From the IMG/VR virus record IMGVR_UViG_3300032236_002285, positions 124,001-188,000 of that record: a stretch of 64,000 nucleotides of DNA. The stretch is one strand, 5' to 3'. Both the position numbers and the translations under genes were made by a program. Below are positions 1-64,000 of the stretch, piece by piece; position 1 is the stretch's first letter, and the number at the start of each line of letters is the position of its first letter. The notes beneath the pieces are model-generated. The model did not search any database and had not been told where the DNA came from. It saw nothing but the letters and a program-made list of their open reading frames with translations.

Positions 1-1
1 G

Positions 2-151
2 AAACACTCACCAAGTCACAATGAAGTTTTAATGGATCCAAAATATAAATACGCAGGTGTTAGTTGTAAGTTACAAATTACATCAAGTGGATTTAAGAAC
101 ATCTTACACTACTTCTCTTTTGATAGTATGGAGTTTTTTGATAAAAAATAA
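2..151 (+). CDS. partial CDS (3' end), CAP/SCP-like domain C-terminus
   Basis: Manual translation from base 2: KHSPSHNEVLMDPKYKYAGVSC...FFDKK*; resembles the CAP C-terminal SPxH..NML.P.Y...GV motif. Confidence 0.55.
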   Translation, partial: KHSPSHNEVLMDPKYKYAGVSCKLQITSSGFKNILHYFSFDSMEFFDKK

Positions 152-173
152 AACCTCTCAATTGAGAGGTTTT
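150..173. terminator. bidirectional intrinsic terminator, perfect 24-bp palindrome
   Basis: AAAACCTCTCAATTGAGAGGTTTT between convergent genes; identical copy at 60061-60084. Confidence 0.85.
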
Positions 174-176
174 TTA

Positions 177-1073
177 TTAAAATCCAAAACACTTTGATAT
201 ATTCTTATAATGCTTAACTTTTCCGTGATGATGGAATAGTTTAATATGTGGGAATTTAATTTTAATTCTGTGATATTCTTGAGATTTAACATCCTTACTT
301 AAATAGTAAGTTTTTGATTCTTCCGGTGATATTTTTTTAATAGTATTAGATTTAATTACTACATCATTCTCTAAGTAAATAATTTTTACAGTTACAAATC
401 TTGCTGATGGATCTTGTTTTCCTTGTCCCATTTCAAAAAGATGTGCAGTATCAATTAAGCTATCATCAATACCTTCATTCTCAATGATGTATTTTGAAAT
501 AGATTCACATCTTGCTTTAGCTAAACCTTTATTATTTGGTTCGTAACCTTTTGCTTTAAGTTCGTTTTGTAGTTTTATTGACAAACCTTGTTTATCAGTT
601 GATGATTGAATTTGAATACCAATGATTGTATGGTTACTTGATTCAATATTATTAATTACTTGTGAAACACTATCAGCCATTTCAGGTGAAATAGTATAAA
701 CGCCAGAAGCAAAATATTGATTATCGCCAAAAATAATCTTTTCACCTTTTATAACTGTTTCAGGTGCTGTTTCTGTCAATTCTTTAAAAAGTGTATCAAC
801 AACTGTTGAGTCTAAGTTATAACCTTTTTTTTGTAATCTTTCTAATGATTTTTCATCAGTTACTTTTTTATGTAAAGTTTTTGTAACTTCTTTACCAGGC
901 CACTTAACCTCGATGCCACTTTTGTTTACTTTTATAGGTCCAGGTCCACTTGGTGATGCCTTCATTTGACCGGGTAATAATGAACCAGCAGCTATAGCAG
1001 TACCTAAAAGAGCATCTTTCCAACCCTCTTCCTCATTGATTTGAAATTCATCAAATTTTTTAATATTCTTCAT
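177..1073 (-). CDS. OmpA/MotB-like peptidoglycan-binding domain protein with capsid-targeting-like N-terminus
   Basis: N-term MKNIKKFDEFQINEEE, hydrophobic LLGTAIAAGSLL; C-half YFASG...SSTD...NKGLAKARCESISKYI...SARFVTVKI matches the OmpA C-terminal pattern. Confidence 0.6.
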   Translation of the reverse strand: MKNIKKFDEFQINEEEGWKDALLGTAIAAGSLLPGQMKASPSGPGPIKVNKSGIEVKWPGKEVTKTLHKKVTDEKSLERLQKKGYNLDSTVVDTLFKELTETAPETVIKGEKIIFGDNQYFASGVYTISPEMADSVSQVINNIESSNHTIIGIQIQSSTDKQGLSIKLQNELKAKGYEPNNKGLAKARCESISKYIIENEGIDDSLIDTAHLFEMGQGKQDPSARFVTVKIIYLENDVVIKSNTIKKISPEESKTYYLSKDVKSQEYHRIKIKFPHIKLFHHHGKVKHYKNISKCFGF

Positions 1074-1084
1074 AAGTGTATATA

Positions 1085-1888
1085 TTATTTAAATTTATTT
1101 GGGAATATATGTCTCCACTCGTGACCTTGTGGAACATCTGAGACTTTAACACCAAATATCTTTTTTTCTGGACAAGTGTCCTTACCATCCATTAAGAAGT
1201 TATTATTACAAGCCCAAACTTCTACATTTCTTTGTAGTAATTGACCTACTGAAAAAGGAAATCTAATTCCTGTTTCATTTTCAATACCAGTGATTCTACC
1301 ATCTGGTGATTTAGTAACAACTATTTCTAATCTTGGGTTTCTTTTATTAGTGAATTTAACTTCTCTTTCGTGTATAGACTCATCAATTAAATCAGCCGCT
1401 GGATTGATTTCAGTTTGAATTCTATCCATTCTTTTTCTTTCGTTATCTTCTTTATAGATTTTATCTATTAGTTTGAATAATTTAATTCTATAAGATTCTT
1501 TAGATCTAATTCTTTCACATAAACCGGAATTATTACCAATAAATAGTTTCCATTTATTTACACACTTTTCTTCTCTTGCTGGAAGTCCAGTATCTGTGTA
1601 TACTAGAGTATGTCTATCATTTGATATAATTAAATCAACATCATCAAATCTAACAACATATATAACGCTATAATATTCTGATTTAACTCCATTTTCAACA
1701 CTATCTGCTGCTTTAGACATCCAAGCAGGTAACCTCATTTCTTCACTCTGTATATCATGAATTTCATATGGATTATTGTCTTTGACTTTTTCAAGACGAT
1801 GTATCATATCCAATGTGATTTTATCATCATTGGTATCTTTCTTAAAGTAATCTAAGAACCCTTCATTATAAGATTTTAAGTGTTTCAT
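1085..1888 (-). CDS. hypothetical protein with MKHLKSYNE N-terminal motif
   Basis: ORF track 1085..1894; ATG at 1888 lies 6 nt downstream of AATATATA. Confidence 0.75.
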   Translation of the reverse strand: MKHLKSYNEGFLDYFKKDTNDDKITLDMIHRLEKVKDNNPYEIHDIQSEEMRLPAWMSKAADSVENGVKSEYYSVIYVVRFDDVDLIISNDRHTLVYTDTGLPAREEKCVNKWKLFIGNNSGLCERIRSKESYRIKLFKLIDKIYKEDNERKRMDRIQTEINPAADLIDESIHEREVKFTNKRNPRLEIVVTKSPDGRITGIENETGIRFPFSVGQLLQRNVEVWACNNNFLMDGKDTCPEKKIFGVKVSDVPQGHEWRHIFPNKFK

Positions 1889-1906
1889 TAACACTATATA
1901 TTATTT

Positions 1907-2779
1907 TTAGAAACAAGAAAGATATTTTTCTCCTCTATCACATAATATAGTAATGATATTACCTTCCATATCTGGGTATTTTTCTAACAATCTTTCTGAT
2001 GCTAAAATATTAGCACCTGAACTAATACCAACAAATAAACCTTGTTCTTTAGCTAATCTTCTAGCTCTTTCTTTAGCATCTTCTGTTGAAATAACCATAA
2101 TATCATCTACTTGTGTTAAATCAACTAAGAATTTAGAACCATCACCAATTCCTTGAATTCCGTGAAGACCTGGTTCACCACCAGACATAACAGGTGATTC
2201 TGCTGGTTCAACGGCTACTACTTTCATACCTGAGTGATACCATTTTAAAACACGAGAAGTACCCATAAGAGTACCTCCAGTTCCTGTTCCATCCACAAAT
2301 GCCGCAATTTTATTAGTATGTTGATGTAGGATTTCCACAGCAGTTCCTTTTTCATGTGCTTCAATATTCAAAGGGTTGTGAAATTGATTAGGATTAAAGT
2401 AACCATTTTCTTGAGCCATTTTATTTCTTAAAGCAATTGCTGCATCAAATTGACCATCTTCTACTTCGATTAGTTCAGCTCCATATAATCTTAACATTTG
2501 TTTTCTCTCATTGCTCATATTAGAAGGCATAACAATTATACATTTATAACCTCTTTCTGCTGCTAAGAAGGCAAAAGCAATTCCAGAGTTTCCTGATGTT
2601 GCTTCAATGATAGTATCACCTTTTTTAATTAAACCATTTTTTTCAGCGTGATTTATTATGTAAGAAGCCATTCTATCTTTTATCGAACCGCTTGGGTTTT
2701 GACCTTCAAACTTTGCGAAGATTCTTTCAGATATTTTAATTAAAGGAGTTTGACCAACGGTTTTAGATAGATTTGACAT
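1907..2779 (-). CDS. cysK: cysteine synthase (O-acetylserine sulfhydrylase, PLP)
   Basis: SGSIKDR PLP lysine, ATSGNSG, GTGGT, GIQGIG, GISSGAN motifs; start moved to ATG 2779 (MSNLSK) because an AATATATA motif lies at 2803-2810. Confidence 0.93.
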   Translation of the reverse strand: MSNLSKTVGQTPLIKISERIFAKFEGQNPSGSIKDRMASYIINHAEKNGLIKKGDTIIEATSGNSGIAFAFLAAERGYKCIIVMPSNMSNERKQMLRLYGAELIEVEDGQFDAAIALRNKMAQENGYFNPNQFHNPLNIEAHEKGTAVEILHQHTNKIAAFVDGTGTGGTLMGTSRVLKWYHSGMKVVAVEPAESPVMSGGEPGLHGIQGIGDGSKFLVDLTQVDDIMVISTEDAKERARRLAKEQGLFVGISSGANILASERLLEKYPDMEGNIITILCDRGEKYLSCF

Positions 2780-2838
2780 ATTATAGTTGTTTTTTTGTAT
2801 TTTATATATTAGTGACATGTAAGTTTATTTGAAAAAAA

Positions 2839-2869
2839 TTGATATTTTTCAAAAAAATTCATATATTTG
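2839..2869 (+). promoter_or_regulatory. Bacteroidota-type sigma70 promoter (-33 TTG, -7 TATATTTG)
   Basis: TATATTTG at 2862-2869, TTG 20 nt upstream, ATG 4 nt downstream. Confidence 0.65.
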
Positions 2870-2873
2870 CTGT

Positions 2874-3473
2874 ATGAATATATGGTTTACATCTGATACA
2901 CACTTTGGTCATACAAATATTGCGGGTCCTAAAGTTTCTAACTGGAAATCTGGTTATAGAGATTTTAACTCTGTTCATGAAATGAATATGGCTTTGGTTG
3001 AAGGTATCAATAAATATGTTAAAGAAGATGATATTCTCTATCATCTTGGTGATTGGAGCTTTGGGGGAGTTCATAATATTTTACAATTTAGAAATTATAT
3101 TGTCTGTAAAAATATACACCTGATTTTAGGTAATCATGACCAGCATATAACTGACAAGGAAATAAAGTATCATGATACTTCATTTAATCCAATTCAGCTT
3201 TTTTCATCAGTCCAAGATGTTTTACACTTGAAGTTGGGTAAAACTGAGTTGTTTCTTTCTCACTATTCTCATCGTGTTTGGTTAGGTAGTCATAAAGGTG
3301 TTATACATCTTTATGGTCACTCACATGGTTCAATTCCTGACTATGGAAAATCAATGGATGTTGGAGTTGATGTTGCTTTTAAGAGATTTGGTGAGTATCG
3401 TCCATTTAATATTGGTGACATAACAAACATTATGTCTAAAAGAGAAGTAGAAAAAATAGACCACCATGGATAG
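2874..3473 (+). CDS. calcineurin-like metallophosphoesterase
   Basis: SDTHFGH, LGDWSFG, GNHD, HGHSH motifs; likely ATG at 2874. Confidence 0.9.
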   Translation: MNIWFTSDTHFGHTNIAGPKVSNWKSGYRDFNSVHEMNMALVEGINKYVKEDDILYHLGDWSFGGVHNILQFRNYIVCKNIHLILGNHDQHITDKEIKYHDTSFNPIQLFSSVQDVLHLKLGKTELFLSHYSHRVWLGSHKGVIHLYGHSHGSIPDYGKSMDVGVDVAFKRFGEYRPFNIGDITNIMSKREVEKIDHHG

Positions 3474-3636
3474 TTTATATAATAGATTATCTATTCTAAA
3501 GATGATTCTTAATTCGAGTTATGGTGAAGGTAAGACCGTAACTAATGTATATGAGGAATCTTATAAAATAAGAAAAAAGATACACTCAATAAAAACTAGA
3601 AAAGAAAAAATTAAACGAATATTCTATTTGAAATAG
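3466..3636 (+). CDS. 56-aa micro-protein: PolB motif-B-like segment plus RKEKIKRIF helix
   Basis: Not in ORF track; manual translation MDSLYNRLSILKMILNSSYGEGKT...KTRKEKIKRIFYLK*; start overlaps upstream stop (ATGGATAG). Confidence 0.7.
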   Translation: MDSLYNRLSILKMILNSSYGEGKTVTNVYEESYKIRKKIHSIKTRKEKIKRIFYLK

Positions 3637-3656
3637 AAAAATAAAACAAGACTATC

Positions 3657-4526
3657 ATGAACGATGTGAAAGGATTTTGTAAGTTAATGGATATCAGTGT
3701 TCCGGATTACGAACACTTTGATTATTATATCCATCAACTATCAAAAACAGAAAAGTGGAAAAATATTTACGACCTTATTAAACTATTTGAAGACGCTGAA
3801 AGTAAATACGGTGATCTTTACGAATATCGTTTTAAGAAGGCAAATGAAATTATTGAATTTTTAAAAACAACAAGAGCTTATAATGAGCTTCAAGATGATA
3901 ATTTATTACCTGACTATCCAACAACTAAAAACTTTGAGTATTCAGATGATAAAAAATACATTTCTATTGATATTAGAAAGGCAAACTGGGTGGTTCTTAA
4001 AAAATATGACCCAGAGTTTGCACCGGAATTAGGAAATTCATATGAAGACTTTATAGCTAAATTTGATGTACCTGAAATATTCAATCATTCAAAACAATTA
4101 AGGCAGTTTATCTTTGGTAATATCAATCCAAAAAGACAAGGTAAAGCACAAAGAGTTATTATTGAGAGTTTACTGAATAAATATAAACACCTCAATTTAG
4201 AAATTGCTTGTATAAAAAATGATGAGGTTATTTATTCTTTTGATAGCTTTGAAAAAATTGAAGAAATCTTAAATACAATTGATAAAGATTTATTTAAAAC
4301 TAAACTTTTTATCGTTGAAAGAATAAAAGATTTTCGAATCAATACATACTTATCTGAAAAAGGTGAGAAATTACATAGAGAAATGGTAGGATGTAATGGT
4401 AATTTATTTTTCTTATATTTAAAGAAGTATGTGTTGAATGAGCCGATTGATATAAGAGATTTATATTTTAAAATGGATGGTAACCTAGCTATCTGGAATG
4501 TTGAAGGTTTAAAAGTAAGTCTGTAA
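3657..4526 (+). CDS. hypothetical protein
   Basis: 289-aa ORF; ISIDIRKANW and IKNDEVIY segments, function not recognised. Confidence 0.75.
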   Translation: MNDVKGFCKLMDISVPDYEHFDYYIHQLSKTEKWKNIYDLIKLFEDAESKYGDLYEYRFKKANEIIEFLKTTRAYNELQDDNLLPDYPTTKNFEYSDDKKYISIDIRKANWVVLKKYDPEFAPELGNSYEDFIAKFDVPEIFNHSKQLRQFIFGNINPKRQGKAQRVIIESLLNKYKHLNLEIACIKNDEVIYSFDSFEKIEEILNTIDKDLFKTKLFIVERIKDFRINTYLSEKGEKLHREMVGCNGNLFFLYLKKYVLNEPIDIRDLYFKMDGNLAIWNVEGLKVSL

Positions 4527-4528
4527 TT

Positions 4529-4786
4529 ATGTCTTTGTTGGTCAATGTTTATTATGGTGAAGATAAAAATCTTGTAGAATCTTTCTCAATTGAAATAGGA
4601 AGAAAAGTAACATCAATAGATGATGCTAGATTGTTGATAATTGAACATTTAGATAGTTTTTATTTTGATGTTAAATATAAAATAAATGTATTTTCATCTT
4701 TTGATGGTGATACAAGTATTAACTTAAATTTTGAAAAAGATATTTGTTTAAATAGAGAACTCTTAATAAGAAAAATATTAGAATGA
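4529..4786 (+). CDS. hypothetical protein, C-terminal RELLIRKIL helix
   Basis: 85-aa ORF in tight operon. Confidence 0.7.
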   Translation: MSLLVNVYYGEDKNLVESFSIEIGRKVTSIDDARLLIIEHLDSFYFDVKYKINVFSSFDGDTSINLNFEKDICLNRELLIRKILE

Positions 4787-5412
4787 TTGATATATTTGAT
4801 AAAAAGCCTATTAATCTGACAAAAGTAATTTGTCACTCTGGTGGTGCTCTCGGTTCTGACACCTTTTGGGAAACTGAAGGTGCTCTTTACGGAGTTACCA
4901 CCAGAGCTTATTCGTATAAAACAAAGAATCATATATCACCTAATAAGATTGAAATATCAGATGATGATTATAAAGAAGGTGTTATAGAAGTTAATAAAGC
5001 AAATAAGTGGCTTAATCGATATGGGATTCATAAGTATATGAATCTTTTAGCACGCAACTGGGCTCAAGTTAAATACTCTGAACAGATTTTTGCCATTGGT
5101 ACAATTATCAAACCTGGTGATAAAAATACAAAGGGTTACTATAATAAAGGCAAGTATGATATGGTCGATGGTGGTACTGGATATGCCGTTATGATGGGTA
5201 TTAATAATAAAAGAGAAGTATTTGTTTTTGACCAAATAAGAAATAAATGGTTTAGATGGTCTTATTCAACACTTCAGTTTGTTGAAATGAAAGAAGTCCC
5301 TACTATTGATGTTCAAAACTTTGCTGGTATTGGAACAAGAGAAATTCAAGCCAATGGTATTCAAGCCATCAAAGATGTTTATGAAAATACATTTAATAAA
5401 AATAAAAAATAA
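4783..5412 (+). CDS. SLOG superfamily (DprA/YspA-like) protein
   Basis: HSGGALGSD, GGTGYAV and FAGIGTRE motifs. Confidence 0.65.
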   Translation: MIDIFDKKPINLTKVICHSGGALGSDTFWETEGALYGVTTRAYSYKTKNHISPNKIEISDDDYKEGVIEVNKANKWLNRYGIHKYMNLLARNWAQVKYSEQIFAIGTIIKPGDKNTKGYYNKGKYDMVDGGTGYAVMMGINNKREVFVFDQIRNKWFRWSYSTLQFVEMKEVPTIDVQNFAGIGTREIQANGIQAIKDVYENTFNKNKK

Positions 5413-5414
5413 AA

Positions 5415-5882
5415 ATGAAAACAATCCTAACAAAAGAGGGTAAGGAAAAACTTCAAGAGGAATTAAACTTTTTAATGACTACTGAGAAAAGTCGTGTTAT
5501 AAATGACTTAGCTGAGGCTCGTGAAAGTGGAACTCTAGAAGAAAACACACAATATTTGATTGCTAAAGAAGAATATGAAAAGGTTCAAAAAAGAATTGAA
5601 AAAGTTCAATCTATCTTATCAAATGTTGTAGTAGTTGATGCTTCTAATATTAAAACTGACAAAGTTGCTATTTTAACAACGGTTAAAGTTTTGAATATGG
5701 GTAGTAACAAAGAAATGACATTTAAAATTGTGCCGGAAAATGAGATAGATGTTAAAACAAGTAAAATATCAACAAGTAGTCCAATAGGTGCGGGACTTTT
5801 TGGAAAAGTATTAGGTGATATTTGTGATATTAAAACACCGGCTGGTTTATTAAAATTTAAAATATTAGAAATAAGTATATGA
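5415..5882 (+). CDS. greA: transcription elongation factor GreA homologue
   Basis: LTKEGKEKLQEEL...AREsGTLEENTQY..AKEE coiled coil; C-term IVPENE...ISTSSPIGAGLFGK..GD...KTPAG. Confidence 0.92.
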   Translation: MKTILTKEGKEKLQEELNFLMTTEKSRVINDLAEARESGTLEENTQYLIAKEEYEKVQKRIEKVQSILSNVVVVDASNIKTDKVAILTTVKVLNMGSNKEMTFKIVPENEIDVKTSKISTSSPIGAGLFGKVLGDICDIKTPAGLLKFKILEISI

Positions 5883-6280
5883 TAATAAGCTTTGATTTTG
5901 ATGGAACTTTAGTAGATGAGTTTGGTGGTCACCCATCAAATAGTCAAAAAGAAGAAATTCAAGGACTCGCTAAGAAGTATATTAGTTTAGGACATGAAGT
6001 AATTATTATTACTAAACGATTTGGTCCAGAAAATGCAGATAAAGGTATCAAAAATGAACATTTAGAAGTTCAACATCTGGCTAATAAGTTGGGTATTCAA
6101 AAGGTTTACTTTACTAATCGTGAAATGAAATTTTCATATATTATTAACTTGAAAGTTGATAGACATTTTGAAAATGATGATTATGAGGTTTCTTTAATTA
6201 ATCAGGTTTGTAAAGAAAAAGGCCACAACTGTTTAGTTGTTCCGGTAGAAGACCCTTATTGGAGAGATTTAATATATTAA
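5879..6280 (+). CDS. HAD-superfamily phosphatase-like
   Basis: SFDFDGTL motif I, IIITKR motif II, HFEND. Confidence 0.7.
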   Translation: MIISFDFDGTLVDEFGGHPSNSQKEEIQGLAKKYISLGHEVIIITKRFGPENADKGIKNEHLEVQHLANKLGIQKVYFTNREMKFSYIINLKVDRHFENDDYEVSLINQVCKEKGHNCLVVPVEDPYWRDLIY

Positions 6281-6282
6281 AA

Positions 6283-6654
6283 ATGAATAAAACAAATTTT
6301 ATAGAGTTTATTAAAGAGTTAGGATTTGCGCAAGTTTGGCAGACAAATCCTAACTATTTTAGTTTAACAACTGACGTGATTGGTCTCGCTAATCAAAATT
6401 ATCAAGCTTTTTGTGACCAATTAAACGTTCATCTTGATGATGAAAATGAATTGGCACAATTATCACTCTCACAACTGAGTACTCATACGAGTGCTGGTAA
6501 AAGTTTTGGTAGATTTGACTTAAAAACATTTGGTGAACCAGGTGATTTTCAGATGCAGATCTTTATGAGTTTTGTGAAAGGTGCTTTTAAGAATCCACCA
6601 AATAATATAATTCAATATATGAGAGATAAAAAAATCAAAAGTATTCTAAAATAA
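6283..6654 (+). CDS. hypothetical protein, C-terminal RDKKIKSIL helix
   Basis: ORF track 6259..6654; likely ATG 6283. Confidence 0.7.
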   Translation: MNKTNFIEFIKELGFAQVWQTNPNYFSLTTDVIGLANQNYQAFCDQLNVHLDDENELAQLSLSQLSTHTSAGKSFGRFDLKTFGEPGDFQMQIFMSFVKGAFKNPPNNIIQYMRDKKIKSILK

Positions 6655-6667
6655 CTAATAAAATTTT

Positions 6668-6675
6668 TATATTTG
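6668..6675 (+). promoter_or_regulatory. Bacteroidota-type -7 element TATATTTG
   Basis: Exact TAnnTTTG, ATG 4 nt downstream; no clear -33 box seen. Confidence 0.5.
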
Positions 6676-6679
6676 TAAT

Positions 6680-7066
6680 ATGAATTATGATCAAGAAATA
6701 ATAATTATAGAAATGACACCTTTTATATTTGAAGATGGTAATACTTACTATTTTAAAATAGTTAAAAGAGGTTCTTCTAATGATTATCATGATCTTTTTG
6801 TTTATGAAAAAATCAAAACAGAAACCAAAAATATCTTTGGTAGAGTAAAAATTGATGAGTGTTTCAATAAGATAAACAAAAGTCCTGAGCTCGTATCTAC
6901 AAGTTTAGATACGAATGAAATTAAAAGAAATATTAAAAAAATATTGATTGCTACTAAAGCTAACCACCGATTAAAAAATTGGGATGGTTTTGTTGGTGAC
7001 ATACCTAATGATGTTAAAACGGCTCTTAAAAGAGAGAGTTCTTTGAAAAACATTTTAGGTGAATAA
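6680..7066 (+). CDS. hypothetical protein, C-terminal RESSLKNIL helix
   Basis: 128-aa ORF. Confidence 0.7.
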   Translation: MNYDQEIIIIEMTPFIFEDGNTYYFKIVKRGSSNDYHDLFVYEKIKTETKNIFGRVKIDECFNKINKSPELVSTSLDTNEIKRNIKKILIATKANHRLKNWDGFVGDIPNDVKTALKRESSLKNILGE

Positions 7067-7076
7067 TATATAGTAA

Positions 7077-7559
7077 ATGATTAAATTTAGTAAAATGGTA
7101 ACTGAAAATGCTAGTACATCTGGTTTTAAGTTAGGATTAGATGTTCATGGAGTTATAGATGCTATGCCTGAGTTCTTTGCTTTTCTAACTGATTCATTTG
7201 TTAAAAATGGTGGTGAAGTTCACCTAATAACTGGTGGTCATTGGAACGAAGGATTTGAAAAACAACTAACTGAATGGGGTATAAAATGGTCACATAAATT
7301 TTCAGTTTATGACCATCTAATTGAAACTGGTGCTAATATTGTTGGTGAAATTCAATTCCCAGATGGAACAATTCAAAAGAAATTTGAAGATGGTCTTTGG
7401 GACCATGTTAAGTCTGACTATTGTAAACAACATAATATATCATTACATATTGATGATACCTTGGTGTATAATGATTTTTTCCAAACACCATTTGCTAGAT
7501 TATGGTCACATAATCAAAAACCAAAAGCGTCTCATAAAGACCTAAGACACTTAAAATAA
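7077..7559 (+). CDS. HAD-like protein (degenerate motif I)
   Basis: GLDVHGVI, LITGG, LHIDD; preceded by AATATATA at 7065-7072. Confidence 0.55.
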   Translation: MIKFSKMVTENASTSGFKLGLDVHGVIDAMPEFFAFLTDSFVKNGGEVHLITGGHWNEGFEKQLTEWGIKWSHKFSVYDHLIETGANIVGEIQFPDGTIQKKFEDGLWDHVKSDYCKQHNISLHIDDTLVYNDFFQTPFARLWSHNQKPKASHKDLRHLK

Positions 7560-7987
7560 TGAAAAAATCCGCTGGTGTAGTTATTGTCTTGAGAAAAGAC
7601 AAGGTATTTCTTTGTCATCCAACCAACTCAAATTGGTATGGAACTTATTCTTTTCCAAAGGGTGGAGTTGATAAAGATGAAACCACATTAGATGCTGCTA
7701 TACGAGAACTAAAAGAAGAAACATCTATTGTAGTTAATACAAAACAAATATCAAATATTAAAGATCCTATTGTTGTTTATTACCAAAATAAAAAGGGTAT
7801 CTTATATAAGAGTATAGCTTTATATACGGTTTATATAAATAGTGTCTCTGAGATTGGTTTAGAGTCAGAAATTCTTCCAAAAGAAAGACTTCAATTAGAA
7901 GAAGTTGACTGGGCCGGTTTTCTTACAAAAGAAGAAGCTAAATTAAGAATTTTTCATAAGACCGCTTCTGTATTAGAAACAATTTAA
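7559..7987 (+). CDS. Nudix hydrolase
   Basis: FPKGGVDKDETTLDAAIRELKEETSI Nudix box. Confidence 0.9.
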   Translation: MKKSAGVVIVLRKDKVFLCHPTNSNWYGTYSFPKGGVDKDETTLDAAIRELKEETSIVVNTKQISNIKDPIVVYYQNKKGILYKSIALYTVYINSVSEIGLESEILPKERLQLEEVDWAGFLTKEEAKLRIFHKTASVLETI

Positions 7988-8023
7988 TACTAATGGTGTA
8001 TAAATAAAAAATAAACTTTATTT

Positions 8024-8440
8024 ATGCCTTTACCTTTTTCCAATAATTTAAATTCTGCTGTTAATACATCAATACCTATAGCAATGATGTATCAAGGAGA
8101 AGAAAAAATTGAAATAAATTTAGACCATCCTATTTTTGTAGTTTATGTTAATACTAAAAATGTAAGTCCTCAAGTAGCTGAGGAGCATTTATATAAAACA
8201 AAAAAGATGTTTGATATCTATAAAAACATTACCGTTTGGGTTTTATCTTCTGATGAAAACAAAGTTGAATGTGTTTATGATGGTCAGTGTAGACAAAGAG
8301 ATATGGAAATAAGTGACTTAATAAAAGAAATAAATACAAGAATTGACATTATGTCTAAATCAAACTCTTTTGAAGATTTCAAAATTAACATTAGGGATTG
8401 GCGAATAAATGAACTTGTAAATGGCTCTAAAGAAGAATAA
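8024..8440 (+). CDS. hypothetical protein, C-terminal RDWRINELV helix
   Basis: 138-aa ORF. Confidence 0.7.
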   Translation: MPLPFSNNLNSAVNTSIPIAMMYQGEEKIEINLDHPIFVVYVNTKNVSPQVAEEHLYKTKKMFDIYKNITVWVLSSDENKVECVYDGQCRQRDMEISDLIKEINTRIDIMSKSNSFEDFKINIRDWRINELVNGSKEE

Positions 8441-8792
8441 AACAGAAATACTTGATAAGATAATAACCAATGAAGAACTTGGTTATTATCATTGGAGTTG
8501 GTTGGATGATGATGATTGGGATTATCATGATGGTTATTGTGATTGCTATATGTGTATGCCTGTTGACTATGATTACTTACCAGATGAGTTTCAACCTAAA
8601 CCAATTGAGCATATTAGTAAGAGAGGTATTAGAGTAACCATAAGTTCATATCAAACAGGTAGATTAATAGATATGACTTCTATTTATTCTAAAGAAACTC
8701 TTAGGCAAAAAAGAATCAACCATATTTTAGGCATAGAATCAATGGAACATTCTCGTCCAACTTTTGCGGATATTTTGAATATTAAAAAATAA
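8421..8792 (+). CDS. hypothetical protein, acidic/Cys patch and RQKRINHIL helix
   Basis: 123-aa ORF with DDDDWDYHDGYCDCYMC. Confidence 0.7.
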   Translation: MALKKNKTEILDKIITNEELGYYHWSWLDDDDWDYHDGYCDCYMCMPVDYDYLPDEFQPKPIEHISKRGIRVTISSYQTGRLIDMTSIYSKETLRQKRINHILGIESMEHSRPTFADILNIKK

Positions 8793-8804
8793 TCCTTATC
8801 TTTG
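8774..8804 (+). promoter_or_regulatory. Bacteroidota-type sigma70 promoter upstream of tRNA unit
   Basis: TTTG 8774-8777, 19-nt spacer, TATCTTTG 8797-8804. Confidence 0.75.
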
Positions 8805-8823
8805 TATAACAAAATTAAAAGAT

Positions 8824-8964
8824 ATGGATATAACATTATTAGTTTCAGACGTTCTTGACAATCAGAATTTGGATGTTAATGGTGTAGGTGATTTTCTTCA
8901 GATGGCTGAAGATTATAAATATCAACTTTTAATGGATGAACTCAATGCTGAGTTAAATTCATAA
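8824..8964 (+). CDS. 46-aa acidic hypothetical protein
   Basis: Manual translation MDITLLVSDVLDNQNLDVNGVGDFLQMAEDYKYQLLMDELNAELNS*. Confidence 0.55.
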   Translation: MDITLLVSDVLDNQNLDVNGVGDFLQMAEDYKYQLLMDELNAELNS

Positions 8965-8970
8965 TAATAA

Positions 8971-9042
8971 GGTCGGGTGACCGAGTGTTTTAGGTGGAGG
9001 CCTGCAAAGCCTTTAACGGTGGTTAGAATCCATCCCCGACCT
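8971..9042 (+). tRNA. tRNA-Cys (GCA), CCA not encoded
   Basis: Acceptor GGTCGGG/CCCGACC, D stem ACC/GGT, anticodon stem GAGGC/GCCTT with loop CTGCAAA (GCA at 9004-9006), T stem GGTGG/CCATC, discriminator U73 as expected for Cys. Confidence 0.92.
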
Positions 9043-9056
9043 CTAATTTTATATTA

Positions 9057-9650
9057 ATGGCAAATTCATATCGTTTAGGTACGGTTCATACCAACTATTT
9101 ATCAAATGATGAACTAAAAACTGAGTTCAGAGATTACAAGTTAAAAGTTATTAATGGTGACGTAAAGTTTACACCATCTGAAAGGTTCATAGAGAAATAT
9201 AAAGAAACTTTGTATTTCATTTCAGATAAATTTCCTAATGATATTATCAGTGGCTCACTAGCATTGAATTTATTTGGTCTTATTAATCGAGACACAAATG
9301 ATATTGATATCATAATTGATGATAAAGATAGATATCCTAAATATCATAAAGACCATTATGATGATGAATTCTCTTCAGTAAACAGATTGGGTTTTATTGC
9401 GTTCAAATATAAAAGAGGTATTTTTACTTCTGAGAAAAAATATAATGTGGATTTCTTCCATAATACTTATGGTGCTTCTTTTATTACATTTAATTTCAAT
9501 GGTAAGGAACTTAAACTTCACAATCCTTTAGAGGTTATGGATTATAAGTTAAATATGGCTATTGATCCAAAAATTAGTAGAACTACTTCTTTTAAACACA
9601 ATGAAGATTTGACAAGAATTTTTGGTCAAATGTCTTGGCAATTAATGTAA
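9057..9650 (+). CDS. Pol-beta-superfamily nucleotidyltransferase
   Basis: IISGSLAL...RDTNDIDIII (hG[GS]...DxD) and later VDFF; N-terminal RDYKLKVI helix. Confidence 0.7.
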   Translation: MANSYRLGTVHTNYLSNDELKTEFRDYKLKVINGDVKFTPSERFIEKYKETLYFISDKFPNDIISGSLALNLFGLINRDTNDIDIIIDDKDRYPKYHKDHYDDEFSSVNRLGFIAFKYKRGIFTSEKKYNVDFFHNTYGASFITFNFNGKELKLHNPLEVMDYKLNMAIDPKISRTTSFKHNEDLTRIFGQMSWQLM

Positions 9651-9657
9651 ATTTTAG

Positions 9658-9665
9658 TATCTTTG
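9658..9665 (+). promoter_or_regulatory. Bacteroidota-type -7 element TATCTTTG
   Basis: Exact TAnnTTTG, ATG 4 nt downstream. Confidence 0.6.
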
Positions 9666-9669
9666 TGTT

Positions 9670-10305
9670 ATGGCAAAGTACCTCAGTTATCGTTATATTT
9701 TTCCTCCACGTCCAAAAAACGCAATTCCAGACTCTGAATTATCTTTCTGGGATAATGGATCTTTGATTGCTCAACCAAAATTAAATGGTTCAAATTGTGT
9801 TATCTTTACAAATGGCGAAAAAACTATTGTAATGAACCGTCATAATCAAAGACTTACTAACTTTAATCTATCTGATAATGAAATCAAAGATATTTATCAT
9901 GGTGAAGGCTGGATGATTTTGAACGGAGAGTATATGAATAAGTCTAAGTCTGATGAAAATAGCCAAGTATTCAATCACAAGTTTGTTATTTTTGACATTC
10001 TTAGTTATAACGGTGAATATCTTGTAGGTAAAACATTTGAAGAAAGAATTAAATTACTTGATAGTCTTTATGGTCAAGTAGATTCTGAAAAAGAATATCT
10101 ATTCAAAGTAACAGAAAATGTTTATCGTGTTAAATCTTATGAAGTTGATTTCAAAAATATTTTTGATAAATTAACTCCGATTGATATGATTGAAGGCTTG
10201 GTGATGAAGCGTAAGAATGCTCGTCTTGAATTAGGTACTTCTGAAAATAATAATACTAAAAGTCAGTTGAAATGCCGCAAAGCAACCAAAAACTATAAAT
10301 ATTAA
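9670..10305 (+). CDS. ATP-dependent ligase adenylation domain, probably RNA ligase
   Basis: Motif I QPKLNGSN, III ILNGEY, IIIa FVIFDIL, IV EGLVMK, V LKCRK; ends without an OB domain. Confidence 0.8.
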   Translation: MAKYLSYRYIFPPRPKNAIPDSELSFWDNGSLIAQPKLNGSNCVIFTNGEKTIVMNRHNQRLTNFNLSDNEIKDIYHGEGWMILNGEYMNKSKSDENSQVFNHKFVIFDILSYNGEYLVGKTFEERIKLLDSLYGQVDSEKEYLFKVTENVYRVKSYEVDFKNIFDKLTPIDMIEGLVMKRKNARLELGTSENNNTKSQLKCRKATKNYKY

Positions 10306-10308
10306 TTT

Positions 10309-10536
10309 ATGCCAAGTAACTGGAATCATTTTTGTCCTTATTGTTTAACAACGACAAAACAAAATATTAAATGTGGTACTTGTGGTCAAGAGACTATGAC
10401 TATATCAAAACAAGCCAGAGTTCCTAAAAAAGGAGCTAGTAAAAAAGAGTGGAAATTACTTTTTGATACATTTCCCTATATTTTGGCTAATGCTCCTAGA
10501 ACAAAATCTTTAGTTGATTTGGGGTTTCAAAAGTAA
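10309..10536 (+). CDS. small zinc-finger protein
   Basis: CPYC...CGTC. Confidence 0.65.
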   Translation: MPSNWNHFCPYCLTTTKQNIKCGTCGQETMTISKQARVPKKGASKKEWKLLFDTFPYILANAPRTKSLVDLGFQK

Positions 10537-10576
10537 TTCTATTAATTTAATATATAAGAAAAACAATCAAGATAAC

Positions 10577-11146
10577 GTGGATAAATTCTCAAAATTAAAG
10601 CCAAAAGACGAATTTGCAGAAGGTAAAGAAAAAGTTCTTTACAAAGATAATCACTTTCAAATTGTTAAATTTGAAGATTGGTCAATCTTAAAAGAAAGAG
10701 ATGCGGTTTGTTGCATTCCTTATTTGATTGAAACAAATCAAATAGTTTTGAGATATGAATATGTTCCTACTTTCAAATATGCTGATGGTCAAGAATATCA
10801 TGTTACTTTAGTATGTGGTGGTATAGAACAAGGTGAGTCTGTTGAGAAAGCCTTGAGAAGAGAACTTGAAGAAGAAGCTGGTATTGTTATAAGAGACGAT
10901 TTTCAATTTGAAGAAGAAATGAAGCCACTTTTTATCAATAAGGCTACTGCTAATAAATATTATCCATTCCTTATTCCCTTGAATGAAAGAGATTATCACG
11001 AGGTAGTTGCTAAAGGTGATGGATCTAAAGAAGAAGAACTAAGTAAGTCTGTAAAAGTTGATGTTAAATATATCAACTCACTTAATCCATCTGATTTAAT
11101 AACAGATTATATGCTAATGAAACTTAAAGAATATCTTAAACCATAA
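10577..11146 (+). CDS. Nudix hydrolase (ADP-ribose pyrophosphatase-like)
   Basis: GGIEQGESVEKALRRELEEEAGI; likely GTG start 10577, downstream of AATATATA 10549-10556. Confidence 0.88.
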   Translation: MDKFSKLKPKDEFAEGKEKVLYKDNHFQIVKFEDWSILKERDAVCCIPYLIETNQIVLRYEYVPTFKYADGQEYHVTLVCGGIEQGESVEKALRRELEEEAGIVIRDDFQFEEEMKPLFINKATANKYYPFLIPLNERDYHEVVAKGDGSKEEELSKSVKVDVKYINSLNPSDLITDYMLMKLKEYLKP

Positions 11147-11152
11147 AAAACT

Positions 11153-11178
11153 AAAAACCCACTCTAAAGTGGGTTTTT
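11153..11178. terminator. bidirectional intrinsic terminator
   Basis: AAAAACCCAC-TCTAAA-GTGGGTTTTT between convergent genes. Confidence 0.85.
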
Positions 11179-12512
11179 TATTTTAAGTATCTTTCTAAGT
11201 CAGATTTTATTTCACTATTAAGTAATTTTGAATCTACATCACCATAGTCTGAAAAGTTTGGTTGCATTTCATAGGTAAAATATTGTTCACCACACCAGTC
11301 CTTGAATATATCAAATAAACTATTATCCTTTAGTCTATCTGCATCTTCGTTATCTATCCAGTCATTGCTATAAGGGATAGTATAAAATGTATCAAGTTCT
11401 TGATACTCTTTTCTTGTTTGATTTCCATCAGCATCTTTAGTTGTATAGTATTTAGTGACTTCTCTTTTTTCTTTTGTATATGTAAATTCCTTTTCAACTA
11501 TCTCATCAAACTCATTTAGAATTTCTTGGTAGTTAGCATCAACATGAGCATTCATTTCCCAATCTCCAATAGTTTGTTTAACCTCTTGACAGATTTCAGA
11601 ATTTTTACATAGTTTTTTTAATGTATCATAATATCTTTCTTTTAGTAAATAGTTAATAACTTCTTCTTCTGATTTACCTTCCAAGTTTTCATTTTCTGAT
11701 TCTGATATAAAATTTTCTAAACCACCAACTTCTTTAATCATAGCTTTGACTAATAGAATTCCATTTTCTTTATCTAATGTATATTGAAACATTGATGATG
11801 TATCTGGTTGATAATCAGAACCATAGTAATTATCATACATATTTTCTTCTCCGTTTACTAAAATATCTTTATAACTTGACTTTCTTGATAACATAATATC
11901 AGACATGTCTTCTAGATTAACTTCAACATAAACTTTACCTTCTTTGATAATAGCATCTGACCAGTTGTAATATTTTACAAGTTCTTCTTCAGTGAATTCA
12001 AATGTATCTTTTGATTTAGCAAAAATAGCAATATAATCATTTGCTTCTAATAATTCAGGCTCACTGGAATTCCAGTTATCTGTAAAAAATAAACCACCTT
12101 TAATTTCTACACCATCTATATCGCCAATATTACCATCCGCGTCGTGTATTGATACTTCAGCATTTGCTTCTTCTGCTATAATTGAACAAGCAAATTGAAA
12201 TGTAGAAGTAACATCATCGTTTTTAATTTTTTGTCCTTTATGAATGCTAATCCAGTAAGAAGGTATAACTTTATCACCAGCTTTTACTTTATCAGTAAAA
12301 ACATCTTTTTCACTTTCTACCCATTCTCCATTTTTATAAGCACCTCGTTTAACTTTTTCTGAAAATCCAAATTCTACTGAAACAAAATATCCAGCATCTG
12401 TTATTTCTAACATATAGTCGGTGATATCTTCTTCGGTTAGTTTCCAAAGAGTTTTCTCTTCTATTTGCTCTTTAATAGATTCTTTAATAAAGTCTAGATA
12501 CTTTTTAATCAT
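11178..12512 (-). CDS. acidic hypothetical protein with MIKKYLDFIKE N-terminus
   Basis: 444-aa ORF; TATATATA 4 nt upstream. Confidence 0.8.
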   Translation of the reverse strand: MIKKYLDFIKESIKEQIEEKTLWKLTEEDITDYMLEITDAGYFVSVEFGFSEKVKRGAYKNGEWVESEKDVFTDKVKAGDKVIPSYWISIHKGQKIKNDDVTSTFQFACSIIAEEANAEVSIHDADGNIGDIDGVEIKGGLFFTDNWNSSEPELLEANDYIAIFAKSKDTFEFTEEELVKYYNWSDAIIKEGKVYVEVNLEDMSDIMLSRKSSYKDILVNGEENMYDNYYGSDYQPDTSSMFQYTLDKENGILLVKAMIKEVGGLENFISESENENLEGKSEEEVINYLLKERYYDTLKKLCKNSEICQEVKQTIGDWEMNAHVDANYQEILNEFDEIVEKEFTYTKEKREVTKYYTTKDADGNQTRKEYQELDTFYTIPYSNDWIDNEDADRLKDNSLFDIFKDWCGEQYFTYEMQPNFSDYGDVDSKLLNSEIKSDLERYLK

Positions 12513-12523
12513 AGTCTATATAT

Positions 12524-12556
12524 AAAAAAAGAGAGACTATTTTGTCTCTCTTTTTT
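12524..12556 (-). terminator. intrinsic terminator
   Basis: A7-GAGAGAC-TATTTT-GTCTCTC-T6. Confidence 0.85.
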
Positions 12557-12576
12557 AACTGTTCGCTTATTTAATT

Positions 12577-13524
12577 TTAGATTTTACTTAGTAATTCTGC
12601 TTTCTTTTCAGAAAACTCTTCATCTGTTAAGATACCTGCTGAATGTAAATCGCCTAATTTTTTGATTAGTTCAATTACTTCATCAGATTCTTGTTTAAGT
12701 ATGTCTTTAAGACCTATTTTTTTCACATCTTTAACTTCTGCTGGCTTTCTACTTTCAGGTAAAATTTGGATAATAGTAGAAGCAATATAATGCTTTTCAA
12801 AGTCTATATCAACTTCAGTGAATTTTTGATTAGAAGCTTCACCTTTTTCTACTCTACCTGTTTCAACGGAATTGATAGGGGTCATATTACTTGATAGAGA
12901 ACCATATGTTTTTGATAAATCAACATCAGAAGTGTAACTACAATTTACAGCATTGTTACTTGAGTAATAAGCATTTGTTGTAGTTGTAGAGCCTATAATA
13001 CCTGATCCGTTTGTTGTTAAGCAACCACTATAAGTTGGAGTTGTTGTTCCAAACCAAACACTAGGTCTGTAGTAAGGATAAGACGGATAGGTTGGGTAAT
13101 AAACCGGGTACCACTTTTCAACAATGATTTTATCAAATTTTGACTTCCAGTTATCTAAAGTAATAACATCTTCTTTATAGAAGAAAACTTCTAAAAGACC
13201 ATTGTTCTGAGTAGCATCTAATGCTTCTCCAGAGTTTTCAATTTCGTAAGTTGAAAATTTGAATTTTTTTCTATCGTCAATAAAGCAGTCAAGATAAACC
13301 CTTTGTCCTGGTTTTACTACTAATCCTGTTTTTGAGATTGATTGACCGTTTAATTTAATATCAGCGAGTACTGAAACGGTTAGTGGGTTAAATAATTCGA
13401 TTTCGAATTCGTCTCCATCAGTTAAGAAGACTTTCCCATTTTTAATTGATTTTCTCCCTCTGTCGTTAGGAGATACAATCCAAGCATTTGGCTTGGAATT
13501 GCTACTTGCAATTGTTTTTGCCAT
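12577..13524 (-). CDS. hypothetical protein with C-terminal SHOCT domain
   Basis: C-term LIKKLGDLHSAGILTDEEFSEKKAELLSKI is a SHOCT pattern. Confidence 0.75.
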   Translation of the reverse strand: MAKTIASSNSKPNAWIVSPNDRGRKSIKNGKVFLTDGDEFEIELFNPLTVSVLADIKLNGQSISKTGLVVKPGQRVYLDCFIDDRKKFKFSTYEIENSGEALDATQNNGLLEVFFYKEDVITLDNWKSKFDKIIVEKWYPVYYPTYPSYPYYRPSVWFGTTTPTYSGCLTTNGSGIIGSTTTTNAYYSSNNAVNCSYTSDVDLSKTYGSLSSNMTPINSVETGRVEKGEASNQKFTEVDIDFEKHYIASTIIQILPESRKPAEVKDVKKIGLKDILKQESDEVIELIKKLGDLHSAGILTDEEFSEKKAELLSKI

Positions 13525-13637
13525 AGTTATTCATTTTTATTTTATCCTATATCTTTGATTCATTTCTAAATCTCAAAGGCATCCTGATGATACCCGACAT
13601 AAGTGTAGCGAACAGCTAAATTATATATTGAAAAACT

Positions 13638-14171
13638 TTATGCTTGTTGTAAATTTGTTCCACAATTTGGACAAAACTTATAATTATTGTTGACTGAACC
13701 ACAATTATAACAATATTTAACATTACTAGCAGTTGGTGAAATGGTAATATTTTCTGTTTTTTCCATATAGATAAAATTTGTATTTGGATATACTTTATCT
13801 CTTTTACCTTGTATAGTAATTTCTGGATTGTAGTCTATTCTATACACCCATGGACTTTTTATCCATCTTGTAAAAATATTTGTTTTTTGGTCTATTTCAT
13901 TTCTATCATTACCATTTATATAAACTATTATTTTAGAGGCGTTTGTCTTTTCTATCAAACCACCACTACCTGTTAAAATATTGTATAATGTACCCATTGT
14001 TGAAAATACTTCAGAGTTGTCAGGTGTGCCACTTACTAAATTAAACTCTAAAGTCCATAAACCAGATCCACGAGTAGTCTCAACCAATCGTATTGAGTAT
14101 TTAGTTCCGTTATCAGATGTAAAAATTATTACATTTGACCATAAAAGAGATTTATCTATTGTATAAGACAT
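13638..14171 (-). CDS. hypothetical protein with C-terminal double zinc ribbon
   Basis: YCYNCG...FCPNCGTNL. Confidence 0.75.
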   Translation of the reverse strand: MSYTIDKSLLWSNVIIFTSDNGTKYSIRLVETTRGSGLWTLEFNLVSGTPDNSEVFSTMGTLYNILTGSGGLIEKTNASKIIVYINGNDRNEIDQKTNIFTRWIKSPWVYRIDYNPEITIQGKRDKVYPNTNFIYMEKTENITISPTASNVKYCYNCGSVNNNYKFCPNCGTNLQQA

Positions 14172-14198
14172 AAATTATATATTAAAAAATCAACTCCA

Positions 14199-14230
14199 TT
14201 TGTTTTTTACTAATAAATGTTGTATATTTG
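14199..14230 (+). promoter_or_regulatory. Bacteroidota-type sigma70 promoter
   Basis: TTTG 14199-14202, 20-nt spacer, TATATTTG 14223-14230. Confidence 0.75.
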
Positions 14231-14254
14231 TATATAATTAATAATTTAGATAAA

Positions 14255-15481
14255 GTGGATATAAAAGAAAATATAATTTTAGAAACCTTCCTAAGACTTA
14301 CTAGTCGTACATATCCTCATGGTAGTGAGGATGTGTTGGTAGAATCCATGATTGAACAAGGTATTTTTCCAGTAGATTTACAAAAAGATATACACGGTAA
14401 CTATTTCTATAAAATAGGTGAGTCAAGAACTATATTTGCTTCACACTTAGATACCGTTAGTAAAGAAGAAACTGAGGTTGTTCATACATTTGATGGTGAT
14501 ATTATTGGTACTGATGGTAAGACTACCTTAGGTGCTGATGATAAGGCGGGAGTTACCGTTATGTTACATTTAATGAAGAATGGTATTCCAGGTCTTTATT
14601 ACTTTTTTATTGGTGAAGAAGTTGGTTGTATTGGTTCTGGTTTAGCTTCTTCAATGTCTATTCAAGACTTCAAAGGTAAATATGATAGAATTATTTCTTT
14701 TGATAGAAGGGATGTTGATTCTGTTATTACTTATCAATCATCAACAAGATGTTGTTCTGATGCTTTTGCTGATGCTTTGGCAAAACAATTAAATTATTCC
14801 GGATTAAAATATAGAAAAGATGAAGGTGGTGTTTATACAGACTCTGCTGAATTTACTTCTATTATACCAGAGTGTACTAACTTATCTGTAGGTTATTACA
14901 AAGAGCATACTTTTAACGAGACTCAAGATATTAAACACCTTGAAAGATTAGCTAATGCTTGTTTATCAGTTGATTGGGAAAATCTTCCAACTGAAAGAGA
15001 CATGACTAAAAAAGAATATCGCTCTTATGGTTCATATAACTATGGTGGTTATAAAAACTATTCTAATTATGCAACACCTGCTACCAAATCTAATGATTGG
15101 AGAAGAAGAGATTATGGATATCACGATGATTGGTATGACCAAAGCACAAGTAGTTGGGTTACAGATGATGATGCACCAATAGATAATAGTGTAGATGATA
15201 TTGACTGGGAAATTGAGTATGGTAAATACAAAAAAACACGCAGAAAAAATAAAGGTAAAACTTATTTTGATAACGGATCTGGTGGTTTAGTTCCATTCAA
15301 AGAAGCAAAATATCCTAACTATCTTGGTGATAAAAATTATTATGATGGTTTGATTGATAAAATTGTCAAAGATGATTTAACAAGAGAAGATTTAGAAATT
15401 GTTAAAGATCAATATTTAGATATGACTAAAGAAAATGATAGAATGTTTTACCAATATCTTTTAGGAAATATTATCGACTAA
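14255..15481 (+). CDS. M20/M28 family metallopeptidase with low-complexity Y/D-rich tail
   Basis: ASHLDTV, LGADDKAG, GEEVG, SFDRR, YTDSA, NLSVGYY..H; probable GTG start 14255. Confidence 0.85.
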   Translation: MDIKENIILETFLRLTSRTYPHGSEDVLVESMIEQGIFPVDLQKDIHGNYFYKIGESRTIFASHLDTVSKEETEVVHTFDGDIIGTDGKTTLGADDKAGVTVMLHLMKNGIPGLYYFFIGEEVGCIGSGLASSMSIQDFKGKYDRIISFDRRDVDSVITYQSSTRCCSDAFADALAKQLNYSGLKYRKDEGGVYTDSAEFTSIIPECTNLSVGYYKEHTFNETQDIKHLERLANACLSVDWENLPTERDMTKKEYRSYGSYNYGGYKNYSNYATPATKSNDWRRRDYGYHDDWYDQSTSSWVTDDDAPIDNSVDDIDWEIEYGKYKKTRRKNKGKTYFDNGSGGLVPFKEAKYPNYLGDKNYYDGLIDKIVKDDLTREDLEIVKDQYLDMTKENDRMFYQYLLGNIID

Positions 15482-15683
15482 AATCAATAATATCAGAAGA
15501 TTTAATAATTTCATCAGGAGCATTTTTTATTTCAGAATTTGGAACATTATGGCTAACTTTGTAAGAAACTTTAGATATTTTCTCAACAATTTTAACAGGA
15601 GTAATCATGTCATTGTACCAGTATTCTATAAGAACGATGTCACCTTCTTTATAAAACGATTTAAATTCTAATAAAAACTTCAT
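15471..15683 (-). CDS. small SH3/KOW-like protein
   Basis: GDIVLIEY...VKIVEK...YKV; divergent from a shared TATATATA. Confidence 0.5.
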   Translation of the reverse strand: MKFLLEFKSFYKEGDIVLIEYWYNDMITPVKIVEKISKVSYKVSHNVPNSEIKNAPDEIIKSSDIIDFSR

Positions 15684-15698
15684 AAAGTATATATAAAA

Positions 15699-16652
15699 AT
15701 GTCATTACTTATTTTTGATAAAGAAATGCTTGAGTTTCTGAATCTTGCTCAAAGAGATTCAATTATTGCTGCCTTGCTTTTACAAGGTAATTCATCACAT
15801 ATTAATGATGAAGGTAATTATATTAAAAGAGTTGATGATGAAATAGATGCTGTTTCATTTTTGCCTAAATCTAAGTATGAAAAAGTTGAGGATCCTTGGA
15901 ATCAAGGTCGTGTTAAAATAAAAGTAGGTAGATTTCTTAGAAAATTCCTAACTAGCTTTTCAATTAAAAACTGGACTATAAGTGACGCTATGATTGAAAG
16001 ATTTGTTAATCTTTACAAGTCTTACTTTTCAAGAGATATTTCTAAATTAAAGATTGTTGAGGGTAATGATATTCCTAAGTATTACTTAGAAGAAAATTAT
16101 CACACTTTTAATGGTAATACTGCTGGATCTCTTTGGAATTCTTGTATGAGACAAAGAGAAAGAAATAAGTTTATGAAACTTTATGCCATCAATCCAGAAA
16201 AAGTTAAAATGTTAATTTTCTTTTCTGATGATAATAAAGTAAGAGCAAGAGCACTTCTTTGGCAAGATGTTAAAGATCATAAGGATTCTATCAAAAGTTA
16301 TAAGTTCATGGATAGAATTTATTATGTATATGACCATGATATTAACTTCTTCAAAGATTGGGCTAAAGAAAATGGATATCTTTGTAAATGGGAGCAAAGT
16401 GCTAAAACTGAAATGTATTTTGATGATGGTAGTGGAAAATCAGTTACAAAAGATTTATATGTTGAGTTAGACTCTAATGGTTTACTTTACTTTCCTTACT
16501 TAGATACATTTAAGTTCTTTAATGATGGAAAAGGTAGATTTTCAAATTCACAATCATATAATTTTGACTATATTTTAGTTCAAAGTAATGGTGCTGTTGA
16601 AAGAGAACAAGAGCCTGAACAGGAATGGGATGAATCATATGATGAAGATTAA
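15699..16652 (+). CDS. conserved phage protein (SCM / RALLW / DRIY / PYLDT family), paralogue of 45745-47154
   Basis: LWNSCM, RARALLW, FMDRIY, FPYLDT shared with the 471-aa ORF. Confidence 0.75.
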   Translation: MSLLIFDKEMLEFLNLAQRDSIIAALLLQGNSSHINDEGNYIKRVDDEIDAVSFLPKSKYEKVEDPWNQGRVKIKVGRFLRKFLTSFSIKNWTISDAMIERFVNLYKSYFSRDISKLKIVEGNDIPKYYLEENYHTFNGNTAGSLWNSCMRQRERNKFMKLYAINPEKVKMLIFFSDDNKVRARALLWQDVKDHKDSIKSYKFMDRIYYVYDHDINFFKDWAKENGYLCKWEQSAKTEMYFDDGSGKSVTKDLYVELDSNGLLYFPYLDTFKFFNDGKGRFSNSQSYNFDYILVQSNGAVEREQEPEQEWDESYDED

Positions 16653-16678
16653 AAAAACCCACCTATTGGTGGGTTTTT
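16653..16678. terminator. bidirectional intrinsic terminator
   Basis: AAAAACCCACC-TATT-GGTGGGTTTTT. Confidence 0.88.
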
Positions 16679-16681
16679 ATT

Positions 16682-17437
16682 TTATATCTCTTTTTGTTCT
16701 GAACGATATTTATCGTACCTGTTTGCTATTTCAACCAAGAATTTATTTCTAACAATATCCTCATTGTTAAATTCAAACAAACATAGTTCATTCATACCAT
16801 CAACCATTTTAATAAAGTCATTATAACCTGAATCTCTCTTTTTAACATCATATTGTGATGTGTCTCCCATCATAACAGCTTTTGAATCTTGACCTAAACG
16901 AGTTACCCATAACATTAATTGTTTAATTGAAGCGTTCTGACACTCATCAAGAAGCATAATACAATTATCATAAGTAGAACCCCTCATATAAGCAAGTGGT
17001 TCAAACATTATCTCCTCAGTTGAAAATAAAAATTCAACCGTAGCTTTTCCCAATATTTTACAGAATGTTGTATAATATGATTGACGATATGGATCAATCT
17101 TTTCATTAACACTACCAGGAAGCGCTCCTAAGTTTTCACCTGATTCTTGAATTGGTTTGGTAATAATTATTTTTTCTATCTTTTTATCAGCTAAAAGAGC
17201 TAAAGCGGTGTAACAAGTTGTGTAGGTTTTTGATGTTCCAGCTGGTCCGTGGACTACGGTTAGTGTGTTGTTTCTAATTCCTTTGTAAAGTTCGTTTTGT
17301 TTATCACTTAGACGAACATTTGATTTTTGAAATTCCTCTTTAGTTAAAGAGTTCTTTTTTCTAAGGTTTTTCTTGTACTCAAATTCTTGAATTCCTTCTT
17401 GAACTTGGCTTCTTAATTCGCTTTTTTGCTTACTCAT
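16682..17437 (-). CDS. phoH: PhoH family protein
   Basis: GPAGTSKT, ITKP, GENLGALPG, PLAYMRG, LDECQN, GDTSQYD, DIVRN. Confidence 0.92.
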   Translation of the reverse strand: MSKQKSELRSQVQEGIQEFEYKKNLRKKNSLTKEEFQKSNVRLSDKQNELYKGIRNNTLTVVHGPAGTSKTYTTCYTALALLADKKIEKIIITKPIQESGENLGALPGSVNEKIDPYRQSYYTTFCKILGKATVEFLFSTEEIMFEPLAYMRGSTYDNCIMLLDECQNASIKQLMLWVTRLGQDSKAVMMGDTSQYDVKKRDSGYNDFIKMVDGMNELCLFEFNNEDIVRNKFLVEIANRYDKYRSEQKEI

Positions 17438-17542
17438 TTAGAAGATTATTTTCTCTTATATATTGATATTTTTTACCGACCCTTTTCTATTTATAAGAGA
17501 TACTAAAATTTAATATATAAGTCAAACATTACTCTAAAGGAA

Positions 17543-17758
17543 GTGAAAAAGGAGGATGACTTAATTTATGACCTGATTTTCTCAGAAAAAGAAAAATTCA
17601 AAATAGACATATCTGAATATATTGCGGATATATATACCTATGAAGAGTTTATAGAGAAAATAAAAAAGATTTTAAAAAAATCAAAGGTCACTATTGTAAG
17701 TAGCAGTACTTTAATGAGTAGTAAAACCGTAGTTTGGGAGTTAAAAGTTAAAAAATAA
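17543..17758 (+). CDS. hypothetical protein
   Basis: 71-aa ORF (GTG) after AATATATA 17512-17519, heads the structural operon. Confidence 0.6.
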   Translation: MKKEDDLIYDLIFSEKEKFKIDISEYIADIYTYEEFIEKIKKILKKSKVTIVSSSTLMSSKTVVWELKVKK

Positions 17759-17761
17759 AAT

Positions 17762-20700
17762 ATGTGGACATACAATAGTGATTACAATAAATGGTTTGCC
17801 AACGATGATTCAATATCTAAAAATGATTTTGATTATCTAAAACAAGAATTAAAAGCTACTAGATATTATTCTAGAATTCTAAGTGGCGCCACATACTTAC
17901 CAGTAAACGATCTTACCAATATCTATGATATTTTAGGTGATTATCAGTCAAGAGATTGGTATGTAAGTGCTGATCCTACTACTGGATCTCTTTATAGTGT
18001 TACTGCTATACCACCTCAACATGCTACTTCAATTGATTATAATAGCTATAATGATTATTCAAAGTATTTAACAGAATATGGTTTAACATTAAAGAATTTA
18101 TTTACTCCTTATAGATTGATAAAAGATGCTTCAAAAAACTTTTATTATGTAGATGTTGCTACAACTGAATCAATTGACCTTACTGCAATTACTAAAAACT
18201 ATACAATTGACAACATCTTACTAAAAGAAGGTCATCGTGTTTTAGTCAAAAACCAAGTAACAAATATTGTTTTATTATCAACAGCTGATCCAAATACTTA
18301 CTTTACTGGTAATTACACAATAGTTCAAGATTTGGGTGCTACCATTGAATATCAATATTATAATGAGCAGAATGGTATTTATAAGTATATAAATGGTAAT
18401 TTAGTAAGAGAAGCCGATTTAGATATTTATGATCAATGTGTTAGATATAGTGTTTCTGTTAAATTAGGTAATGTTAATGCTAATAAGCAATTTCATTTAT
18501 CAAGATTATTAAATGGTTACTATCCAACAACTCTTTTAGTACAACCAATCGAATTTATTGAAAGACATAACTGGATATTAAGAAATCGAGTTGATTATAA
18601 TAACTTATTTGAAATTAATTATTATGACATCATTAAACACGATTCGCAAACTTATAACTATCAAGGATTTACTTATAGTATTCCTGAAAGAGCTATAGCT
18701 ATTGGTGAATTTGGAGTTATCTTAAATACACAAGAAGGTAAATCAAACATAATAAAGAATAAATATAAAGTTAATTTAAGAGGTATTTCTCAAACAACAC
18801 AATATTATTGGATTTGTGGTGATGAAAATACGCTTTTAAGAGTTAGGAAGCACGATTTCTTTATTGATAGAATACTACTTGAAGACATACCTACAACATT
18901 ACCTCAGTTGATTAAAACAAATTTAAGCTCTGTTTCTTTCTTTGATGATTTGAATGGTGTTTGTGTTGGTGAGTTAAATAGTGTTTTTTATACTAAAAAT
19001 GGTGGTTTCCTTTGGGAAAGAATAGAGGTTTCTGACTTTAGTGAATACAACTATAATAAAGTTTTATACTCAACAAATTCAAGTTTTTATGTTGCTGGTA
19101 ACACCGGCGTTTTAATTGAATTTGTTAATAGTATATCTGGTTGGACTGCTTATAAAAGAAGAGTCTCTAAGATTGAGGATGCTGTTGATGAGTACTTATT
19201 GGTTGAAAATATCAATGATTTGTATAAAACTAAAACTTCTTCTTGGAACATTAGTTACAATTATTATACACAATCCATACCAGCTGATAAAGAATTGCTT
19301 TTCTTAGTTACTAATAACAATAATATTATAGCTTATGATATTAATAATTCATTTTCTCAAATAGGTTCAGATTTTATTTACTTTGACTTTGGTCAAAAAT
19401 ATGGCGATATTAGAAATATTACACAAAAACAAAATAGCAATATTTTTTATTTTACAGGTGTTGACTCAGTTAGTGGACATGATGGTATATTTTCTTTTGA
19501 TATAAATAACTTTAGTACTTTAGGTACTGGTAGCTCTTATTCAAATACTACTATTGGTGATACTGGTGCTACTTTTGAATATACTGGTTATGTAAATCAA
19601 ATATTTGATTATAGTGGTAATGAAATGTTAATTTGTGGTAATACATCTTTATTGGGTGTCTCTACTTATTCTACTTTAAACTTTCAATCTCTTGATACGA
19701 CATTTGAAGATAAGTTAAAATCTAAAATGTTGGTTGTTGATTATGATATTGCTTCTAAGTTGAACTTCTTTACTGATGCTGGTGATTATAGATTACCTAA
19801 CTCAATTACATTTAGTAGTGTTATAAGTTCTAATATTGGTTTTAGTCCTATACAACATAATCAAACATCAACAAATAATGGTACATATTCAGAAACAAAC
19901 TGGATTACATATTGGACAGATACTCAAAAAACATTTGAATATTTTACTAATACACCTATGGATAATTCAAAGGTAGTTCTAATGTCAACTACTTTTTCAT
20001 ATAGTTCTATTAGTGCTTCTAGTTCATTTACAAGTAATTTTATTACATCATCAGCTTCACTTGTTTCCTTATTAGGACCAACCGTTTTATATTCTACACA
20101 AAGTAGATTTGATTCTACTGGAATGCCTGCTATATCAGCACCATCTGGCTCTTATAAGCTTTTTATTTATGATTATTTATTAGTTTATAAAGTAAATACT
20201 AATTACCCAGTTAATGTTGGTGATGTTATGGCTTTTGAAAGTGATGTTGTTAGTGCTCAACTTGTTGTTAACAAAATAGTTACTATATCCACATATAAGT
20301 ATATTTATATGTATAACGATTTTAATGAAAATATAATTACGGATCTTCAACTAACATCGAATAATATAACATTAACTAACTTAAACACATATACAACGGC
20401 TGATGACTTAAAATATAGATTTAATATTCATCCTATTTCAAATGCTTATAGAATGGATTATTTAGATTCTTATGGTAATATTACATCATCAGCTTCAAAT
20501 GTTTTTCAACTAAGTGGTGTTTTCAATAATCTAACATCTTATTATAATTTACAAACATCTGTTAATCTTGGTTCTACTCAGTCTAATATGATTTATACAT
20601 CAGGTTTCTTGAAATTTGGTTATTCGCCTACATATAACTTAATGGATTATCTAACAGGTTTGAATAATCCTAATGATGTTAATCCTAGATTTTATGCTAC

Positions 20701-22909
20701 TAAAGAATATTTAGCAATGCCTGTCTATAAAGGAATACCTTTGGGTAGCTTGACTGCTTCAAATGCTTATATAGATTATAATGGTATGACCGCTTCTTAC
20801 GATTTAAATTCACAGGGTAATAAAATTTTATTTGGTACAGGTCTTAAACTTGAATACGATACTATATTTATTAATACTTTTGTTGATGTTGTTATTCACG
20901 GTTCATCTGATTATACAACCGAGAAATTGCTTGTATTGAATAAATACTATGATTCTATAAATAATGCTTATGTTATTGAGTTTCATAAAAGATTAAATTT
21001 CTCTTTAGGTGATTCCATTATTGGAAATGGTGGTTCACTAGATATTATATCTAGAAGAACGTTAGCTCAAATAAGTGATGATTTACAAGAGTTAAATAAC
21101 ATCCAGAGAGCTAAGATGAAATCAAATTCTTGGCAAGGTCAAGGAGTATTTACTTATGACAATTATCAAAATGAATTAAATTTCAAAGTACCTACTGACT
21201 CATATACTAAAATTTTATTATCAGATTCTGATACGGTTCAACAATTATCAGCCGTTATTTATGTTGATTATAAGAATGAGTTAGCAATGAATATAACTAG
21301 ATTGGCTAAAGAATATAATGTACCTATTTTAAATACTATAAATTATACTAATAAGCTTTATATTTCTTGTTCTGAAAAACATGATTTAGTTACAGGAGAA
21401 GGTGTTGTTTTAAGTTTTATTGGTGGTACTGGTTCTTCACAAGAATTAAATCCTCAATATTTTGGTTATCATGTTATTACAAAAATAAATGATTATGACT
21501 TTTTAACAGATATCGACTATGGTATCACACCAAGTGTTGGTTCTGATATTGGTTATGTTACATATACAAAACAAGATCCTTTCTTAAATTATCAACCAAT
21601 TGACTTAATTGACTTAGGTGTTGATGCTAAGGGTAAAATAGCTTTAGAATTATCTATAGAAAATCTTAAATTAGCAAATAGTGTTTATAGTTTAATTAAT
21701 GTTGACTTTGAGAAATATAGATTTAGACTGATTGATGGTCTTAATATAGAAATTGTTAACCTTTATTATGCTTGGTTACTTGAGGCTGAATTATCTGGTG
21801 CTATTATTGGATTGAATAATAATGATTTAGTTTGGTATGATGGTACTTGGATATACGGTAGATGGTTTGGTGGTACTTGGCACTCTGGTGTTTGGATGGG
21901 TGGTGATTGGTATGGTGGTACTTGGAATGCTAATACGATTACTGATAAAATTTTAACGGTTGATGTTGATACAAAAACTATTAACTTTGAGCAATCTTTC
22001 TGGTATGATGGTAGATGGTATGATGGTACTTGGAATGCTGGTATTTGGAATAATGGTAGATGGTATGGTGGTACTTGGAGTAATGGTATGTGGCATAATG
22101 GTATTTGGAATGATGGTACTTGGAACAATGGACATTTCGAGGGTGGTATTTGGGTACTTGGTACTTGGAATAGTGGTGTATTTAGTTGTACTAATGAACC
22201 AGCTTATTGGTTAGATGGTAAATGGTATGGTGGTGATTTTGAAAATGGTATGTGGTATAATGGTTCTTGGGAACAAAGAAATGGTTTATCAAGATTTGGT
22301 ACTAAAGCTTATAACAGCAGAACAGCCAATTGGCAGTCTGGTAAGTGGATAAGCGGGTCTTTCTATTCAGCTATAGATACAGATGATAATGGAATTATTA
22401 TACCATCACTTGTAAATAAATATTCTATATGGAAAACAGGTCAATGGTTATCTGGTGAATGGTATGGTGGTATTGCTTATAATATGGATTTTAAAACTGG
22501 TACTTGGTATGGTGGTATATTAGAAGAAATTGAAGTTATAGAAATTGATTCTGTAAATAATACTATTACATTAAATGGTGAGTTTTATTTTAATATAGGA
22601 GATACTATTTATATAATTGACAATCAAATAGGTAATGCTAATTCATCTTTGGGTTCTGATTCAAATCCTGGTTCTTATCAAATTTTATACTCATCACAAG
22701 ATGCAACAAATAAGAAAACTATAGTTTATATTGATTATAATATAGTAGGGTTAACACAATCTTCTCCGGTTGATACTGGTTTAAGAGTTGTTTCTAAATT
22801 TAGTAATTTAAATTGGAAAGGTGGTATTTGGACAAATGGTATCTATGATAGTGGACTTTGGGAAGGTGGTATTTGGTATAACGGTGTGTTCAATGGAACT
22901 TGGACATAA
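17762..22909 (+). CDS. 1715-aa putative virion/baseplate structural protein with C-terminal W-x-x-G pentapeptide repeats
   Basis: Size, N/S/T/Y-rich composition, structural context, repeats such as WYDGTWNAGIWNNGRWYGGTW. Confidence 0.7.
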   Translation: MWTYNSDYNKWFANDDSISKNDFDYLKQELKATRYYSRILSGATYLPVNDLTNIYDILGDYQSRDWYVSADPTTGSLYSVTAIPPQHATSIDYNSYNDYSKYLTEYGLTLKNLFTPYRLIKDASKNFYYVDVATTESIDLTAITKNYTIDNILLKEGHRVLVKNQVTNIVLLSTADPNTYFTGNYTIVQDLGATIEYQYYNEQNGIYKYINGNLVREADLDIYDQCVRYSVSVKLGNVNANKQFHLSRLLNGYYPTTLLVQPIEFIERHNWILRNRVDYNNLFEINYYDIIKHDSQTYNYQGFTYSIPERAIAIGEFGVILNTQEGKSNIIKNKYKVNLRGISQTTQYYWICGDENTLLRVRKHDFFIDRILLEDIPTTLPQLIKTNLSSVSFFDDLNGVCVGELNSVFYTKNGGFLWERIEVSDFSEYNYNKVLYSTNSSFYVAGNTGVLIEFVNSISGWTAYKRRVSKIEDAVDEYLLVENINDLYKTKTSSWNISYNYYTQSIPADKELLFLVTNNNNIIAYDINNSFSQIGSDFIYFDFGQKYGDIRNITQKQNSNIFYFTGVDSVSGHDGIFSFDINNFSTLGTGSSYSNTTIGDTGATFEYTGYVNQIFDYSGNEMLICGNTSLLGVSTYSTLNFQSLDTTFEDKLKSKMLVVDYDIASKLNFFTDAGDYRLPNSITFSSVISSNIGFSPIQHNQTSTNNGTYSETNWITYWTDTQKTFEYFTNTPMDNSKVVLMSTTFSYSSISASSSFTSNFITSSASLVSLLGPTVLYSTQSRFDSTGMPAISAPSGSYKLFIYDYLLVYKVNTNYPVNVGDVMAFESDVVSAQLVVNKIVTISTYKYIYMYNDFNENIITDLQLTSNNITLTNLNTYTTADDLKYRFNIHPISNAYRMDYLDSYGNITSSASNVFQLSGVFNNLTSYYNLQTSVNLGSTQSNMIYTSGFLKFGYSPTYNLMDYLTGLNNPNDVNPRFYATKEYLAMPVYKGIPLGSLTASNAYIDYNGMTASYDLNSQGNKILFGTGLKLEYDTIFINTFVDVVIHGSSDYTTEKLLVLNKYYDSINNAYVIEFHKRLNFSLGDSIIGNGGSLDIISRRTLAQISDDLQELNNIQRAKMKSNSWQGQGVFTYDNYQNELNFKVPTDSYTKILLSDSDTVQQLSAVIYVDYKNELAMNITRLAKEYNVPILNTINYTNKLYISCSEKHDLVTGEGVVLSFIGGTGSSQELNPQYFGYHVITKINDYDFLTDIDYGITPSVGSDIGYVTYTKQDPFLNYQPIDLIDLGVDAKGKIALELSIENLKLANSVYSLINVDFEKYRFRLIDGLNIEIVNLYYAWLLEAELSGAIIGLNNNDLVWYDGTWIYGRWFGGTWHSGVWMGGDWYGGTWNANTITDKILTVDVDTKTINFEQSFWYDGRWYDGTWNAGIWNNGRWYGGTWSNGMWHNGIWNDGTWNNGHFEGGIWVLGTWNSGVFSCTNEPAYWLDGKWYGGDFENGMWYNGSWEQRNGLSRFGTKAYNSRTANWQSGKWISGSFYSAIDTDDNGIIIPSLVNKYSIWKTGQWLSGEWYGGIAYNMDFKTGTWYGGILEEIEVIEIDSVNNTITLNGEFYFNIGDTIYIIDNQIGNANSSLGSDSNPGSYQILYSSQDATNKKTIVYIDYNIVGLTQSSPVDTGLRVVSKFSNLNWKGGIWTNGIYDSGLWEGGIWYNGVFNGTWT
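21835..22510 (+). repeat. coding 5-residue Trp/Gly repeat array (approximate bounds)
   Basis: Degenerate 15-nt units such as TGGTATGGTGGTACT; further short array at about 22810-22905. Confidence 0.85.
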
Positions 22910-22937
22910 TTTATAAATTAAATTTAATATATACATT

Positions 22938-23327
22938 ATGATAAAGAAATATCTACAATTTATAAAAGAAGCTGATGAAACAACAGAGGCTCAACCTGCT
23001 GAAAAATATCAAGATACTGGTAAATATACTGAGCTAAAAGATGAGGTTAAATCAATGATTGAAAAAACCATTGAAAAGAATGGTGGTGAGTTCAAATCAT
23101 TTGTAGATAAATTTACAAAATCTCCAGAAGATACTAAGATTGAAGGATTTATTAACGATTCTGATATTTATGAATTTTATTTAAAATTCAGAAATGATAT
23201 TGATGAGTTATTAAATAATATTAAGTATTTTAATGAGGTTCCAAGTGACTCAAACACTTTTGGTCTTTATGACTATATCATACATGGAACTGAAAAAGCT
23301 GTATCAGAAATCGTTAAAGAGTTATAA
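22938..23327 (+). CDS. hypothetical protein with MIKKYLQFIKE N-terminus
   Basis: 129 aa; AATATATA 22926-22933. Confidence 0.8.
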   Translation: MIKKYLQFIKEADETTEAQPAEKYQDTGKYTELKDEVKSMIEKTIEKNGGEFKSFVDKFTKSPEDTKIEGFINDSDIYEFYLKFRNDIDELLNNIKYFNEVPSDSNTFGLYDYIIHGTEKAVSEIVKEL

Positions 23328-23769
23328 ACTTCTTCTTTTCTTTTTTCTTTGTTTCTATAAATTCAATACCTTCAATACTTTTTACATTTTCACCTAATTC
23401 AAAGTGGTGTAGCGTATTTAATACTGATATAAATTTTATTTTTTTGTAGTCTTTTTCAATTTTAGCTAGTCTATCCAACATATTGATAAGTGTTTCACCA
23501 TCATAGTGGCAAACTAAATTTAACGGATCGATAACAACATAAGATAGTTTGTTTTGAAAAAGTCCACCGTGACTTAATATTTCAAATTCCAAATCAACTA
23601 AAAAAGAATTTTTAAAGGCAGTAACTTCTAAGTTTTTGTTTTTTAACTCTAACGACTTTATACTTTTATCAAAATCTAGCGCAAAGTATAAACATTTTTT
23701 ACTTAAATCTATTAGACTAAGTGCTTTAGAAGATTTTCCGGAATTAGATTCACCATGAATAACTACCAT
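23314..23769 (-). CDS. minimal RecA/KaiC-like P-loop NTPase
   Basis: VIHGESNSGKS Walker A, YFALD, YVVIDP Walker B; only 151 aa. Confidence 0.6.
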   Translation of the reverse strand: MVVIHGESNSGKSSKALSLIDLSKKCLYFALDFDKSIKSLELKNKNLEVTAFKNSFLVDLEFEILSHGGLFQNKLSYVVIDPLNLVCHYDGETLINMLDRLAKIEKDYKKIKFISVLNTLHHFELGENVKSIEGIEFIETKKKEKKKFITL

Positions 23770-24206
23770 TTTATGTAATGTTTAACTATGTTATATGTGT
23801 TTTGATGTAAATAAAAGTGATTTACTATCAAATACAAATATAAACATAATCTACTTAATAAAAAAGTAAATGAGAATAATTTGTGAAGTATTGAAAACTT
23901 AAATGGTTTTAATATGATATTAAGCAAGTATGATATAGATAATACTACACCAAATAAATACCAACTAGTTGTAAAAAATCCACCTATAATCCAGAGTAAT
24001 TCAAATAAGCCAAGTATACCGATTGACTCTGATAAAGAATATTCAGTTTTACTTCTATATTCTTTTTTTGATGGTTTTTTACCGGTGATTTTTTCATATT
24101 TTTCTTTCCATTCACTTATTGAATAAATTTTTCTAAATTTTAGAATAATTGATAACACAGAAAGTAATACTAAAACGCCTATTAAATAATATATATTTCC
24201 TAGCAT
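23763..24206 (-). CDS. membrane protein
   Basis: Four hydrophobic segments. Confidence 0.7.
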   Translation of the reverse strand: MLGNIYYLIGVLVLLSVLSIILKFRKIYSISEWKEKYEKITGKKPSKKEYRSKTEYSLSESIGILGLFELLWIIGGFFTTSWYLFGVVLSISYLLNIILKPFKFSILHKLFSFTFLLSRLCLYLYLIVNHFYLHQNTYNIVKHYIKW

Positions 24207-24299
24207 GATTATTATATTTATTAAATATCGATTGTTTCCTTTTAAGAAACAGAAGGTGTAAATAATTATATATAGATAATAAAATTAATTGACAATTAA

Positions 24300-27029
24300 A
24301 TGGCATCTACACCTCTTTATAAGTTTTTAAAATCGAACGGAACTTCGTTTTATGCTTTCCCAGGTGCGGCTGAGGATATATCAGCGGCTTACCAGAACTC
24401 GAATTACAAGATGTACTTCTCAAAATTTGTGTTATTAAACTTTCCTAAACAGAACTTAACATCTGGTACAATGTCAAATAAAATAGTATTTGACTTTGAT
24501 AATTCATTCCAAAAGTCAGTTAATGCTACACCACCTCCTACATATAATGAAGCTATTATAGAATCTTTGAGAAACTATGTAGCTAACCAAGAGGTTGTTA
24601 TTAGAGAATCAAGATTAAACAATACTAAATATTATTACGATACAAATGCTTTAGAAACACCAACTGAAAAGATATTTTTCAAATGGGCTAAAAAACTAAA
24701 TCTTATTGATTTTGAACCAGCTATTCCTGGCGATCAATATTTTAGTAATTTATCAGAGTTTCAAAGAAATAATATTAATGATGACTCTTATTTTCCAGAA
24801 TATTTATGGAGAGAAAGACAAGTTATTGCTTGGGATGCTATTTCATTTTATCAAACAGGTGTTTCTGGTTATAGTCAAAAGTTAGAAATTGAATTTAGTG
24901 GTACTACTAATTTCAAAGTAGGTGATAAAGTTAATATTTTTAATGTTAGTAATTCAAGCATTTATAACAATGATGGTTATAATACTCAACTTGTTGATTC
25001 TCAATACTCTACAGGTGTTAATACAAATGTTCTTTATATTATTCCTGCTGGTGCTACACAAGGTCAAAAAATTGTAATGGATATTGATTCTACAATGTCT
25101 CAACATTATGAAACTACTGGTCAAGTAAAATTAGTTTATGATAGATTTGTTCAATATATTGGTGAAATCACAGGTATTTCTAATGTTCAGGAAGCAAATA
25201 GAAACTATACAGAGGTGCAGGCTCTTATTCCTGACCAAGCTGGTGCTACTCCTGATATTTTATTTAGAACTAATTATGATGTTAACTATAAACCAAACTT
25301 AACATTTCCAATTTTACCAAGTCAATATCAGCCAGAGATTTTAGGTGCTGAGTTATTTACATCCCCTATTGTTAATACTCCTCAGAATTATCCTGGTTCT
25401 TATTTTGCTCAATTTGATACTCCAGATTTTACTTATGAAACAGCTACTGGTGATTCTTTAAGAAGAAGTGGTGCTTATTTTGGTGTTTCTGGTGATATTA
25501 ACAACCCTATTGTTAATGGTTCAACAATTGATGGTGTTGGTGTTGATTTCAATACTAGTCACTATGTTAAGATGAATATTTATAACAGAACGCTAACAAA
25601 CTTTGACCAATTTAACGCTTTGGAAGTTAACAATACACCACCATCCGATTTTGAATATAATGCTATTTTATGGTATTACACCGTTCAAAAAACTGATTTA
25701 ACAGGTATTGTTACAACTAAGACAAATCTATATGGTGTTTCTTTCTTGGATAATCCAGATAATAATCCAGTTGATGCTGAAATAGGTATTAGATTTCCTA
25801 TTTATAAGAAAATGGTTTCTAATGGTAAGCAAGATGGTACTTCTTATGCTTATAGCTTAAACTTAAATTTCAATATAGTAAATGATAACCCTCAAATGGC
25901 TTATAACCCAGAGGCTATTAATTCTTTATTTAGCATGAATTTATTTAATCAGGCTATGTCAAGATTGTCATCTACAAATGATAGTTTTATGAATGTTTTA
26001 TCTAACCAAGGTGTTTTAGAAGATGAATTGAATTCTATAAAACAATTACTTTATACACAAACTGATATTTCAACAATTAATCAAAAAATTGCTAACCTTG
26101 AAAATCTTTTAAGATTGTATTCTTCAAATCAGTTAGTTAGTACTGATAGTATTTCAGTTGTTACAAATCCTGGAACTCCGGTTTCTATATCTTTGTATAA
26201 TACTGAAACATCATATACGACTATCAATAACATTAATACAACAGACTTGTACAATACAAGTGGTATAATTCCTTTGAATTTAGTTGTTCCTCAAAATAAA
26301 AACTTTTTATTAAATATTGTTAATAACGATTCAGTTGCTTTAACACTTCCTAATAATGATAGATTGACTATTGTTTTAGATACTGACTTAGCTTATAAAC
26401 AAAGTGTTGATGTTATGATAACTGGCACACAATTAGCTTCTCAAAATAAAAAGTTAGATATTTATATCAATACAACGGTGCCTTCAACTACAACTACGAC
26501 ATCTGCGACTACAACAGAAGCACTTTTAATTGGTAATATTGATTTACCTGTTTATTATAACACAACAACTTCATTACCTAACTCAGCTTATTTGTGGTCT
26601 GATTTTAACTTTGGTATTGATCTTAATCAAACTATACAATATACGATTGGTAATTTATTAGAAGTTCCTTTGTCTGGTAATACTTTAGTATTGAGTAACT
26701 CTATTAAAGCAGGTGATAGTTTAAAATTAAATAATTTATTTGTTGGTACGGCTTCTGTGTTTAATTTCTCAGGTCAATATAAAGTTGACTCAGTTGTTGG
26801 TTCTACAAGTTCATACATTAGATTAGATGCTACTAGCAATCCTGATTTAGTTGCTTATGGTGCTTCATCTTCATTACCTCTTTATATTCATGGAACATCT
26901 TCAACATTATTATCAAATAATCCTTATTTTAGTTTGAATAAAGGTTTGAAGATAAGAGTAACAAGAATCAATTCTTCAGATGTTTCAATTGCTGATAAAT
27001 ATCAAATAGACGTTCAAGATATAAAATAA
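24300..27029 (+). CDS. 909-aa putative virion structural (baseplate-type) protein
   Basis: Large N/T/S-rich ORF heading the tail/fibre operon; family not identified. Confidence 0.6.
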   Translation: MASTPLYKFLKSNGTSFYAFPGAAEDISAAYQNSNYKMYFSKFVLLNFPKQNLTSGTMSNKIVFDFDNSFQKSVNATPPPTYNEAIIESLRNYVANQEVVIRESRLNNTKYYYDTNALETPTEKIFFKWAKKLNLIDFEPAIPGDQYFSNLSEFQRNNINDDSYFPEYLWRERQVIAWDAISFYQTGVSGYSQKLEIEFSGTTNFKVGDKVNIFNVSNSSIYNNDGYNTQLVDSQYSTGVNTNVLYIIPAGATQGQKIVMDIDSTMSQHYETTGQVKLVYDRFVQYIGEITGISNVQEANRNYTEVQALIPDQAGATPDILFRTNYDVNYKPNLTFPILPSQYQPEILGAELFTSPIVNTPQNYPGSYFAQFDTPDFTYETATGDSLRRSGAYFGVSGDINNPIVNGSTIDGVGVDFNTSHYVKMNIYNRTLTNFDQFNALEVNNTPPSDFEYNAILWYYTVQKTDLTGIVTTKTNLYGVSFLDNPDNNPVDAEIGIRFPIYKKMVSNGKQDGTSYAYSLNLNFNIVNDNPQMAYNPEAINSLFSMNLFNQAMSRLSSTNDSFMNVLSNQGVLEDELNSIKQLLYTQTDISTINQKIANLENLLRLYSSNQLVSTDSISVVTNPGTPVSISLYNTETSYTTINNINTTDLYNTSGIIPLNLVVPQNKNFLLNIVNNDSVALTLPNNDRLTIVLDTDLAYKQSVDVMITGTQLASQNKKLDIYINTTVPSTTTTTSATTTEALLIGNIDLPVYYNTTTSLPNSAYLWSDFNFGIDLNQTIQYTIGNLLEVPLSGNTLVLSNSIKAGDSLKLNNLFVGTASVFNFSGQYKVDSVVGSTSSYIRLDATSNPDLVAYGASSSLPLYIHGTSSTLLSNNPYFSLNKGLKIRVTRINSSDVSIADKYQIDVQDIK

Positions 27030-27074
27030 GTGTCTTTAATTTTTAATATATAAGTTAAAATAAAAAGATACATT

Positions 27075-28250
27075 ATGGGAGTTACATGTGGTGCAAGTCT
27101 ATTCGGTAGTAATAACAACCAATTTATTAAAACTAATGGTGGCGATTTTATAGCTGTTGATGGTTCGGGTACCAGAGAAAGACTTATTCTGTCAGATTTA
27201 AGAATACCTTACAAACAAATTCTAAAAAGTAGAATCATACTTAAAGTAGGACAAACAAATTATTTACTTAATTTTTTAGGATTAGGTGATAATGCTACTT
27301 TTCTTTGCATGAGAGCAAGGTATGATAGTAAATCTGTTATTGAAGCCGATAATTATATAAACTGGAGTTATGCAGATGATTTAACTAGAGTTAATTATTT
27401 TGCTGATATGATGGTTTTAACAGGCAATTCAACAAATAGAGTTCCTCAATTGTATCTTACAAATCCAAGTACCAAATATGCTGTTTCTATTGATATTATG
27501 GTTGGTATTATAGATGATTCTTATTCAATATTTACAGACACTTTAAATCAAAGTGGTACATCATTTGTTAATCTTGAATATACTGATATTCATAGTCATA
27601 TTATTGGTGAATCTATTGTTATTAATGATAAGAGTTCTCCTGTAAAACCTTTAATTTATATTAGATTAAGTGATATTAATTCTATTGAAAGAAGTGGTCA
27701 AATTTTAATTATTGACGATTCAAGCTTAGGTATTATTTTCTTACAATTCTTAACATTAAATGATACTTATCAAGCTCACTCGTTATTAAACTATGTTTTA
27801 CAACATCCAAATACAAATATAGATACTTTACAACCAACGGTTGCTGATTACGCGGATCCTGTTCTTTATTTCTATGGAAATGTTGGTAATACCGCAAGTG
27901 GTGATTATATCACATTTAGTGGTGCTACAACAAGTATTCCTTATAATACATCTCAAGGATTTACATTCTCAACATCTATTTCGTTGGGAACATTTGGTAC
28001 TGGTAGTACTGGTGGTTCAGCAAGTGCTTATTTGGATAAATCACAATTAATTTATTTACTAGTTGATCATATCACAGATAATAGAGATGGTAGTATGTAT
28101 ATGTTACCTTCTAATATAATAATATCAGGTACTGGTGGAAGTGTTAGTAATATTGCAGCTGCTGGCACTTATTCATTAGCATTTGATTTCTCTGATATAG
28201 CTCATAACTATTTAGATGGTGTAATAGTAAACCTTAATATAACTGCTTAA
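27075..28250 (+). CDS. putative structural protein
   Basis: 391 aa, beta-rich, AATATATA 27045-27052 upstream. Confidence 0.6.
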   Translation: MGVTCGASLFGSNNNQFIKTNGGDFIAVDGSGTRERLILSDLRIPYKQILKSRIILKVGQTNYLLNFLGLGDNATFLCMRARYDSKSVIEADNYINWSYADDLTRVNYFADMMVLTGNSTNRVPQLYLTNPSTKYAVSIDIMVGIIDDSYSIFTDTLNQSGTSFVNLEYTDIHSHIIGESIVINDKSSPVKPLIYIRLSDINSIERSGQILIIDDSSLGIIFLQFLTLNDTYQAHSLLNYVLQHPNTNIDTLQPTVADYADPVLYFYGNVGNTASGDYITFSGATTSIPYNTSQGFTFSTSISLGTFGTGSTGGSASAYLDKSQLIYLLVDHITDNRDGSMYMLPSNIIISGTGGSVSNIAAAGTYSLAFDFSDIAHNYLDGVIVNLNITA

Positions 28251-28267
28251 AAAATTAAAATAAAAAG

Positions 28268-30181
28268 ATGATTTTTAGTTACAATACATTTTTGAGACCG
28301 GTAACACCAACTGATAATAATATTCAAATATTAGATAATAATGGTGTTGTTGTTTATACAATAAACCCATTTTCTATAGGAACTACAAGAGTTTCAAATA
28401 ATGTTTTAGAAATATCTTTTAAAAGTGGTAAAACAATACCTCTTCAATTTTCTTCTCAAAATGAAGCTAAAGTGGCTTTAAGTTTACTTCAGTCACAAAT
28501 TGATATACTTTTAACAAAGACTCCAACCGTTATTGATACTCAAATTAAAAACTACATTGAATATGTAGTTAGTTTAAGTAGCTCTTCTGGTACATCAGGT
28601 AGCTCAGGTTCAAGTGGTTCTTCAGGTGTTGATGGTACATTTTATGGTTCGTCAGGCTCTTCCGGTATTAATGGTACTTCAGGTATTAATGGTACTTCAG
28701 GAGTTAATGGCACCTCTGGTCATAATGGTACCTCAGGTGCTAACGGTACATCGGGATCTGATGGTACATCCGGACACAATGGGTTAAATGGTAGCTCAGG
28801 TACATCGGGGACATCAGGCATTTCTGATATTTTACATGGTACATCTTCTACTTATCTTTCGGTTCCAGATGTTGAAGAGTTTGTATTTTTAACAACACAA
28901 CCTGGTTTAGGTTTTTCAACAAATCAAACAGTTGTTGTTTTTGATGATGTTAATGGTTACGCTAACTATTATTATATTGATGGTGATGATACTTTAGGTA
29001 TATTTTATGGTTATATTGACTCTTATGATCAGCAAACAGGTGACATGAGTATTTACACAGCTTTATCTTTTAATGTTGGTTCAACATCAAGTAATTGGGG
29101 TATCAATTTAGCTGGTATACCTGGATCGAGTGGTTCAACTGGTGTATCTGGTACATCTGGTTCAAGTGGCACATCTGGTCACTCTGGTACTTCTGGTTCA
29201 AGTGGATCATCAGGGACTTCTGGTTTAAATGGCTCTTCGGGTACATCTGGATCAAGTAGCACATCTGGATCAAGCGGCACATCGGGTAGCTCAGGATCAA
29301 GTGGGTCAAGCGGATCATCAGGAACTACATCAACTGGTCCTCAAAACTATACTCAAGTTTTAGGATCAAAAGTAACTGGTGTAACAACCACAGGCGTCAC
29401 TCTTGTTTCTGGTAGTATTACTACAAATGGTGGACCTGTTAGTATTACAGCTACTGGTGATGCAAACCCTCAAGGTGGCACAGCTTGGGTAAGATTGCAA
29501 ATATACAGAAATAGCACACCAGTTGGTCAAATAATACAAGCTGAGAATGGTTCAAATTTAAATATACCTTATTGTGTTACATTTATTGATACACCAAGTG
29601 CAGGTACTTATACCTATTCAATGAGAACTGTTAGTGGTATAGCTGGAACATTGGACTTTGGTGAAGTTAATGGTCCAACACTAACTATGATTGAATTAAC
29701 GGGTTCTGGTACATCTGGATCATCAGGTTCTGCTGGTACATCAGGTAGTTCGGGTACTTCACCATCAACAGATTTAACATTAAGTGGAAATTTAGTTGTT
29801 AATGGTCAATCAACATTTACAGAGGTAACAGAGGTTATCAATCAAATACCAGCTGGTGCTACTGCTTCAACTGTTACATATGATTTCAGTAATGGTGATA
29901 TTTGGTATCATGGAACAGCTTCTCAAAACTTTACAGCTAATTTTATAAATGTACCTACTACAACTTGGAGAACAATTACTACTACAATTTTAATTAATCA
30001 AGGTCCTACTGCTTATATACCAACTACTGTAAAAATAAATGGTACTGCTTCTACTGTAAAATGGGCAGGTGGAACTGCTTCAGGTACAGCTAATGGAGTT
30101 GATATAATTGGATTTAGTTTTATCTATACAAATAGTGGTATTCCTACTCAAGTGTTAGGTCAAATAAATTCATTTAGTTAA
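28268..30181 (+). CDS. tail fibre-like protein with Gly-X-Y (SGT/SGS/NGT) repeats
   Basis: Three tracts of SGTSGSSG / NGTSG triplet repeats separated by globular domains. Confidence 0.7.
   Translation: MIFSYNTFLRPVTPTDNNIQILDNNGVVVYTINPFSIGTTRVSNNVLEISFKSGKTIPLQFSSQNEAKVALSLLQSQIDILLTKTPTVIDTQIKNYIEYVVSLSSSSGTSGSSGSSGSSGVDGTFYGSSGSSGINGTSGINGTSGVNGTSGHNGTSGANGTSGSDGTSGHNGLNGSSGTSGTSGISDILHGTSSTYLSVPDVEEFVFLTTQPGLGFSTNQTVVVFDDVNGYANYYYIDGDDTLGIFYGYIDSYDQQTGDMSIYTALSFNVGSTSSNWGINLAGIPGSSGSTGVSGTSGSSGTSGHSGTSGSSGSSGTSGLNGSSGTSGSSSTSGSSGTSGSSGSSGSSGSSGTTSTGPQNYTQVLGSKVTGVTTTGVTLVSGSITTNGGPVSITATGDANPQGGTAWVRLQIYRNSTPVGQIIQAENGSNLNIPYCVTFIDTPSAGTYTYSMRTVSGIAGTLDFGEVNGPTLTMIELTGSGTSGSSGSAGTSGSSGTSPSTDLTLSGNLVVNGQSTFTEVTEVINQIPAGATASTVTYDFSNGDIWYHGTASQNFTANFINVPTTTWRTITTTILINQGPTAYIPTTVKINGTASTVKWAGGTASGTANGVDIIGFSFIYTNSGIPTQVLGQINSFS
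28585..28820 (+). repeat. coding Gly-Ser-Thr triplet repeat tract 1 (tracts 2 and 3 at about 29120-29330 and 29705-29765)
   Basis: Degenerate 9/18-nt units such as AATGGTACTTCAGGT. Confidence 0.85.
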
Positions 30182-30182
30182 T

Positions 30183-32267
30183 ATGATATCAAGAATTAGT
30201 AACTTTTCAGGACCTTTATCACCAGCTTTTAGAATACTAGTTGGTGGATTTACAACTGATGGATTAATTTTAAGATATGAAATATCTGATAATAATTCAT
30301 ATTCAGGTACTAATATTATTACCGACTTAGCTTTTAATAGTAATGCCACATTATATAATGGTCCAACATATTCTATAAACGGCTACATAAATTTTGATGG
30401 TGCTAATGATTATTTACTTACAAACACATCACTCAATTCTAAATTATCACCGATTAATACATCATCTATAATATCACATTTTATTTGGATTTATCCAACT
30501 GATAATGGTGTTATTGTTTCTGAACAAGGAAATCCACCATTAAATTCAGGTTGGCATGATTCTCAAATTGAAATAGTTGCTGGAAATTTAAAATTTGGAT
30601 TATGGCAATCTCCTGGTGGTGTATCAAGTCTAAACTCATCAATTACAACTCCATTTTATAATTGGTATTATGTTGGTCTTACTTATGATGGTGCTATAAT
30701 GAGAGGTTATGTAAATGGTCAATTTGCTGGTTCTAAATCGGTTTCAAGGTGGACACCATATAATAACGGAGGAGGTGTTGGATTAAACTATGCTATTGCT
30801 GCTAATGATGTTACAAGTTTAGGTGATGGTAGTCCAGCTAAAATGAAGTTAGGTGCTTTTCATGTTTATAACACAGCTCTTAGTCAGCAACAAGTTCTTA
30901 ATAATTACAATTATACTAAATCTGATTATATTTATACTGGTAGTATGTCTATTTGGCTTGATGCTAATGATCCAGAAAGTTTCTCAGGTGGTTTAGTTAA
31001 TGATTTAAGTGGTAATAATTATACACATACTCTAACATCAGGTGCTACTTCATCTACAATATTTGGTTTTAAATCTTTTGACTGTACCACTGGACTTAAA
31101 AGAATTGAAGTTAATGGTACAGGACCTACACTACCAACAACTGGATATACATATGTTGTATGGGCACGACTTATAAGTGATAATTTCTCATCATATAGAA
31201 CTTTACTTTATACAAACATATCAGGTGATAAATATACACCAATTACTGTTCCCAATGGGACAAATACATTAGGATGGTGGGATAGAAGCGCCGGTCAGTT
31301 CAGATCTTCTGGGTATGGTCTAACATCTTCTGTTGATGTTTGGGTCCAATATGCTGTTGTTGGTGATAGTTCTTCACAAACATACTATATAAATGATACA
31401 CAAGTAGGAAACTCAGTTCCTTACGGTATTAGTGGCACAACTACACATTGGGGATTAGGTAATAATGCTATAGCTGGTCAACCTTTTGGTTATGTTGGAA
31501 ATATGATGTTTTATAGTAAGAAACTAGCACTGAGTGAGATTAAACAAAACTATGATGCCTTAAAGCATGTTTATGTTAATGGAAATTTTGTAATTAATAA
31601 TTTAAGACTTTATTTTAATCCAGATAGTTATTTAAGTTATCCAGGCTCTGGAACAACTGTTAATGATTTAAGTGGAAATTCATTAAATGGTACAATTTCA
31701 AATATTACTTTTAATAAATCATATTTTACATTTAATGGTTCTAATTCACAAATTGCTATTGCTGATAATGCTTTATTAGAGTCCGGCTCAGGAGATTGGA
31801 CTATGGAGTCTTGGTTTAATACTAACACCAGTTCCGGAAGTCAAGTTGTTTTAGGTAAATTTAGTGGAGGTAACTCATCTGATGTTTCTTATTCTATAAG
31901 AATTAGTGGTACATCATTATTCTCTCAAATTGGTAATGGATTGGGTGGTACATTAAATGTAAACTATGCTAATTCTACATCTTATACAATAAATACCAAT
32001 ACATGGTATCAAATTGTTTACGTTTATTCAAATAGTACTGATACTTTCAAAACTTATATAAACGGTAGTTTGATAGGTTCTATTTCTTGTACTATTGGTA
32101 ACCTACTTAATAACTCAGCAAATTTATACATAGGTTCATTTAATAATGGTCAGTTTGCTCAATATTTTAGTGGTCAAATTGGTATAGTAAGATTATATAG
32201 CTCTGCTTTAAGTGATTCTGATGTTTCTAAAAACTTTGAAGCAAGTAGAAGTATCTATAGTATTTAA
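30183..32267 (+). CDS. tail protein with three LamG/concanavalin-A-like domains
   Basis: Three repeats of L...D...SY.G.G..V.DLSGN...; FDGANDY; WY.V..TY...YVNG; Y..ALS..EI.QNY. Confidence 0.8.
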   Translation: MISRISNFSGPLSPAFRILVGGFTTDGLILRYEISDNNSYSGTNIITDLAFNSNATLYNGPTYSINGYINFDGANDYLLTNTSLNSKLSPINTSSIISHFIWIYPTDNGVIVSEQGNPPLNSGWHDSQIEIVAGNLKFGLWQSPGGVSSLNSSITTPFYNWYYVGLTYDGAIMRGYVNGQFAGSKSVSRWTPYNNGGGVGLNYAIAANDVTSLGDGSPAKMKLGAFHVYNTALSQQQVLNNYNYTKSDYIYTGSMSIWLDANDPESFSGGLVNDLSGNNYTHTLTSGATSSTIFGFKSFDCTTGLKRIEVNGTGPTLPTTGYTYVVWARLISDNFSSYRTLLYTNISGDKYTPITVPNGTNTLGWWDRSAGQFRSSGYGLTSSVDVWVQYAVVGDSSSQTYYINDTQVGNSVPYGISGTTTHWGLGNNAIAGQPFGYVGNMMFYSKKLALSEIKQNYDALKHVYVNGNFVINNLRLYFNPDSYLSYPGSGTTVNDLSGNSLNGTISNITFNKSYFTFNGSNSQIAIADNALLESGSGDWTMESWFNTNTSSGSQVVLGKFSGGNSSDVSYSIRISGTSLFSQIGNGLGGTLNVNYANSTSYTINTNTWYQIVYVYSNSTDTFKTYINGSLIGSISCTIGNLLNNSANLYIGSFNNGQFAQYFSGQIGIVRLYSSALSDSDVSKNFEASRSIYSI

Positions 32268-32342
32268 AGTTTTTATCTACTCAAATTGATAAAATTATAT
32301 TTTATAATTTAATATATACCTTATAAAAATAATTAGACAAAA

Positions 32343-35300
32343 ATGGGTTTAGTATTAAGAACTTCACATATGCCTATGCCAATAGGAGCAACCGTATCTA
32401 ACCATAGATTAACAGTTGAGCAAATGGATAACAACTTTATCTTTTTGCAAAATTTATCACATAGTATATCACCTTTAACCGTTAGTGAGGCAAAAGATTT
32501 AATGTCTTCATCTGGGGTTGTAACTGGTCAGTTCTATTTAATCACAGATGCTGCTCCTTATTTATATGGCACACAGAGTGATTTTGGGTTTGGAGATGGT
32601 ACAAATATAATTGTTCAAGGTTTAGATGAAAATACATTTTCTACAAATGGTTGGGGTAAGTTTTATAACCCTAAATATAACGATTATGATGTTTGGGATT
32701 ACGGAGCTTCTTATAGCGTAAGTTCTATTGTTATTTATGGTGGTCGTGTTTGGCATAAGGCTACCAGTACAGGTAATGATGGTAGTAATGATTACTTGAA
32801 TCTTGATACTGACTGGGTTCCATTGTCTCATCTTGATGAAACATATTATAATGTTGTTTGGGATGAAATCGAACATATTATTGATGCTGAAGTTTATGGG
32901 TATGGTGATCCAATTTCTTTTATATCTTCTAGATATGATGCTAGAAATAATAACTTAGTTAAAAATAATCTTGCTGTTTTATTTTATTACTGTCAAATGG
33001 ATCCTATTCAAGGATTTAGATGGGGTCACGATTTAAATTTGATAGATAATAAAGGTGTTGGTAATTGTGAGGTTATTAACTCATACTTGGGTTGTTTGAA
33101 TTTTGTCTCAGGTTCAATTTATGATATTTATTTAACAGGATTTTCTCATATTTATGATATAAATTTAAGATCTTCTTCACTTTACGGTATTAAACTAAGT
33201 AATAATTCGGGTTTACATAATTTTAGTGTTGTTGATGGTTCAAGTATTTATGGTGTTGAGATAGATAATGATTCTAGCTTTTATAACTTTGATATAAGTG
33301 GTTATATATCAAACGTTAAAATATCCAATAACTCTGATATACATAATTTTGCCTTAGAAGGTTATATGAATGATATAACAGTTGAGAATAATTCTGTAAT
33401 TAATTTAGATAATGAGTTATATGGTACATTTGAATCTATATTGGTTAGTAATTCTTCATCTTTTAATAGTATCTACCTAGATAACAATAATTCAATTTCA
33501 AATATTACTGTAAGTGATGGCTCGGAATTTTCAAATGTAAGTTTATATGATAATTCATATATTGAATATGTAGAGGTTCGCCTTAATTCTAATTTTGGAT
33601 ATATGAATTATTATAATGATGCTTATGTTGAGAACATTATATGTGAGAATGAGAGTTCAATAGGTTATGCTAGTCTATATGATACTAACTTGGATTCTAT
33701 TAAAGTTAGTAATGATTCCTATATTGAATTTAATAGTAATTTATATGGTGGTTATTTATATGGAATTGATATGACAAATGACTCTTCAATCTATGACTTA
33801 TCAATGACAGCTTCTTCTTATATTGACACTGTTAGAATGGATAATGGTTTAATTCAAAATATAGAGATGACTAATAGTGGTTATTTGGAAACATTAACTA
33901 TAGAAACAAACTCTTATATAGAAAACTTGTACCTTGATAACTCATATATTCAATATGTTAATATTTCTGAAAATTCTAGTATTTCTTACTTACAAGATGA
34001 CTATGGGATGTACAATTCATATTTGACCTATATTGAAATATCAAATAATTCGGCTATTGCTTATACATATATGGATAATTCATATATGGAATATATTAAA
34101 CTTACCAATGAATCATATATAGGTGGTTTATTTTTGAATAGAAATAATAGCACATCCGAGTCTTATCTTTCAAATATTGATTTAACAAATAACTCATATA
34201 TATCTGATGATGATGATACTATCTATCTTGATAAAGGTTCTTATTTCCAATATGTAAATTTGGAAAATAACTCATATATAACTGGTTATATGAAATTAAT
34301 TAGTTCAAATTTAAGTAATATAACACTTACTAATGATTCTTATATTGATGCTGGTTATCATGCTGATGGTGACAATGTTGATAATTATGGTAATTATAGC
34401 TATAAAATGGAGTTACATAACTCTAATATATCTCAGTTAACACTTAATAACAACTCATATGTAGGATATGGTCATATATCTTTAACAGCTTCATCTGCTA
34501 TATACAATGTTACTTTAGACAACTTCTCTTATATTAGAAGCTGGATATCATTAGATGATTCTGGTATGGGTCATTTCTCATTAACTAACCACTCTAAATT
34601 TGGTAAAACAAGTAGCAATGGTTCAATTGAATTATATAATGGTTCGGCTATTGAATACTTAACTATGGATAATGCACTATTAGATGGTTTTATTTATATG
34701 GATAACTCATCTATGATACAAGTTAATTTAAATGGTTTGCCTAATCCAGATGATGGTAATTTTGGTAATAGTAATTATTCAAACTACTATGATTTTGATA
34801 TCAATAGCGCAACATTTGGTGAGGATATTGAATTATATGATTCGTTCTTACAGGATATACAAGTTTCTAATGGTGGTCACTTTGGTGGTAATTATGGTAG
34901 CATTTATCTTGAATCTAACTCATTTATGAGATCTATAAAATTAGATAATGGTTCTATTTTCACAGATGTTTATTTAGGTAAGTCAAGAATGGAGTATGTA
35001 GAAGTAACTAACGGTTCTTATATCTATAATATAGATTTAGAAGGTACTGATGGTTCATCAATTACATATTTAACCGTTAATAACTATTCATATTTTGGTG
35101 ATTATATTTATTTAGATAATGCTTCAATGCAATTTATTGAAATTGATAATAACTCACAACTACAAGGTAGTAATCACGGTGATGGTGATATTAGTTTGTA
35201 TAGCGGTTCTTATTTAGAAAATATTAAATTATCTAACTACTCTCAAATTACAGGACCTTTATCTTTACATGACACTTCATATTTTACTTTAATTGAGTTA

Positions 35301-37382
35301 AGTAACTATTCTCAAATTACTGGTGCTAATAACGAAATTCAATTACATAGTGGATCTTACTTTGAAGCAATTAAATTAGATACTGAATCTGCTATAACAG
35401 CATATGATACTGATAATATTTACTTATCATCTTCTGATATTAGTAGTATTGACTTATCAAATCGTTCAACATTCTTTGGAGATGTTTCTCTTTATGATGG
35501 TTCTTATATGAGAAACTTTAATATCACAAATAATTCATCATTTGGTGGTGGTATTTACTTAGGAGATTCTGGTGCTGGTTACATCACTAACCTATCAATA
35601 GATAACAATAGTCAATTTGTTGGCTATATAGATAATGATAGTATTAATTTATATAATGGCTCTACAATTGATAGTGTTAAATTATCTAATGATTCAGCAT
35701 TTACTGGTTATATAGAAATGGGTGAAGGTTCTTACTTTACAGATATTTCTATTGAAAATAACTCTTATATAAGTGGTGATATTTACATCTATTTAGGTTC
35801 TACCGTTAAAAATATTAATATACTAAATGATTCTTATATCGAGGGTTACATGGATATTTATGGTGGTTATGTTAATGATATTAATATTAGTAACTACTCA
35901 TTTATGGGTAATACAACTGAACAAGGTGGTATAAAAGTATATAATAATGCCACATTGGAATATATTACAATTAATAATTATTCAAGATTTAATAGCGTTT
36001 ATTTAACTGATTCTAATACTAAGTTTTACTATGTAAGCTTAAATAACTATTCATATATTGACCCTAATACTAATTTTTATGGCAACTCTTATTTAAATTT
36101 GAGTAGTGCCTCTGAGATGAAGTATATTGAGTTAGATAACCACTCTCATATTAAAGGAAATCTTTTGTTATCTGCTTCTTATATTAAGAGACTACAAATG
36201 GCTAACTATTCTAAAATTGATGGTGATAACTATCTTTCTAATTCACATATTCAGTATTTCTCAATGTTGAATGTTAGTGATAACTCTGGTCAATCTTGCT
36301 ATGGTCCAGGCTTTAACAATTTCTATTTAAGTAATAGTTATATGGAAGGCATCGATCTTAAATGGTCAACTATGGCTGGTTTAACTATAGAGAATAGTTC
36401 TACAATAGAAGGTTTACAAGTATCTAATAGTGGTATATTTAATACACAATTATATAACAACTCTCATATCTATTCAACCAAGATTAATGATTCTTATATT
36501 GATGGTAATGTTAATTACAGTAATGGTTATAGATATGGTGGATTATATTTAGATAGTTCATCAATTATAGCTAGTGTTGATTTTAATGATGTTGGATTCC
36601 CTAATTGGAATGATAGTGAAAATGGTATCTACTTACATAACTCATCTTTTACTAATATATCTTGGAATGATGCTTATACTCAAAGAGTTGTAGCTACTTC
36701 TTCTAATATTGATTCACTTACGTTATTAAGTAACTCTTATTTGGGATATGTTAATTTAAGTGATTCTAATATATATGCTAGTGAGTTAAAAATATCATCA
36801 TTGGATACAATATCTCTTAATAATGCTACCTGGTTTGGTTTATTCTTGAAACAATCTACTATATATGATTATAGACCATCGAGTGGGTTAGATATTTACA
36901 ATCTTGATATGACTGGTTCAGAATTTAACTTAGGTAATACATCAGATACTTATGATTTTAACGAAACATTTGCTCAATATAACACTATAAAACATCAGTT
37001 CGAGTTTAATTTTAGTGGTTCAACTGGTAATGGTGCGGTTGGCTTAGTTGATATTCCAAGAGTTCTAGTACCTGGTGATTATTGGTATATAGAAAAAGTA
37101 ATATTAGACTCAACTAACTTAACAACTTCTGGCACAGCTTCTTTAAGTTTAGGTATTCAAGATACCGATTCTGATTGTGGAGTTGACCATGCTCTTGTTA
37201 GTGATTTGAATAATAGAGTTAGAGTTTTTGATTTATCAAATGGCTTGGCGAATGGTGCTAAATCTTATTCACATGCTATTGACCAAATATCAATGAATGT
37301 TCACACTGCTAACATAACAGGTGGAAATATTAAGGTAGAAGTTACCCTTAAAAATACAAATTATTATAACAGCAATGACTAA
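32343..37382 (+). CDS. 1679-aa long beta-helix tail fibre/spike
   Basis: N-term LTVEQMDNNF.FL fibre-type motif; very long run of about 10-11-residue repeats (I.NI.L.N.SYI). Confidence 0.7.
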   Translation: MGLVLRTSHMPMPIGATVSNHRLTVEQMDNNFIFLQNLSHSISPLTVSEAKDLMSSSGVVTGQFYLITDAAPYLYGTQSDFGFGDGTNIIVQGLDENTFSTNGWGKFYNPKYNDYDVWDYGASYSVSSIVIYGGRVWHKATSTGNDGSNDYLNLDTDWVPLSHLDETYYNVVWDEIEHIIDAEVYGYGDPISFISSRYDARNNNLVKNNLAVLFYYCQMDPIQGFRWGHDLNLIDNKGVGNCEVINSYLGCLNFVSGSIYDIYLTGFSHIYDINLRSSSLYGIKLSNNSGLHNFSVVDGSSIYGVEIDNDSSFYNFDISGYISNVKISNNSDIHNFALEGYMNDITVENNSVINLDNELYGTFESILVSNSSSFNSIYLDNNNSISNITVSDGSEFSNVSLYDNSYIEYVEVRLNSNFGYMNYYNDAYVENIICENESSIGYASLYDTNLDSIKVSNDSYIEFNSNLYGGYLYGIDMTNDSSIYDLSMTASSYIDTVRMDNGLIQNIEMTNSGYLETLTIETNSYIENLYLDNSYIQYVNISENSSISYLQDDYGMYNSYLTYIEISNNSAIAYTYMDNSYMEYIKLTNESYIGGLFLNRNNSTSESYLSNIDLTNNSYISDDDDTIYLDKGSYFQYVNLENNSYITGYMKLISSNLSNITLTNDSYIDAGYHADGDNVDNYGNYSYKMELHNSNISQLTLNNNSYVGYGHISLTASSAIYNVTLDNFSYIRSWISLDDSGMGHFSLTNHSKFGKTSSNGSIELYNGSAIEYLTMDNALLDGFIYMDNSSMIQVNLNGLPNPDDGNFGNSNYSNYYDFDINSATFGEDIELYDSFLQDIQVSNGGHFGGNYGSIYLESNSFMRSIKLDNGSIFTDVYLGKSRMEYVEVTNGSYIYNIDLEGTDGSSITYLTVNNYSYFGDYIYLDNASMQFIEIDNNSQLQGSNHGDGDISLYSGSYLENIKLSNYSQITGPLSLHDTSYFTLIELSNYSQITGANNEIQLHSGSYFEAIKLDTESAITAYDTDNIYLSSSDISSIDLSNRSTFFGDVSLYDGSYMRNFNITNNSSFGGGIYLGDSGAGYITNLSIDNNSQFVGYIDNDSINLYNGSTIDSVKLSNDSAFTGYIEMGEGSYFTDISIENNSYISGDIYIYLGSTVKNINILNDSYIEGYMDIYGGYVNDINISNYSFMGNTTEQGGIKVYNNATLEYITINNYSRFNSVYLTDSNTKFYYVSLNNYSYIDPNTNFYGNSYLNLSSASEMKYIELDNHSHIKGNLLLSASYIKRLQMANYSKIDGDNYLSNSHIQYFSMLNVSDNSGQSCYGPGFNNFYLSNSYMEGIDLKWSTMAGLTIENSSTIEGLQVSNSGIFNTQLYNNSHIYSTKINDSYIDGNVNYSNGYRYGGLYLDSSSIIASVDFNDVGFPNWNDSENGIYLHNSSFTNISWNDAYTQRVVATSSNIDSLTLLSNSYLGYVNLSDSNIYASELKISSLDTISLNNATWFGLFLKQSTIYDYRPSSGLDIYNLDMTGSEFNLGNTSDTYDFNETFAQYNTIKHQFEFNFSGSTGNGAVGLVDIPRVLVPGDYWYIEKVILDSTNLTTSGTASLSLGIQDTDSDCGVDHALVSDLNNRVRVFDLSNGLANGAKSYSHAIDQISMNVHTANITGGNIKVEVTLKNTNYYNSND

Positions 37383-38136
37383 TAAACAAAACAAAGGTTC
37401 AAGAGGAACCCAGAGTATCAGCAAAAATTATAGTTTGACTACATCAGACTCAGCTACATTTAGTTATGAACAAGGTAATAACTTATTTAGTCAACAATTA
37501 GCTAGTAAAGGTATTACATTTAGTTCAATGACTGAATCTGTACCTAGAACACCTAAAGGTAAAACTCAAAGTGATTACAAGGGTTCTACATTCTCATATG
37601 ATAAGAATTTATATTTGAGAACTAAGGAAAATACACCTCAAACTTTTACTTATAGTTTACAAAAAGGAACTCAAAGTCATGGTGTTACACCAAGTCATAA
37701 TCCTTTAAATTTTACTAAAAATACTTTATCATTTAGTAAGAAAACTACAACTACTGGTTATAGAGCATTCAGAGAAGGAGTGGGTACTCAAAGTCATTTT
37801 GAAGTTAAAACTCAAATGCTTAGAAGTACACCAAGTAACTTTTATGTAGCTGGAACCGTAAGTGCTGCTTTTAGTAGACCAAGTATTAAGAAGTTTTATA
37901 TAAAAACTACAGATACAACACCTAAGTTAGATGCTAAATCTCTTGCTGAATTTGTTTCAACTTTATCTAAAACAACAACTGAAGAAGCCACTAAATCAAT
38001 AAAACTAAATAAAGTAACGGTTAATGGGAATTTAGTTACAGATCCTAATCACACGCTTGTTTCGGGTGATGTTGTTAGAGTTGGTTCGGTAGGACACTAT
38101 GTAAATAACAATGAAGGGATAGCAATAGTAAAATAA
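37375..38136 (+). CDS. basic repeat protein with C-terminal S4-like RNA-binding domain
   Basis: C-term EEATKSIKLNKVTVNGNLVTDPNHTLVSGDVVRVG; internal GTQS and TFSY repeats. Confidence 0.6.
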   Translation: MTNKQNKGSRGTQSISKNYSLTTSDSATFSYEQGNNLFSQQLASKGITFSSMTESVPRTPKGKTQSDYKGSTFSYDKNLYLRTKENTPQTFTYSLQKGTQSHGVTPSHNPLNFTKNTLSFSKKTTTTGYRAFREGVGTQSHFEVKTQMLRSTPSNFYVAGTVSAAFSRPSIKKFYIKTTDTTPKLDAKSLAEFVSTLSKTTTEEATKSIKLNKVTVNGNLVTDPNHTLVSGDVVRVGSVGHYVNNNEGIAIVK

Positions 38137-38137
38137 C

Positions 38138-38167
38138 AAAAAAAGAGAGTTTTTAACTCTCTTTTTT
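38138..38167. terminator. bidirectional intrinsic terminator
   Basis: AAAAAAGAGAGT-TTTTA-ACTCTCTTTTTT. Confidence 0.85.
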
Positions 38168-39230
38168 ATTTTACCAATGAAACAAATTCTTCAAACTTAT
38201 AATTTGGAAAATCATTAACATATTTAATACTTACATTAATTTCCACACCAAGTGCCGATTTTATTGTTGATATTAATGACTCTTCTTTTTCCAATAAAGG
38301 TTTTGATATTACTTCTACAATTAAATCTTCAATTGAAGTTTGAGTCATCTTAAACCTTTTTATACCATATTCTTCATGAATATCTCTTGTTCCAAGTAAA
38401 GGCCATTTTTTATCACCATTTGGTAGTACAAACATATTTCTTACTCTACCTTTTATTTCGGTTATTGTTTGTAAAGTTCTACCACAATTACATTCACCTA
38501 ATTCAATATGGTCACCATGTTTATATCTTTTAATATAAGGATTAGTTAAACTGGTTACAATTAATCCGCCATCTTCATCAACCTCACAAATTATATTTTC
38601 CATAACATGTTTTACATTTGGATTATCTGGGCACTCAATAGCTATTGTACCACATTCTTCAGATGAGTATAAAGACCCACCCATTTCACCACTTCCTTTA
38701 ATATCAATAATATTTAATTTACTTAAATCCAATTGTTTTACAATTGAAGGGTTACAATGTAAGTAATCAGGATTCTTTTCTTCCAACCATTTTTGTATAA
38801 CTGAAATAGGTTCATAACCTATCTTAAATGTTTTGCCTTGTATTGGTTCTATATTTCTTGGTATACCCCAATCATTGGTATCTATTGTTTTAGAACCAGG
38901 TCTTATAATAGCTATGTTTTTAGTAACATCCCATTTACGCCATCTTATTTCTCTTATATTTGTAGCTAAATACCATACATAATCTAAATAAGACTTTTGT
39001 ATAGTAACTGGTTCACCGGTGGACCCAGATGTTTTAGACATGTAATAACCTTTTTCCATTTCAATCTTTCTAAGATCCTGTCTGGATATAATAGGCATTT
39101 TATTTATTAGAAAAAAGTTTGGTTTATGCCTCCATTGAGTTTTTTCAAAACCGTCTAAAACCCTTTTAACATCAATATCTAACTTAGAATTCCCAGACAT
39201 AGAATGTATATTCGTTGAAGACTTCAACAT
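38166..39230 (-). CDS. phenylacetate-CoA ligase/CapK-like adenylate-forming (ANL) enzyme
   Basis: TSGSTGEP, YSSEECG, RYKHGD, GRVRNMF motifs; start may be ATG 39200. Confidence 0.8.
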   Translation of the reverse strand: MLKSSTNIHSMSGNSKLDIDVKRVLDGFEKTQWRHKPNFFLINKMPIISRQDLRKIEMEKGYYMSKTSGSTGEPVTIQKSYLDYVWYLATNIREIRWRKWDVTKNIAIIRPGSKTIDTNDWGIPRNIEPIQGKTFKIGYEPISVIQKWLEEKNPDYLHCNPSIVKQLDLSKLNIIDIKGSGEMGGSLYSSEECGTIAIECPDNPNVKHVMENIICEVDEDGGLIVTSLTNPYIKRYKHGDHIELGECNCGRTLQTITEIKGRVRNMFVLPNGDKKWPLLGTRDIHEEYGIKRFKMTQTSIEDLIVEVISKPLLEKEESLISTIKSALGVEINVSIKYVNDFPNYKFEEFVSLVK

Positions 39231-39630
39231 GATTTGGTTTTATTGAGAAGTCTGATTCTTTTGGAAAATTAGCAGCTATTCTCATTTTATCTAATTTATA
39301 ATTAAATGACCTAACTATAAATCTTTTACAATATTTAGAAGCCATTTTTAATAAATTTTCTTGTAGCTCTTTTGTAAAATTAACAACACCATCACCTATT
39401 ATATTATCATAGTAGGTTTTATTATCAGACCAATCACCTATTATCATAGTATCTGATTTATACATAGGGTCTATATCCATCTGATTATCGGTAAATGGTA
39501 TAAGTTTTTTGGTATAACCTAATAGTAATGTAGTACCATTAGTCATATACTTTCTATAAGTATTAACATTCTCTTCAGATGGGCCGTATGGATAAGGAAA
39601 TTCTTGAGCCCAATAACTATTTTCTATCAT
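39184..39630 (-). CDS. small class I methyltransferase-like fold protein
   Basis: TLLLG, MDIDP, IIGDW, IIGDGV pattern, degenerate. Confidence 0.45.
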   Translation of the reverse strand: MIENSYWAQEFPYPYGPSEENVNTYRKYMTNGTTLLLGYTKKLIPFTDNQMDIDPMYKSDTMIIGDWSDNKTYYDNIIGDGVVNFTKELQENLLKMASKYCKRFIVRSFNYKLDKMRIAANFPKESDFSIKPNHVEVFNEYTFYVWEF

Positions 39631-39660
39631 TAAATTTATAAAACTAAAAGTATTAAAAGT

Positions 39661-40395
39661 TTACTTAAATTTAGATTTGATATCATCAAGATCTTTCATT
39701 CTACTTTCATGTGTAGCACTTAACAAAGTATAACTACTTGAGTAAGTACCAGCTGAATATGTTCCGTGTGTATTACCATAAATATCAATAACTTCATAAT
39801 TATCAATAATAATAGCATAACCACCTCTATCAAGAGTTAATGGCGCACTTAAAGTATTCATTCTATTAAAAGGTCTAGAAGTTGAATCTGGACTAAACCA
39901 ATTAGGTAAAACATAATCAGACAAACCAACCTTAATATTACCTGCTAATGTATAAACTATTAAATTACTTTCAACTGGGTCACAAAGTTCAGCCGCCCAG
40001 AAAATACCATTATTATCTAAACACCATTTATTAACTACATTATTACCCATCATCTCTAATAACTCATGACATACACATTGAGCAACGGTAAATGTTGAAT
40101 TATCTTTATAAAGAACAGCACCACCATAATTCAATATTGTTTTAGCAAATACTTTAGCATAAGCTCTGCCAGATGTTTCATCATGATAACCTAAAGCACC
40201 TGGGTAATCAGTAAGATCCATTAAAAATATACTATTGTTTGGATAGTTTCTACCAGTACCTATAACTAATTGTGTAGGTGCCAATCCCCAATCATTACAA
40301 ACATTTGTAAGAAATGAATTTATAGCTTTAACCATATTTTGTAGATTAGTTGTATTAACAACCGTGCTTTGATTGAATATTGTATAGTTTATCAT
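39661..40395 (-). CDS. zincin-like metalloprotease candidate
   Basis: ALGYH, CHELLEM, ELCDPV; canonical HExxH not intact. Confidence 0.45.
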   Translation of the reverse strand: MINYTIFNQSTVVNTTNLQNMVKAINSFLTNVCNDWGLAPTQLVIGTGRNYPNNSIFLMDLTDYPGALGYHDETSGRAYAKVFAKTILNYGGAVLYKDNSTFTVAQCVCHELLEMMGNNVVNKWCLDNNGIFWAAELCDPVESNLIVYTLAGNIKVGLSDYVLPNWFSPDSTSRPFNRMNTLSAPLTLDRGGYAIIIDNYEVIDIYGNTHGTYSAGTYSSSYTLLSATHESRMKDLDDIKSKFK

Positions 40396-40450
40396 AATAG
40401 TTTTTTATTTATTGTATATATTAATAGTAAAAAATTTAATATATACAATT

Positions 40451-41419
40451 ATGATTAAAAGATATTTAGAGTTTATAAAAGAATCAAATTATAATGGCTT
40501 TAACTCACTTGGTGAGTGGGTTGAAACTCTTATGGATGATGAGTATGTTAGAAACATAATCGCTCGTTATACAAAAGATTCTGATGCTTCTATTAATTTA
40601 TCAAATGCTATTAATATCTTAGATGAGAAAGCTCAATCTGAAATTAAATCACAAATTGATAATTATTTACAAAATGGTATTGAAGAAAAAGAACCTCAGT
40701 TTTTAGTTTCAACTGATTTAGAAGAGTTAACAGAAGCACTTGCTGAAGAAATAACAATGGCTGGAAAAGGCATATTTACTTCTTTCTTAAAGGCTTTAAC
40801 ATCTTTAGGTCAAAAAGAAGTTGGACCAAATTGGTCTAAATGTCCAGATGACTTTTTACTATACTATTATTATCCTAATTTACAATCAGAACATGTAAAA
40901 CAAGTATTTTCAAGATTTAAATCTTTAAGTAGATATTTGGACCACGTTGATTATCAAAAGAATGAAGTTGATTTATACTTTGGTATTAAATGTGACGGCA
41001 ATTTTGAATATGGTTTACATTATGATGAACCAACACCAATTGGTCAATTTAAACTAAATCAATCTGTTATTAAATGGATTTGTCAGATTGAATCTAAATC
41101 CGCTCATTCATTAAAGAAGGAATTAGTTAATTTAAGTTTAGCTGATGTAATGACATTGAGTAAGATTAAATTAGATATGAAAGACTTTAATCCTGGGTTC
41201 CACGAGTCAAAAGATGTTGTGAAAATTCAAGATAAGATAATCTCTTTTGGTTACAAAGGTTTAGGTAAATGGGATAATGGTAAATTTGATGAAGGTGAAT
41301 TTATGAATATTAAAAATAACTTTACAACTTGGTTACTTACGAAGAAATGGGGTAGTAGAGTTTTAATTAGTGTTAAACCAACATCATACTATGTTTACAT
41401 ACATATAAAATTAAAATAA
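40451..41419 (+). CDS. hypothetical protein with MIKRYLEFIKE N-terminus
   Basis: ATG 40451, 5 nt after AATATATA 40438-40445. Confidence 0.8.
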   Translation: MIKRYLEFIKESNYNGFNSLGEWVETLMDDEYVRNIIARYTKDSDASINLSNAINILDEKAQSEIKSQIDNYLQNGIEEKEPQFLVSTDLEELTEALAEEITMAGKGIFTSFLKALTSLGQKEVGPNWSKCPDDFLLYYYYPNLQSEHVKQVFSRFKSLSRYLDHVDYQKNEVDLYFGIKCDGNFEYGLHYDEPTPIGQFKLNQSVIKWICQIESKSAHSLKKELVNLSLADVMTLSKIKLDMKDFNPGFHESKDVVKIQDKIISFGYKGLGKWDNGKFDEGEFMNIKNNFTTWLLTKKWGSRVLISVKPTSYYVYIHIKLK

Positions 41420-41422
41420 GAT

Positions 41423-41734
41423 ATGAAATACTTAAAGAAATATAACGAGAATGTAGAACAACAAGACCCTGAGTTTGCTATTGCTAAGATTAAAGGTAGA
41501 TATCCTGAAGATATGGCTAAAGAAATGTTAGACAAAGAAGTTAAACAATGGATTCCAGATGATAAGGATCCTGATTTCTACTCCACTTCAGGAAATGGTG
41601 AAGCAGAAGATGTTATTATTGATCAAATGATTGGTTGGTTTGAGAAAAAGTATTATGCTTTATCTGAAGAAAACTTTCAAAAGGTAAAAGAACTGATTCT
41701 AAAAGAGTATGAATTCTTAAACTTCAACTACTAA
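41423..41734 (+). CDS. hypothetical protein with MKYLKKYNE N-terminus
   Basis: 103-aa ORF. Confidence 0.75.
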   Translation: MKYLKKYNENVEQQDPEFAIAKIKGRYPEDMAKEMLDKEVKQWIPDDKDPDFYSTSGNGEAEDVIIDQMIGWFEKKYYALSEENFQKVKELILKEYEFLNFNY

Positions 41735-41779
41735 ACTAATAAAAAAAAATTTTCTATAACAAGAAAAGTTTTTTTGTTT

Positions 41780-42214
41780 ATGGAAAAACCAAGTAAAGAA
41801 GATATAATGAAAAAATGGGCTCCTGTTTTAGAGTCTATGGGTATGACTGGATCTCAATTGGATAATTTATCACAACTAACCGAAAATCAACCAAATCAAA
41901 TATTAGAAGAAACTAAAACTGAAGAGTTTCCAAGTTTATTACCAATAGCTATGAGGGTAGCCGCTAGAACAATATCAAATGATTTAATATTTGCTTCACA
42001 AGAAGAAATTGACCAAGTTAAAAAGAAAGTTCAATCTGAAAATCGTGATGGTAAGATTGAAGCCATTATAGAAGATAAAGAATTTACTGAGAAGAAATTA
42101 GAAGATGATGAAGAGTATAAGGAATTGATGAAAAAAGGTGTTAAACCTATGTCGGCACCTTCAGGAACTTTATTCTATTTAGATTATAAGTATGGAGGAG
42201 ACAAAGATGAGTAA
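41780..42214 (+). CDS. mini protein resembling the N-terminal part of a T4 gp23-type major capsid protein
   Basis: KEDIMKKWAPVLESMG, LLPIAMRVAARTI, KPMSAPSGTLFYLDYKYG; about 144 aa; internal RDGKIEAII helix. Confidence 0.7.
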   Translation: MEKPSKEDIMKKWAPVLESMGMTGSQLDNLSQLTENQPNQILEETKTEEFPSLLPIAMRVAARTISNDLIFASQEEIDQVKKKVQSENRDGKIEAIIEDKEFTEKKLEDDEEYKELMKKGVKPMSAPSGTLFYLDYKYGGDKDE

Positions 42215-42392
42215 ATATGTAAGTCCTGGAGTTTATATTAAAGAAACTGATTGGAGTGGTATTTATCCAGTATTTCAAAGAAATCTTTTAAGAAAGAATA
42301 AAATAGCTAAAATCTTTGGTTTAGATGTTAGATCGCTTATTATAACTTCAACTCCAAAAGGTCCAAATAATTTTCCAATTATTGCTTGGTGA
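42207..42392 (+). CDS. 61-aa chimera: tail-sheath N-terminal motif, RKNKIAKIF helix, terminase motif-III-like segment
   Basis: MSKYVSPGVYIKETD...LRKNKIAKIFG...LIITSTPKGPNNF; ATG 42207 overlaps upstream stop (ATGAGTAA). Confidence 0.7.
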   Translation: MSKYVSPGVYIKETDWSGIYPVFQRNLLRKNKIAKIFGLDVRSLIITSTPKGPNNFPIIAW

Positions 42393-42421
42393 GGAACATG
42401 AGTGTATAATATATACTCATA

Positions 42422-42754
42422 ATGATTACCGTTTATCTTATATGTGCTGAATTTGACGGCACAAGATTATTTAAAATAGGACATACTCGTAGAAGAGTAG
42501 AAGAAAGAATGAAAGAGTTTAGAACGGGAAATGGCTCTGATCTTTATATAGTCAATCAGTTTAAATCTAAATGGGGCACTAAAATAGAAGCTCAACTTCA
42601 TAGAAGATTCAATTCAAAAAAAGCTAATGGTGAGTGGTTCGCCTTAGATGATGATGATGTGATGGAATTTAAACCTTATTGTGAACTAGCACATAATAAC
42701 TTTGAATTAATAACTACACAAAATAGTTGGTACTTAGAAAGAGGTAAATTCTAA
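42422..42754 (+). CDS. GIY-YIG-related T5orf172/MUG113-like protein
   Basis: VYLI...FKIGHT...EERMKEFRTGN...E.QLHRRF...GEWF. Confidence 0.8.
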   Translation: MITVYLICAEFDGTRLFKIGHTRRRVEERMKEFRTGNGSDLYIVNQFKSKWGTKIEAQLHRRFNSKKANGEWFALDDDDVMEFKPYCELAHNNFELITTQNSWYLERGKF

Positions 42755-42794
42755 ACAATCTAAGTTTTTAATATATAAAAATAAAAACATTAAT

Positions 42795-43061
42795 ATGGGT
42801 TCAATGAAAGAAATAGCAATTAGAGATTATATTTCTAAAATAGACTTCAAGCACGATGATTGGAAGCTTTCTCAATTAAAAGAAGACATGCGTAGATTCT
42901 TAGGTGAAGAACCAGGAATTGAAGTTGTTTATAAAAAAGATGTAATGGTGAATGAAGTATCCGGAGAATCTAAAGAATTCTTAGATATTGATAAAATTCA
43001 AATTGTATTCACTGATACAGATGACAGATTTAAAAAAATAGAATTTACATTAGGTGTTTAA
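42795..43061 (+). CDS. hypothetical protein
   Basis: 88 aa, AATATATA 42770-42777 upstream. Confidence 0.75.
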   Translation: MGSMKEIAIRDYISKIDFKHDDWKLSQLKEDMRRFLGEEPGIEVVYKKDVMVNEVSGESKEFLDIDKIQIVFTDTDDRFKKIEFTLGV

Positions 43062-43284
43062 TATGAATTTTGAAAATTACTACTTAGATATACAAAAAAT
43101 ATCTCAAATACCTTCACTTGAAGATAGGGACCAAATACATAGATACTATATGGATATGCTTATTTTTTTTACTGATGGTTCTGGTAGAGAAAAAGTATCA
43201 CAATCAATTATGAAAACACTTATCAAATCTGGGTATTTAATTGATTCTCGTGATGAAAAATTAGGTGAATTGTTAAATGGATAA
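43054..43284 (+). CDS. hypothetical protein, C-terminal RDEKLGELL helix
   Basis: 76-aa ORF containing IFFTDGS. Confidence 0.65.
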   Translation: MFNMNFENYYLDIQKISQIPSLEDRDQIHRYYMDMLIFFTDGSGREKVSQSIMKTLIKSGYLIDSRDEKLGELLNG

Positions 43285-43630
43285 CCAAATAACCGCTGAT
43301 ATTATTGACTATCTAGGTAAATACGAGAATGGTGTTCTTGTTTTACTATCTATAAACTATAAAGATAACTTTACAGAAGGTACTATTTATTATTCTGATA
43401 AAGCATTGGCTTTAACCGTTGATGAGAGTATAGAAGAAGACTTAGGTATGCGAATTGAATTTTGGCCTGGCTATAGAGATTTACTAATCTCAATTCTTAG
43501 AAGAGTTGTACCTTATAATGAAATTATTAATCGTTTAGATGAGATTGATGTTTCTAAATACTCTGATGTTAATATAGAATCAAAAGAAGCTGAAGATGTA
43601 AACGAAGACGATATTAAGAAGTCAGAATAA
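43277..43630 (+). CDS. acidic hypothetical protein
   Basis: 117 aa, start overlaps upstream stop. Confidence 0.7.
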   Translation: MDNQITADIIDYLGKYENGVLVLLSINYKDNFTEGTIYYSDKALALTVDESIEEDLGMRIEFWPGYRDLLISILRRVVPYNEIINRLDEIDVSKYSDVNIESKEAEDVNEDDIKKSE

Positions 43631-43675
43631 ACTATTTTTGATTATTTTGATATAAATAAAAAATAATCATTATGA

Positions 43676-45424
43676 ATGTTAATTAGTGAATTAGGAATTA
43701 GAGGATTCAAGTCTTATGGCAATAACGAACAAGTATTAAAATTAAACACAGAAAAAGGAGAATTAATTCTCCTTGTTGGAAATAATGGAGCTGGTAAATC
43801 ATCTCTTTTAGATTCCTTCGATTACACACTTTATGGTAAAGTTAGAGGTCGTAAAAAGAAATGGGCCACTTTATCAACACTTCCAAACAGAATTAACGGT
43901 GAATTACTTAATAGAATTAAATTTAATTCTTTAGGTACCGACGTTGAAATCAAACGTGGTATTTCACCAAGCGTATTAGAACTCATTGAAAATGGAGTAA
44001 CCAATGAAAGAGCTGGTAAAGGAAACATTGATGAAAAGATTGAAAAGTATATCGGTATGGATATTGAAACTTTCAAATCATTTATCTCAATGTCTATCAA
44101 TGACTTCAAAAACTTTATCTCTTTATCAAATGAAGAAAAACAACTTCTTTTAGACAAGTTATTTAACTTAGAAGTTATCAATATATTAAATGGTATCTTA
44201 AAAGATATTGCTAAGAGTAATAAAACCAAAGCCGCTTCTTTTGATGCTGAAATTAGAACTTTAGATGACTCTATAGCTTCTATTCAAAGGTCTATTGATA
44301 AAGCCATTGAAAGACAAAAAGAAGAAGCCAGACTAGCCTTAGAACGTGAAAAAGAAGATATTCAATCAGAGATTGATAGAATCACAAATGAGATGAATTC
44401 CAGAAAAGATGATTATAAGTCTTTGAAAGAAAAGATGGATAAAATCAAAGAAAAAGATTCTGAACTTTCTGATGAGATGGATAAAGAAAAAAGACAACTT
44501 ATCAACTGTCAGAATGATATTAAGAATGTTCAAAAAGAATTAGATTTGTATGATTCTGGTAAATGTCCAACTTGTAAAACAGATTTTGATTCAGTTCACT
44601 TTGCTAATTTAAGAACGGCTTTAGAAGAAAAGAAATTAGGCTTTGAAAATATCAAAGCTGAAATTGAAGCCAATGTTACTAAAGTAAGAGAAAGGCAAGC
44701 TAAGTTAAAATCTTTATCAGAAACTACAACAACTACTTTTAATGATTTAAGTTATTTATTGAAGAATTATAAATCAGAGATTGATAAATTAACTCAAAAG
44801 AAAGCTAGTCAAACTGCACCGGTTAATACTACACCTTCTGTCGATATTCAAGAGTTTAAAAATACAATTGATGAACTTGAAGAAAAGAAAGTCATCAGTA
44901 CTGATAAAATTACTGAGTGTAAAGAAAAAGATCTTTACTACAAAGAGTTAAATAGAATTTTTGGTGAAGATGGTGTTAAGAAATCTATCATTTCTGGTAT
45001 TATCAAACCAATCAATCACTTTATTGCTGAGAATATCAAAAAGATGGGTTTACCATTTGAAGTTAAGTTAGATGAGACTTTTACAGCTGAGATTAAACAA
45101 TTAGGTTCTCAAATTGAACACGATTCTTTATCAACTGGTGAAACTAAAAAAGTAAATATTAGTATCTTAATTGCTTACTTGAAATTGATTAGAACTAAAC
45201 GTCATATCAATATTCTCTTCTTAGACGAGGTTTTCTCATCTATTGATATAGAAGGTATAGATTCTATTTTAGCACTCTTAAAATCGTTTGCAAACGATTA
45301 TAACATCAATATCTTTGTTGTTCACCATGCTATTTTGAATCAAGAGATGTTTGATAGAATATTGAAGATTAACAAAGAAGTCTTTTCTTCAATAGAAGAA
45401 GTAAATCTTAACTATGGAAATTAA
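43676..45424 (+). CDS. SbcC/Rad50/gp46-like SMC ATPase
   Basis: GNNGAGKS Walker A, long coiled coil, CPTC zinc hook, LSTGE signature, LFLDE Walker B, VVHH. Confidence 0.92.
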   Translation: MLISELGIRGFKSYGNNEQVLKLNTEKGELILLVGNNGAGKSSLLDSFDYTLYGKVRGRKKKWATLSTLPNRINGELLNRIKFNSLGTDVEIKRGISPSVLELIENGVTNERAGKGNIDEKIEKYIGMDIETFKSFISMSINDFKNFISLSNEEKQLLLDKLFNLEVINILNGILKDIAKSNKTKAASFDAEIRTLDDSIASIQRSIDKAIERQKEEARLALEREKEDIQSEIDRITNEMNSRKDDYKSLKEKMDKIKEKDSELSDEMDKEKRQLINCQNDIKNVQKELDLYDSGKCPTCKTDFDSVHFANLRTALEEKKLGFENIKAEIEANVTKVRERQAKLKSLSETTTTTFNDLSYLLKNYKSEIDKLTQKKASQTAPVNTTPSVDIQEFKNTIDELEEKKVISTDKITECKEKDLYYKELNRIFGEDGVKKSIISGIIKPINHFIAENIKKMGLPFEVKLDETFTAEIKQLGSQIEHDSLSTGETKKVNISILIAYLKLIRTKRHINILFLDEVFSSIDIEGIDSILALLKSFANDYNINIFVVHHAILNQEMFDRILKINKEVFSSIEEVNLNYGN

Positions 45425-45701
45425 TAATCTAATAATTGAATATTTAGAAACAAGATATAATAAAGTTATTAATATCAAGCGTCAAAATTATGATATGGCG
45501 GCTAATTTTAGAGATCTAGAAAGAGAGTTGTCTATTAAGATATTTAGAATTATTAAAGGTGATTATAATGATTTGAATTATAAACAATCAGAAGATGAAA
45601 TTGGTAATTATTGCTTAAAAGAATTTAATTGTAGTATTTATGATTATAATTGTATAAAAGCGATTAAGCGACATATAAAATTAAAGGATTTAGGAATATA
45701 A
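45414..45701 (+). CDS. small protein with UVR (ClpC/UvrB-type) coiled-coil motif and RHIKLKDL helix
   Basis: KRQNYDMAANFRDLEREL. Confidence 0.6.
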   Translation: MEINNLIIEYLETRYNKVINIKRQNYDMAANFRDLERELSIKIFRIIKGDYNDLNYKQSEDEIGNYCLKEFNCSIYDYNCIKAIKRHIKLKDLGI

Positions 45702-45729
45702 AAAAGCCTCTGATTTCTCAGAGGCTTTT
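45702..45729. terminator. bidirectional intrinsic terminator
   Basis: AAAAGCCTCTGA-TTTC-TCAGAGGCTTTT. Confidence 0.88.
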
Positions 45730-45744
45730 CTTTTAATATATTTT

Positions 45745-47154
45745 TTAGCAGTCGTAACAATCTACTGTTCCTCTACCACTACAATTATCACATTCTACTG
45801 TACCATCTCCGTTACATTCTGGACAATCTGTTTCATTTCCCTCTTCATCTTCAATGTGACCTAATCCTTCACAATTTGAACAATCAACACTTCCATCTCC
45901 ACCACAATCGTCACATTCCATTCTACCCGTTCCGCCGCAAGTATCACAAGGTCTAACATAGTCACCACCTGTATCTTCTAAGAAATAACAACCACCAGTA
46001 TCTTCACTTGAAATAGTTTTTTTACGAGGATTGAAATATTTAAGTGTATCTAAGTAAGGGAAATTATCCATACTAGCATCAGTTAAATTAACCGTTAAAT
46101 CTAAATTAACTCTACTTCCATCCGGTGCTACAGCTTGATTACTATCTGAACTATTATTATATTCTTTATAATACCAACCATTTTCTTTAGCATAATCTCT
46201 GAATAATTGAACATCTGAATCATTTACCGTATAAACTCTGTCTAAGAATTCTTTACCATCTCTTAACTTCCAAAGTAAAGCTCTACCAACAATTTTTTCA
46301 GTATCATCCATTGATTTGTAAATAACTAAACCAACTTCTGGATTAGCAGTGTAAACTTCTAACCAACTATCTGGAGCACCAGCCATACAAGACGAACCTA
46401 AAGTCCCACTTCTTTGATAATAATTTGAGTTATGATACCAGTGAGCAATATCAGAACCCCTAACAACTTCAAAGTAAGAGAATTTATCATTCATCTTATC
46501 AATAGTAGCTTTATATAAATTTACAAATTGTTCAAAATCTCTATCAGCAAATGTAGTAATACCAGCAGCTCTTAAAAGTGCTCTCATAGCTCTACCTACT
46601 TTTACTTCTTGTCTGTTTGTTGACCAAACTTTTTTAATTCTCTCATCAACAGCTCTTATCTTTTCAACATTATAAACACCTTGACCAACATCATTACCTG
46701 ATTGGTCTTTGAATTTAACCCAAGCATAAGTTTTACCTGATTGTTCAGATGTTACTCTAGCAATAACCTCACCTAAATCTGTAGATTGTGGTTTATAAGG
46801 CTCAGAGCCTTCTTCAAATGTATAACCTAGTTGAGTAAATAATTTTGCATTTGAATCTTTGTGTTTTAACCAACCACCACCAGAACCGATAAATCTAACT
46901 ACTTCTTTAGTATCACCTAAAATCTCTTGAGCTTTTCTATCAGGAGTAAAAGTAATTGTATCGTTTTTTGTGAACTCAATATCAAGGTAATTAGCTTGAA
47001 CATTGTAGTCATTATTTTCAGCATCTAAAATAGCTTTCGCTACAGGGCTGTCAATCTTAGTCATTGCTTTTCTGAAGTTATCGGAATAAACAACATTAGA
47101 TTCTAGAATAAATTCTAGGTTTTCGTTTATAAAATCTGAATATTTTTTAATCAT
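45745..47154 (-). CDS. SCM/RALLW/PYLDT family protein with capsid-targeting-like N-terminus and C-terminal CxxCxGxG zinc finger
   Basis: MIKKYSDFINE; LGSSCM, GRALLW, FLDRVY, FPYLDT; six CxxC units at C-terminus. Confidence 0.8.
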   Translation of the reverse strand: MIKKYSDFINENLEFILESNVVYSDNFRKAMTKIDSPVAKAILDAENNDYNVQANYLDIEFTKNDTITFTPDRKAQEILGDTKEVVRFIGSGGGWLKHKDSNAKLFTQLGYTFEEGSEPYKPQSTDLGEVIARVTSEQSGKTYAWVKFKDQSGNDVGQGVYNVEKIRAVDERIKKVWSTNRQEVKVGRAMRALLRAAGITTFADRDFEQFVNLYKATIDKMNDKFSYFEVVRGSDIAHWYHNSNYYQRSGTLGSSCMAGAPDSWLEVYTANPEVGLVIYKSMDDTEKIVGRALLWKLRDGKEFLDRVYTVNDSDVQLFRDYAKENGWYYKEYNNSSDSNQAVAPDGSRVNLDLTVNLTDASMDNFPYLDTLKYFNPRKKTISSEDTGGCYFLEDTGGDYVRPCDTCGGTGRMECDDCGGDGSVDCSNCEGLGHIEDEEGNETDCPECNGDGTVECDNCSGRGTVDCYDC

Positions 47155-47184
47155 TTTCAACTATGTTATATTTTAAGATATAAG

Positions 47185-47201
47185 TATATATTAAATATAT
47201 A
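47185..47201. promoter_or_regulatory. back-to-back AATATATA late-promoter candidates
   Basis: TATATATT (47185-47192, minus) and AATATATA (47194-47201, plus) between divergent genes. Confidence 0.55.
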
Positions 47202-47224
47202 AACTACAAAAAACAATTTTTAAT

Positions 47225-47413
47225 ATGCTAGAAATTAAAGTAGAAGGTGTTGGTATTGAAAAAGCCTTAAAAACACTTAAAAGAAAATTTGACAAAACTA
47301 AAACTCTTAGACAATTAAGAGATAGAAAAGAATTTGTTAAAAAATCAGTTAAAAGAAGAGCTGAAATAAACAAAGCTAAATATGTTCAAGAAAAGTTTGG
47401 TAACAACGATTAA
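47225..47413 (+). CDS. rpsU: 30S ribosomal protein bS21
   Basis: IEKALKTLKRKFDKTKTLRQLRDRKEFVKKSVKRR...KAKY resembles Bacteroidota bS21. Confidence 0.92.
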   Translation: MLEIKVEGVGIEKALKTLKRKFDKTKTLRQLRDRKEFVKKSVKRRAEINKAKYVQEKFGNND

Positions 47414-47693
47414 GAATTTATTCAGTGATAATCAAAGAACATTTGATTTAGGTAAACTACAAAAGGTTGGTTTTATAAAACCTTTAGAAGATCTATCTGG
47501 TTGTCCTAATTGTAAAAGTAAAAACATATCTTGGAAGTTCTTTATACCAGTAGATGGCTCAAAACCTACACAACCATCTTTATCTATCTGTAAAGATTGT
47601 GGATATCAAGATATAAGAGGTGAATTTGAAAAAACAAACAAATCATTACTTAGAGAAAAGAAAATTAATAAGATATTAGATGGGATTCAATAA
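47382..47693 (+). CDS. zinc-ribbon protein with REKKINKIL helix
   Basis: CPNC...CKDC. Confidence 0.7.
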   Translation: MFKKSLVTTIKNLFSDNQRTFDLGKLQKVGFIKPLEDLSGCPNCKSKNISWKFFIPVDGSKPTQPSLSICKDCGYQDIRGEFEKTNKSLLREKKINKILDGIQ

Positions 47694-47895
47694 GAGATAT
47701 ATTAATAAAGATAGTTTATTATCAGCCGCTTCTAATGGCTTAGATTATTTAATTAACTATGTAGTTAAGCCAGATGCTCTTATTATAGAGTCAGATGGTA
47801 TATCACATCAAATTTGTGATATTGTTGGTCTTACAAAGGACAAAAGTGAGATGAAGAAAAAATTAAAAGAAATAGGATTCTATGAATTTGAATAA
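47680..47895 (+). CDS. hypothetical protein
   Basis: 71 aa, overlaps both neighbours. Confidence 0.7.
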   Translation: MGFNKRYINKDSLLSAASNGLDYLINYVVKPDALIIESDGISHQICDIVGLTKDKSEMKKKLKEIGFYEFE

Positions 47896-48592
47896 AAATT
47901 ATTATGCTATTCTTGGAGTTGATAATAACTCTGATGAAAAGACTATTAAAAAAGCTTATTATAAATTATCATTTACACATCACCCTGATAAGAATGGCGA
48001 TCCTATAGTTTTTGGTGAAATGACCGAGGCATATGATGTTCTTTGTTCTGATAAAAGAAAAGATTATGATGTTAAAAGTAGATTTGGTAACAACTATAAC
48101 GAATATTTTGAGTTATTTGATATTAAAATAGACTTTGACTATACTAAGGAAAAATCTAACTATGAAAAATTTAAGAAAAATGAGGTATTGGATATCTATA
48201 TTAACATAGATGAGACTTTTGATGGCACCTTAGAATATGAAAGATGGGTTAAATGTAAAACTTGTGATGGTACTGGTAAGGATCTTTCCGCTAAAATTGT
48301 TATTAAAGACAATGATGGTAATATTATAAAAACTTTTGACGCTGATGATGGTTGTGATTTCTGTGAAGGTTCTGGTAAAGACTATAAAGGAGATGATTGT
48401 AATTTCTGTCAGGGTAAGGGTAAAGTAGGTTTAACACCTTGTAAAAAATGTAATGGAGAAAAAAGAATTTTAGGAAAGCAAAAGTTATCTGGTATTAAAT
48501 TAACCGGAGATGAAACTAAAATAGAATCCATGGGTAATTGCTCTAAAGATATAGCTGGTATGGTTGGTTATCTTTTATTAAAAAAGAGTTAA
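47882..48592 (+). CDS. dnaJ: DnaJ-like co-chaperone (J domain plus zinc finger, truncated C-terminus)
   Basis: NYYAILGV...KKAYYKL...HPDKN; four CxxCxGx repeats. Confidence 0.85.
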   Translation: MNLNKNYYAILGVDNNSDEKTIKKAYYKLSFTHHPDKNGDPIVFGEMTEAYDVLCSDKRKDYDVKSRFGNNYNEYFELFDIKIDFDYTKEKSNYEKFKKNEVLDIYINIDETFDGTLEYERWVKCKTCDGTGKDLSAKIVIKDNDGNIIKTFDADDGCDFCEGSGKDYKGDDCNFCQGKGKVGLTPCKKCNGEKRILGKQKLSGIKLTGDETKIESMGNCSKDIAGMVGYLLLKKS

Positions 48593-51500
48593 AATCCTGA
48601 AGAAATTGGTCCAGTTGGAACAGAAATTGGAGTAGTATATATAGTAGTACCACCTGTTGGTGCAGAGCCAATACCAGCTCCAACCCCACTAACTACTGTA
48701 TTAGAATTTTGAGTATTAATACTATCTAATCCAATTGATATATTATCAATAAAATTAAAATTAGCATTTGAATAATCAATAAAAGGTGATATCCCTTGGA
48801 ACGGAATTTGAATACCTTGATTTATATTATCATCAGTAAAATATTGAAAGAAAGGTATCATATCTACTTCATAAAAATGTAAATTATCAATTACATATTC
48901 CGCTGTATCTGTCAATGCTGGTGATATACCATAAAAGTGCATAGCTAAATTTCTCTTATTATAGAAATATTCTGTTTTCTTCTTTTTTGGTGTAGTTATA
49001 TGATTTACATTTTGATACACCGGTAAATATGTAGCATTAACCGTCACTGATGCTGTTGAACCGTATACCGCAGATGAGAGACTAGCACTTCTATTAACAT
49101 AGTTTAAATTATTAAAGTGTATAGGTGGTTCCGGTAACAAAGCATTTAATCCAATCAATTTATATGAATAAGGCGAATGTTTAAGTACGGTAAAAGCATA
49201 TTTACCACTACCAACCACATCATATCTATATTGACTAATATTATTTGAATAAGTAACTAAATCAAAATCAATTTTAGTATATCTAAATCTTTGAACATCT
49301 TCATATATTTTATTCTCTACAAAAATATCACTAAATGGTGTTATGTCTAATATACCACCATTTCCAATTGATTGTACTTTTAACTCCTCACCTATTATTG
49401 AGTTAATTCCTATATCCTCAGTTCTTGAGAATGTTAGTGATGAGTCATCCCATCTTGAGAATGTCCAGCCATATTTTACAAAAGTTGATTCACTACTTGA
49501 ACTATATGTTCCGTAGTTTGATGCCCAAGAATCTGTGAAATTACCAGAGTCACCAATAAAGTCACCAAATATTTTGTATTTTGTTCCTAATCGGTACTTT
49601 CTAACAGTTTTTGAAAAACTATCTCTAAATGTTGAATTACTTTCAAGAACATCATTTGTTATATAACCATATAAGTTATTTTCAGAATATGTTCTATTTG
49701 ATAAATAATTTGTTAATGTTTGTGGTTTACCTATATTAGAAGCATATGAACTATTATATGTAACATCTATCCAAGAATTATAAATAAAAACCGCATTACT
49801 TTCTAATGAGCTATTTGATGTTACACTTGATATATTGTTAGATCTAAAATCCACTCTTTGTAAAAGACCTTTAGATTTATCTATTGTTATTTTTCCAGTT
49901 TCTGGTAAAAGATCATTACCATAATCAACATCTATAACTACTTGATAGTTATTAACCACTGATGTAACATAGTGATCCCCATCATATTGAGGATTTACTA
50001 GTTTATTATCTTTATTTACTGTTATTAAATCACCAACCACTAAGCCATGTGGCGATGAGAATGTTAGTCCTAAACTACCAGACTGATATAATGTTCCAGA
50101 GAAATTAGGAACTGTATATAGTGTTGTATTAAAGTGACCACCATCAAATATACCATCTATCCAATGAGAGTCATACATCTCTGTAATTAAAGGGTAACCC
50201 TTAAATAAACCATAGTTCCAAATTCCGGTAAAGTAACCGTTCAGGAATCCACCAGATAACCAAACATTTTTAGTTACATAAATTCTATGATTGTCCGAAT
50301 CTTTCTCAATTCTTCTAATAGGGAAGTTATTATCAAACTCAACAACAATTGTAGTATCTGTTTTATTAATAATTGTATAATATCCTTTCAACAATTTTCT
50401 TTCCTCATTTATATCAATTGCAACAATATTACCTATTGACACATTGTCACCAATATTAAAATTAGCAACTGAAGATGTCGGACCAGATATTTGAACTCTC
50501 CATCTCTTATCTTTATTATAACCAAAAAACTGATAAATATTATAGAAGGTGTGCATTTGATTATCAACTCTCCAACCACTATTCCAAACACCATTTTCCC
50601 ATATACCTGCTTTGAAAGTACCGTTTCCTATTTTTGCATATATCTTACTAATACCTGGATTAATAAGAGAGGATGTCGCATTAACTGTATTACCAGCTCC
50701 AACAAAAGTTGTATATGTCGCACCAGTTAAGCCAGTTATTGTTGAATATGTTACATAATTAGACATAACATATTGTCTATTATTACCTGGATGATAACCA
50801 CCTTCAATTCTAAGATTTCTTAAATATACTGATGAGTATGTTGTTCCTGATGCAGATGCACCCACAAATGGACCAACAATATATAAGTATTGATTTCCTC
50901 TTAGACTATAAAAAGACTCAGGTATATAATAGTTATATGATGAATATGTTCCTGAAAAACTTTGTGTCAAAGAAGCTATTAATACCGCATCAGATGGAGG
51001 TGTAAATGTATTAGTTACTATAGTTGCCCAATCAGAAGCAGCATTACTAGGTTGTGTATAAGATGTGTATATTTTTAATGGAAAATTACTTATGTTTTGA
51101 TAATCAAAGTACAAATTAAAATAAGAATAAGGAATAAATTTTATTAAAAAGTTATTTAATCTATACCCTACACTTTGCCCTTTACTATTGTTCTGACCAC
51201 CAACTGGTAGATAACCAGCAGATGTTGCATCTGATATTAAAGATGGTGAACCAGTAACTCTATCATACCAGTTATAAACATCAGCCGACTTATCATAATA
51301 CCAACCAAGTGAGTTTGATGTAATTGGTTGTAATTCACTACCGGTTACTTTATAATAAGAAAATCCTTGTAAACCAAAATCTATTTCATTTACTGAAATA
51401 TCTGTTATACCTGGTAAATGTGATGCCGTATTACCGAAATCACCATTAGCCTTATAAGTAACTTGTGCAGTTGAACTTACAGGTGATGTTGGTGTTGAGT

Positions 51501-51813
51501 AGTGGAAAAAACTTTGAGTAGTAGAAGGTGCTGTAGAAGAAGCAGTCAAACCATTAGAATAGTTTAACTGATCTGTCCAAGACCCAGGACTAACCGAAAA
51601 TGAGCCATGTGCTGAATATAAATTCCAAGTATGTGTTACAAATTGATATGTCTTTTTAGTACTATATGAATAATTAGTACCATAGTGTGTAATTGGATAA
51701 ATTGATGATACTGCCGCTGCTCCTATTGCTGAAGTATTTACTTGCATTCTGCCTGGAGCAGGTGATGCTGAGTAAATCCAATAATTATAACCTGTTGGTA
51801 TTGGTGCTGGCAT
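48589..51813 (-). CDS. 1074-aa putative structural protein with W-x-x-G repeats
   Basis: GIWENGVWNSGW, WLSGGFLNGYFTGIWNYG, HWIDGIFDGGHF. Confidence 0.7.
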   Translation of the reverse strand: MPAPIPTGYNYWIYSASPAPGRMQVNTSAIGAAAVSSIYPITHYGTNYSYSTKKTYQFVTHTWNLYSAHGSFSVSPGSWTDQLNYSNGLTASSTAPSTTQSFFHYSTPTSPVSSTAQVTYKANGDFGNTASHLPGITDISVNEIDFGLQGFSYYKVTGSELQPITSNSLGWYYDKSADVYNWYDRVTGSPSLISDATSAGYLPVGGQNNSKGQSVGYRLNNFLIKFIPYSYFNLYFDYQNISNFPLKIYTSYTQPSNAASDWATIVTNTFTPPSDAVLIASLTQSFSGTYSSYNYYIPESFYSLRGNQYLYIVGPFVGASASGTTYSSVYLRNLRIEGGYHPGNNRQYVMSNYVTYSTITGLTGATYTTFVGAGNTVNATSSLINPGISKIYAKIGNGTFKAGIWENGVWNSGWRVDNQMHTFYNIYQFFGYNKDKRWRVQISGPTSSVANFNIGDNVSIGNIVAIDINEERKLLKGYYTIINKTDTTIVVEFDNNFPIRRIEKDSDNHRIYVTKNVWLSGGFLNGYFTGIWNYGLFKGYPLITEMYDSHWIDGIFDGGHFNTTLYTVPNFSGTLYQSGSLGLTFSSPHGLVVGDLITVNKDNKLVNPQYDGDHYVTSVVNNYQVVIDVDYGNDLLPETGKITIDKSKGLLQRVDFRSNNISSVTSNSSLESNAVFIYNSWIDVTYNSSYASNIGKPQTLTNYLSNRTYSENNLYGYITNDVLESNSTFRDSFSKTVRKYRLGTKYKIFGDFIGDSGNFTDSWASNYGTYSSSSESTFVKYGWTFSRWDDSSLTFSRTEDIGINSIIGEELKVQSIGNGGILDITPFSDIFVENKIYEDVQRFRYTKIDFDLVTYSNNISQYRYDVVGSGKYAFTVLKHSPYSYKLIGLNALLPEPPIHFNNLNYVNRSASLSSAVYGSTASVTVNATYLPVYQNVNHITTPKKKKTEYFYNKRNLAMHFYGISPALTDTAEYVIDNLHFYEVDMIPFFQYFTDDNINQGIQIPFQGISPFIDYSNANFNFIDNISIGLDSINTQNSNTVVSGVGAGIGSAPTGGTTIYTTPISVPTGPISSGF

Positions 51814-51857
51814 ATTTAATTTTTTATTTTATATATTAATTTTTTTAATATAGCTTG

Positions 51858-54800
51858 TTAGAAAGGCGTAAGTAATACCAAGTCATTAGAATTTCCAAAA
51901 ACCCAACCACTACTTGTAGAAGCAGTTGCGTTTACTATTGATACTTCCTGACCACTTGAATCTAAGAATATATTCCAAACATGGCAAGATGAAGTGCCAC
52001 TCCAAGACATACCTCTGTGTAATATCTGTAAAACATAGTCATTTGTTACAGAGCCATTAAATTCAAACGATGAACCATACCAGTTACCATTTCTCCAATC
52101 ACCATTTTCCCAGAAGATATTAAAAGCATTCATATAGTTTGCTGTACCATTCTTCCAAATCATACCAGATGCGGTTCCTATATTAAAAGTACCATTTCTC
52201 CATTGTGATATGTAAAACTCACTCTGGTCTAAATAACCATTCTCCCAATAGCAAGTACTATCATTTAGATTAAATGATGATTGAGTTGATCCATTTCTTT
52301 TAACATAAGGATTAAATGAACTTCCAATGAATTTACCTTTTTCAAAAGCACCATCTAACCAAACCGACCCATTCATTTCACCATTTGGGTGACTAAACGT
52401 ACCAGATAACCATAAGCTATTTTTAAATTTAGCTGTTTTAGGCGGCTTATTACTTAATTCTAAGTTTATTGCTCTAACCGGTGTTGTGTAGAATTTTTGA
52501 TCTTTAATGAATCTATCTTTTGTATTAGTAAATATACCATTTCTCCAAAGACCCCAATATGATTGACTATATGAATCAACAAAAGCACTAGCGTTTGAAC
52601 AAGTTAGACCAGATACTGGACTACTTGTACCACTACCTTGTAATTCACCATAAGAGAAAACACCATTGTTCCAAACTCTACCCTTAAATATACCACCATC
52701 AAATTCACCAGTGAACCAAGTTGAATTAGTTAATCCATTTGCATTACCAAATTCACCACCATTAAATGTACCACTTTCCCAACCATAATCAGATTGAGTA
52801 GCAGAACTACTTTGAGTCCAACCATATGCTGATAGAAACTTGCCACCATTGAAAGTACCATTTTTCCATCTACCCATACTTATAAATTGACCTCCGTTAA
52901 ATGAACCATTGTACCAAATTGCGGAATTTTTAGCTGTTTGTGATATATTAGAACCAAAAACACCATTATTAAACACACCGTTTAACCAGTTTATATTTTG
53001 ATTTATATTACCACTATAACTTGTATCAGATGCGTATAAAGTAGCATTATCAACAGTTGTATAACTTACTGTACCGTTATAGATTCTAGTATCGGTTGTA
53101 GATACTTGATTACTTCCTATAACACCACCAATAATATTACCGTTGTAAAAATTAGAATAGTAAAATCTACCACCTGAGAAAGTACCACTTTCCCAATCGC
53201 CTTTATAAAAATCACCGTTTATGAAAATACCATCTTGCCATGAATTTCTATTATTAGGTAATGTACCACTCTTATAATAAGAGTTTATATTTTCTGAATA
53301 ATAATAAGGATTTGAAGTAGTAGCATAACCATTAAATGTTTTTGAGTTATAAAACCAACCATTTAAGAATGTACCATTTACCCATCTTGAATCTCTAATA
53401 ACACCATTACTGAATGTACCATTTATCCATATTGAGTTTTGTATAATACCACTATTCCAAATATCTGAACCATTATTTAAGAAGAACGAGTTTTCATAAG
53501 TTGCATTCGATAGTATATTTCCATTATTTGAAAATATAGAATCTGAAACTACCAAACCTCTAATATTATCTAAGTTGGATAAGTCCTTGTCTAAATAATT
53601 CAAATCTAAATTTTGTATTAATGAACCGTTTATATAAGATCTTCTTAAAAATCCAGATTTAATATTTGATTTATCTATTTTTAGTTTTTTAATATGACCA
53701 TATCTATTTTGAGCACCATTTGTATAAAAATAACCATTTGAAGCTGATAAGCTAATCAACTGACTAACAGTTCCTATTTCTTTTAATTGATAAACACCAC
53801 TTGTATTTGAAACAACTTTATAAGTATCTGGTATTCTTGATACAGAACCATAATTAAAATCAACTGAGTCTAAGAATACAATATCTCCTACACTTATTAA
53901 ATTAGATTCATAATTAGCTGAATCATATGATGTAGTAGCCACAATATAATTTGAGCTATTAATTGATAAGTTATAAGTGCCTCCTGATATTGATGGTATT
54001 GTTATATTATTATCATTATTTGATTCTATATGAGACCCGCTATTCCAGTCAGAATTTTCAATTAAACCACTATCAAAATCAGAGTCAACAATGTAAGCAG
54101 ATGTTACATCAATTACATTTCCTATAGTATTAGGACCTTGTAAAGTAGTAGCATCATAAACCGATGTATCGGTGTTAAAGTTTAAGTTTTCACTTGTTAT
54201 ATTATCATTTATATCAAATCTACTAACCCATAAATCAATTGAGTAGTAACTACTATTCGGATTAACAACATAGTTTATTGTTTGATATTTAATACCTGAG
54301 TATGAAAATGTAGCACTCGTAAACTTATAAGAATTATCTAATGGAGTTGATAAAAAGGCTGAATATTGATAGCCTCTTTTACCACTTGCTGTTAATCCAG
54401 CATACTCTTCTGTATATTCTACCCAAGATCCTATTTTAAACTTTTTATCAAAATAGTTAATTACATTTTTGGTTTTATCATTTATTCTAAGACCTTTTAT
54501 GTAAAAAACATCACCTAACTGAAGTCTCTCATATCCATTTTTGTCTATGTAAAATTTATAGACCTTCTGTACAACATCATTTACATTACTATATGTTTGA
54601 CCAACAATACTAGGATGTTCTGAGGCTGTTAATTCATCATAAGCAAATATTTTAATGATATTATCACTATTATAACTTGAGTTCTTTAAAACAGATTTTG
54701 TAAAGTAAGAATTTATTGATTTTGTTTGTTCAAATTTAGAGTTATTAGCTACCGTGTTTTTTAATTCAACATTAATTAAATGAGAGTTATTAAATTCACA

Positions 54801-56150
54801 ATTATTAAAAAATGCTTGTTTAACAATATTTGAAAAAGGCGAATCATATCCTAATAATTCATTTTCTACTATTGAGTATGTAGCGGATTGTGTACCAAAT
54901 GTTGTTGTATAAATAGAACCATTAGCAATCGTTGACTGATTCATATTAGAATTTACTACAAAGTTATAACCTCTACCTGCGTTGTTAGGTGAGTTAGCTT
55001 TTTGATAAGGTAAACCATAACTATCAAAGCTAGCAAAATAACTTTGAGATGCTGTATATAGCGAATTTAAAGTACCTTTTTTCCAATTAGTATTAATAAG
55101 TGTTCCTATATTCCAAACAGAACCATTACCATCCCAGTTTATTTTGTTATAATATTGGCCAAATATACCAGAATTCCATTTACCGTTAAAAACACCTCCT
55201 CTAAAGTTACTTTTACTTAAATATGGTGGAAAATAAGTTACATCAACAATCCAACTTGATTGTGTTGGTCCAATATTCCACTTATAAATAAATCCTTCTT
55301 TGTAATCTACTCCATTATATGTGAAGTCACCATTCATTATTTTTATTCTATTAGTAATAGAAGCGGTTGCATATGAATAAGAGCCTGTTGTTGTAAAATC
55401 TGATGTAATATTTGTCCAACTTGCTGTTGAGCTTCTAACATAAAATCCAGTACCAGAAACACCACTATTTTTACCCCAGTTTTGAGTAGTTACATAAATG
55501 TTATCAACATATATAATATTATTTTGATAATAACTAAACTTATTGTCAAAGTAACCACTTTTTGTTGTTATAGACCTATTGGCATGTAAAAACTCAGAAT
55601 TGTTTCTTATGTAGTATATTTTAATAAAATCATCATCAGTATGTGATAAATAAGGTAAAACTCCTTTATAATCTATATCTAGTGTAACCTTACATTTATC
55701 TATAGCTAATACTTTATAACCATCTCTTCCTTTTTTATACTTATTCTTTTGAATTAGTAAATCACTATCATAAGTACCATTTAGTATAAATACTTTATCA
55801 CCTACTTTTAATTCTGAGTTAACCTCTGTATAAAAAGTTGTTTTATATGTGCCGTCGTTATTATCATAAGGTTCTACCCAATTTAATAATTTAGGACTAA
55901 ATGTTTTATTTGAGTTTGAAATAAGACCTGCTAGTGGGTCATAGCCTACAAGATTAATATTATTACCAAGATTATTAAGTTCAGCCTTTGTTATTAATTG
56001 AGGTTTTGAAGATATTACATTAGCAACGGTGTTAATACTTGAGTTTGTTAAAGTAGGAACATTACTAGTAGAATAATTAACACTTATAGGATCTGCTGGA
56101 ATATCAAATATTTTTTTTCTAATATTTGGATCTACTGAATATGTTGCCAT
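51858..56150 (-). CDS. 1430-aa putative structural protein with extensive W/F-x-x-G repeats
   Basis: WINGTFSNG...WENGDWRNGNWYG; AATATATA upstream (56174-56181). Confidence 0.7.
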   Translation of the reverse strand: MATYSVDPNIRKKIFDIPADPISVNYSTSNVPTLTNSSINTVANVISSKPQLITKAELNNLGNNINLVGYDPLAGLISNSNKTFSPKLLNWVEPYDNNDGTYKTTFYTEVNSELKVGDKVFILNGTYDSDLLIQKNKYKKGRDGYKVLAIDKCKVTLDIDYKGVLPYLSHTDDDFIKIYYIRNNSEFLHANRSITTKSGYFDNKFSYYQNNIIYVDNIYVTTQNWGKNSGVSGTGFYVRSSTASWTNITSDFTTTGSYSYATASITNRIKIMNGDFTYNGVDYKEGFIYKWNIGPTQSSWIVDVTYFPPYLSKSNFRGGVFNGKWNSGIFGQYYNKINWDGNGSVWNIGTLINTNWKKGTLNSLYTASQSYFASFDSYGLPYQKANSPNNAGRGYNFVVNSNMNQSTIANGSIYTTTFGTQSATYSIVENELLGYDSPFSNIVKQAFFNNCEFNNSHLINVELKNTVANNSKFEQTKSINSYFTKSVLKNSSYNSDNIIKIFAYDELTASEHPSIVGQTYSNVNDVVQKVYKFYIDKNGYERLQLGDVFYIKGLRINDKTKNVINYFDKKFKIGSWVEYTEEYAGLTASGKRGYQYSAFLSTPLDNSYKFTSATFSYSGIKYQTINYVVNPNSSYYSIDLWVSRFDINDNITSENLNFNTDTSVYDATTLQGPNTIGNVIDVTSAYIVDSDFDSGLIENSDWNSGSHIESNNDNNITIPSISGGTYNLSINSSNYIVATTSYDSANYESNLISVGDIVFLDSVDFNYGSVSRIPDTYKVVSNTSGVYQLKEIGTVSQLISLSASNGYFYTNGAQNRYGHIKKLKIDKSNIKSGFLRRSYINGSLIQNLDLNYLDKDLSNLDNIRGLVVSDSIFSNNGNILSNATYENSFFLNNGSDIWNSGIIQNSIWINGTFSNGVIRDSRWVNGTFLNGWFYNSKTFNGYATTSNPYYYSENINSYYKSGTLPNNRNSWQDGIFINGDFYKGDWESGTFSGGRFYYSNFYNGNIIGGVIGSNQVSTTDTRIYNGTVSYTTVDNATLYASDTSYSGNINQNINWLNGVFNNGVFGSNISQTAKNSAIWYNGSFNGGQFISMGRWKNGTFNGGKFLSAYGWTQSSSATQSDYGWESGTFNGGEFGNANGLTNSTWFTGEFDGGIFKGRVWNNGVFSYGELQGSGTSSPVSGLTCSNASAFVDSYSQSYWGLWRNGIFTNTKDRFIKDQKFYTTPVRAINLELSNKPPKTAKFKNSLWLSGTFSHPNGEMNGSVWLDGAFEKGKFIGSSFNPYVKRNGSTQSSFNLNDSTCYWENGYLDQSEFYISQWRNGTFNIGTASGMIWKNGTANYMNAFNIFWENGDWRNGNWYGSSFEFNGSVTNDYVLQILHRGMSWSGTSSCHVWNIFLDSSGQEVSIVNATASTSSGWVFGNSNDLVLLTPF

Positions 56151-56197
56151 CTATTTAACAAAAGAATTTTATGTATATATTATTTATTAAGACTTTC

Positions 56198-56228
56198 TTT
56201 GGTATTAAACTTTATTTGATTATATTTG
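56198..56228 (+). promoter_or_regulatory. Bacteroidota-type sigma70 promoter
   Basis: TTTG 56198-56201, 19-nt spacer, TATATTTG 56221-56228. Confidence 0.75.
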
Positions 56229-56237
56229 TAAAATAAT

Positions 56238-56972
56238 ATGCAAAAGAAAAAGATATTGATTTTTACCGGAGCTGGAGTTTCTGCTGAAAGTGGCGTTGCT
56301 ACTTTTAGAACAGGAGATGATGGGCTTTGGTATAATCACAAAGTAGAAGATGTTGCCACACCTGGTGGATGGCGTAGAGATAGAGAAAAAGTTCTTAATT
56401 TCTACAATATGAGACGTGCTCAACTTAAAGATGTTGAGCCAAACATAGCGCATAAAATAATTACCGATTTAGAAAAAGATTATGATGTTACTGTTGTAAC
56501 TCAGAATGTTGATGATTTACATGAAAGAGCTGGTTCAACAAATATAATTCATCTACACGGTGAATTAACAAAAGCAAGAGGTTGTATGTATGAACATAAA
56601 TCATCTGCTTTAGATAGTATTATTGATATAGGTTACGAACCGATTAAAATTGGTGATAAGTGTCCAACAACTGGTTCACAATTAAGACCTCATATTGTTT
56701 GGTTTGGAGAAGGATTAGATCAATCTGATATAGACAGAGCATCAGCAGCTGCTAATGATTGTAATATTTGTATTATTGTTGGTACTTCAATGCAAGTAGC
56801 ACCGGCTAATACTATTCCATTTTTAACAAAAGAATCAACTAACATTTACTATGTAGATCCATCTGATGCTGATTTTTATGTAGCAGAATATAGAAAAGAA
56901 CTCTTCCACCACTATCAAGAACTAGCATCAACTGGAATGGTAAAAGTTATAGAAGATATAAAAAAATTATAA
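56238..56972 (+). CDS. cobB: Sir2 family NAD-dependent deacylase
   Basis: GAGVSAESG, TFR, QNVDDLHERAG, HLHG, LRPHIVWFGE, VGTSMQV. Confidence 0.93.
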   Translation: MQKKKILIFTGAGVSAESGVATFRTGDDGLWYNHKVEDVATPGGWRRDREKVLNFYNMRRAQLKDVEPNIAHKIITDLEKDYDVTVVTQNVDDLHERAGSTNIIHLHGELTKARGCMYEHKSSALDSIIDIGYEPIKIGDKCPTTGSQLRPHIVWFGEGLDQSDIDRASAAANDCNICIIVGTSMQVAPANTIPFLTKESTNIYYVDPSDADFYVAEYRKELFHHYQELASTGMVKVIEDIKKL

Positions 56973-56974
56973 TT

Positions 56975-57247
56975 ATGAAAAAGGAATATTACAGTTACGA
57001 TTGTTACAAGTCCGCTTCATCATATGGTGATTTTATTAAGTCATTAGGCACATATACCTATGATGATGAAACTGACTCTATCGAATATAATGGTTATATT
57101 GATAGTTCTAGTGTTTATTCAGATTTAACAAGTCAAATAATGAAGTACTATAAAGATAGAGAAACACCTGAACAAAAAGCTATCCGTGAAGCTAAAGAAA
57201 AAGCTGAAAAAAGAAATAATACTATTAATCAAATTTTAGGTGAATAA
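56975..57247 (+). CDS. hypothetical protein, C-terminal RNNTINQIL helix
   Basis: 90-aa ORF. Confidence 0.7.
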   Translation: MKKEYYSYDCYKSASSYGDFIKSLGTYTYDDETDSIEYNGYIDSSSVYSDLTSQIMKYYKDRETPEQKAIREAKEKAEKRNNTINQILGE

Positions 57248-57810
57248 TGTCACATATATCAATTATTGATTGGATTACGGCTTTACTAATAGCATTGCCT
57301 TTATTTACTTTGTTTATTTCAATTCCAAGTTTTGTTGCTATGTATAAACTTGGTTTCAAAGCTTATCGTCAACAACTTCGTGTTTTGAAAATTATGAATC
57401 GTAAGATATCAAGTGGTTATAAAGTCATACATAATCAAGTTTATACATATGCTGGAACGGGTTATAATGTGCCAAATACAGTAACTAGAGTTGAAACTAA
57501 TCATTTTTTCCCAATTGTTATTGATAAAGACCATTTAATAATCTTAACAAAGAAGGAAGGACCTTTCAATACACTTTATATGCAATATTGTGAATTTAAA
57601 AATAAAGAATGGTCAAATGACAATATTGAAATAAAAACTTCAACTTGTTTATTTACTCAACTTCTTAATGATAGATTTCAAAAAAAAGTTGATAATCTTA
57701 TGAAAGAATCTGTTCAAATTGAAGGTGTTGAAAATCTAAACGAGTTATTAAATAGCCAAATAACTTCTATCAAAAGAGAAGAAGTATTAAATTCTATATT
57801 AAATGGATAA
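57247..57810 (+). CDS. membrane-anchored hypothetical protein, C-terminal REEVLNSIL helix
   Basis: N-terminal TM segment. Confidence 0.7.
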   Translation: MSHISIIDWITALLIALPLFTLFISIPSFVAMYKLGFKAYRQQLRVLKIMNRKISSGYKVIHNQVYTYAGTGYNVPNTVTRVETNHFFPIVIDKDHLIILTKKEGPFNTLYMQYCEFKNKEWSNDNIEIKTSTCLFTQLLNDRFQKKVDNLMKESVQIEGVENLNELLNSQITSIKREEVLNSILNG

Positions 57811-57976
57811 GAAAGATATTGTTATAGTAGATTATTTTACTAAACTAACAACTACTGAGCTTTCTGATGATGGTATTGAGGCATTTCGGAAATTAAACTT
57901 TCGTGTTTTAAATATTCGCAAGTGGAGAGGAAAAATAGAAAGACGAAAAGAAAAAATTAAAAGAATCTATGGATAA
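57803..57976 (+). CDS. 57-aa micro-protein: SF4 helicase Walker-B-like segment plus RKEKIKRIY helix
   Basis: Not in ORF track; manual translation MDKKDIVIVDYFTKL...IERRKEKIKRIYG*; ATGGATAA overlaps at both ends. Confidence 0.7.
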   Translation: MDKKDIVIVDYFTKLTTTELSDDGIEAFRKLNFRVLNIRKWRGKIERRKEKIKRIYG

Positions 57977-58157
57977 CAGAGACGTTATTGAAATCTTTGG
58001 TCAATTACTTAATAGTAATAAAGAAATTATGATGTTGAATTCTAGACAAACTGGTAAATCATCATCAGCGGCTCTTGTTAACTGGAGAAAAACATTTGAT
58101 AAGTATAATCGTGCTCAAGATAGAAAAGAAACCATAAAACGACTTTTTAATATATAA
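57969..58157 (+). CDS. 62-aa micro-protein: terminase Walker-A-like segment plus RKETIKRLF helix
   Basis: IMMLNSRQTGKS...DRKETIKRLFNI. Confidence 0.7.
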   Translation: MDNRDVIEIFGQLLNSNKEIMMLNSRQTGKSSSAALVNWRKTFDKYNRAQDRKETIKRLFNI

Positions 58158-58170
58158 TTAATAAAAAGAA

Positions 58171-58737
58171 ATGAATATTATGAATTTACAAGAATTATTA
58201 AATAAATGGGGTATCAAATGTGATGTTAATACTTTGCTTGCTATGTGGAATGAATCTCATAGATCTTATCACACTTTAACTCACTTAAATGATTTAATTG
58301 AACAAATTAACGAAAGTAAGTCAAAGTACTCTGAAAAAGAATATGAGAAGTTGATGTTAGCCGCACTTTTTCATGATTGTGTTTACGATCCAATGAAAAG
58401 TGATAATGAGGAAAAATCAGCTGACTTCTTTATGGAATGTTGCTCTGATAAATCAAATCCAGACGTTTTAGAAGTAAAACAAATGATTCTTGATACAAAG
58501 ACTCACGAAGCTACAACAAACCTTTCAGAGTCGTTTAATCATTATGATATGAGTATTGTAGAAAGAGATTTTGACCAATTATTAGATTGGGAAAATGGTA
58601 TTCACGAAGAGTATAAAGCTTATGGTGAAGCTTACAAAGAAGGTAGATTGAAATTTTTAGAATCTGTTTTAGATAAATACCCTCATAATACAGAAAACTT
58701 ACTTAAATTAATTGAGTGGGTAAAAAATAATTATTAA
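58171..58737 (+). CDS. HD-superfamily metal-dependent phosphohydrolase
   Basis: RSYHTLTH, LAALFHDCVYDP, NEEKSA, HYD. Confidence 0.85.
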   Translation: MNIMNLQELLNKWGIKCDVNTLLAMWNESHRSYHTLTHLNDLIEQINESKSKYSEKEYEKLMLAALFHDCVYDPMKSDNEEKSADFFMECCSDKSNPDVLEVKQMILDTKTHEATTNLSESFNHYDMSIVERDFDQLLDWENGIHEEYKAYGEAYKEGRLKFLESVLDKYPHNTENLLKLIEWVKNNY

Positions 58738-58738
58738 A

Positions 58739-59629
58739 ATGTTTATTAAAAAATTTGAAGATTTTAATCAGTTTAATTTAATTATAGAAAGACTACATAT
58801 AAATAAAGAAATTGATGAATATTCTGATAAAATTTATCCTATAATATCCGATTCTGATAAATTTTATTTTGAATTTACCGATATACCCAGTAAATTAAAT
58901 ATATCTAAACTGGTTATAAATATTAAAGATATGGAACCTGGTTTATCTGGTCAATTAGATTTAAATAAATCTAAAGAGACTAAAAACGGATGGATTATCT
59001 ATGTAGATTTGAAGAAAAAATTTCATTTATATACACTTAAACATGAGTTGAATCATGCTCTTAGACTTACTTTAATTGGTAAGGATAAAATGATTAAAAA
59101 CCTAAACTATATAAAATCTCAAAATATATTCATATCTAAAGATAATGAAATGGAATACTTTTTCTATTTAATATATCTGGCAAATGATGAGGAAATAAAC
59201 TCAAAGATTATGGAAACTAATGGGTTTATAAGAGAAGTTATGACTAAATGGGAAGTTAATAAATTAACAAAAGAACAATTTGATTATATAATAAAAAGTA
59301 CTCATGCTTTTAAACAATCTAATGAATTAATTAATTTTAAATGTGATGATTTGTTTAAGAATTATGATGAAAATAAATTAAATAAGTTATTTTGTATATT
59401 AGAGGAAAATAAATCCGAACTGGACAGAATACAAGATAGTAAATTTTATAAATTAAAATTGATAATTAAGATATTTAAAGATATATTTAACAATAAGACC
59501 GGTTTTAATCAAGATGATAAAAATATCTATAAACCTAAAAAGGGTAAAAAATTTTATGATACTTGGATACCATCACAAGGAGATAAACTAAAAAAAAGAA
59601 TCTATTCATTATATGAACACTACCAATAA
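58739..59629 (+). CDS. protein with HExxH zinc-binding motif and MFIKKFEDF N-terminus
   Basis: LKHELNHA plus downstream DEE. Confidence 0.6.
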   Translation: MFIKKFEDFNQFNLIIERLHINKEIDEYSDKIYPIISDSDKFYFEFTDIPSKLNISKLVINIKDMEPGLSGQLDLNKSKETKNGWIIYVDLKKKFHLYTLKHELNHALRLTLIGKDKMIKNLNYIKSQNIFISKDNEMEYFFYLIYLANDEEINSKIMETNGFIREVMTKWEVNKLTKEQFDYIIKSTHAFKQSNELINFKCDDLFKNYDENKLNKLFCILEENKSELDRIQDSKFYKLKLIIKIFKDIFNNKTGFNQDDKNIYKPKKGKKFYDTWIPSQGDKLKKRIYSLYEHYQ

Positions 59630-60062
59630 CATGCAATATGGAGTAATTTATATTAAAATTTGCCCTAAGGGTTCTGGTGCTTGGATAAAACATTGTCATA
59701 TCTTATCAGCAACACCAATGTCATTTCAAAAAAATGTAGTTGATATTAAGAATAATATTAACTCAAAATACTCAGATGATATTGTGATTAAAATGGATCT
59801 TAGTATTCACCCCGGTTGTACTACAACGGCTGAAAGTGTTGAAAAGGTAGCAACTGATATGTATAATCAATTTTGTGAATTAGCCGAAAGACAAGGTATT
59901 CCTAATTCAATTAGATGTGTTTATTCAGTTGGTGAAATTAAAGATGTTAGTGTAGATTCAACACATCATATAATGCCGGTAAATGGTAAATATGATGATG
60001 TTATGATTAGAGTTGGTCACTTCTTAGACGAATTTGATGAACCTGGATTATTTAAAATATAA
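59613..60062 (+). CDS. hypothetical protein
   Basis: 149-aa ORF. Confidence 0.65.
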   Translation: MNTTNNMQYGVIYIKICPKGSGAWIKHCHILSATPMSFQKNVVDIKNNINSKYSDDIVIKMDLSIHPGCTTTAESVEKVATDMYNQFCELAERQGIPNSIRCVYSVGEIKDVSVDSTHHIMPVNGKYDDVMIRVGHFLDEFDEPGLFKI

Positions 60063-60084
60063 AAACCTCTCAATTGAGAGGTTT
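60061..60084. terminator. bidirectional terminator, identical to 150-173
   Basis: AAAACCTCTCAATTGAGAGGTTTT. Confidence 0.85.
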
Positions 60085-60087
60085 TTT

Positions 60088-60432
60088 TTATTTCTTTCTA
60101 ATTATCATTTTATAAACTTTATCATTATTGATAAAATATTCACCACTTTTCTGTTCAAATTCTGGTCCTATTGTTTTTGCAATCTCACTTCCTAAATCTT
60201 TGATTTTATCTTTAATTGCAAATGCCCAAATATTAATTGTTAATATACCATCTTTTATAATCAGTGCTGAATTATTAGATTTATCTAACTTTACATTATC
60301 AGAAAAGTAGTTTGGATTCAAACCGTATTTTTTCAAGATAGAAAATATATTTTTTGATATTGATTTTAATTCTAAATCTGTATTGGCATCTTCATTTATC
60401 GACCAATTTTCAAATAATTTTAAATATTTCAT
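60088..60432 (-). CDS. hypothetical protein with MKYLKLFE N-terminus
   Basis: 114 aa; AATATATA at 60455-60462. Confidence 0.75.
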   Translation of the reverse strand: MKYLKLFENWSINEDANTDLELKSISKNIFSILKKYGLNPNYFSDNVKLDKSNNSALIIKDGILTINIWAFAIKDKIKDLGSEIAKTIGPEFEQKSGEYFINNDKVYKMIIRKK

Positions 60433-60465
60433 AATGATTATTTTTTTATTAATGTATATATTAAT

Positions 60466-61188
60466 TTAAAAATTCATAATTATTAATTCTGTACCCATAA
60501 TTGTTATTTTAGAATCAAATTTACAATTAGGATAAAGCTCTTCTATTCCATCAAAGTAGTAATAGCTTAGTAAAAATCTACCTTTAATATTATTTAGAAC
60601 TTCAGCAAGTTCTTTATGAGTTTCTTTATTGAAATCGTGATTGATGTAATATTCTTCTTTACCAAAATAAGGAGGATCTACATAAAAGAATGTTGATTCA
60701 GAATCATACATCTCAATTACTTTTTTATAATCGTAGTTGTGTATTTTATTTATTTTATACAAGTGATACTCATAAGCTCGATATTTCATTTTAAGTATAT
60801 TGAACTCACTATTATCTCTCCAAGAGTCTTTTCCTATTTCATATGGTGATGAGCAGCAAAGTACAACTAACCAGTAAAGAGAAAGTAACATTTCATCCTT
60901 TTCGGTTATCATGTTTTTCAAGCAACTTCTGTAGTATTCTTCATCTACTTCAGTTTTTTTGAATATCTCAATAAAGTCAGGATTTTTTAGATTTTTGAAT
61001 AGTAAATAGTTTAGATTGTTTTTATCATTATAGATAAAATTAACATCCTTAAACTTAGTAAAATCTAGTGCAAAAAAAATACCAAACATTCCACCAAATG
61101 GTTCCACATAAGTGGAAATATTCGTAGGTATGTTTGGTATTATGAAATTCGCAAATTTAGATTTTTCTCCTAAGTAGGGTATTAGCAT
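60466..61188 (-). CDS. Dam-like (D12 class) N6-adenine DNA methyltransferase
   Basis: IPYLGEK, YVEPFGG, IYND, FFYVDPPY, FLLSYY. Confidence 0.88.
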   Translation of the reverse strand: MLIPYLGEKSKFANFIIPNIPTNISTYVEPFGGMFGIFFALDFTKFKDVNFIYNDKNNLNYLLFKNLKNPDFIEIFKKTEVDEEYYRSCLKNMITEKDEMLLSLYWLVVLCCSSPYEIGKDSWRDNSEFNILKMKYRAYEYHLYKINKIHNYDYKKVIEMYDSESTFFYVDPPYFGKEEYYINHDFNKETHKELAEVLNNIKGRFLLSYYYFDGIEELYPNCKFDSKITIMGTELIIMNF

Positions 61189-61197
61189 CTAAACTTA

Positions 61198-61431
61198 TTA
61201 ATTTTTTGACTTCACAGATTTCTTAATTTCTTTGTGAAGTTGCTTGAAGATAGATTTAACTTCTCCAAATTTCATTTCCCCACTAATTGCTGCCATATAA
61301 TCAGTTTCTAATTTACTAATTTTTTCATGAACAGGATAAACGGTTATAGCTTTTGTAGCTCTTGGTTTTCTTGTCTTTACATTAGAATTTGCTTCGGCTT
61401 TCATAGAAGGAGTTGTTTTTGAATTTTCCAT
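61198..61431 (-). CDS. small basic hypothetical protein
   Basis: 77 aa, Lys-rich. Confidence 0.65.
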   Translation of the reverse strand: MENSKTTPSMKAEANSNVKTRKPRATKAITVYPVHEKISKLETDYMAAISGEMKFGEVKSIFKQLHKEIKKSVKSKN

Positions 61432-61476
61432 ATGTTTTTATGTTATAAAAGTTATATTAAAAAAATGTTATTTGTT

Positions 61477-62586
61477 TTATTTTTTAAATTCTTTTTTATC
61501 ATTAGAAACATAAAAGTTATCAAAGTTGTAATATTTTTTATAGACTTCTTTAATCTTTTTCATATTAACATCATCTAGGATATCATAAACTGACCAACCT
61601 TCTGGATTAATATATTGATTAACATTCTTATATCTAAGAATCTCGTCTTTTTCCATTCTTACTTTATAATAATCTTTAACAAGATTGAATCTTTCTTTTG
61701 TTAAATACTTATCAGGATTTGTAATTACCTCTTTAACTGAATCAACTACACCATTAAAGTTTTTGTTAGAAGTTTGAGTTGAAATAGTATTAATACCTTG
61801 ATTATTAACTCTTGATAAATAACAATGTACATAATAAACTAAGCCTCTTTTTTCTCTAATTTCTTGATAAAGAGGAGATTTTAATCCTAATGATAACATA
61901 GCATTAATAAAGTGAACATAAGCAAAATCCTCTTCAATTATTGGAGAAAGAATAGCAATAGATGTTTTATCTTTGAATTCATTACTTAATTCCAAATCAA
62001 CATCATGATTTCCAAATTCTAAAGTTTTCTTAATTTCTCTTTTAGCAAAATCAATAGTGTTGTTTTTATAAGGCTTGTTCTTAGAAACATTAATGATTTT
62101 TGTTGGCTTAGCATATTGAAGTTCAAAAAAGTTCAAACAATCCATATACTTTAAGTTTTCCAAATCTTCTTTCAATCCAATTGGGTCAAAGTCACCAAAT
62201 AATTTACGAGAAAGATTTAACATATGTGTTTGAGTTTGGTCATTAAAACAATCCATATACTCTTCAAGTACGATATTTCTTTCATTCTCAAATTGTTCCT
62301 TAGTAACATTAAATTCACCAAGTAAGTCCATAAACTCACCTTTCCACTTATTTACTTTTTCATCTAAACCTGTTAGATAGAAAACGATTTCATTTGAACT
62401 CGTGTAAGCATTCCAATCAATACCATCTTTATCAAAATCTTCTTGAAGATGATCAAAGTTTTTACACATTAAATGTTCCATTAAATGGCTAATACCATAC
62501 CAACCTTTTTTCTCAAGGTTTGTTGAACCTTCATAAACTACATAAAAACCAGAAAGGTCTGTTTGAGATTTTAAATTTATTATCAT
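61477..62586 (-). CDS. M16 family zinc peptidase
   Basis: GISHLMEHL (HxxEH), NAYTS, ERNIVLEEY, LYQEIREKRGLVY. Confidence 0.92.
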   Translation of the reverse strand: MIINLKSQTDLSGFYVVYEGSTNLEKKGWYGISHLMEHLMCKNFDHLQEDFDKDGIDWNAYTSSNEIVFYLTGLDEKVNKWKGEFMDLLGEFNVTKEQFENERNIVLEEYMDCFNDQTQTHMLNLSRKLFGDFDPIGLKEDLENLKYMDCLNFFELQYAKPTKIINVSKNKPYKNNTIDFAKREIKKTLEFGNHDVDLELSNEFKDKTSIAILSPIIEEDFAYVHFINAMLSLGLKSPLYQEIREKRGLVYYVHCYLSRVNNQGINTISTQTSNKNFNGVVDSVKEVITNPDKYLTKERFNLVKDYYKVRMEKDEILRYKNVNQYINPEGWSVYDILDDVNMKKIKEVYKKYYNFDNFYVSNDKKEFKK

Positions 62587-62636
62587 TTATACACACTTTT
62601 ATTTAGTGTTATATATTTAGTAAGTAAGAATGTTTA

Positions 62637-63566
62637 TTATTTATTAATGTCAAATTTAGACCAAATAACAAGGTCACCATCTACATACTGTACTTCAGTA
62701 GGAACCCACTTTAAGTAAACAATAAATCTAGAAGATATTTCTTCACTAGTAATCTTAGTTCCAAATTTTGAATTTATTTTATCAGCAATACCTTGACAGA
62801 AAATAATTAATCTATCTTCTTCAACTACTGAAAATTCATTTATTGTTATAAATTGTTCAACATAGCTTTTTACCGATTTATTATAGTTTGCGGTTGTTGG
62901 ATTATCTGTTAGGTTTTTAGTAATTATTTTTGACCAGTTTTCTTTTAAGTCATCTTGTAAATAAGTAAGAGCTACTTCATGGTATTTTTCCATTAAACCA
63001 GGAATTTCGTTAATATAAAGCTGACCATAAGGTGTTTGATGATATCCATATTTATATCTAATTATGATTTCATCAACACCATTAAATAAAGCCCAACCAT
63101 CACCACCAAGAAAAATTTTATTTTTATCAAGTCCTAATTTATCGGCTGTAAAGTAAAGATAAACATCACAAAAACCATTTGTGCTATCTAATCTTGTTGA
63201 CTTATACCACTCAAAGAAATCCCTACCTGTTATTTTATTTGCTTCCTCTGAGAAGATAAGTTTAATAATTTCAAAAGTCCAACCTTTTTTCTCAAGTTCT
63301 GATTGTAGATATTGATAATCTTCTTCTGGTTTTGCATTTTCTCTTTTACAAAGGTCAGAAAAAGACAAAGTACTAAAATTTTCAGTTACTCCAATAATAT
63401 CATCAGAAAAAGTATCTCTTAATTCTATAAGTTCCTGTCTTTTATTATCAGCAATCATTTTTTTAACATCTGATTCTGATATAACAATTTGTTTTCCATT
63501 AACATCATAAACTACAATGTCTTCCTTAATGAATTCATTATACTTCTTCAACAACTTCTTCTTCAT
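62637..63566 (-). CDS. hypothetical protein with LKKYNEFIKE N-terminus
   Basis: 309-aa ORF. Confidence 0.75.
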   Translation of the reverse strand: MKKKLLKKYNEFIKEDIVVYDVNGKQIVISESDVKKMIADNKRQELIELRDTFSDDIIGVTENFSTLSFSDLCKRENAKPEEDYQYLQSELEKKGWTFEIIKLIFSEEANKITGRDFFEWYKSTRLDSTNGFCDVYLYFTADKLGLDKNKIFLGGDGWALFNGVDEIIIRYKYGYHQTPYGQLYINEIPGLMEKYHEVALTYLQDDLKENWSKIITKNLTDNPTTANYNKSVKSYVEQFITINEFSVVEEDRLIIFCQGIADKINSKFGTKITSEEISSRFIVYLKWVPTEVQYVDGDLVIWSKFDINK

Positions 63567-63684
63567 GTAAAATTTGTTCTTTTTCTAATTCTTTTTTTGC
63601 AACTTCAGCAACATAATTAGCCCACTCTTCATCCATATAGCCGATGTCGCTATTGTTATAAAATGATATTGGTTCTTTTTTCAT
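63538..63684 (-). CDS. 48-aa acidic hypothetical protein
   Basis: Manual translation MKKEPISFYNNSDIGYMDEEWANYVAEVAKKELEKEQILHEEEVVEEV*; ATG 5 nt after AATATATA. Confidence 0.5.
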   Translation of the reverse strand: MKKEPISFYNNSDIGYMDEEWANYVAEVAKKELEKEQILHEEEVVEEV

Positions 63685-63695
63685 AAGAGTATATA

Positions 63696-63998
63696 TTAAG
63701 AAATTTTTCTGTTTTTTAAGTAATTTAAAAAATCAAAAGAGTTATCTTGATAAGTATTTAATATTTCTTTATTGATATTTATTTCTAAAATATCATCTAA
63801 ATATTGGTTCTTTTGGAAGTAGTGTTCAGCCGGATCTTTAGCGACTTTACTGATAACAGTTTTAGTTTTAATATTATTGAGTTCAAAAAAATCTTTTAGA
63901 ATAGCTGATGATCTTAACCCTACTTCATCTTTATCGGAAAAGATAACAATTGAAGAAGGTTTCTTTTTTATTACTTGATAAAGTTGAATACCTGACCA
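63696..63998 (-). CDS. partial CDS (3' end), TOPRIM/primase-like C-terminus
   Basis: Manual translation ...SIVIFSDKDEVGLRSS...KDPAEHYF...; DxD.G and KDPxE resemble the DnaG TOPRIM domain. Confidence 0.5.
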   Translation of the reverse strand, partial: WSGIQLYQVIKKKPSSIVIFSDKDEVGLRSSAILKDFFELNNIKTKTVISKVAKDPAEHYFQKNQYLDDILEININKEILNTYQDNSFDFLNYLKNRKIS

Positions 63999-64000
63999 CA

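Follow-up and report, generated by a model that had tools for sequence, protein, structure and literature searches.

Within a 64,000-nucleotide stretch of a huge bacteriophage genome (positions 124,001 to 188,000 of IMG/VR record IMGVR_UViG_3300032236_002285; hereafter, the window), sixteen plus-strand ORFs encode variants of a nine-residue peptide anchored by an arginine, most of them at the very end of the protein. All sixteen peptides listed in the preliminary description exist, although the positions given there are the starts of the ORFs, whereas the motif itself usually lies at their 3' ends. Twelve of them lie 1–6 residues from the stop codon, two are sub-terminal but conserved in orthologues, and two are doubtful. 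Coordinates below run from the Arg codon to the +8 codon.

The tail RKEKIKRIF (3598–3624) lies 3 aa before the stop of ORF 3466–3636, a tiny basic protein of 56 aa, and exemplifies a flavour ending in F or Y. RELLIRKIL (4754–4780), 1 aa before the stop of ORF 4529–4786 (85 aa), is a weaker example, with L instead of K at +3. RDKKIKSIL (6622–6648) lies 1 aa before the stop of ORF 6283–6654 (123 aa from the ATG, although the ORF finder starts at TTG 6259); its R, D, I, I, and L are invariant in 120 homologues, and the tail is kept in all full-length distant representatives. RESSLKNIL (7031–7057) lies 2 aa before the stop of ORF 6680–7066 (128 aa), and RDWRINELV (8393–8419) lies 6 aa before that of ORF 8024–8440 (138 aa), whose orthologue in the related phage LR745206 ends RNWRLGELLKNGDN. 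In ORF 8421–8792, RQKRINHIL (8703–8729) is followed by a 20-aa extension; the orthologue holds RERKIDQILG at the same place, but the extensions differ.

Further downstream, a second sub-terminal motif, RKNKIAKIF (42291–42317) in ORF 42192–42392, is followed by a non-conserved 24-aa extension, its orthologue holding RKRSIAKIF and an unrelated extension of 53 aa. RDEKLGELL (43249–43275) lies 2 aa before the stop of ORF 43054–43284 (76 aa; the orthologue ends RDEKIDQILS). RHIKLKDLG (45669–45695) is followed by a single I and the stop of ORF 45414–45701 (95 aa), the last gene before a hairpin and a convergent gene, and represents an LGI-stop flavour; its orthologue ends REIKLKQLGIK. REKKINKIL (47652–47678) lies 4 aa before the stop of ORF 47382–47693 (103 aa), which has a zinc-ribbon-like body, and is kept in 66 of 69 homologues.

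RNNTINQIL (57212–57238) lies 2 aa before the stop of ORF 56975–57247 (90 aa), with orthologues ending RNSVIDKILG, RNEKIDKILGE, and RNNKIDQILG. REEVLNSIL (57775–57801) lies 2 aa before the stop of ORF 57247–57810 (187 aa, with an N-terminal TM-like helix), and both its R and its final L are present in 97 of 97 homologues. The F/Y flavour recurs in RKEKIKRIY (57944–57970), 1 aa before the stop of ORF 57803–57976 (57 aa), and in RKETIKRLF (58122–58148), 2 aa before the stop of ORF 57969–58157 (62 aa), whose orthologue ends RIQSVKKIFNI. On the other hand, RDYKLKVIN (9129–9155) lies near the N-terminus of the nucleotidyltransferase-like ORF 9057–9650 (with a faint Pfam hit to DUF6036), in a conserved N-terminal block (orthologue RDLKLSVIG), and fails the core pattern, with N at +8; RDGKIEAII (42044–42070; orthologue RDRKIDSIT) lies 47 aa from the end of ORF 41774–42214, and internal core matches occur genome-wide at the chance rate. 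Neither is counted as a tail.

The observation in the preliminary description therefore holds, and proves larger than was proposed. The regular expression used there fits only seven sites in the window, four of them in tails, although this is still far above expectation (0.14 overall, about 0 in tails). The absence of enrichment over a composition-matched background had been named as grounds for rejection; however, the simpler core R-x3-[IL]-x2-[IL]-[LFIYV] gives 11 hits in the last 20 aa of 73 window genes, against 0.28 from both whole-protein and tail-only shuffles (maxima 2 and 3). In the complete 634-kb genome of LR745206, 117 of 916 genes carry the core within 10 aa of the stop (4.7 ± 1.9 expected), 92 of them 0–4 aa from it, while internal matches are at chance. 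The gene calls throughout are a simple longest-ORF set. The LGI-stop flavour contributes about 30 more (30 against 1.4 expected), so that 16–18% of the genes carry a tail, and a profile scan recovered 140 tails at 8 bits or more, against five reversed decoys. In LR756502, 19 of 111 genes are carriers. A pattern-free analysis agrees, since over all genes of LR745206 Arg is 3.1-fold enriched exactly 10 residues before the stop, but not in pooled tail-negative phages.

Conservation is at the protein level, as had been proposed from the differing codons. DNA information is confined to codon positions 1 and 2, and the Arg codons of the motif in LR745206 (AGA 85, AGG 19, CGN 13) follow genome usage (88.7, 13.9, and 14.3 expected). 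The Arg is obligatory (117 against 7.5 expected) and Lys at its place is at chance (15 against 12.8), while +4 accepts only I or L, not V, M, or F. Positions outside the search pattern are also conserved, with D/E/N at +1 in 93 of 117, K at +3 in 78 of 117, N/D/K at +5, and K at -4 in 40 of 117. Three deep families keep the tail (97 of 97, 120 of 120, and 66 of 69), and tail status is identical in 45 of 46 orthologue pairs, although the carrier bodies are only 27–50% identical.

The statement that the carriers are otherwise unrelated is likewise confirmed. BLAST resolved 128 bodies into 123 components, profile–profile comparison with hhalign gave a probability of 0.3%, and a tail-trimmed deep profile found no relationship. 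No Pfam domain was found in the 20 largest carriers, and two AF2 models exhibit different topologies, one a TM helix plus beta sheet and the other alpha-beta4-alpha-alpha, with no fold matches. The tail is confined to this clade (the window phage, LR745206, LR756502, and IMG/VR relatives) and, in samples of 50–150 kb per phage rather than whole genomes, is found in 0 of 186 genes in LR756501, 0 of 70 in LR756500, 0 of 132 in Tenacibaculum phage PTm1, 0 of 86 in T4, and 1 of 73 in phage G. Carriers cluster in runs (54 adjacent pairs against 29.7 ± 4.5 expected) and make up 29% of the genes behind the host-type promoter TAnnTTTG, against 6.6% behind the ATATATA box that precedes the giant structural genes (odds ratio 5.9, p = 4e-8). 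These promoter classes are, however, inferred from sequence motifs only, no RNA run being listed for this phage.

The interpretation of the motif as a genome-wide targeting tag (a scaffold-docking site, localisation signal, or degron) is only partly supported. Its protein-level, terminal, and tag-like nature on unrelated proteins is borne out, but not which kind of tag it is. Scaffold or capsid docking is made less likely by the promoter association, and a classical C-terminal degron reading the free carboxylate is unlikely, because 0–10 residues, and 20–53 in conserved cases, can follow the motif. Localisation or docking to a shared partner remains the best reading, although we regard it as no better than evenly supported. 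In this view, the motif is a short C-terminal docking tail, probably a helix, with the consensus K-x-x-hydrophobic-R-[D/E/N]-x-K-[I/L]-[N/D/K]-x-[I/L]-L followed by 0–5 residues and the stop, and with two minor flavours, one ending in [I/L]-G-I-stop and one, R-K-x-K-I-x-x-I-[F/Y], on very small proteins. AF2 places the motif of the 187-aa carrier in a separate terminal helix (175–186) after a low-confidence linker. However, the second model (pLDDT 83.6) puts only its first part in a helix (107–115) and leaves the last 8 residues as coil, so that the helical picture rests on one moderate-confidence model plus helical-wheel reasoning. If the tail is drawn as an alpha-helix, the conserved residues fall on one face, with the Arg between the I/L residues at +4 and +7 and the L at +8, and Lys at -4 and +3 on the rim. 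This face is inferred to plug into a hydrophobic groove with an acidic pocket on one shared partner. As the tail is confined to this clade and missing from another jumbo phage of a Bacteroidetes host, such a partner is more likely encoded by the phage than by the host. The sequence data establish the protein-level selection, terminal position, Arg specificity, unrelated bodies, conservation in orthologues, clade restriction, and association with promoter class, whereas the helical state, the binding of a partner, its being single and phage-encoded, and the purpose of the tethering are inferences, with no partner identified and no binding shown.

The alternative that best survives, although it is unlikely, is a timed-destruction tag or protease tether, in which the tail delivers to a protease either the carrier itself or a host protein bound by it, as the SspB C-terminal peptide tethers cargo to ClpX. 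Carriers look like early, fast-evolving proteins, the tail is terminal after a flexible linker, and LR745206 encodes a ClpP (E = 8e-68), with the gene just downstream of it ending in a near-variant of the tail, RDYKIQKIME. However, no ClpX-type unfoldase sits next to this ClpP, and phage ClpP-family proteases are often head-maturation proteases. In addition, the variable distance to the C-terminus and the tolerated extensions are unlike ssrA-type tags, and recognisable early enzymes in the same operons (GreA/GreB, NUDIX, ligase) lack the tail.

A capsid-loading signal, docking proteins to the scaffold or inner capsid surface for ejection into the next host, is less likely still. The T4 internal proteins, on which a literature search returned reviews, offer a precedent for a short terminal peptide shared by unrelated, hypervariable phage proteins; carriers are small and fast-evolving, and some clusters in the window lie beside giant structural genes. 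Nevertheless, carriers are depleted about 4.5-fold behind the box preceding those genes compared with units behind host-type promoters, about 150 cargo species would be unprecedented, at least six carriers have an N-terminal TM-like segment, and the tail is C-terminal, with no evident protease-site pattern next to it.

Common descent, in which the tail would be the last conserved helix of one enormously diverged paralogue family and part of its fold, is similarly improbable. The fairly narrow size range (interquartile range 83–138 aa), the tandem runs, and the ancient co-inheritance of the tail within a family are consistent with it, but lengths run from 46 to 731 aa, the three sequence comparisons found no relationship, the two AF2 topologies differ, and in one of them the tail is detached from the body by the linker. 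A generic membrane-binding amphipathic helix, as in MinD or FtsA, appears slightly less probable. Its C-terminal position, its basic and hydrophobic residues on one face, and tails such as RKETIKRLF, which superficially resemble that of MinD, would fit, but Lys cannot replace the Arg, +4 accepts only I or L, the conserved acidic or amide residue at +1 and N/D at +5 are not expected for lipid binding, only three or four residues are hydrophobic, and the motif is absent from other phages of similar composition.

A signal acting in the ribosome at termination, for example to promote re-initiation on the overlapping downstream gene in a host lacking Shine–Dalgarno pairing, is very unlikely. Carriers do overlap the downstream gene more often than other small genes (59% against 38%), the motif lies close to the stop, and the residues after it (N/D followed by G/D/E) often encode the ATG of the next gene. 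However, the distance to the stop varies as described above, 23% of carriers have no same-strand downstream gene, ORF 45414–45701 keeps its tail in the orthologue despite the hairpin and convergent gene that follow it, and stop-codon usage differs little (TAA 63% in carriers against 73% in the rest; chi-square about 4.6 with 2 df, p about 0.1). Finally, a nucleotide-level element (promoter, ribosome-binding region, or recombination site) or a by-product of AT-rich composition is refuted, despite the 29% G+C, the common K, I, L, N, and AGA-Arg codons, and some over-use of ATA at +7 and TTA at +8, by the codon-position information, the genome-like synonymous codon usage, the shuffled controls, and the absence of the motif from equally AT-rich phages.

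The tail does not seem to have been described before, although several systems resemble it in part. The capsid targeting sequence of the T4 internal proteins is also a short terminal address on unrelated, rapidly diversifying small phage proteins, but it is N-terminal, about 10 residues long, different in sequence, removed by the prohead protease, and carried by a handful of proteins made for the head, whereas the tail is on about 150 genes depleted from the presumed late or structural units. Encapsulin cargo-loading peptides and bacterial microcompartment encapsulation peptides are also short peptides or amphipathic helices at a terminus, joined by a flexible linker to unrelated cargo and binding one receptor surface; these systems, however, have different consensus sequences and a recognisable shell gene next to a few cargo genes, whereas here the carriers are scattered over more than 600 kb and no shell was identified. 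PIP-box and sliding-clamp-binding tails, including the T4/RB69 polymerase C-terminus, share the C-terminal position, the hydrophobic-x-x-hydrophobic-hydrophobic spacing, the flanking basic residues, and the convergence of many proteins on one hub. However, the polymerase piece of this clade ends in RRLSVVMDIFGGFK, a different tail of the T4 type, carriers show no replication domains, and the obligatory Arg has no counterpart in the PIP consensus.

The SspB peptide and the poxvirus ankyrin proteins with a C-terminal PRANC/F-box-like module, the latter a large, fast-evolving viral gene set, also combine a variable target-binding body with a constant C-terminal element tethering it to one degradation machine. 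This comparison is conceptual, as there is no sequence similarity, no unfoldase or ligase partner has been identified, and PRANC is a folded domain of about 40–50 aa rather than a peptide of about 14 aa. The MinD/FtsA membrane-targeting helices are likewise C-terminal, short, and basic plus hydrophobic, but the strict Arg and I/L requirements and the conserved polar positions of the tail indicate specific protein recognition rather than lipid binding. The SHOCT domain is another small C-terminal element of diverse proteins, and one window gene (12577–13524, minus strand) appears by eye to end in a SHOCT-like sequence; however, no carrier scores against any Pfam model over its tail and, by eye, the spacing of conserved residues differs by one position.

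About one in six genes of this huge phage and its close relatives encode proteins, mostly small, fast-evolving, and of unknown function, that end in the same short arginine-anchored motif, which looks like a helix and behaves like a protein address or docking tag. Under the inferred model, roughly 150 different and mostly early-expressed proteins would be tethered to the same place or machine, the variable body doing the specific job and the constant tail providing the common connection.

The window is AT-rich (29% G+C) and densely coding, with giant genes (1715, 1679, 1430, and 1074 aa) interspersed with clusters of small genes. Over 56200-58800, it is 72-74% identical at the DNA level to the metagenomic huge phages LR745206 (634,780 bp) and LR756502 (642,428 bp), and it is also represented as a 476 kb IMG/VR contig. 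The 634 and 642 kb genomes are among the largest described by Al-Shayeb et al. (PMC7162821), who place their largest genomes in the 'Mahaphage' clade and predict that the genomes of more than 634 kb replicate in Bacteroidetes. A tRNA-Cys (GCA) gene, found by both ARAGORN and Rfam, lies inside the small-gene cluster at 8971-9043 (+).

The preliminary description reported a shared arginine-anchored peptide in about 16 otherwise unrelated ORFs, and this observation holds. All 16 peptides exist on the + strand, although the coordinates assigned to them were the starts of the ORFs that carry them, whereas the motifs lie at the 3' ends. Twelve are 1–6 residues from the stop, two (in ORFs 8421-8792 and 42192-42392) are 20–24 residues from it, one is N-terminal (ORF 9057-9650), and one is internal (ORF 41774-42214). 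The pattern originally proposed fits only seven sites, so the simpler core R-x3-[IL]-x2-[IL]-[LFIYV] was used, which gives 11 hits in the last 20 residues of 73 genes, against 0.28 expected, whether whole proteins or only the tails are shuffled.

The suggestion that conservation acts at the protein level was also confirmed. When the instances are aligned as DNA, the information sits at codon positions 1 and 2, and third positions are at background. In the larger set from LR745206, synonymous codons at the conserved residues follow genome-wide usage (Arg is AGA 85, AGG 19, and CGN 13, against 88.7, 13.9, and 14.3 expected), and only ATA at +7 and TTA at +8, counted from the Arg at position 0, are somewhat over-used. 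Selection is therefore on the peptide. Only the one or two residues after the motif (often N or D followed by G, D, or E) are visibly shaped by the start of the next gene, since at junctions such as 43270-43284 and 57796-57810 these residues (for example N-G-stop, read from AAT GGA TAA) contain the ATG of the next gene in an 8-nt overlap.

The tail is far more widespread than the window alone suggests. Among 916 genes called in 623 kb of LR745206, which leaves out its last 12 kb, 117 carry the core within 10 residues of the stop, against 4.7 +/- 1.9 expected, and 92 of them lie 0–4 residues from the end, while matches elsewhere in proteins occur at the chance rate. These gene sets are simple longest-ORF calls, although C-termini do not depend on the choice of start. 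Positions that were not part of the search pattern are conserved too, as +1 is D/E/N in 93 of 117, +3 is K in 78 of 117, +5 is N/D/K, and -4 is K in 40 of 117. A substitution scan shows that Arg is obligatory (117 against 7.5 expected), while Lys is at chance (15 against 12.8), and that +4 accepts only I or L (I 68, L 49, V 4, M 1, F 0). Gly at +8 is unexpectedly enriched (30 against 1.4), which revealed a second flavour, R-[DEN]-x-K-L-x-x-[IL]-G-I-stop, to which the RHIKLKDLGI tail of the window belongs. A third flavour, R-K-x-K-I-x-x-I-[F/Y], sits on very small proteins of 46–83 aa. Counting all flavours, 147–164 of the 916 genes (16–18%) carry the tail. A profile built from the tails scores 140 real tails at 8 bits or more, against 5 reversed decoys, and, with no pattern at all, Arg is 3.1-fold enriched exactly 10 residues before the stop over all genes, a signal that does not appear in tail-negative phages.

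Carriers are small (median 117 aa, range 46–731), lie on both strands, are scattered over the genome, and tend to occur in runs, with 54 adjacent pairs against 29.7 +/- 4.5 expected. None of the 20 largest carriers has a Pfam domain, and the ten window carriers tested match nothing meaningful in Pfam or PHROGs. Only 6 of 117 carriers have a TM-like segment. By contrast, recognisable enzymes in the same window operons (5415-5882, 7559-7987, 10514-11146, 9670-10305, and 2829-3473, all +) do not carry the tail, these being a GreA/GreB transcript-cleavage factor homologue (E = 1e-20), two NUDIX hydrolases, an ATP-dependent DNA/RNA ligase-like protein, and a metallophosphoesterase. Directly after the carrier 45414-45701, at 45702-45735, there is a G+C-rich inverted repeat followed by Ts (AAAAAGCCTCTGA...TCAGAGGCTTTTCT) and then a convergent gene (45745-47160, minus strand), an arrangement that looks like an intrinsic terminator at an operon end.

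Several tiny tail-bearing ORFs, at 3466-3636 (+) in the window and at 255010-255237 (-), 265897-266055 (+), 440158-440361 (+), 83154-83393 (+), and 597241-597891 (+) in LR745206, contain segments that look like family-B DNA polymerase motifs, namely K-x3-[NS]-S-x-Y-G (motif B; 3 in LR745206 against 0.37 expected, plus 1 in the window) or D-F-A-S-L-Y-P-S-T-Q-R (motif A; nearly identical to the real polymerase piece). They may be partial copies of polB left by mobile-element activity, or mimics. The window copy is followed by a gene (3657-4526) with a faint LAGLIDADG-like hit (E = 0.06).

The tail is strongly conserved within carrier families. The 187-aa carrier (57247-57810) has about 100 homologues, with R and the final L invariant in 97 of 97, and the 123-aa carrier (6283-6654) has 120 homologues, with R, D, I, I, and L invariant. 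An exhaustive profile search found 33 cluster representatives, of which every full-length one keeps the tail, and the zinc-ribbon carrier (47382-47693) keeps it in 66 of 69. Among 46 reciprocal-best pairs between the window and LR745206, tail status is the same in 45, the exception having V at +4, while carrier bodies are only 27–50% identical, against mostly 55–80% for other genes. Bodies lacking the tail were sought outside the clade as evidence of modular gain, but three word-index searches and the exhaustive profile search returned only tail-bearing full-length relatives plus fragments, so that neither gain nor loss was observed.

With regard to structure, the AF2 model of the 187-aa family (pLDDT 68.5) predicts a TM-like helix, a beta-sheet body, a linker (171–175) with pLDDT below 50, and then a separate helix at 175–186, which is the motif. 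The arrangement of a terminal helix after a flexible linker on unrelated cargo, as in encapsulin and microcompartment targeting peptides, is predicted in this model, but only in part in that of the 123-aa family (pLDDT 83.6), which has a different alpha/beta topology and where only the first part of the motif is helical. Fold searches of both bodies against PDB, BFVD, and AFDB clusters gave nothing below E = 0.01, with every TM-score under 0.6 and only one row reaching 0.5. If the tail is placed on a helical wheel, the conserved residues (-4, -1, 0, +3, +4, +7, +8) fall on one face, with Arg in the middle of the hydrophobic patch, and the residue after the motif (N, D, G, or K), or the G-I ending of the second flavour, would fit ordinary helix C-capping, although these last points are inferred from the sequence profile alone.

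The tail is abundant in the window (11 of 73), LR745206, LR756502 (19 of 111), and IMG/VR relatives down to 38% protein identity. In the regions sampled, which did not cover whole genomes, it is absent from 186 genes of the 735 kb LR756501, from LR756500, from T4, and from Tenacibaculum phage PTm1, which has a Bacteroidetes host, whereas phage G has one chance-level hit. All of these are AT-rich. This distribution favours a receptor encoded by the clade itself.

Two motifs are enriched upstream of genes in the intergenic regions of LR745206. The first is the Bacteroidetes-type -7 box TAnnTTTG (often TATATTTG), and the second is a strongly enriched AATATATA box (up to 14-fold), about 30 nt before starts, which precedes the giant structural genes and is probably a phage late promoter, by analogy with the TATAAATA of T4. 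Carriers make up 29% of genes in units behind the first and 6.6% behind the second (odds ratio 5.9, p = 4e-8), and among genes of 200 aa or less the figures are 36% and 10.6%. Carriers thus look like early genes, although these promoter classes are inferred from sequence motifs alone. The phage was found in freshwater samples, in DNA runs only and in no RNA run.

The simplest account of these results is a short linear docking tail, probably helical, that connects a large and rapidly diversifying set of early proteins to one shared, probably phage-encoded partner. The earlier proposal of a genome-wide targeting tag, such as a scaffold-docking site, localisation signal, or degron, is therefore partly supported, in that the motif behaves as a terminal tag, but the kind of tag is not settled by sequence. 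Selection on the peptide, its enrichment near the stop, the Arg and I/L specificity, the unrelated bodies, the conservation in orthologues, and the restriction to this clade rest directly on the analyses described, whereas the helical conformation, the early expression, the binding to a partner, and the nature of that partner are inferred, as would be any tail-dependent proteolysis, clamp binding, or packaging. The connection could serve for co-localisation, for the hand-over of bound targets to a machine, or for timed removal.

Among the alternatives, a protease-tether role remains possible but unsupported. LR745206 encodes a ClpP (Pfam E = 8e-68), followed in the same direction by a 210-aa ORFan ending RDYKIQKIME, a near-variant of the tail with Met at +8 (122918-123550 (-) and 123556-124221 (-)), but no unfoldase sits beside the ClpP. 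A degron of the ssrA/ClpX type, where recognition includes the free terminal residues or the carboxylate at a fixed distance, is unlikely, since 0–10 residues follow the motif, and in the two sub-terminal window cases the motif is conserved while the unconserved extensions of 20–53 aa that follow it differ in sequence and length. The free C-terminus is therefore not part of what is recognised.

A capsid targeting sequence of the T4 type is located at the N-terminus of the precursor, whereas this motif is C-terminal, and N-terminal positions 2–12 of all genes show no shared motif (information content at most 0.24 bits). No conserved [LIV]-x-E pattern, as would be expected of an adjacent prohead-protease cleavage site, is evident at -16 to -5, and carriers are depleted behind the box that precedes the structural genes, as far as the inferred promoter classes can show.

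Hidden paralogy was rejected, as BLAST gives 123 components from 128 bodies, profile-profile comparison with hhalign gives a probability of 0.3% between two deep families, and a tail-trimmed profile of one family finds exactly one orthologue per genome, with no enrichment of carriers among its weak hits. A generic membrane-targeting helix of the MinD/FtsA type is unlikely, because its function depends on amphipathicity and net charge, so that Lys and Arg, and the large hydrophobic residues, would be interchangeable, contrary to the specificity observed at positions 0 and +4.

The motif is not a clamp-binding tail in any simple sense. The family-B DNA polymerase of LR745206 appears to be split into two genes about 100 kb apart on opposite strands (232803-234344 (+) and 130568-131992 (-)), with motif A in a 513-aa piece and motifs B and C in a 474-aa piece, which ends ...VVMDIFGGFK, a different tail resembling the clamp-binding tails of T4/RB69. 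The PIP-box consensus Q-x-x-[ILM]-x-x-[FY]-[FY], or the phage equivalent, does not correspond to this tail either, where position 0 is an obligatory Arg and +8 is L far more often than F or Y. No SHOCT or other Pfam hit was found over the tails of 30 carriers, at E up to 1 for the 10 window carriers and up to 0.01 for the 20 largest LR745206 carriers, although a different 315-aa window protein (12577-13524 (-)) ends ...GILTDEEFSEKKAELLSKI, which by eye looks like a SHOCT-type short C-terminal domain and represents a different shared C-terminal element. A DNA- or RNA-level signal, or a shadow of the initiation region of the downstream gene, is rejected by the period-3 information and genome-like codon usage, and a composition artefact by the shuffles, the reversed-tail decoys, and the equally AT-rich phages that lack the tail.

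Terminal address peptides are represented by the T4 capsid targeting sequence, the cargo signals of encapsulins and microcompartments, and clamp-binding tails, none of which is known to operate at this scale in a phage. No description of this motif was found in the literature searched, in Pfam or PHROGs, or in the language-model atlas, where a query with the tail alone returned only unnamed viral clusters below the meaningful score. A more far-reaching and tentative possibility is a proteome-scale sorting or tethering system, where roughly one gene in six carries a linear C-terminal address read by a dedicated phage-encoded receptor. Such a system may concentrate early effector proteins in a phage-built compartment or platform, or use them as interchangeable adaptors that bring different host targets to one machine, analogous to SspB-ClpX tethering or to poxvirus ankyrin/PRANC proteins. 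It would be the first linear-motif-based sorting code described for a phage, and would give a handle on about 150 'dark matter' genes at once.

Huge phages consist mostly of genes of unknown function, and here one simple sequence feature groups about 16–18% of a genome of more than 600 kb into a single functional class and predicts a single receptor that can be fished out with a peptide. The receptor, if found, would reveal how a giant phage organises its early proteins, and could also provide a portable tag for engineering.

Follow-up and report, generated by a model that had tools for sequence, protein, structure and literature searches.

Covariation supports a selected helix between the predicted 5' and 3' ends of a phage mRNA

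In a 476-kb freshwater phage genome, the predicted messenger RNA of one gene of unknown function pairs its very first bases with a stretch just before its terminator. This helix and a folded three-helix leader behind it are kept by compensating mutations in dozens of related phages. The comparison indicates that both structures are selected at the RNA level and are not a chance repeat. Confidence that a selected, RNA-level closing helix exists is high. Confidence in the wider reading, in which the helix protects the mRNA ends or controls decay, is moderate, and this role is inferred by analogy.

The window is the whole stretch of DNA that was analysed, 64,000 nucleotides long, and corresponds to bases 124001-188000 of a 476,236-bp virus record with 30% G+C. 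The nearest public relatives are uncultivated phage genomes of 634-735 kb (LR745206, LR756502 and others). The sequencing runs that contain it are mostly freshwater metagenomes. Some of the neighbouring large ORFs match phage tail-fibre and virion-protein families. The features of the locus, all on the minus strand, are as follows.

13622-13635 (-): promoter-like motif TTTTTCAATATATA, a T-run plus TATATA at 13627-13622
13617 (-): predicted transcription start, the fifth nucleotide after TATATA
13607-13617 (-): 5' arm AGCUGUUCGCU
13546-13603 (-): leader three-way junction, with P0 at 13603-13596 and 13553-13546 (CUUAUGUC/GAUAUAGG), the P1 hairpin at 13595-13577 and the P2 hairpin at 13572-13557
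13525-13545 (-): A-rich unpaired linker before the start codon (AUAAAAUAAAAAUGAAUAACU)
12577-13524 (-): coding sequence of 315 aa, a predicted beta-sandwich (residues ~13-118 plus 219-256) split by a disordered low-complexity insert (133-215), with a C-terminal SHOCT domain (287-312)
12557-12567 (-): 3' arm AGCGAACAGUU
12524-12556 (-): intrinsic terminator, made up of an A-tract, GAGAGAC, an AAAAUA loop, GUCUCUC and a U-tract

The first-pass annotation described a 14-bp inverted repeat with one G-U pair that encloses the gene, and this repeat is present. On the mRNA-sense strand, UUUAGCUGUUCGCU at 13620-13607 and AGCGAACAGUUAAA at 12567-12554 form 14 pairs, one of which is G-U (13616 with 12558). 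The upstream Zn-ribbon gene stops at 13640-13638. The 5' repeat starts 1 nt after AATATATA (13629-22) and is followed by a 96-nt leader and an ATG at 13524. The 3' repeat lies 9 nt after the TAA stop (12579-12577) and directly before the hairpin GAGAGAC-AAAAUA-GUCUCUC followed by U7, beyond which is the TATATA of the next gene. The leader hairpin GGTATC/GATGCC proposed in the same annotation is also present and covaries. One correction is needed. The outer UUU/AAA (13620-13618 with 12556-12554) is probably not part of the RNA helix, as it lies outside the predicted start and these outer columns pair only erratically in relatives. It probably belongs to the promoter spacer and the A-tract of the terminator. 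The RNA helix in the window is therefore most likely 11 bp (13617-13607 with 12557-12567).

Within this genome alone, the pairing is not significant. A total of 584 ORFs were called, and the best ungapped duplex between the 120 nt upstream and the 60 nt downstream of each was scored. The gene ranks first with a score of 32. However, when each upstream region is paired with the downstream region of a random gene, this score is reached at a rate of 1.15 per 584 genes. The real and permuted distributions are otherwise the same, so end-to-end pairing is not a general habit of this phage. The motif occurs nowhere else in the window.

Chance complementarity in an AT-rich genome is refuted by the homologues. 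Two relatives from an annotated collection and 100 loci from viral and metagenome contigs carry the gene at 35-93% protein identity. A blind search for the best duplex between the upstream region and the first 40 nt after the stop finds a 9-16 bp helix in about 55 of these loci, in 49 distinct arm pairs. The 5' strand begins up to 9 nt after TATAT, mostly 2-7. The 3' strand begins 3-16 nt after the stop and lies 0-6 nt before the terminator. Many arm pairs differ from the window on both strands while staying complementary. These include AGAUGUUCGC/GCGAACAUCU (loci L069 and L074), AGAUGUUCAC/GUGAACAUCU (L093), UGCUGUUACAC/GUGUAACAGCA (L058), GUAACUGUUCGC/GCGAACAGUUAC (L072), UUAUAGCUGAUUA/UAAUCAGCUAUAA (L098) and a 16-bp CAACUGUUCAUAUUUU/AAAAUAUGAACAGUUG (L046). 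Two distant relatives with a Zn-ribbon in place of SHOCT have unrelated arms at the same places, GACCUUGUGGUUG/UAAUCACAAGGUC in L024 and UGCCUUUUACCG/UGGUAAAAGGCA in L105.

Over helix columns -3 to 8, 89.6% of cells are paired. This fraction is 79.2 +/- 1.0% when the 3' arms are permuted among the sequences (0 of 2000 permutations reach the observed value) and 27-43% when the register is slid. The selection of loci required a 5-nt anchor to pair, which inflates pairing in columns 0-4, and the three loci excluded for that reason carry non-transition mismatches. On a maximum-likelihood protein tree of 55 loci, Fitch parsimony gives 25 changes in which both sides changed and the pair was kept, 16 one-sided changes through G-U, 21 losses and 12 gains of pairing. 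The losses and gains sit mainly at the helix ends. These counts depend on a midpoint-rooted FastTree, and the tree and its rooting are approximate.

Two clades lack the 3' arm. In one (L017 type), a terminator directly follows the stop. In the other (L016, L018, L025, L057 and L085), there is no terminator and coding-like sequence follows at once, and the gene may have been absorbed into an operon when the closing helix was lost. In both clades the 5' arm is degenerate, so the arms were lost together. A local 5' hairpin (AAGUU/AACUU) in the arm-less clades is too weak to count as a replacement, at -0.3 to -0.9 kcal/mol. About a third of the family has lost the helix yet keeps the leader and the gene, so the helix is not essential.

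The pattern of change points to the sense RNA and not to DNA. In the core columns, one-sided transitions produced G-U 13 times and A-C twice, two kinds of mismatch that are equivalent on DNA. A binomial estimate gives p of about 0.004. Helix length and boundaries vary, extending inward in L046 and outward in L079 and L084, which is usual for helices and unusual for protein sites. The arm sequences can be replaced entirely, as in L024 and L105. Both arms always lie inside the transcription unit, and the conserved block runs beyond them into promoter and terminator.

A DNA-level element is therefore very unlikely, whether as recombination sites of an invertible on/off segment, the ends of a mobile cassette or two copies of an operator for a co-evolving DNA-binding protein. 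Inverted repeats flanking about 1 kb are typical of invertible segments, neighbouring genes differ among loci, and two sites bound by one protein would also change together. However, none of 57 loci is in the inverted state, as all have the promoter next to the 5' arm, and no strand-switch joints appear in contigs. Among the six ORFs from 10514 to 16652, a Pfam scan, which was not a dedicated recombinase search, showed no recombinase. Three ORFs matched SHOCT, NUDIX and a weak Zn-ribbon, a fourth gave a sub-threshold M20 peptidase match and two gave none. The cassette boundaries listed as a possible role in the first-pass annotation are not supported, as the conserved unit extends past both arms and the motif and gene are single-copy in the 476-kb genome. 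Of the roles listed there, end protection and a regulatory leader RNA fit best.

The position of the transcription start is inferred from promoter geometry. TATATA is the most enriched hexamer upstream of genes in this genome (10.9-fold) and is conserved upstream of the arm in all homologues. It ends exactly 4 nt before the ATG in 40 genes and 5-6 nt before it in 27 more (for example, window 12510-12530 and 14169-14189), which implies a large class of leaderless or nearly leaderless mRNAs. A second class has 16-30 nt between TATATA and the ATG, and a 96-nt leader is exceptional. The gene just upstream has AATATATAATTT-ATG, and the SHOCT gene has the identical AATATATAATTT-AGCUG. By analogy, +1 is the fifth base after TATATA, at 13617. 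In the homologues, this position falls 0-3 nt before the first paired base. A promoter and terminator scan found no sigma-70-type site at the TATATA motif and did not list the terminator. This is presumably because the A-tract pairs with the U-tract and so lengthens the stem. This pairing could also make the terminator bidirectional. A near-copy of the terminator occurs about 264 kb away (genome positions 401209-401243). Terminator stems differ among homologues but stay complementary (GAGAGUC/GACUCUC, GAGGAUC/GAUCCUC and others).

In Logan contigs, relatives of the gene occur in metatranscriptome libraries from four studies. One contig ends 14 nt short of the predicted start. Another (depth 3) bridges the upstream gene and the arm, so read-through transcripts or DNA carry-over cannot be excluded. 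Neither is decisive. No inversion or circular joints appeared in these contigs, which cannot give ends, strand or level.

The minimum-energy folds of the predicted full-length mRNAs (909-1215 nt) of all 47 distinct homologues contain the long-range helix. In the 1094-nt mRNA of the window, the pairs have predicted probabilities of 0.71-1.00. These thermodynamic folds ignore ribosomes and co-transcriptional kinetics. The terminator is predicted as a 13-bp hairpin. It follows the 3' strand of the helix after 0-6 nt in the homologues and after 0 nt in the window, so that the 5' end is stacked beside the 3' end.

The leader is a second finding. Forty-six leaders align well, and RNAalifold gives a consensus three-way junction of 21 pairs, 14 of which show compensatory changes. 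The junction is followed by an unpaired stretch, conserved as A-rich sequence, up to the AUG. In the consensus, 97.6% of cells are paired, against 82% when shuffled and 33-48% when slid. There are 136 doubly changed cells against 40 expected, and no shuffle reaches the observed value on any of the five measures (0/500). An Rfam scan of 12400-13750 at E up to 10 found nothing meaningful. The best hits score 10-24 bits against thresholds of 33-90, and none lies in the leader. A covariance model built from the leader finds it directly upstream of the gene in 89 of 100 loci and only once in the genome of the window. Two additional weak hits (E 0.11 and 0.83), one inside an ORF and one at a gene end with a terminator, are spurious. 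One contig, L012, appears to carry two tandem paralogues. The canonical leader (L012:497-591) precedes the first, and the second (L012:1461-2424) has a different upstream region. A short ORF in the leader (MSGII...) varies from 6 to 17 codons among close relatives, and its changes follow hairpin logic and not codon logic.

The SHOCT assignment holds (PF09851, 31.6 bits against a cut-off of 27). An AlphaFold model based on a 34-sequence alignment gives a confident beta-sandwich (pLDDT above 90) interrupted by a disordered, S/T/N/Y/P-rich insert (pLDDT below 50) and followed by the helical SHOCT tail. The insert (window 13002-13110, residues 133-215) differs greatly in length and sequence among relatives, and a metatranscriptome contig of a relative replaces 86 nt there with 65 other letters. 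Foldseek against the PDB and a VIA-align wide search gave only generic Ig-like sandwiches and helical hairpins, with Z below 7. The ESM Atlas shows virus-only clusters without a function. The family swaps its C-terminal module between SHOCT and a Zn-ribbon (L019-L024, L097, L098, L103 and L105) while keeping the split beta-sandwich. The gene just upstream in the window (13638-14171) also ends in a Zn-ribbon but is unrelated.

The gene is best explained as its own transcription unit, with an mRNA that starts at or within about 3 nt of 13617 and ends in the U-tract at about 12524. The first 11 nucleotides pair with 11 nucleotides of the 3' UTR that lie directly against the terminator hairpin. 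The roughly 1.1-kb mRNA would thereby be closed into a loop, with its 5' end buried in a helix stacked next to its 3' end, much like the terminal stem of a stable structured RNA. Three nucleotides further on, the leader folds into the three-way junction. By inference, the closing helix shields the ends from 5'-end-dependent and 3' exonucleolytic decay, or tunes endonuclease access, so that only complete, correctly terminated transcripts persist. The junction is inferred to be a separate regulatory element, probably a binding site for a protein (possibly the gene's own product) that controls translation from the adjacent A-rich ramp.

Two other RNA-level roles are possible but less likely. In the first, the helix stacked on the terminator is a processing site for a double-strand-specific nuclease (host RNase III). 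The nuclease would trim the ends or cut the monocistronic mRNA out of read-through transcripts, as the stalks flanking rRNAs and the RNase III sites of T7 early mRNAs do. There is no terminator between the upstream gene and the promoter, and the bridging contig spans that junction. The helix plus the abutting 13-bp terminator stem gives about 24 stacked pairs, and the covariation fits this reading equally well. However, the helix itself is only 9-16 bp, which is short for RNase III, and the stack is interrupted by the free ends. The helix begins at the predicted start rather than inside a longer transcript, and no RNase III gene was found in the phage. In the second, the helix positions or stabilises the junction, only 3 nt away, for a regulator such as the gene's own protein, and tunes translation rather than decay. 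The junction is more conserved than the protein, travels with the gene even where the C-terminal domain is swapped, and is followed by the unpaired ramp, a layout that may recall phage translational operators such as that of T4 gene 32. However, clades that lost the helix keep the junction intact, so the junction does not need the helix. There is no evidence from the fold searches that the beta-sandwich protein binds RNA, and no alternative partner for the 5' arm was found in the leader.

A more speculative and improbable reading is ligation of the juxtaposed ends. As no nucleotide separates the closing helix from the terminator helix, the 3' UTR would act as a splint that lays the two ends side by side in a nicked duplex, the substrate geometry of Rnl2-type RNA ligases. 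The phage carries three genes of the RNA-ligase family PF09414. One (window 9670-10305, plus strand, 30 bits) lies 2.3 kb from the SHOCT gene, beside a tRNA-Cys gene at 8971-9043. Two stronger matches lie at genome positions 323970-324443 and 307304-307888. No RtcB was found. The mRNA might be sealed into a covalently closed circle after 5' pyrophosphate removal, giving an exonuclease-proof message.

Pairing between the two UTRs of a bacterial mRNA is known from a handful of single-species cases established by mutagenesis. Here it is indicated in a whole family of genes in uncultivated huge phages by dozens of natural compensatory changes, which suggests a selected design and not an oddity. 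The family offers a clean natural model of how closing an mRNA affects decay and translation in bacteria, and it adds a well-supported structured leader motif that is absent from Rfam. It also marks the beta-sandwich/SHOCT protein as a gene whose dosage these phages may control tightly.

The closest documented case is the Bacillus subtilis hbs mRNA (Braun, Durand and Condon 2017, PMC5737220). In hbs, a helix of about 14 bp forms between the 5' UTR and a 3'-UTR segment just upstream of the intrinsic terminator of a short monocistronic mRNA. Single and compensatory mutants showed that it restrains RNase Y cleavage and affects both decay routes. The complementary segments in the window (11-14 bp) have this placement, as do those of about 55 homologues. 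In hbs, the 5' partner lies inside a structured leader, downstream of hairpin 2, and overlaps an RNase Y site, whereas here it starts at the predicted +1. The hbs helix was shown by designed mutants in one species, and here the evidence is natural covariation across many phages. In Staphylococcus aureus icaR mRNA (PMC3868564), pairing between the 3' UTR and 5' UTR also controls expression. There the 3' UTR appears to mask the Shine-Dalgarno region and provoke RNase III cleavage, which would make it repressive. Here the 5' arm is about 80 nt upstream of the AUG and does not touch the initiation region. Structured mRNA leaders, such as ribosomal-protein leaders, riboswitches and T4 translational operators, share with this locus a covarying multi-helix element in the 5' UTR just upstream of an unpaired initiation region. 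In the terminal stems of stable RNAs, the processing stalks of rRNA operons and the panhandles of segmented negative-strand RNA viruses, the 5' and 3' ends likewise pair into a terminal helix that closes the molecule. Those are generally non-coding RNAs or viral genomes with helices recognised by dedicated nucleases or polymerases, and this is a bacteriophage mRNA of about 1.1 kb.

What the first reader, a model, noticed from the sequence alone, without database searches (positions are those of the whole stretch)
42207..42392. 61-aa chimera joining a tail-sheath N-terminus to a terminase coupling motif
MSKYVSPGVYIKETD matches the contractile sheath start (T4 gp18 LLSPGIELKET). After the shared helix comes LIITSTPKGPNNF, matching terminase motif III (T4 gp17 IITTTPNGLNHF). 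Motifs from two unrelated structural/packaging genes in one tiny ORF, coupled to the mini-capsid gene, are hard to explain as decay of a single gene. This suggests selected multi-epitope mimicry.
Basis: partly seen in the sequence, partly recalled or inferred. Interest (0 to 1): 0.85.

Follow-up and report, generated by a model that had tools for sequence, protein, structure and literature searches.

The report
Mini tail-sheath gene, not a chimera
This tiny phage gene is a conserved, cut-down copy of the first ~60 residues of the phage's own tail-sheath protein with an extra basic helix. Its likeness to a terminase motif is a look-alike, so it is an unexplained "mini-sheath", not a two-gene chimera.

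Summary
The ORF (42207-42392, +) is real. Its start overlaps the stop of a 144-aa N-terminal paralogue of the major capsid protein.

It is conserved. There are 10 close homologues and 55 clusters (one representative per 50%-identity cluster) of 32-152-aa proteins, plus one 418-aa repeat protein that looks spurious. Every contig examined shows the same locus, in relatives of 634-642-kb uncultured phages. pN/pS is 0.58 (CI 0.41-0.83).

**Sheath half: holds.** The family profile aligns colinearly with the first ~70 residues of the clade's real 1283-aa sheath (hhalign 97%, E 7e-11).

**Terminase half: fails.**
- IITSTPKGPNNFP aligns with the sheath's own second N-terminal block, VIGVSKKGPVNTP.
- Longer family members continue into the sheath's DF..IFG block at the same spacing.
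- On this segment alone the sheath scores E 3.5e-5 and terL 6.5e-3, close to a reversed-sequence control (0.014).
- The clade's terL motif is nearly invariant (IIITSTPNGMNLFH) and lacks KGP, NNFP and IW.

The gene is therefore a "mini-sheath": sheath N-arm, an inserted basic helix, then the next sheath strand-loop.

Function is unknown. My best guess is a strand-complementing partner or modulator of the sheath lattice, co-made with the mini-capsid. The decoy idea is untested.

The parts
41780..42214 (+). Mini-capsid ORF (144 aa from ATG 41780; the ORF finder starts it at TTG 41774). It is a paralogue of the N-terminal ~110-150 residues of the T4-type major capsid protein, with an inserted charged segment. 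Its stop overlaps the next ORF's start.
   Evidence: Matches phrog_138 major head protein, E 6e-5. tblastn to the real MCP of LR756502 gives E 1.5e-6 (window copy), 6e-12 (LR756502 copy) and 6e-11 (reverse). Orthologues in L001/L002 score 3e-26/1e-23. Atlas neighbours are Gp23-bearing small proteins.
42207..42392 (+). The 61-aa 'mini-sheath' ORF (the finding).
   Evidence: Ten homologues. 55 representative clusters. hhalign to the real sheath N-terminus 97%, E 6.8e-11. pN/pS 0.58, CI 0.41-0.83.
42207..42263 (+). Residues 1-19: sheath N-arm block (SPGVYIKETDWS). It corresponds to RPGIFIEEFDQS of the real sheath.
   Evidence: hhalign of the N part alone against the sheath gives 94%, E 1.6e-7, against 0.47 for the reversed control. 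HMM domain 13.8 bits at sheath residues 6-25.
42279..42326 (+). Residues 25-40: basic helix (RNLLRKNKIAKIFGLD). It is an insertion relative to the real sheath and the most conserved block of the family (R29 invariant).
   Evidence: It appears as a gap in the sheath in hhalign. It is the only element AF2 models as a helix (H25-37). Conservation is shown. The same motif recurs at the C-ends of other small ORFs.
42336..42389 (+). Residues 44-61: second sheath block (LIITSTPKGPNNFPIIAW). It corresponds to MVIGVSKKGPVNTPIL of the real sheath. The window lineage is truncated here and lacks the DF..IFG block that longer homologues keep.
   Evidence: For the C part alone: sheath E 3.5e-5, terL 6.5e-3, reversed control 0.014. 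Synonymous changes occur at 5 codons of the motif, with amino-acid changes only in L026/L027 (I/V, P to S).
42398..42420 (+). Conserved hairpin just upstream of the T5orf172 start codon. The core TAATATATA is invariant, and the arms differ between relatives but remain complementary.
   Evidence: -9.1 kcal/mol and z -3.8 in the window. All 8 relatives fold, between -6.3 and -10.9 kcal/mol.
42422..42754 (+). 110-aa T5orf172/MUG113 (GIY-YIG-type) nuclease-domain gene. It is a neighbour, not part of the small protein, and is absent at this position in some relatives.
   Evidence: Pfam MUG113 2.6e-16 and T5orf172 1.2e-10. Absent in L029 and L030. Single copy in LR756502.

Best explanation
**What it is (shown).** The ORF encodes a small paralogue of the phage's own tail-sheath N-terminus. 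In order it contains:
- the sheath N-arm (PGVY.E.D.S);
- an inserted ~14-residue basic amphipathic helix (LRK.KI.KIF);
- the sheath's next strand-loop block (..I[TG].S.KGP.N.P).

Longer relatives add the following DF..IFG block. The window lineage is truncated before it. The gene is made from an ATG that overlaps the stop of a likewise truncated N-terminal paralogue of the major capsid protein. It is kept under moderate purifying selection across a clade of huge phages. The terminase likeness is convergent or chance.

**How it most likely works (inferred).** In contractile tails the sheath N-arm is a strand that plugs into the four-stranded 'handshake' sheet formed with neighbouring subunits. 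The fragment cannot form a sheath domain by itself, and AF2 models only the helix. It most plausibly acts by strand complementation on full-length sheath subunits. It could cap free handshake sites at an end of the sheath, or hold subunits back from premature polymerisation. The basic helix would be a handle for a further partner.

**Confidence by part.** Identity as a sheath-N-terminal paralogue and not a chimera: about 0.9. The strand-complementation mechanism: about 0.3.
For: **Colinear homology to the real sheath**
- The real sheath is 1283 aa and carries Pfam Phage_sheath_1 at 7e-8.
- hhalign gives 97%, E 6.8e-11 over 67 columns.
- The close family alone gives 91%, E 1e-6.
- Each half matches separately: N part 1.6e-7, C part 3.5e-5, against reversed-sequence controls of 0.47 and 0.014.
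- The sheath N-terminus is the top non-orthologous hit among 15,995 ORFs of LR756502 (E 9e-4).
- Longer members (P0004, P0139, P0147, P0163, P0171, P0176) continue KGP.N.P, 11 residues, then IFG, as in the real sheath.

**Conservation and selection**
- Searches show the family's breadth.
- The same locus order appears in every contig looked at.
- The start always overlaps the mini-capsid stop.
- pN/pS is 0.58 with bootstrap P(>=1)=0.001, and 0.43 in the C block.
- Synonymous variation occurs inside the invariant motif.

**Mechanism**
- The role of the N-arm in the handshake sheet, and the fact that the terminator and the sheath initiator complete that sheet with strands of their own, are described in 10.1101/2021.12.18.469577 and PMC13450770.
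- AF2 gives no compact fold: mean pLDDT 66, helix 25-37 only.
Against: - There is no direct evidence that the protein is made or that it binds sheath.
- Selection is only moderate (pN/pS about 0.6).
- The C-terminus varies a lot between lineages.
- The LR745206 orthologue has lost the PGVY block but keeps the helix, so the helix, not the sheath-like arms, may carry the function.
- P0155 carries an IITSTP.G.NNW block and a separate GPVNKP...DF..IFG block, so the exact column-to-column equivalence of the disputed block is not certain.
- The gene does not lie in a recognised tail-assembly module. It sits between fibre-like genes and an SbcC-like gene.
Confidence: 0.6

Rival explanations
1. One reading: a true chimera whose N half comes from the sheath gene and whose C half was captured from terL motif III, selected as a multi-epitope mimic.
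For: - IITSTP.G.N.F is shared with the clade's terL (9 of 12 residues; 18 of 20 nt over IITSTP).
- terL ranks third of 15,995 ORFs in the family HMM search (E 0.076).
- The close family against terL gives hhalign 50%, E 1.6e-4.
- T4 gp17 is tied for top PDB hit.
Against: - With the wider family the terL match falls to 2%, and to 5.9% on the segment alone, about the same as a reversed control.
- A chance eL22 hit scores the same in PDB.
- 120 clade terLs are almost invariant at IIITSTPNGMNLFH[RK]LL and lack KGP, NNFP and IW, which are sheath-like or match only T4.
- Distant family members read ILSISPKGMISQP, TSKTSKKGPSNQP and IIVGT...PP, which are sheath-like and not terL-like.
- The nucleotide identity is what identical residues and AT-rich codon use would give.
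Confidence: 0.05
2. Mimicry without chimerism: the mini-sheath and mini-capsid are made as decoys or antagonists. They would occupy host sensors, or competitor assembly sites, that recognise the N-terminal parts of the sheath and major capsid proteins.
For: - Two N-terminal look-alikes of the two most abundant virion polymers are kept side by side with overlapping stop and start.
- They sit outside an obvious head or tail assembly module.
- Both retain the motifs conserved in the real proteins.
Against: - There is no hit to any defence or anti-defence model.
- To my knowledge no sensor of sheath N-termini is known.
- A 61-aa unfolded fragment is an unlikely mimic of a folded epitope.
- Nothing here bears on expression timing.
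Confidence: 0.12
3. The function is centred on the helix. The conserved basic helix is a tag or binding module (nucleic acid, membrane or a common partner). It is shared with other small proteins, and the sheath-derived parts are an evolutionary leftover.
For: - The helix is the best-conserved block (R29 invariant; K32, I36, F37 at 90% or more).
- It is kept in LR745206, where the PGVY block is lost.
- The same motif ends other small ORFs: window 57803-57973 and 3460-3633 (E about 0.006), and LR756502 277261-277443, which is fused to an MCP C-terminal piece (E 1.5e-4).
Against: - P7, G8 and E13 of the N-arm and the TSTPKGPNNF block are also strongly conserved, with synonymous-only variation.
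- Lys/Ile-rich helices are easy to get in a 29% GC genome, so part of the recurrence may be compositional.
Confidence: 0.15
4. A decaying remnant: a leftover of an old duplication or nuclease-mediated rearrangement with no function of its own. It would be kept only as a translated spacer that couples expression along the operon.
For: - pN/pS is only moderately below 1.
- C-termini are variable and truncated in many lineages.
- A mobile-type nuclease gene lies next to it.
- The related genome holds other scattered MCP pieces.
Against: - 55 clusters below 50% identity all keep the same start, the same blocks and the sheath-type residues.
- The bootstrap excludes neutrality (P=0.001).
- The ORF persists where the nuclease gene is absent.
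Confidence: 0.1

Closest known systems
Contractile tail sheath proteins (T4 gp18 type; here the clade's own 1283-aa sheath, LR756502 192324-196172)
   Same: It has the same N-terminal blocks in the same order: PG[VI][YF].E.D.S at the very N-terminus, then [IV][IV].[ST]..KGP.N.P, then (in longer members) DF..IFG at the same 11-residue spacing.
   Different: It has only ~60-100 aa. It lacks the sheath core (Phage_sheath_1) and the C-terminal domain, carries a ~14-aa basic helix the sheath lacks, and shares only 24-39% identity, whereas real sheaths of the clade are at least 77% identical over residues 1-140.
Tail terminator and sheath initiator proteins that complete the sheath 'handshake' sheet (e.g. 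phi92 gp129 and gp139; T4 gp15/gp25 class)
   Same: This is the proposed mode of action: a non-sheath protein supplies or accepts strands in the four-stranded inter-subunit sheet (PMC13450770).
   Different: No sequence relationship was shown or sought. Those are folded domain proteins with known positions in the virion. For this ORF binding is only inferred.
Terminase large subunit motif III / coupling motif (T4 gp17 IIITTTPNGLNHFYDIW; clade terL IIITSTPNGMNLFH)
   Same: It shares a short strand-turn string, IITSTP.G.N.F.
   Different: It has no Walker A/B motifs and no ATPase or nuclease domain. The profile match is no better than a reversed control. The residues that differ from terL (KGP, N.P) are the sheath's.
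Full-length structural paralogues such as the T4 vertex protein gp24 (paralogue of gp23) (own knowledge)
   Same: It is a duplicated structural gene retained alongside the original.
   Different: Here only N-terminal fragments are retained (mini-capsid and mini-sheath). They form a coupled pair and lie far from the parental genes, which in LR756502 are at 192-196 kb and 227-229 kb, against 316 kb for the pair.
Free-standing GIY-YIG/T5orf172 homing-endonuclease genes of phages (PMC10448857)
   Same: The downstream neighbour has the T5orf172/MUG113 domain and is present or absent between the same flanking genes. It is also preceded by a hairpin at its start codon, as I recall for T4 endonuclease genes (own knowledge).
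   Different: At 110 aa it is the nuclease domain only, with none of the Zn-finger DNA-binding domains usual in T5orf172 endonucleases. It is single-copy. It is not part of the small ORF.

Membership tests
Tail sheath protein family | N-terminal arm block PG[VI][YF].E.D.S at the extreme N-terminus | tested here: met
   hhalign of the N part against 20 real sheath N-termini gives 94%, E 1.6e-7. HMM domain at sheath residues 6-25.
Tail sheath protein family | Second N-terminal block (..[IV]G.S.KGP.N.P) followed by DF..IFG, colinear with the arm | tested here: met
   The whole-family alignment is colinear over sheath residues 3-69. The C part alone gives E 3.5e-5. The window copy has the KGP block but is truncated before DF..IFG.
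Tail sheath protein family | Sheath core domain (Pfam Phage_sheath_1) and C-terminal domain (Phage_sheath_1C) | tested here: not met
   The protein is 61 aa with no Pfam hit at E<=10. The real sheath of the clade has both domains. It is therefore a fragment paralogue, not a sheath protein.
Terminase large subunit (Terminase_6N) | Walker A/B ATPase core around motif III | tested here: not met
   No Pfam hit. Only a match of 10-19 columns to terL.
Terminase large subunit (Terminase_6N) | Motif III block matching terL profiles better than chance and better than alternatives | tested here: not met
   Family against terL gives 2%. The segment alone gives E 6.5e-3, against 0.014 for the reversed control and 3.5e-5 for the sheath. 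The motif in 120 clade terLs lacks KGP, NNFP and IW.
T4-type major capsid protein (Gp23) - for the coupled upstream ORF | Homology to the MCP N-terminal region (propeptide-like start, LLP.A.R.AA.TI..DL, P.G.LFY.D.[KQ]Y) | tested here: met
   tblastn to the real MCP of LR756502 gives 1.5e-6 to 6e-12. phrog_138 gives 6e-5.
T4-type major capsid protein (Gp23) - for the coupled upstream ORF | Complete HK97-type body (Pfam Gp23 above threshold) | tested here: not met
   Pfam Gp23 scores 13.6 bits against a cut-off of 24.4, covering residues 120-141 only. The protein is 144 aa, against 571 aa for the real MCP.
T5orf172 / GIY-YIG homing endonuclease - for the downstream ORF | Nuclease domain present | tested here: met
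   MUG113 2.6e-16, T5orf172 1.2e-10.
T5orf172 / GIY-YIG homing endonuclease - for the downstream ORF | Sporadic presence between conserved flanks; a DNA-binding domain; site-specific cleavage | tested here: inconclusive
   It is absent in L029 and L030 but present in all other contexts. No DNA-binding domain fits in 110 aa. Cleavage is not testable here.
Anti-defence decoy of structural-protein sensors (Avs-type or other) | Binding to, or inhibition of, a host sensor | not testable with these tools
   PADLOC scan found nothing for the small ORF or the mini-capsid. No family model exists for such decoys.

The most novel reading that the evidence does not exclude
Huge phages keep a translationally coupled pair of N-terminal look-alikes of their two main self-assembling virion proteins, a mini-capsid and a mini-sheath. 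Each carries an inserted charged helix. They would act as trans-acting mimics, either decoys for host sensors of those proteins or dominant regulators that time or cap capsid and sheath polymerisation. The recurring basic helix would be a common docking tag on structural-protein fragments.
Probability: 0.12. Interest if true: 0.75.

Novelty: new variant of a known kind. Interest (0 to 1): 0.4.

Why it matters
If the mini-sheath and mini-capsid are functional, they would be examples of phages re-using the exposed N-terminal arms of their own polymerising virion proteins as small trans-acting factors. No such class came up in the few literature searches I ran, and I know of none. That would bear on how very long tails and very large capsids are assembled in 600-kb phages, or on evasion of immunity that senses structural proteins.

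The practical lesson is narrower. A 12-residue likeness to a famous motif was not evidence of gene fusion. Widening the family and testing colinearity against the genome's own genes resolved it.

Tried and rejected
**Searches that found nothing useful**
- Pfam, PHROGs and PADLOC on the 61 aa gave no hits.
- tblastn against 50,697 phage records found only the LR756502 orthologue and chance hits.
- Rfam on the whole window found no intron or ribozyme, only a tRNA. A split gene or intron explanation was dropped.
- The window itself holds no sheath, terL or MCP. I fetched the related 642-kb genome piecewise instead.
- tblastn with Flavobacterium-phage terL and MCP did not bring up the huge phages in the listed rows.

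**Hypotheses tested and dropped**
- Dating a capture by nucleotide identity is not possible. Only 47-54% identity exists over the sheath blocks. The 67% over the terL block is what six identical residues in an AT-rich code give.
- Programmed frameshift fusion of mini-capsid and mini-sheath is rejected. The frame relation differs between relatives (+1 in the window, L004 and L023; -1 in L001 and L002) and the overlaps differ (4, 8 or 14 nt).
- Stop-codon recoding or read-through is rejected. The stop is TGA in the window but TAA in L004, and long ORFs are intact in code 11.
- Nuclease proliferation as the source of the fragments is rejected. There is one T5orf172 copy in LR756502.

- AF2 gave a low-confidence model (pLDDT 66), so no fold search was run.
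- Atlas feature hits for the small ORF were at chance level (0.82).
- The sigma-70 promoter scan found no more than shuffles do.
- RNAalifold found no consensus hairpin because the stems sit in different registers. Single-sequence folds were used instead.

Full report
**1. What is there**

The window is 28.9% G+C. Around the finding it is 70-73% identical in DNA to two uncultured phage genomes of 634,780 and 642,428 bp, LR745206 and LR756502. I recall these as part of the 'huge phage' metagenome set, but I did not verify this.

Its ATG lies inside the last codons of a 144-aa ORF (41780-42214). Thirty bases after its stop begins a 110-aa T5orf172/MUG113 gene (42422-42754; Pfam 2.6e-16). An upstream in-frame ATG at 42192 exists, but all relatives start at the position of 42207.

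**2. It is a conserved gene, not an accident of the window**

The word-indexed protein search found ten homologues of 58-73 aa (E 8e-32 to 3e-6). A profile search of 1.84 billion cluster representatives found 55 clusters. All are small proteins of 32-152 aa, apart from one 418-aa repeat protein that looks spurious.

In every contig I inspected the order is the same:
- a ~320-336-aa gene;
- a ~100-127-aa gene;
- a 145-166-aa capsid-like ORF;
- the small ORF;
- usually T5orf172;
- a ~90-aa gene;
- further on, an SbcC/Rad50-like gene.

The small ORF's start always overlaps the capsid-like ORF's stop, by 4, 8 or 14 nt. The frame relation differs between relatives, which argues against a programmed frameshift fusion.

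On three phylogenetically separate pairs pN/pS is 0.58. The bootstrap 95% interval is 0.41-0.83, and 0.1% of replicates reach 1. Inside the invariant TSTPKGPNNF block there are synonymous differences at five codons, and amino-acid changes only in L026/L027 (I/V, P to S). So the protein sequence, not just the DNA, is under constraint. The constraint is weaker than on the neighbouring T5orf172 gene (0.1-0.3).

**3. The parental genes**

The window contains no sheath, terminase or capsid gene. I therefore fetched LR756502 in 14 overlapping pieces plus one 18-kb stretch. In it I located three genes:
- the real sheath, 1283 aa, Phage_sheath_1 7e-8;
- terL, 712 aa, Terminase_6N 8.5e-19;
- the MCP, 571 aa, Gp23 3.7e-28.

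The real sheath begins MAVQIGKYKRPGIFIEEFDQSIISSPIVEGITNMVIGVSKKGPVNTPILLQTIGDLDSIFGQLD. terL motif III reads SKIIITSTPNGMNLFHRLL.

**4. The sheath half holds**

I searched an HMM of the ten close homologues against all 15,995 six-frame ORFs of LR756502. After the orthologue (1.6e-10) the best hit is the real sheath N-terminus (E 9e-4), with the ORF's N-terminus matching the sheath's.

Profile-profile comparison of 35 family members with 20 real sheath N-termini gives 97% probability, E 6.8e-11. It covers 67 columns and runs colinearly from ORF residue 2 to its end and from sheath residue 3 to 69. The only large gap is a ~14-residue segment present in the small proteins and absent from the sheath. 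The ten close homologues alone give 91%, E 1e-6.

**5. The terminase half does not hold**

The string likeness is real:
- IITSTP.G.N.F is shared with the clade's terL;
- terL is the third-ranked ORF in the genome search (E 0.076);
- T4 gp17 appears in a PDB profile search at E 0.23;
- the close family against terL gives 50%, E 1.6e-4.

Six observations count against homology:
- In the PDB search an evidently irrelevant protein, eukaryotic ribosomal protein eL22, scores the same 0.23 against the middle of the ORF.
- With the wider family the terL match falls to 2%.
- I cut the family alignment just before LIITST and compared only that C-terminal part. The sheath gives 72%, E 3.5e-5 over 29 columns. 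An alignment of 34 distinct clade terL segments gives 5.9%, E 6.5e-3. A reversed-sheath control gives 3.2%, E 0.014.
- Longer family members do not stop after the block. They continue as the sheath does, for example P0004 ...TSTPKGPNNFPKQINDIDHFEKIFGKL against sheath ...GVSKKGPVNTPILLQTIGDLDSIFGQL. Both have the same 11 residues between P and IFG. P0139, P0147, P0163, P0171 and P0176 behave likewise.
- In distant members the block reads ILSISPKGMISQP, TSKTSKKGPSNQP or IIVGT...PP, which are sheath-like and not terL-like.
- Among 120 terLs of the clade, motif III is nearly invariant (IIITSTPNGMNLFH[RK]LL). It never shows KGP, NNFP or the final IW.

The nucleotide likeness (18 of 20 nt) is what six identical residues give in this codon usage.

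One residual doubt remains. P0155 has an IITSTP.G.NNW block and, 17 residues later, a separate GPVNKP...DF..IFG block. So the exact equivalence of columns, or an internal duplication, is unsettled. Either way the material is sheath-like.

**6. The upstream partner**

The 144-aa ORF is an N-terminal paralogue of the T4-type capsid protein:
- phrog_138 at 6e-5;
- 30% identity to the first 100-146 residues of the real MCP of LR756502 (E 1.5e-6 to 6e-12);
- a charged ~50-residue insertion between the LLP.A.R.AA.TI..DL block and the P.G.LFY.DY.Y block.

Both small genes therefore have the same design: the N-terminal arm region of a self-assembling virion protein, interrupted by a charged helix and then truncated. 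LR756502 holds further scattered MCP-like pieces.

**7. How it may work**

AF2 with the 35-sequence alignment gives a poor model (mean pLDDT 66). Only residues 25-37 are helical and both sheath-like parts are extended. That is what one expects of pieces that need a partner.

In contractile tails the sheath N-arm pairs with a neighbour's C-arm. Together they extend a two-stranded sheet of a subunit in the next ring, forming the 'handshake'. The tail terminator and the sheath initiator complete this sheet at the two ends with strands of their own (10.1101/2021.12.18.469577; PMC13450770).

The most economical reading is that the mini-sheath uses its N-arm and strand-loop block to occupy such sites on full-length sheath. 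It would act as a cap or as a brake on premature polymerisation, with the basic helix as a second interface. This is inference only.

Alternatives I cannot exclude:
- a decoy for host sensors;
- a function carried by the helix alone;
- slow decay.

The helix-centred alternative deserves attention for three reasons:
- The helix is the best-conserved block.
- It survives in LR745206, where the PGVY block is gone.
- A helix-only profile finds the same [RK]K.KI.[KR]I[FLY] motif at the very C-terminus of other small ORFs in the window (57803-57973 and 3460-3633, E about 0.006 each). It also finds it in LR756502 (277261-277443, E 1.5e-4), where it follows a piece of the MCP C-terminus.

**8. The neighbour**

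T5orf172 is a GIY-YIG subfamily that includes phage homing endonucleases (PMC10448857). Four observations apply here:
- The gene is absent from the same position in two relatives (L029, L030), while the mini-capsid, the mini-sheath and, in L029, the following ~89-aa gene remain.
- It is single-copy in LR756502.
- It is only a nuclease domain.
- Between the small ORF's stop and its ATG lies a hairpin. The A/T core is invariant. The G/C-bearing arms differ between relatives but stay complementary, and they reach the start codon.

The small ORF is therefore not a leader peptide of the nuclease gene, since it persists without it.

**9. Verdict**

The chimera, the terminase capture and the 'multi-epitope' mimicry do not.
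- What remains is a previously undescribed family of mini-sheath proteins paired with mini-capsid proteins in a clade of huge phages. Its function is unknown.
- This is of moderate interest and is best classed as a new variant of a known kind.

Noticed in passing
window 42398-42420 (and the same position in L001, L002, L004, L023, L025, L026, L028): A conserved hairpin sits directly upstream of, and reaching, the T5orf172 start codon. The TAATATATA core is invariant. The arms differ between relatives but stay complementary (GAGT/ACTC, GGG/CCC, AGAG/CTCT, GAGTT/AACTC, GAAG/CTTC). All 8 fold, between -6.3 and -10.9 kcal/mol. It looks like translational occlusion of a nuclease gene.
   Followed up: partly
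window 42422-42754; L029 1006-1022; L030 around 1000: The 110-aa T5orf172/MUG113 gene is present in most relatives. It is missing after the mini-sheath in L029 and L030; in L029 the ~89-aa gene follows directly. This is a presence/absence pattern as for a mobile endonuclease gene. It is a nuclease domain only, with no DNA-binding domain.
   Followed up: partly
window 57803-57973, 3460-3633, 47370-47690; LR756502 277261-277443; L030 323-760 and 996-1187: A basic motif [RK]K.KI.[KR]I[FLY], the same as the helix inserted in the mini-sheath, ends several unrelated small ORFs. In LR756502 it follows a 35-aa piece of the MCP C-terminus. It may be a shared tag, or it may be compositional.
   Followed up: partly
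LR756502 80294-80431, 234714-235091, 277264-277368, 499652-502032 (L009, L012, L013, L018): Further MCP-like pieces or diverged MCP paralogues are scattered through the related genome, besides the real MCP at 227452-229164.
   Followed up: no
L029 775-1005 (P0147): This mini-sheath has an N-arm, MGKYKRPGIYIEEHD, almost identical to the real sheath's IGKYKRPGIFIEEFD, unlike the window type. This could reflect repeated capture or gene conversion from the real sheath gene. In the same contig the mini-capsid is split into two ORFs.
   Followed up: no
L030 323-760: A second, LR745206-type paralogue (RMRKISNIFKFDYD ... KFIIPIG ...) lies between the mini-capsid and the mini-sheath, so the small genes can be tandemly duplicated.
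   Followed up: no
window 17762-37382, 43676-45424, 8971-9042: The upstream neighbourhood holds very large ORFs (1715 and 1679 aa), a collagen-repeat protein (28268-30181) and a Laminin_G_3 protein (30183-32267), which look like tail-fibre genes. Downstream is an SbcC/Rad50-like gene. There is one tRNA at 8971-9042.
   Followed up: partly
L002 6913-7680 (-): LR756502 carries an HNH-type endonuclease-like ORF (255 aa, ...DIDHIIPIS...NLQPLC...) inserted in this syntenic block. The window lacks it.
   Followed up: no

What the first reader, a model, noticed from the sequence alone, without database searches (positions are those of the whole stretch)
41780..42214. Miniature major-capsid-like protein with a helix inserted between two gp23 motifs
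KEDIMKKWAPVLESMG parallels T4 gp23 KAELLNKWKPLLEGEG, and KPMSAPSGTLFYLDYKYG parallels gp23 QPMNSPTGQVFALRAVYG (both T4 strings recalled from memory). The ORF stops right after the second motif, about 144 aa versus 400-500 aa for a true capsid protein. An insert containing RDGKIEAII splits LLPIAMRVAARTI from the PM motif. It could be a capsid decoy, a prohead-protease substrate decoy, or a head-assembly modulator.
Basis: partly seen in the sequence, partly recalled or inferred. Interest (0 to 1): 0.8.

Follow-up and report, generated by a model that had tools for sequence, protein, structure and literature searches.

The report
Mini capsid-protein paralogue of huge phages
A huge freshwater phage carries a conserved 144-residue gene that copies only the first quarter of its own major capsid protein, with an acidic helix spliced in. 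It is a real, selected gene family rather than a broken capsid gene, and it probably acts by imitating the capsid protein's N-terminal arm.

Summary
ORF 41780-42214 (+) encodes 144 aa that are homologous to the N-terminal ~130 residues of the gp23-type major capsid protein (MCP) of this huge-phage clade (hhalign 99.7 %, E 2.6e-26). A 47-residue helical insert splits the MCP motif.

It is not a truncated or misassembled MCP:
- The short ORF is kept in hundreds of relatives (738 proteins; 627 clusters at 50 % identity).
- It is under purifying selection (dN/dS 0.11-0.25 at dS above 0.5).
- It is unchanged in an independent assembly.
- It lies about 90 kb from the true 560-aa MCP gene in a related complete genome.
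- No further MCP sequence exists in the window.

New findings:
- The "insert" is the best-conserved part. It is a separate module that elsewhere is fused to other MCP or scaffold fragments.
- The N half resembles the clade's own MCP, while the C-terminal strand motif resembles other T4-like MCPs more.
- The overlapping next ORF (42207-42392) looks like a similarly built mini copy of the tail-sheath N-terminus.

Function is untested. The best guess is a trans-acting mimic of the MCP N-terminal arm that works in head assembly. The main rival is a Gol-like EF-Tu binder or defence decoy.

The parts
41780..42214 (+). mini-MCP gene: 144 aa plus a TAA stop; acidic (pI 4.7, net charge about -10)
   Evidence: ORF. 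Family of 738 proteins and 627 representative clusters. hhalign to the clade MCP gives 99.7 %, E 2.6e-26. dN/dS is 0.11-0.25 at dS above 0.5. Identical in the source contig, and without indels in an independent sample's contig. Charge.
41780..41935 (+). residues 1-52: propeptide-like N part (KKW.P.LE.MG ... TENQ), equivalent to the cleaved 65-residue N-terminal piece of T4 gp23
   Evidence: Aligns to T4 gp23 2-63 and to clade MCP residues from 6 onward. Scores higher against the clade's own MCP than against other T4-like MCPs. Missing in a subfamily of about 90-130 aa.
41936..41995 (+). residues 53-72: N-arm helix (LLPIAMRVAARTISNDLI), equivalent to T4 gp23 ~95-112, i.e. the Gol region
   Evidence: T-even gp23 95-119. 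AF2 helix 53-68. P55 is nearly invariant.
41996..42133 (+). residues 73-118: inserted acidic helical module (core ENRDGKIEAIIE..F.E.K.ED..EY); the most conserved part of the family
   Evidence: Unaligned to the MCP. Invariant N88 R89 K92 I93 E98 E104. AF2 pLDDT 83-94, helix 74-98. The same module is fused to other capsid or scaffold fragments in L027 and P0355.
42134..42211 (+). residues 119-144: strand motif V.PM.APSG.LFYLDY.YG, equivalent to T4 gp23 VQPMNSPTGQVF...
   Evidence: Pfam Gp23 and PHROG 138 hits at residues 120-143. 63-68 % identical to the MCPs of LR756508 and Flavobacterium phage immuto over 19 aa. Closer to other T4-like MCPs than to the clade's own.
42207..42392 (+). overlapping downstream ORF, 61 aa, basic (pI 10.1): candidate mini tail sheath (SPGVY.KE.D, an inserted basic stretch, then IITSTPKGP.NFP)
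   Evidence: Its start overlaps the mini-MCP stop. Conserved in 10 related loci. hhalign to the N-terminus of the true sheath of LR745206 gives 78.6 %, E 1.7e-5. In shuffle tests the best matches in the whole 1295-aa sheath are residues 5-23 and 31-48.
41740..41779 (+). A/T-rich hairpin followed by a T run, directly upstream of the start codon; terminator-like, loop TATAACAA
   Evidence: Conserved position with differing stem sequences in L001, L002, L015 and L016. Folding z-scores -2.8 to -4.1. Missed by the G+C-based terminator scan.

Best explanation
Shown: the gene encodes a stand-alone paralogue of the first ~130 residues of the clade's own gp23-type major capsid protein. These are the propeptide-like segment, the N-arm helix and the first strand after it. 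A conserved 46-47-residue acidic helical module is inserted. None of the HK97-fold body is present, so the protein cannot build capsomers. It is a selected gene family.

Inferred: because it keeps exactly the part of the MCP that in T4 faces the prohead interior and later forms inter-subunit arms, it most likely works in trans by occupying the partners of that part.
- The clade-specific N half would dock on the scaffold/protease core.
- The arm helix plus strand would dock on MCP subunits.
- The acidic module would act as the effector or spacer.

The expected outcome is control of head assembly: keeping MCP from polymerising off-pathway, capping or seeding the lattice, or entering the prohead core as a minor, possibly cleaved, component. 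The basic mini-sheath encoded by the overlapping next ORF would do the same for the tail sheath.
For: Identity:
- hhalign of the mini family against the MCP family gives 99.7 %, E 2.6e-26.
- The mini protein of LR745206 matches its own genome's MCP N-terminus at 41 % identity, E 3.5e-19.

Real gene:
- 738 homologues of 143-169 aa and 627 clusters at 50 % identity, the top 150 all short.
- dN/dS 0.11-0.25.
- No indel in an independent assembly, and a relative's copy is present in an RNA library.
- MCP and mini co-occur in LR745206, LR756502 and IMGVR_UViG_3300045921_000484.

Mechanism (indirect):
- The N half and arm helix score much higher against the clade's own MCP than against other T4-like MCPs, as expected if both bind the same clade-specific partner.
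- In T4 the N-terminal regions of gp23 lie inside the prohead and form N-arms on expansion. The core is contacted by regions lining the capsid interior (PMC9958956).
- Long propeptides target proteins into giant-phage proheads (PMC5694885).
- AF2 gives an elongated helical protein without a compact fold (pTM 0.39) but with a confident module helix, like scaffold-type proteins. The protein is strongly acidic.
- The module is also fused to an MCP spine-helix fragment, an MCP C-terminal fragment and scaffold-like repeats, which ties it to head-assembly parts.
Against: - No direct evidence of binding, of presence in proheads or virions, or of timing.
- The gene sits in the replication/recombination region (SbcC-like, T5orf172, clamp, DNA polymerase neighbours). 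In LR745206 it is ~90 kb from the protease-scaffold-MCP genes, and it lacks the ATATATA-type motif seen upstream of those structural genes.
- A subfamily lacks the propeptide-like N part, so scaffold docking cannot be the core function.
- The C-terminal strand motif is more like other phages' MCPs than the clade's own, which fits a non-self target better.
- No similarity to T-even gp22, gp68 or Inh.
- No clear conserved L/I-x-E protease site.
Confidence: 0.4

Rival explanations
1. Host-directed mimic. The protein is a stand-alone Gol-like segment that binds host EF-Tu (or another host factor or sensor that recognises the most conserved MCP motif). It would either tune translation or act as a decoy that blocks a Lit-type or other abortive-infection sensor before the real MCP accumulates. 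The mini-sheath would be a second decoy.
For: - The arm helix plus PM motif is the homologue of T4 gp23 92-119.
- The review PMC3014915 states that a 29-residue Gol region of gp23 binds EF-Tu domains II/III. It also states that the first quarter of gp23 binds more stably, and that this is the most conserved gp23 region.
- The mini protein is that first quarter.
- The gene lies among replication/recombination genes rather than late structural genes.
- It keeps the generic T4-like strand motif rather than the clade's own.
- It is made only of the most conserved MCP motifs.
- Structural proteins are known defence triggers (PMC13728456).
Against: - No evidence of EF-Tu binding; similarity to the T-even Gol region itself is weak (E 8e-4, probability 25 %).
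- The exact Gol residue range (93-122) is from memory.
- The N half tracks the clade's own MCP, which a host-directed decoy need not do.
- A free Gol-like peptide could as well trigger as block a Lit-type protease.
- No sheath sensor is known to me.
Confidence: 0.25
2. Inter-phage interference. The mini-MCP and mini-sheath are dominant-negative arm mimics aimed at co-infecting T4-like phages. The clade's own MCP and sheath have diverged at the mimicked motifs and so escape.
For: - The C-terminal motif scores 58-83 against other T4-like MCPs and only 28-47 against the clade's own MCP.
- The mini-sheath has the generic SPGVY motif, while the clade's sheath starts RPGIFIEEFD.
Against: - The N half and arm helix are clade-like, not generic.
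- The L014 member has the clade-like strand motif.
- An ancestral motif retained after an old duplication explains the pattern more simply.
- No experimental precedent known to me.
Confidence: 0.08
3. Functionless remnant. It is a fragment of an MCP gene carried along with the neighbouring T5orf172/GIY-YIG-type mobile endonuclease gene and is now decaying.
For: - A T5orf172/MUG113 gene lies 200 bp downstream and is syntenic in L001, L002, L015 and L016.
- L027 has a GIY-YIG gene splitting a DNA polymerase nearby.
Against: - dN/dS 0.11-0.25 at dS above 0.5.
- Hundreds of divergent intact copies of constant length, with invariant residues.
- In L014 the gene occurs without the endonuclease.
- The insert is more conserved than the MCP-like parts.
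Confidence: 0.02
4. Artefact. A frameshift or misassembly has cut a full-length MCP gene.
For: None found.
Against: - tblastn of four MCPs against the window finds only 41795-41989 and 42140-42196.
- The downstream ORFs are unrelated to the MCP.
- The source contig is identical, and an independent sample's contig (about 96 % identical) has no indel in the ORF.
- All relatives keep a stop at the same place.
- Related genomes have a separate complete MCP.
Confidence: 0.01

Closest known systems
N-terminal region of T4-type major capsid protein gp23 (65-residue propeptide, N-fist/N-arm, Gol region)
   Same: Collinear motifs: KKW.P.LE, ENQ, the arm helix, V.PM and PSG..F.L...YG. Homology to the clade's gp23-type MCP was shown. 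This is the same part of the protein that in T4 lies inside the prohead and is cleaved or rearranged (PMC9958956).
   Different: It is a separate gene of 144 aa without the A, P and I domains. It carries a 47-residue inserted acidic helix and is encoded far from the head genes. Cleavage by the prohead protease is not shown.
T4 gp24 (vertex protein), the classical MCP paralogue
   Same: A duplicated MCP gene kept alongside the MCP for a specialised role.
   Different: gp24 is full length and has the HK97 fold, forming pentamers. The mini protein keeps only about a quarter of the MCP and cannot.
T4 Gol peptide of gp23 (partner of EF-Tu and trigger of the Lit protease)
   Same: The arm helix plus PM motif is the homologous segment. 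The literature says that the first quarter of gp23 is the stable EF-Tu binder (PMC3014915).
   Different: Gol is part of the MCP and is not a separate gene. Binding of the mini protein to EF-Tu is untested, and an insert follows directly after the Gol-equivalent segment.
Small proteins that redirect or assist capsid assembly by imitating or binding assembly parts (SaPI CpmB, P4 Sid; T4 capsid-targeting sequences of internal proteins). Named from my own knowledge.
   Same: Short, mostly helical proteins that act through the contact surfaces of capsid or scaffold proteins. Targeting is by an N-terminal peptide shared with head proteins.
   Different: No sequence relation was tested or expected. 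Those are satellite-encoded or are cargo proteins, whereas this one is encoded by the phage itself and derives from its MCP.
Scaffold / prohead core proteins (T4 gp22, gp67, gp68)
   Same: Acidic, helical, no compact fold predicted.
   Different: No sequence similarity to T-even gp22 or gp68. The gene is not next to the protease gene.

Membership tests
gp23-type major capsid protein (Pfam PF07068, HK97 fold) | Sequence homology to the family | tested here: met
   hhalign against clade MCPs gives 99.7 %, E 2.6e-26, but only over MCP residues 6-129. PHROG 138 gives E 6e-5.
gp23-type major capsid protein (Pfam PF07068, HK97 fold) | Reaches the Pfam gathering score | tested here: not met
   13.6 bits against a cut-off of 24.4. 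The best family member reaches E 6e-4, still below the cut-off.
gp23-type major capsid protein (Pfam PF07068, HK97 fold) | Complete HK97-fold body (E-loop, P domain with spine helix, A domain), about 450-650 aa | tested here: not met
   144 aa. AF2 gives helices only and no compact fold. True MCPs of the clade are 548-584 aa.
gp23-type major capsid protein (Pfam PF07068, HK97 fold) | Gene next to the prohead protease and scaffold genes | tested here: not met
   The true MCP of LR745206 follows a protease-scaffold ORF. The mini gene lies ~90 kb away beside SbcC-like and T5orf172 genes.
Gol-type EF-Tu-binding segment of gp23 | Homologous to the Gol segment of gp23 | tested here: met
   Profile positions 56-83 align to gp23 92-119. 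T-even gp23 95-119 is the only aligned stretch (weak, E 8e-4).
Gol-type EF-Tu-binding segment of gp23 | Binds EF-Tu domains II/III and enables Lit cleavage | not testable with these tools
   Needs a binding or cleavage assay, or a complex prediction.
Prohead core / scaffold proteins (gp22, gp67, gp68 type) | Sequence similarity to known core proteins | tested here: not met
   hhalign probability 0.1 % against T-even gp68 and gp22. Inh also gives 0.1 %.
Prohead core / scaffold proteins (gp22, gp67, gp68 type) | Present in proheads and cleaved by the prohead protease | not testable with these tools
   No proteomics are available. I-x-E-like sites exist (ILE at residues 41-43, IIE at 96-98), but P3 is not conserved across the family.
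Pseudogene or fragment left by a mobile endonuclease | Relaxed selection, variable truncation points | tested here: not met
   dN/dS 0.11-0.25. Constant architecture across 121 diverse members.

The most novel reading that the evidence does not exclude
The mini-MCP and the overlapping mini-sheath may form a coupled pair of 'arm mimics' of the two most abundant virion proteins. The acidic NRD-helix module may mark a wider family of small proteins. Each member would display one conserved motif of a head-assembly protein: the MCP arm, the MCP spine helix, the MCP C-terminal strand, or a scaffold repeat. Such a system could be one of two things. It could be a set of decoys against host sensors, or rival phages, that recognise conserved virion motifs. 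Or it could be a set of polymerisation caps that stop polyhead and polysheath formation while very large capsids and tails are built.
Probability: 0.2. Interest if true: 0.85.

Novelty: new variant of a known kind. Interest (0 to 1): 0.62.

Why it matters
Huge phages (relatives here are the 635-kb and 642-kb genomes) must build very large heads and long tails, and almost nothing is known about how. A widespread, selected small protein made from the capsid protein's own interaction arm is a concrete, testable candidate for an assembly regulator. Alternatively it could be the first stand-alone version of the Gol/EF-Tu-binding segment, whose normal role in T4 has been an open question for decades. 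The modular reuse of one acidic helix with different capsid and scaffold fragments, and a matching mini tail sheath next door, suggest a general strategy of self-mimicry that has not, to my knowledge, been described.

Tried and rejected
- Foldseek with the better AF2 model found nothing in PDB and nothing below E 1 in BFVD. The model has no compact fold, so this says little.
- The first AF2 run, with 25 sequences, was poor (pLDDT 59).
- Pfam and PHROGs gave nothing for the insert. A YabG peptidase hit (E 0.002, 2 of 25 members) was judged to be chance.
- The idea that the MCP gene is split by the T5orf172 gene, with its C-terminal part downstream, was rejected. No MCP-like sequence lies elsewhere in the window.
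- Recent gene conversion between the mini gene and the MCP was rejected. Mini proteins are no closer to their own genome's MCP than to other clade MCPs.
- Similarity to T-even gp22, gp68 and Inh was rejected.
- The MCP of the window's own contig could not be retrieved. Two scans of viral contigs returned other contigs, so the comparison rests on relatives.
- Two look-ups of distant members landed on 1.5-kb contigs without context.
- A resemblance between the module core (NRDGKI) and the NRN.RIY motif at the start of the prohead protease is only 4-5 residues and not significant (E 1.1). It is not used.
- Promoter-class assignment was inconclusive. The ATATATA[CG]T motif precedes both structural genes and many other genes.

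Full report
**1. What is there**

The window is AT-rich (29 % G+C). It corresponds to part of IMG/VR contig IMGVR_UViG_3300032236_002285 (476 kb); the ORF lies at contig positions 165780-166211. ORF 41780-42214 (+) starts with ATG, ends with TAA and encodes 144 aa.

Its nearest database relatives at DNA or protein level are two uncultured huge phages, LR745206 (634,780 bp) and LR756502 (642,428 bp). By their lengths these are the 634-kb and 642-kb genomes of the Mahaphage clade, predicted to infect Bacteroidetes (PMC7162821). That identification is an inference from length.

Runs that hold the sequence are mostly freshwater metagenomes.

**2.

Library profiles give only weak hits:
- PHROG 138 'major head protein', E 6e-5, and Pfam Gp23, E 0.045, both at residues 120-143.
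- 15 of 25 family members touch Pfam Gp23, all below the gathering score.
- A family profile finds T4 gp23 as the top PDB sequence (E 0.088). Profile 2-60 aligns on gp23 2-63 and profile 56-83 on gp23 92-119.

The strong evidence comes from the clade's own MCP. I located that gene in LR745206 by fetching the genome in pieces and running tblastn. It is L011 8752-10434, 560 aa, preceded by a 707-aa ORF with a weak Peptidase_S77 match and acidic 14-residue repeats, that is, a protease-scaffold gene.
- The mini protein of LR745206 matches the N-terminus of that MCP at 41 % identity, E 3.5e-19.
- A profile-profile comparison of the mini family (A1) with an MCP alignment (A2) gives 99.7 % probability, E 2.6e-26. 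It covers MCP residues 6-129 and leaves 47 residues of the mini protein unaligned between the V.P(M) and P.G..(F/L)Y.D motifs.
- The ESM Atlas neighbours also carry Gp23.

**3. It is not a broken capsid gene**

- tblastn with four different MCPs finds nothing else MCP-like in the 64-kb window.
- The syntenic genes of LR745206 and LR756502 are 157 and 165 aa and stop at the same place. So do twelve IMG/VR loci.
- The source sample's contig is identical. A contig from another sample (about 96 % identical) has no indel inside the ORF.
- A contig from a metatranscriptome library covers 41794-41954 of a relative's copy. This is suggestive of transcription but not proof.
- Pairwise dN/dS among close relatives is 0.11-0.25 at dS above 0.5.
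- Complete MCP genes coexist with the mini gene in LR745206, in LR756502 (P0121 and P0438 both lie on the 642,428-bp record) and in IMGVR_UViG_3300045921_000484.

**4. Size and shape of the family**

The word-indexed search found 738 proteins, nearly all 143-169 aa, on contigs up to 817 kb. A second query found 172. The exhaustive profile search found 627 representative clusters at E no greater than 1e-3, of which 267 were at no more than 1e-10. The best 150 were all 76-236 aa.

In the 25-sequence alignment, the invariant residues are:
- K12 and W13;
- P55;
- N88, R89, K92, I93, E98 and E104;
- L131, Y133, D135 and Y138.

The inserted segment is therefore the most conserved part.

With 121 sequences AlphaFold gives pLDDT 83-94 for residues 71-110 (helix 74-98). 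Confidence is lower elsewhere, pTM is 0.39, and the model is helices without a compact fold.

The protein is acidic (pI 4.7, net charge about -10). It evolves faster than the MCP: 51.5 % against 76.5 % identity between the two huge genomes.

**5.

a. *Mosaic affinity.* The N part and arm helix score far higher against the clade's own MCP (60-143) than against other T4-like MCPs (20-72). The C-terminal strand motif instead scores higher against other T4-like MCPs (43-83) than against the clade's own (28-47), whose motif has changed to PGPKIDLLYIDFRYD. One member (L014) has the clade-like version.

b. *The N part is dispensable.* Many members of about 90-130 aa start at the arm helix.

c. *The insert is a module.* The 122-kb contig behind L027 has three small ORFs that carry it:
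   - One is fused to a segment like MCP residues 327-372, the spine-helix region (hhalign 91 %, E 1e-6), and its module matches at 94 %, E 1.3e-7.
   - One is a short mini-MCP.
   - One is fused to scaffold-like repeats (blastp E 1e-5 against the LR745206 scaffold).

   P0355 (236 aa) starts with a segment whose best match in the whole MCP is residues 477-501 (0 of 2000 shuffles reach it). It then has a module, an arm helix, a second module and the strand.

d. *Genomic context.* In the window, L001, L002, L015 and L016 the gene sits between two conserved unknown genes and a small ORF, a T5orf172/MUG113 gene and an SbcC-like (gp46-type) gene. In L027 it lies beside a clamp-like gene and a DNA polymerase split by a GIY-YIG gene; the clamp assignment is by eye. 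In L014 it lies beside a methyltransferase. It is never next to head genes.

e. *A partner.* The next ORF (42207-42392, 61 aa, pI 10.1) overlaps the stop codon and is conserved in ten loci.
   - Its first 20 residues best match residues 5-23 of the true 1295-aa sheath of LR745206 (0 of 2000 shuffles; hhalign 78.6 %, E 1.7e-5).
   - In one subtype its last 24 residues best match sheath residues 31-48 (2-14 of 2000 shuffles against the first 70 residues).
   - A basic stretch lies between the two.

   So it has the same build as the mini-MCP: two N-terminal motifs of a major structural protein split by an insert. Support for this is moderate.

**6. Mechanism**

Shown: the protein is the MCP's N-terminal quarter plus a helical module, and it cannot form a capsid shell.

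From the literature:
- In T4 this part of gp23 is the 65-residue cleaved propeptide plus the N-fist and N-arm. It lies inside the prohead, where the shell meets the core, and moves out on expansion to bind neighbouring subunits (PMC9958956).
- The segment around residues 92-122 is the Gol region. It binds EF-Tu and is the most conserved part of gp23, and the first quarter of gp23 binds more stably (PMC3014915).

Inferred: the mini protein acts in trans through the same contacts.

I rank a head-assembly role first (0.4), as chaperone, cap or core component. The reasons are that the N half tracks the clade's own MCP, the protein is scaffold-like, and the module recurs with other head-assembly fragments.

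A host-directed role comes second (0.25), as Gol-like EF-Tu binder or defence decoy. It is favoured by the location among replication genes, by the generic strand motif and by the dispensable N part.

Interference with rival phages (0.08), a decaying fragment (0.02) and an artefact (0.01) follow.

**7. Comparison and novelty**

The protein is homologous to gp23-type MCPs but fails the defining features of a capsid protein: length, fold, Pfam threshold and gene neighbourhood. It should be filed as an MCP-derived small protein, not as an MCP.

It shows no similarity to T-even gp22, gp68 or Inh.

Five full-text literature searches found no description of such a family. They cover open-access papers only, so this is not proof of novelty.

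I rate it a new variant of a known kind: a capsid-protein paralogue that is radically reduced and fitted with a new module.

**8. Limits**

- The MCP of the window's own genome was not recovered.
- Expression timing, binding partners and virion presence are unknown.
- The sheath resemblance rests on short motifs.
- The exact Gol residue numbers are from memory.

Noticed in passing
window 42207-42392 (+): 61-aa basic ORF that overlaps the mini-MCP stop. It starts like a tail sheath (SPGVY.KE.D) and ends with a second sheath-like motif (IITSTPKGP.NFP), with a basic stretch (RK.KI.KIFG) between them. A second subtype (L015, L023, L028) repeats the SPGV motif at both ends.
   Followed up: partly
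window 42422-42754 (+): 110-aa T5orf172/MUG113 (GIY-YIG-related) protein, Pfam E 2.6e-16. Syntenic in L001, L002, L015 and L016, but absent next to the mini gene in L014.
   Followed up: partly
window 41740-41779; L001 ~5965-6000; L015 ~5968-6000; L016 ~5964-6000: Conserved A/T hairpin plus T run immediately upstream of the mini-MCP start. The stems differ in sequence but keep pairing (z -2.8 to -4.1), and the loop holds TATAA(C/T)AA. It could be a terminator of the upstream gene, a promoter, or both.
   Followed up: partly
window 7066, 40438, 42409, 47191(-), 15694(-), 1901(-), 12524(-); L011 ~8705; L010 ~27990(-): Motif (A)ATATATA(C/G) recurs 4-13 nt upstream of many start codons in the window, and 35-45 nt upstream of the MCP, sheath and protease-scaffold genes of LR745206. 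It is possibly the phage's promoter element. The mini-MCP gene lacks it.
   Followed up: partly
L027 3842-4165, 4182-4511, 7326-7661: Three small ORFs on one 122-kb contig carry the same NRD.KID helix module. They are fused respectively to an MCP spine-helix-like segment, an MCP arm plus strand, and scaffold-like repeats.
   Followed up: partly
L027 5039-5803 (-) and 6005-7426 (+): A GIY-YIG homing-endonuclease-like gene sits directly upstream of an ORF that looks like the C-terminal part of a family-B DNA polymerase. This suggests a polymerase gene split by a mobile endonuclease (judged by eye only).
   Followed up: no
L011 6546-8669 (LR745206 198546-200669): 707-aa ORF upstream of the MCP. 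It combines a weak Peptidase_S77-like N-terminal domain with about ten tandem 14-residue acidic repeats (YSEYLAENLDKNI.) and an acidic tail: a fused protease-scaffold.
   Followed up: partly
P0355 ~98-122; L027 7664-7948; L001 6471-6725 (C-terminal part); L002 7056-7517: Another short motif (F.IP[IV]G..S...A.K....I..YK) recurs in small ORFs near the mini-MCP genes of several loci. Its origin is unknown.
   Followed up: no
window 43065-43287 and 43618-43739: Contigs of two other samples (X2, X4) lack 221 bases, which removes most of the 76-aa ORF 43054-43284. X2 has 895 other bases in place of 43618-43739, upstream of the SbcC-like gene. This is a variable region among close relatives.
   Followed up: no
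window 45745-47160 (-): 471-aa protein ending in a run of CxxCxGxG-type zinc-finger repeats like those of DnaJ. Related loci have DnaJ-domain genes a few kb downstream of the SbcC-like gene.
   Followed up: no
window 61477-62586 (-), 1907-2818 (-), 177-1073 (-), 28268-30181 (+), 30183-32267 (+): Other annotated genes of the window: an M16 peptidase, a PLP-dependent enzyme, an OmpA-family protein, a collagen-like tail-fibre protein and a virion structural protein. The four largest ORFs (1074-1715 aa) have no significant Pfam domain; the only hit is a sub-threshold pentapeptide repeat.
   Followed up: partly
L016 11402-11590; L014 3838-4002: Relatives encode a ribosomal protein S21 homologue and a short PCRF (release-factor) fragment near the mini-MCP locus. 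These are translation-related genes of huge phages.
   Followed up: no
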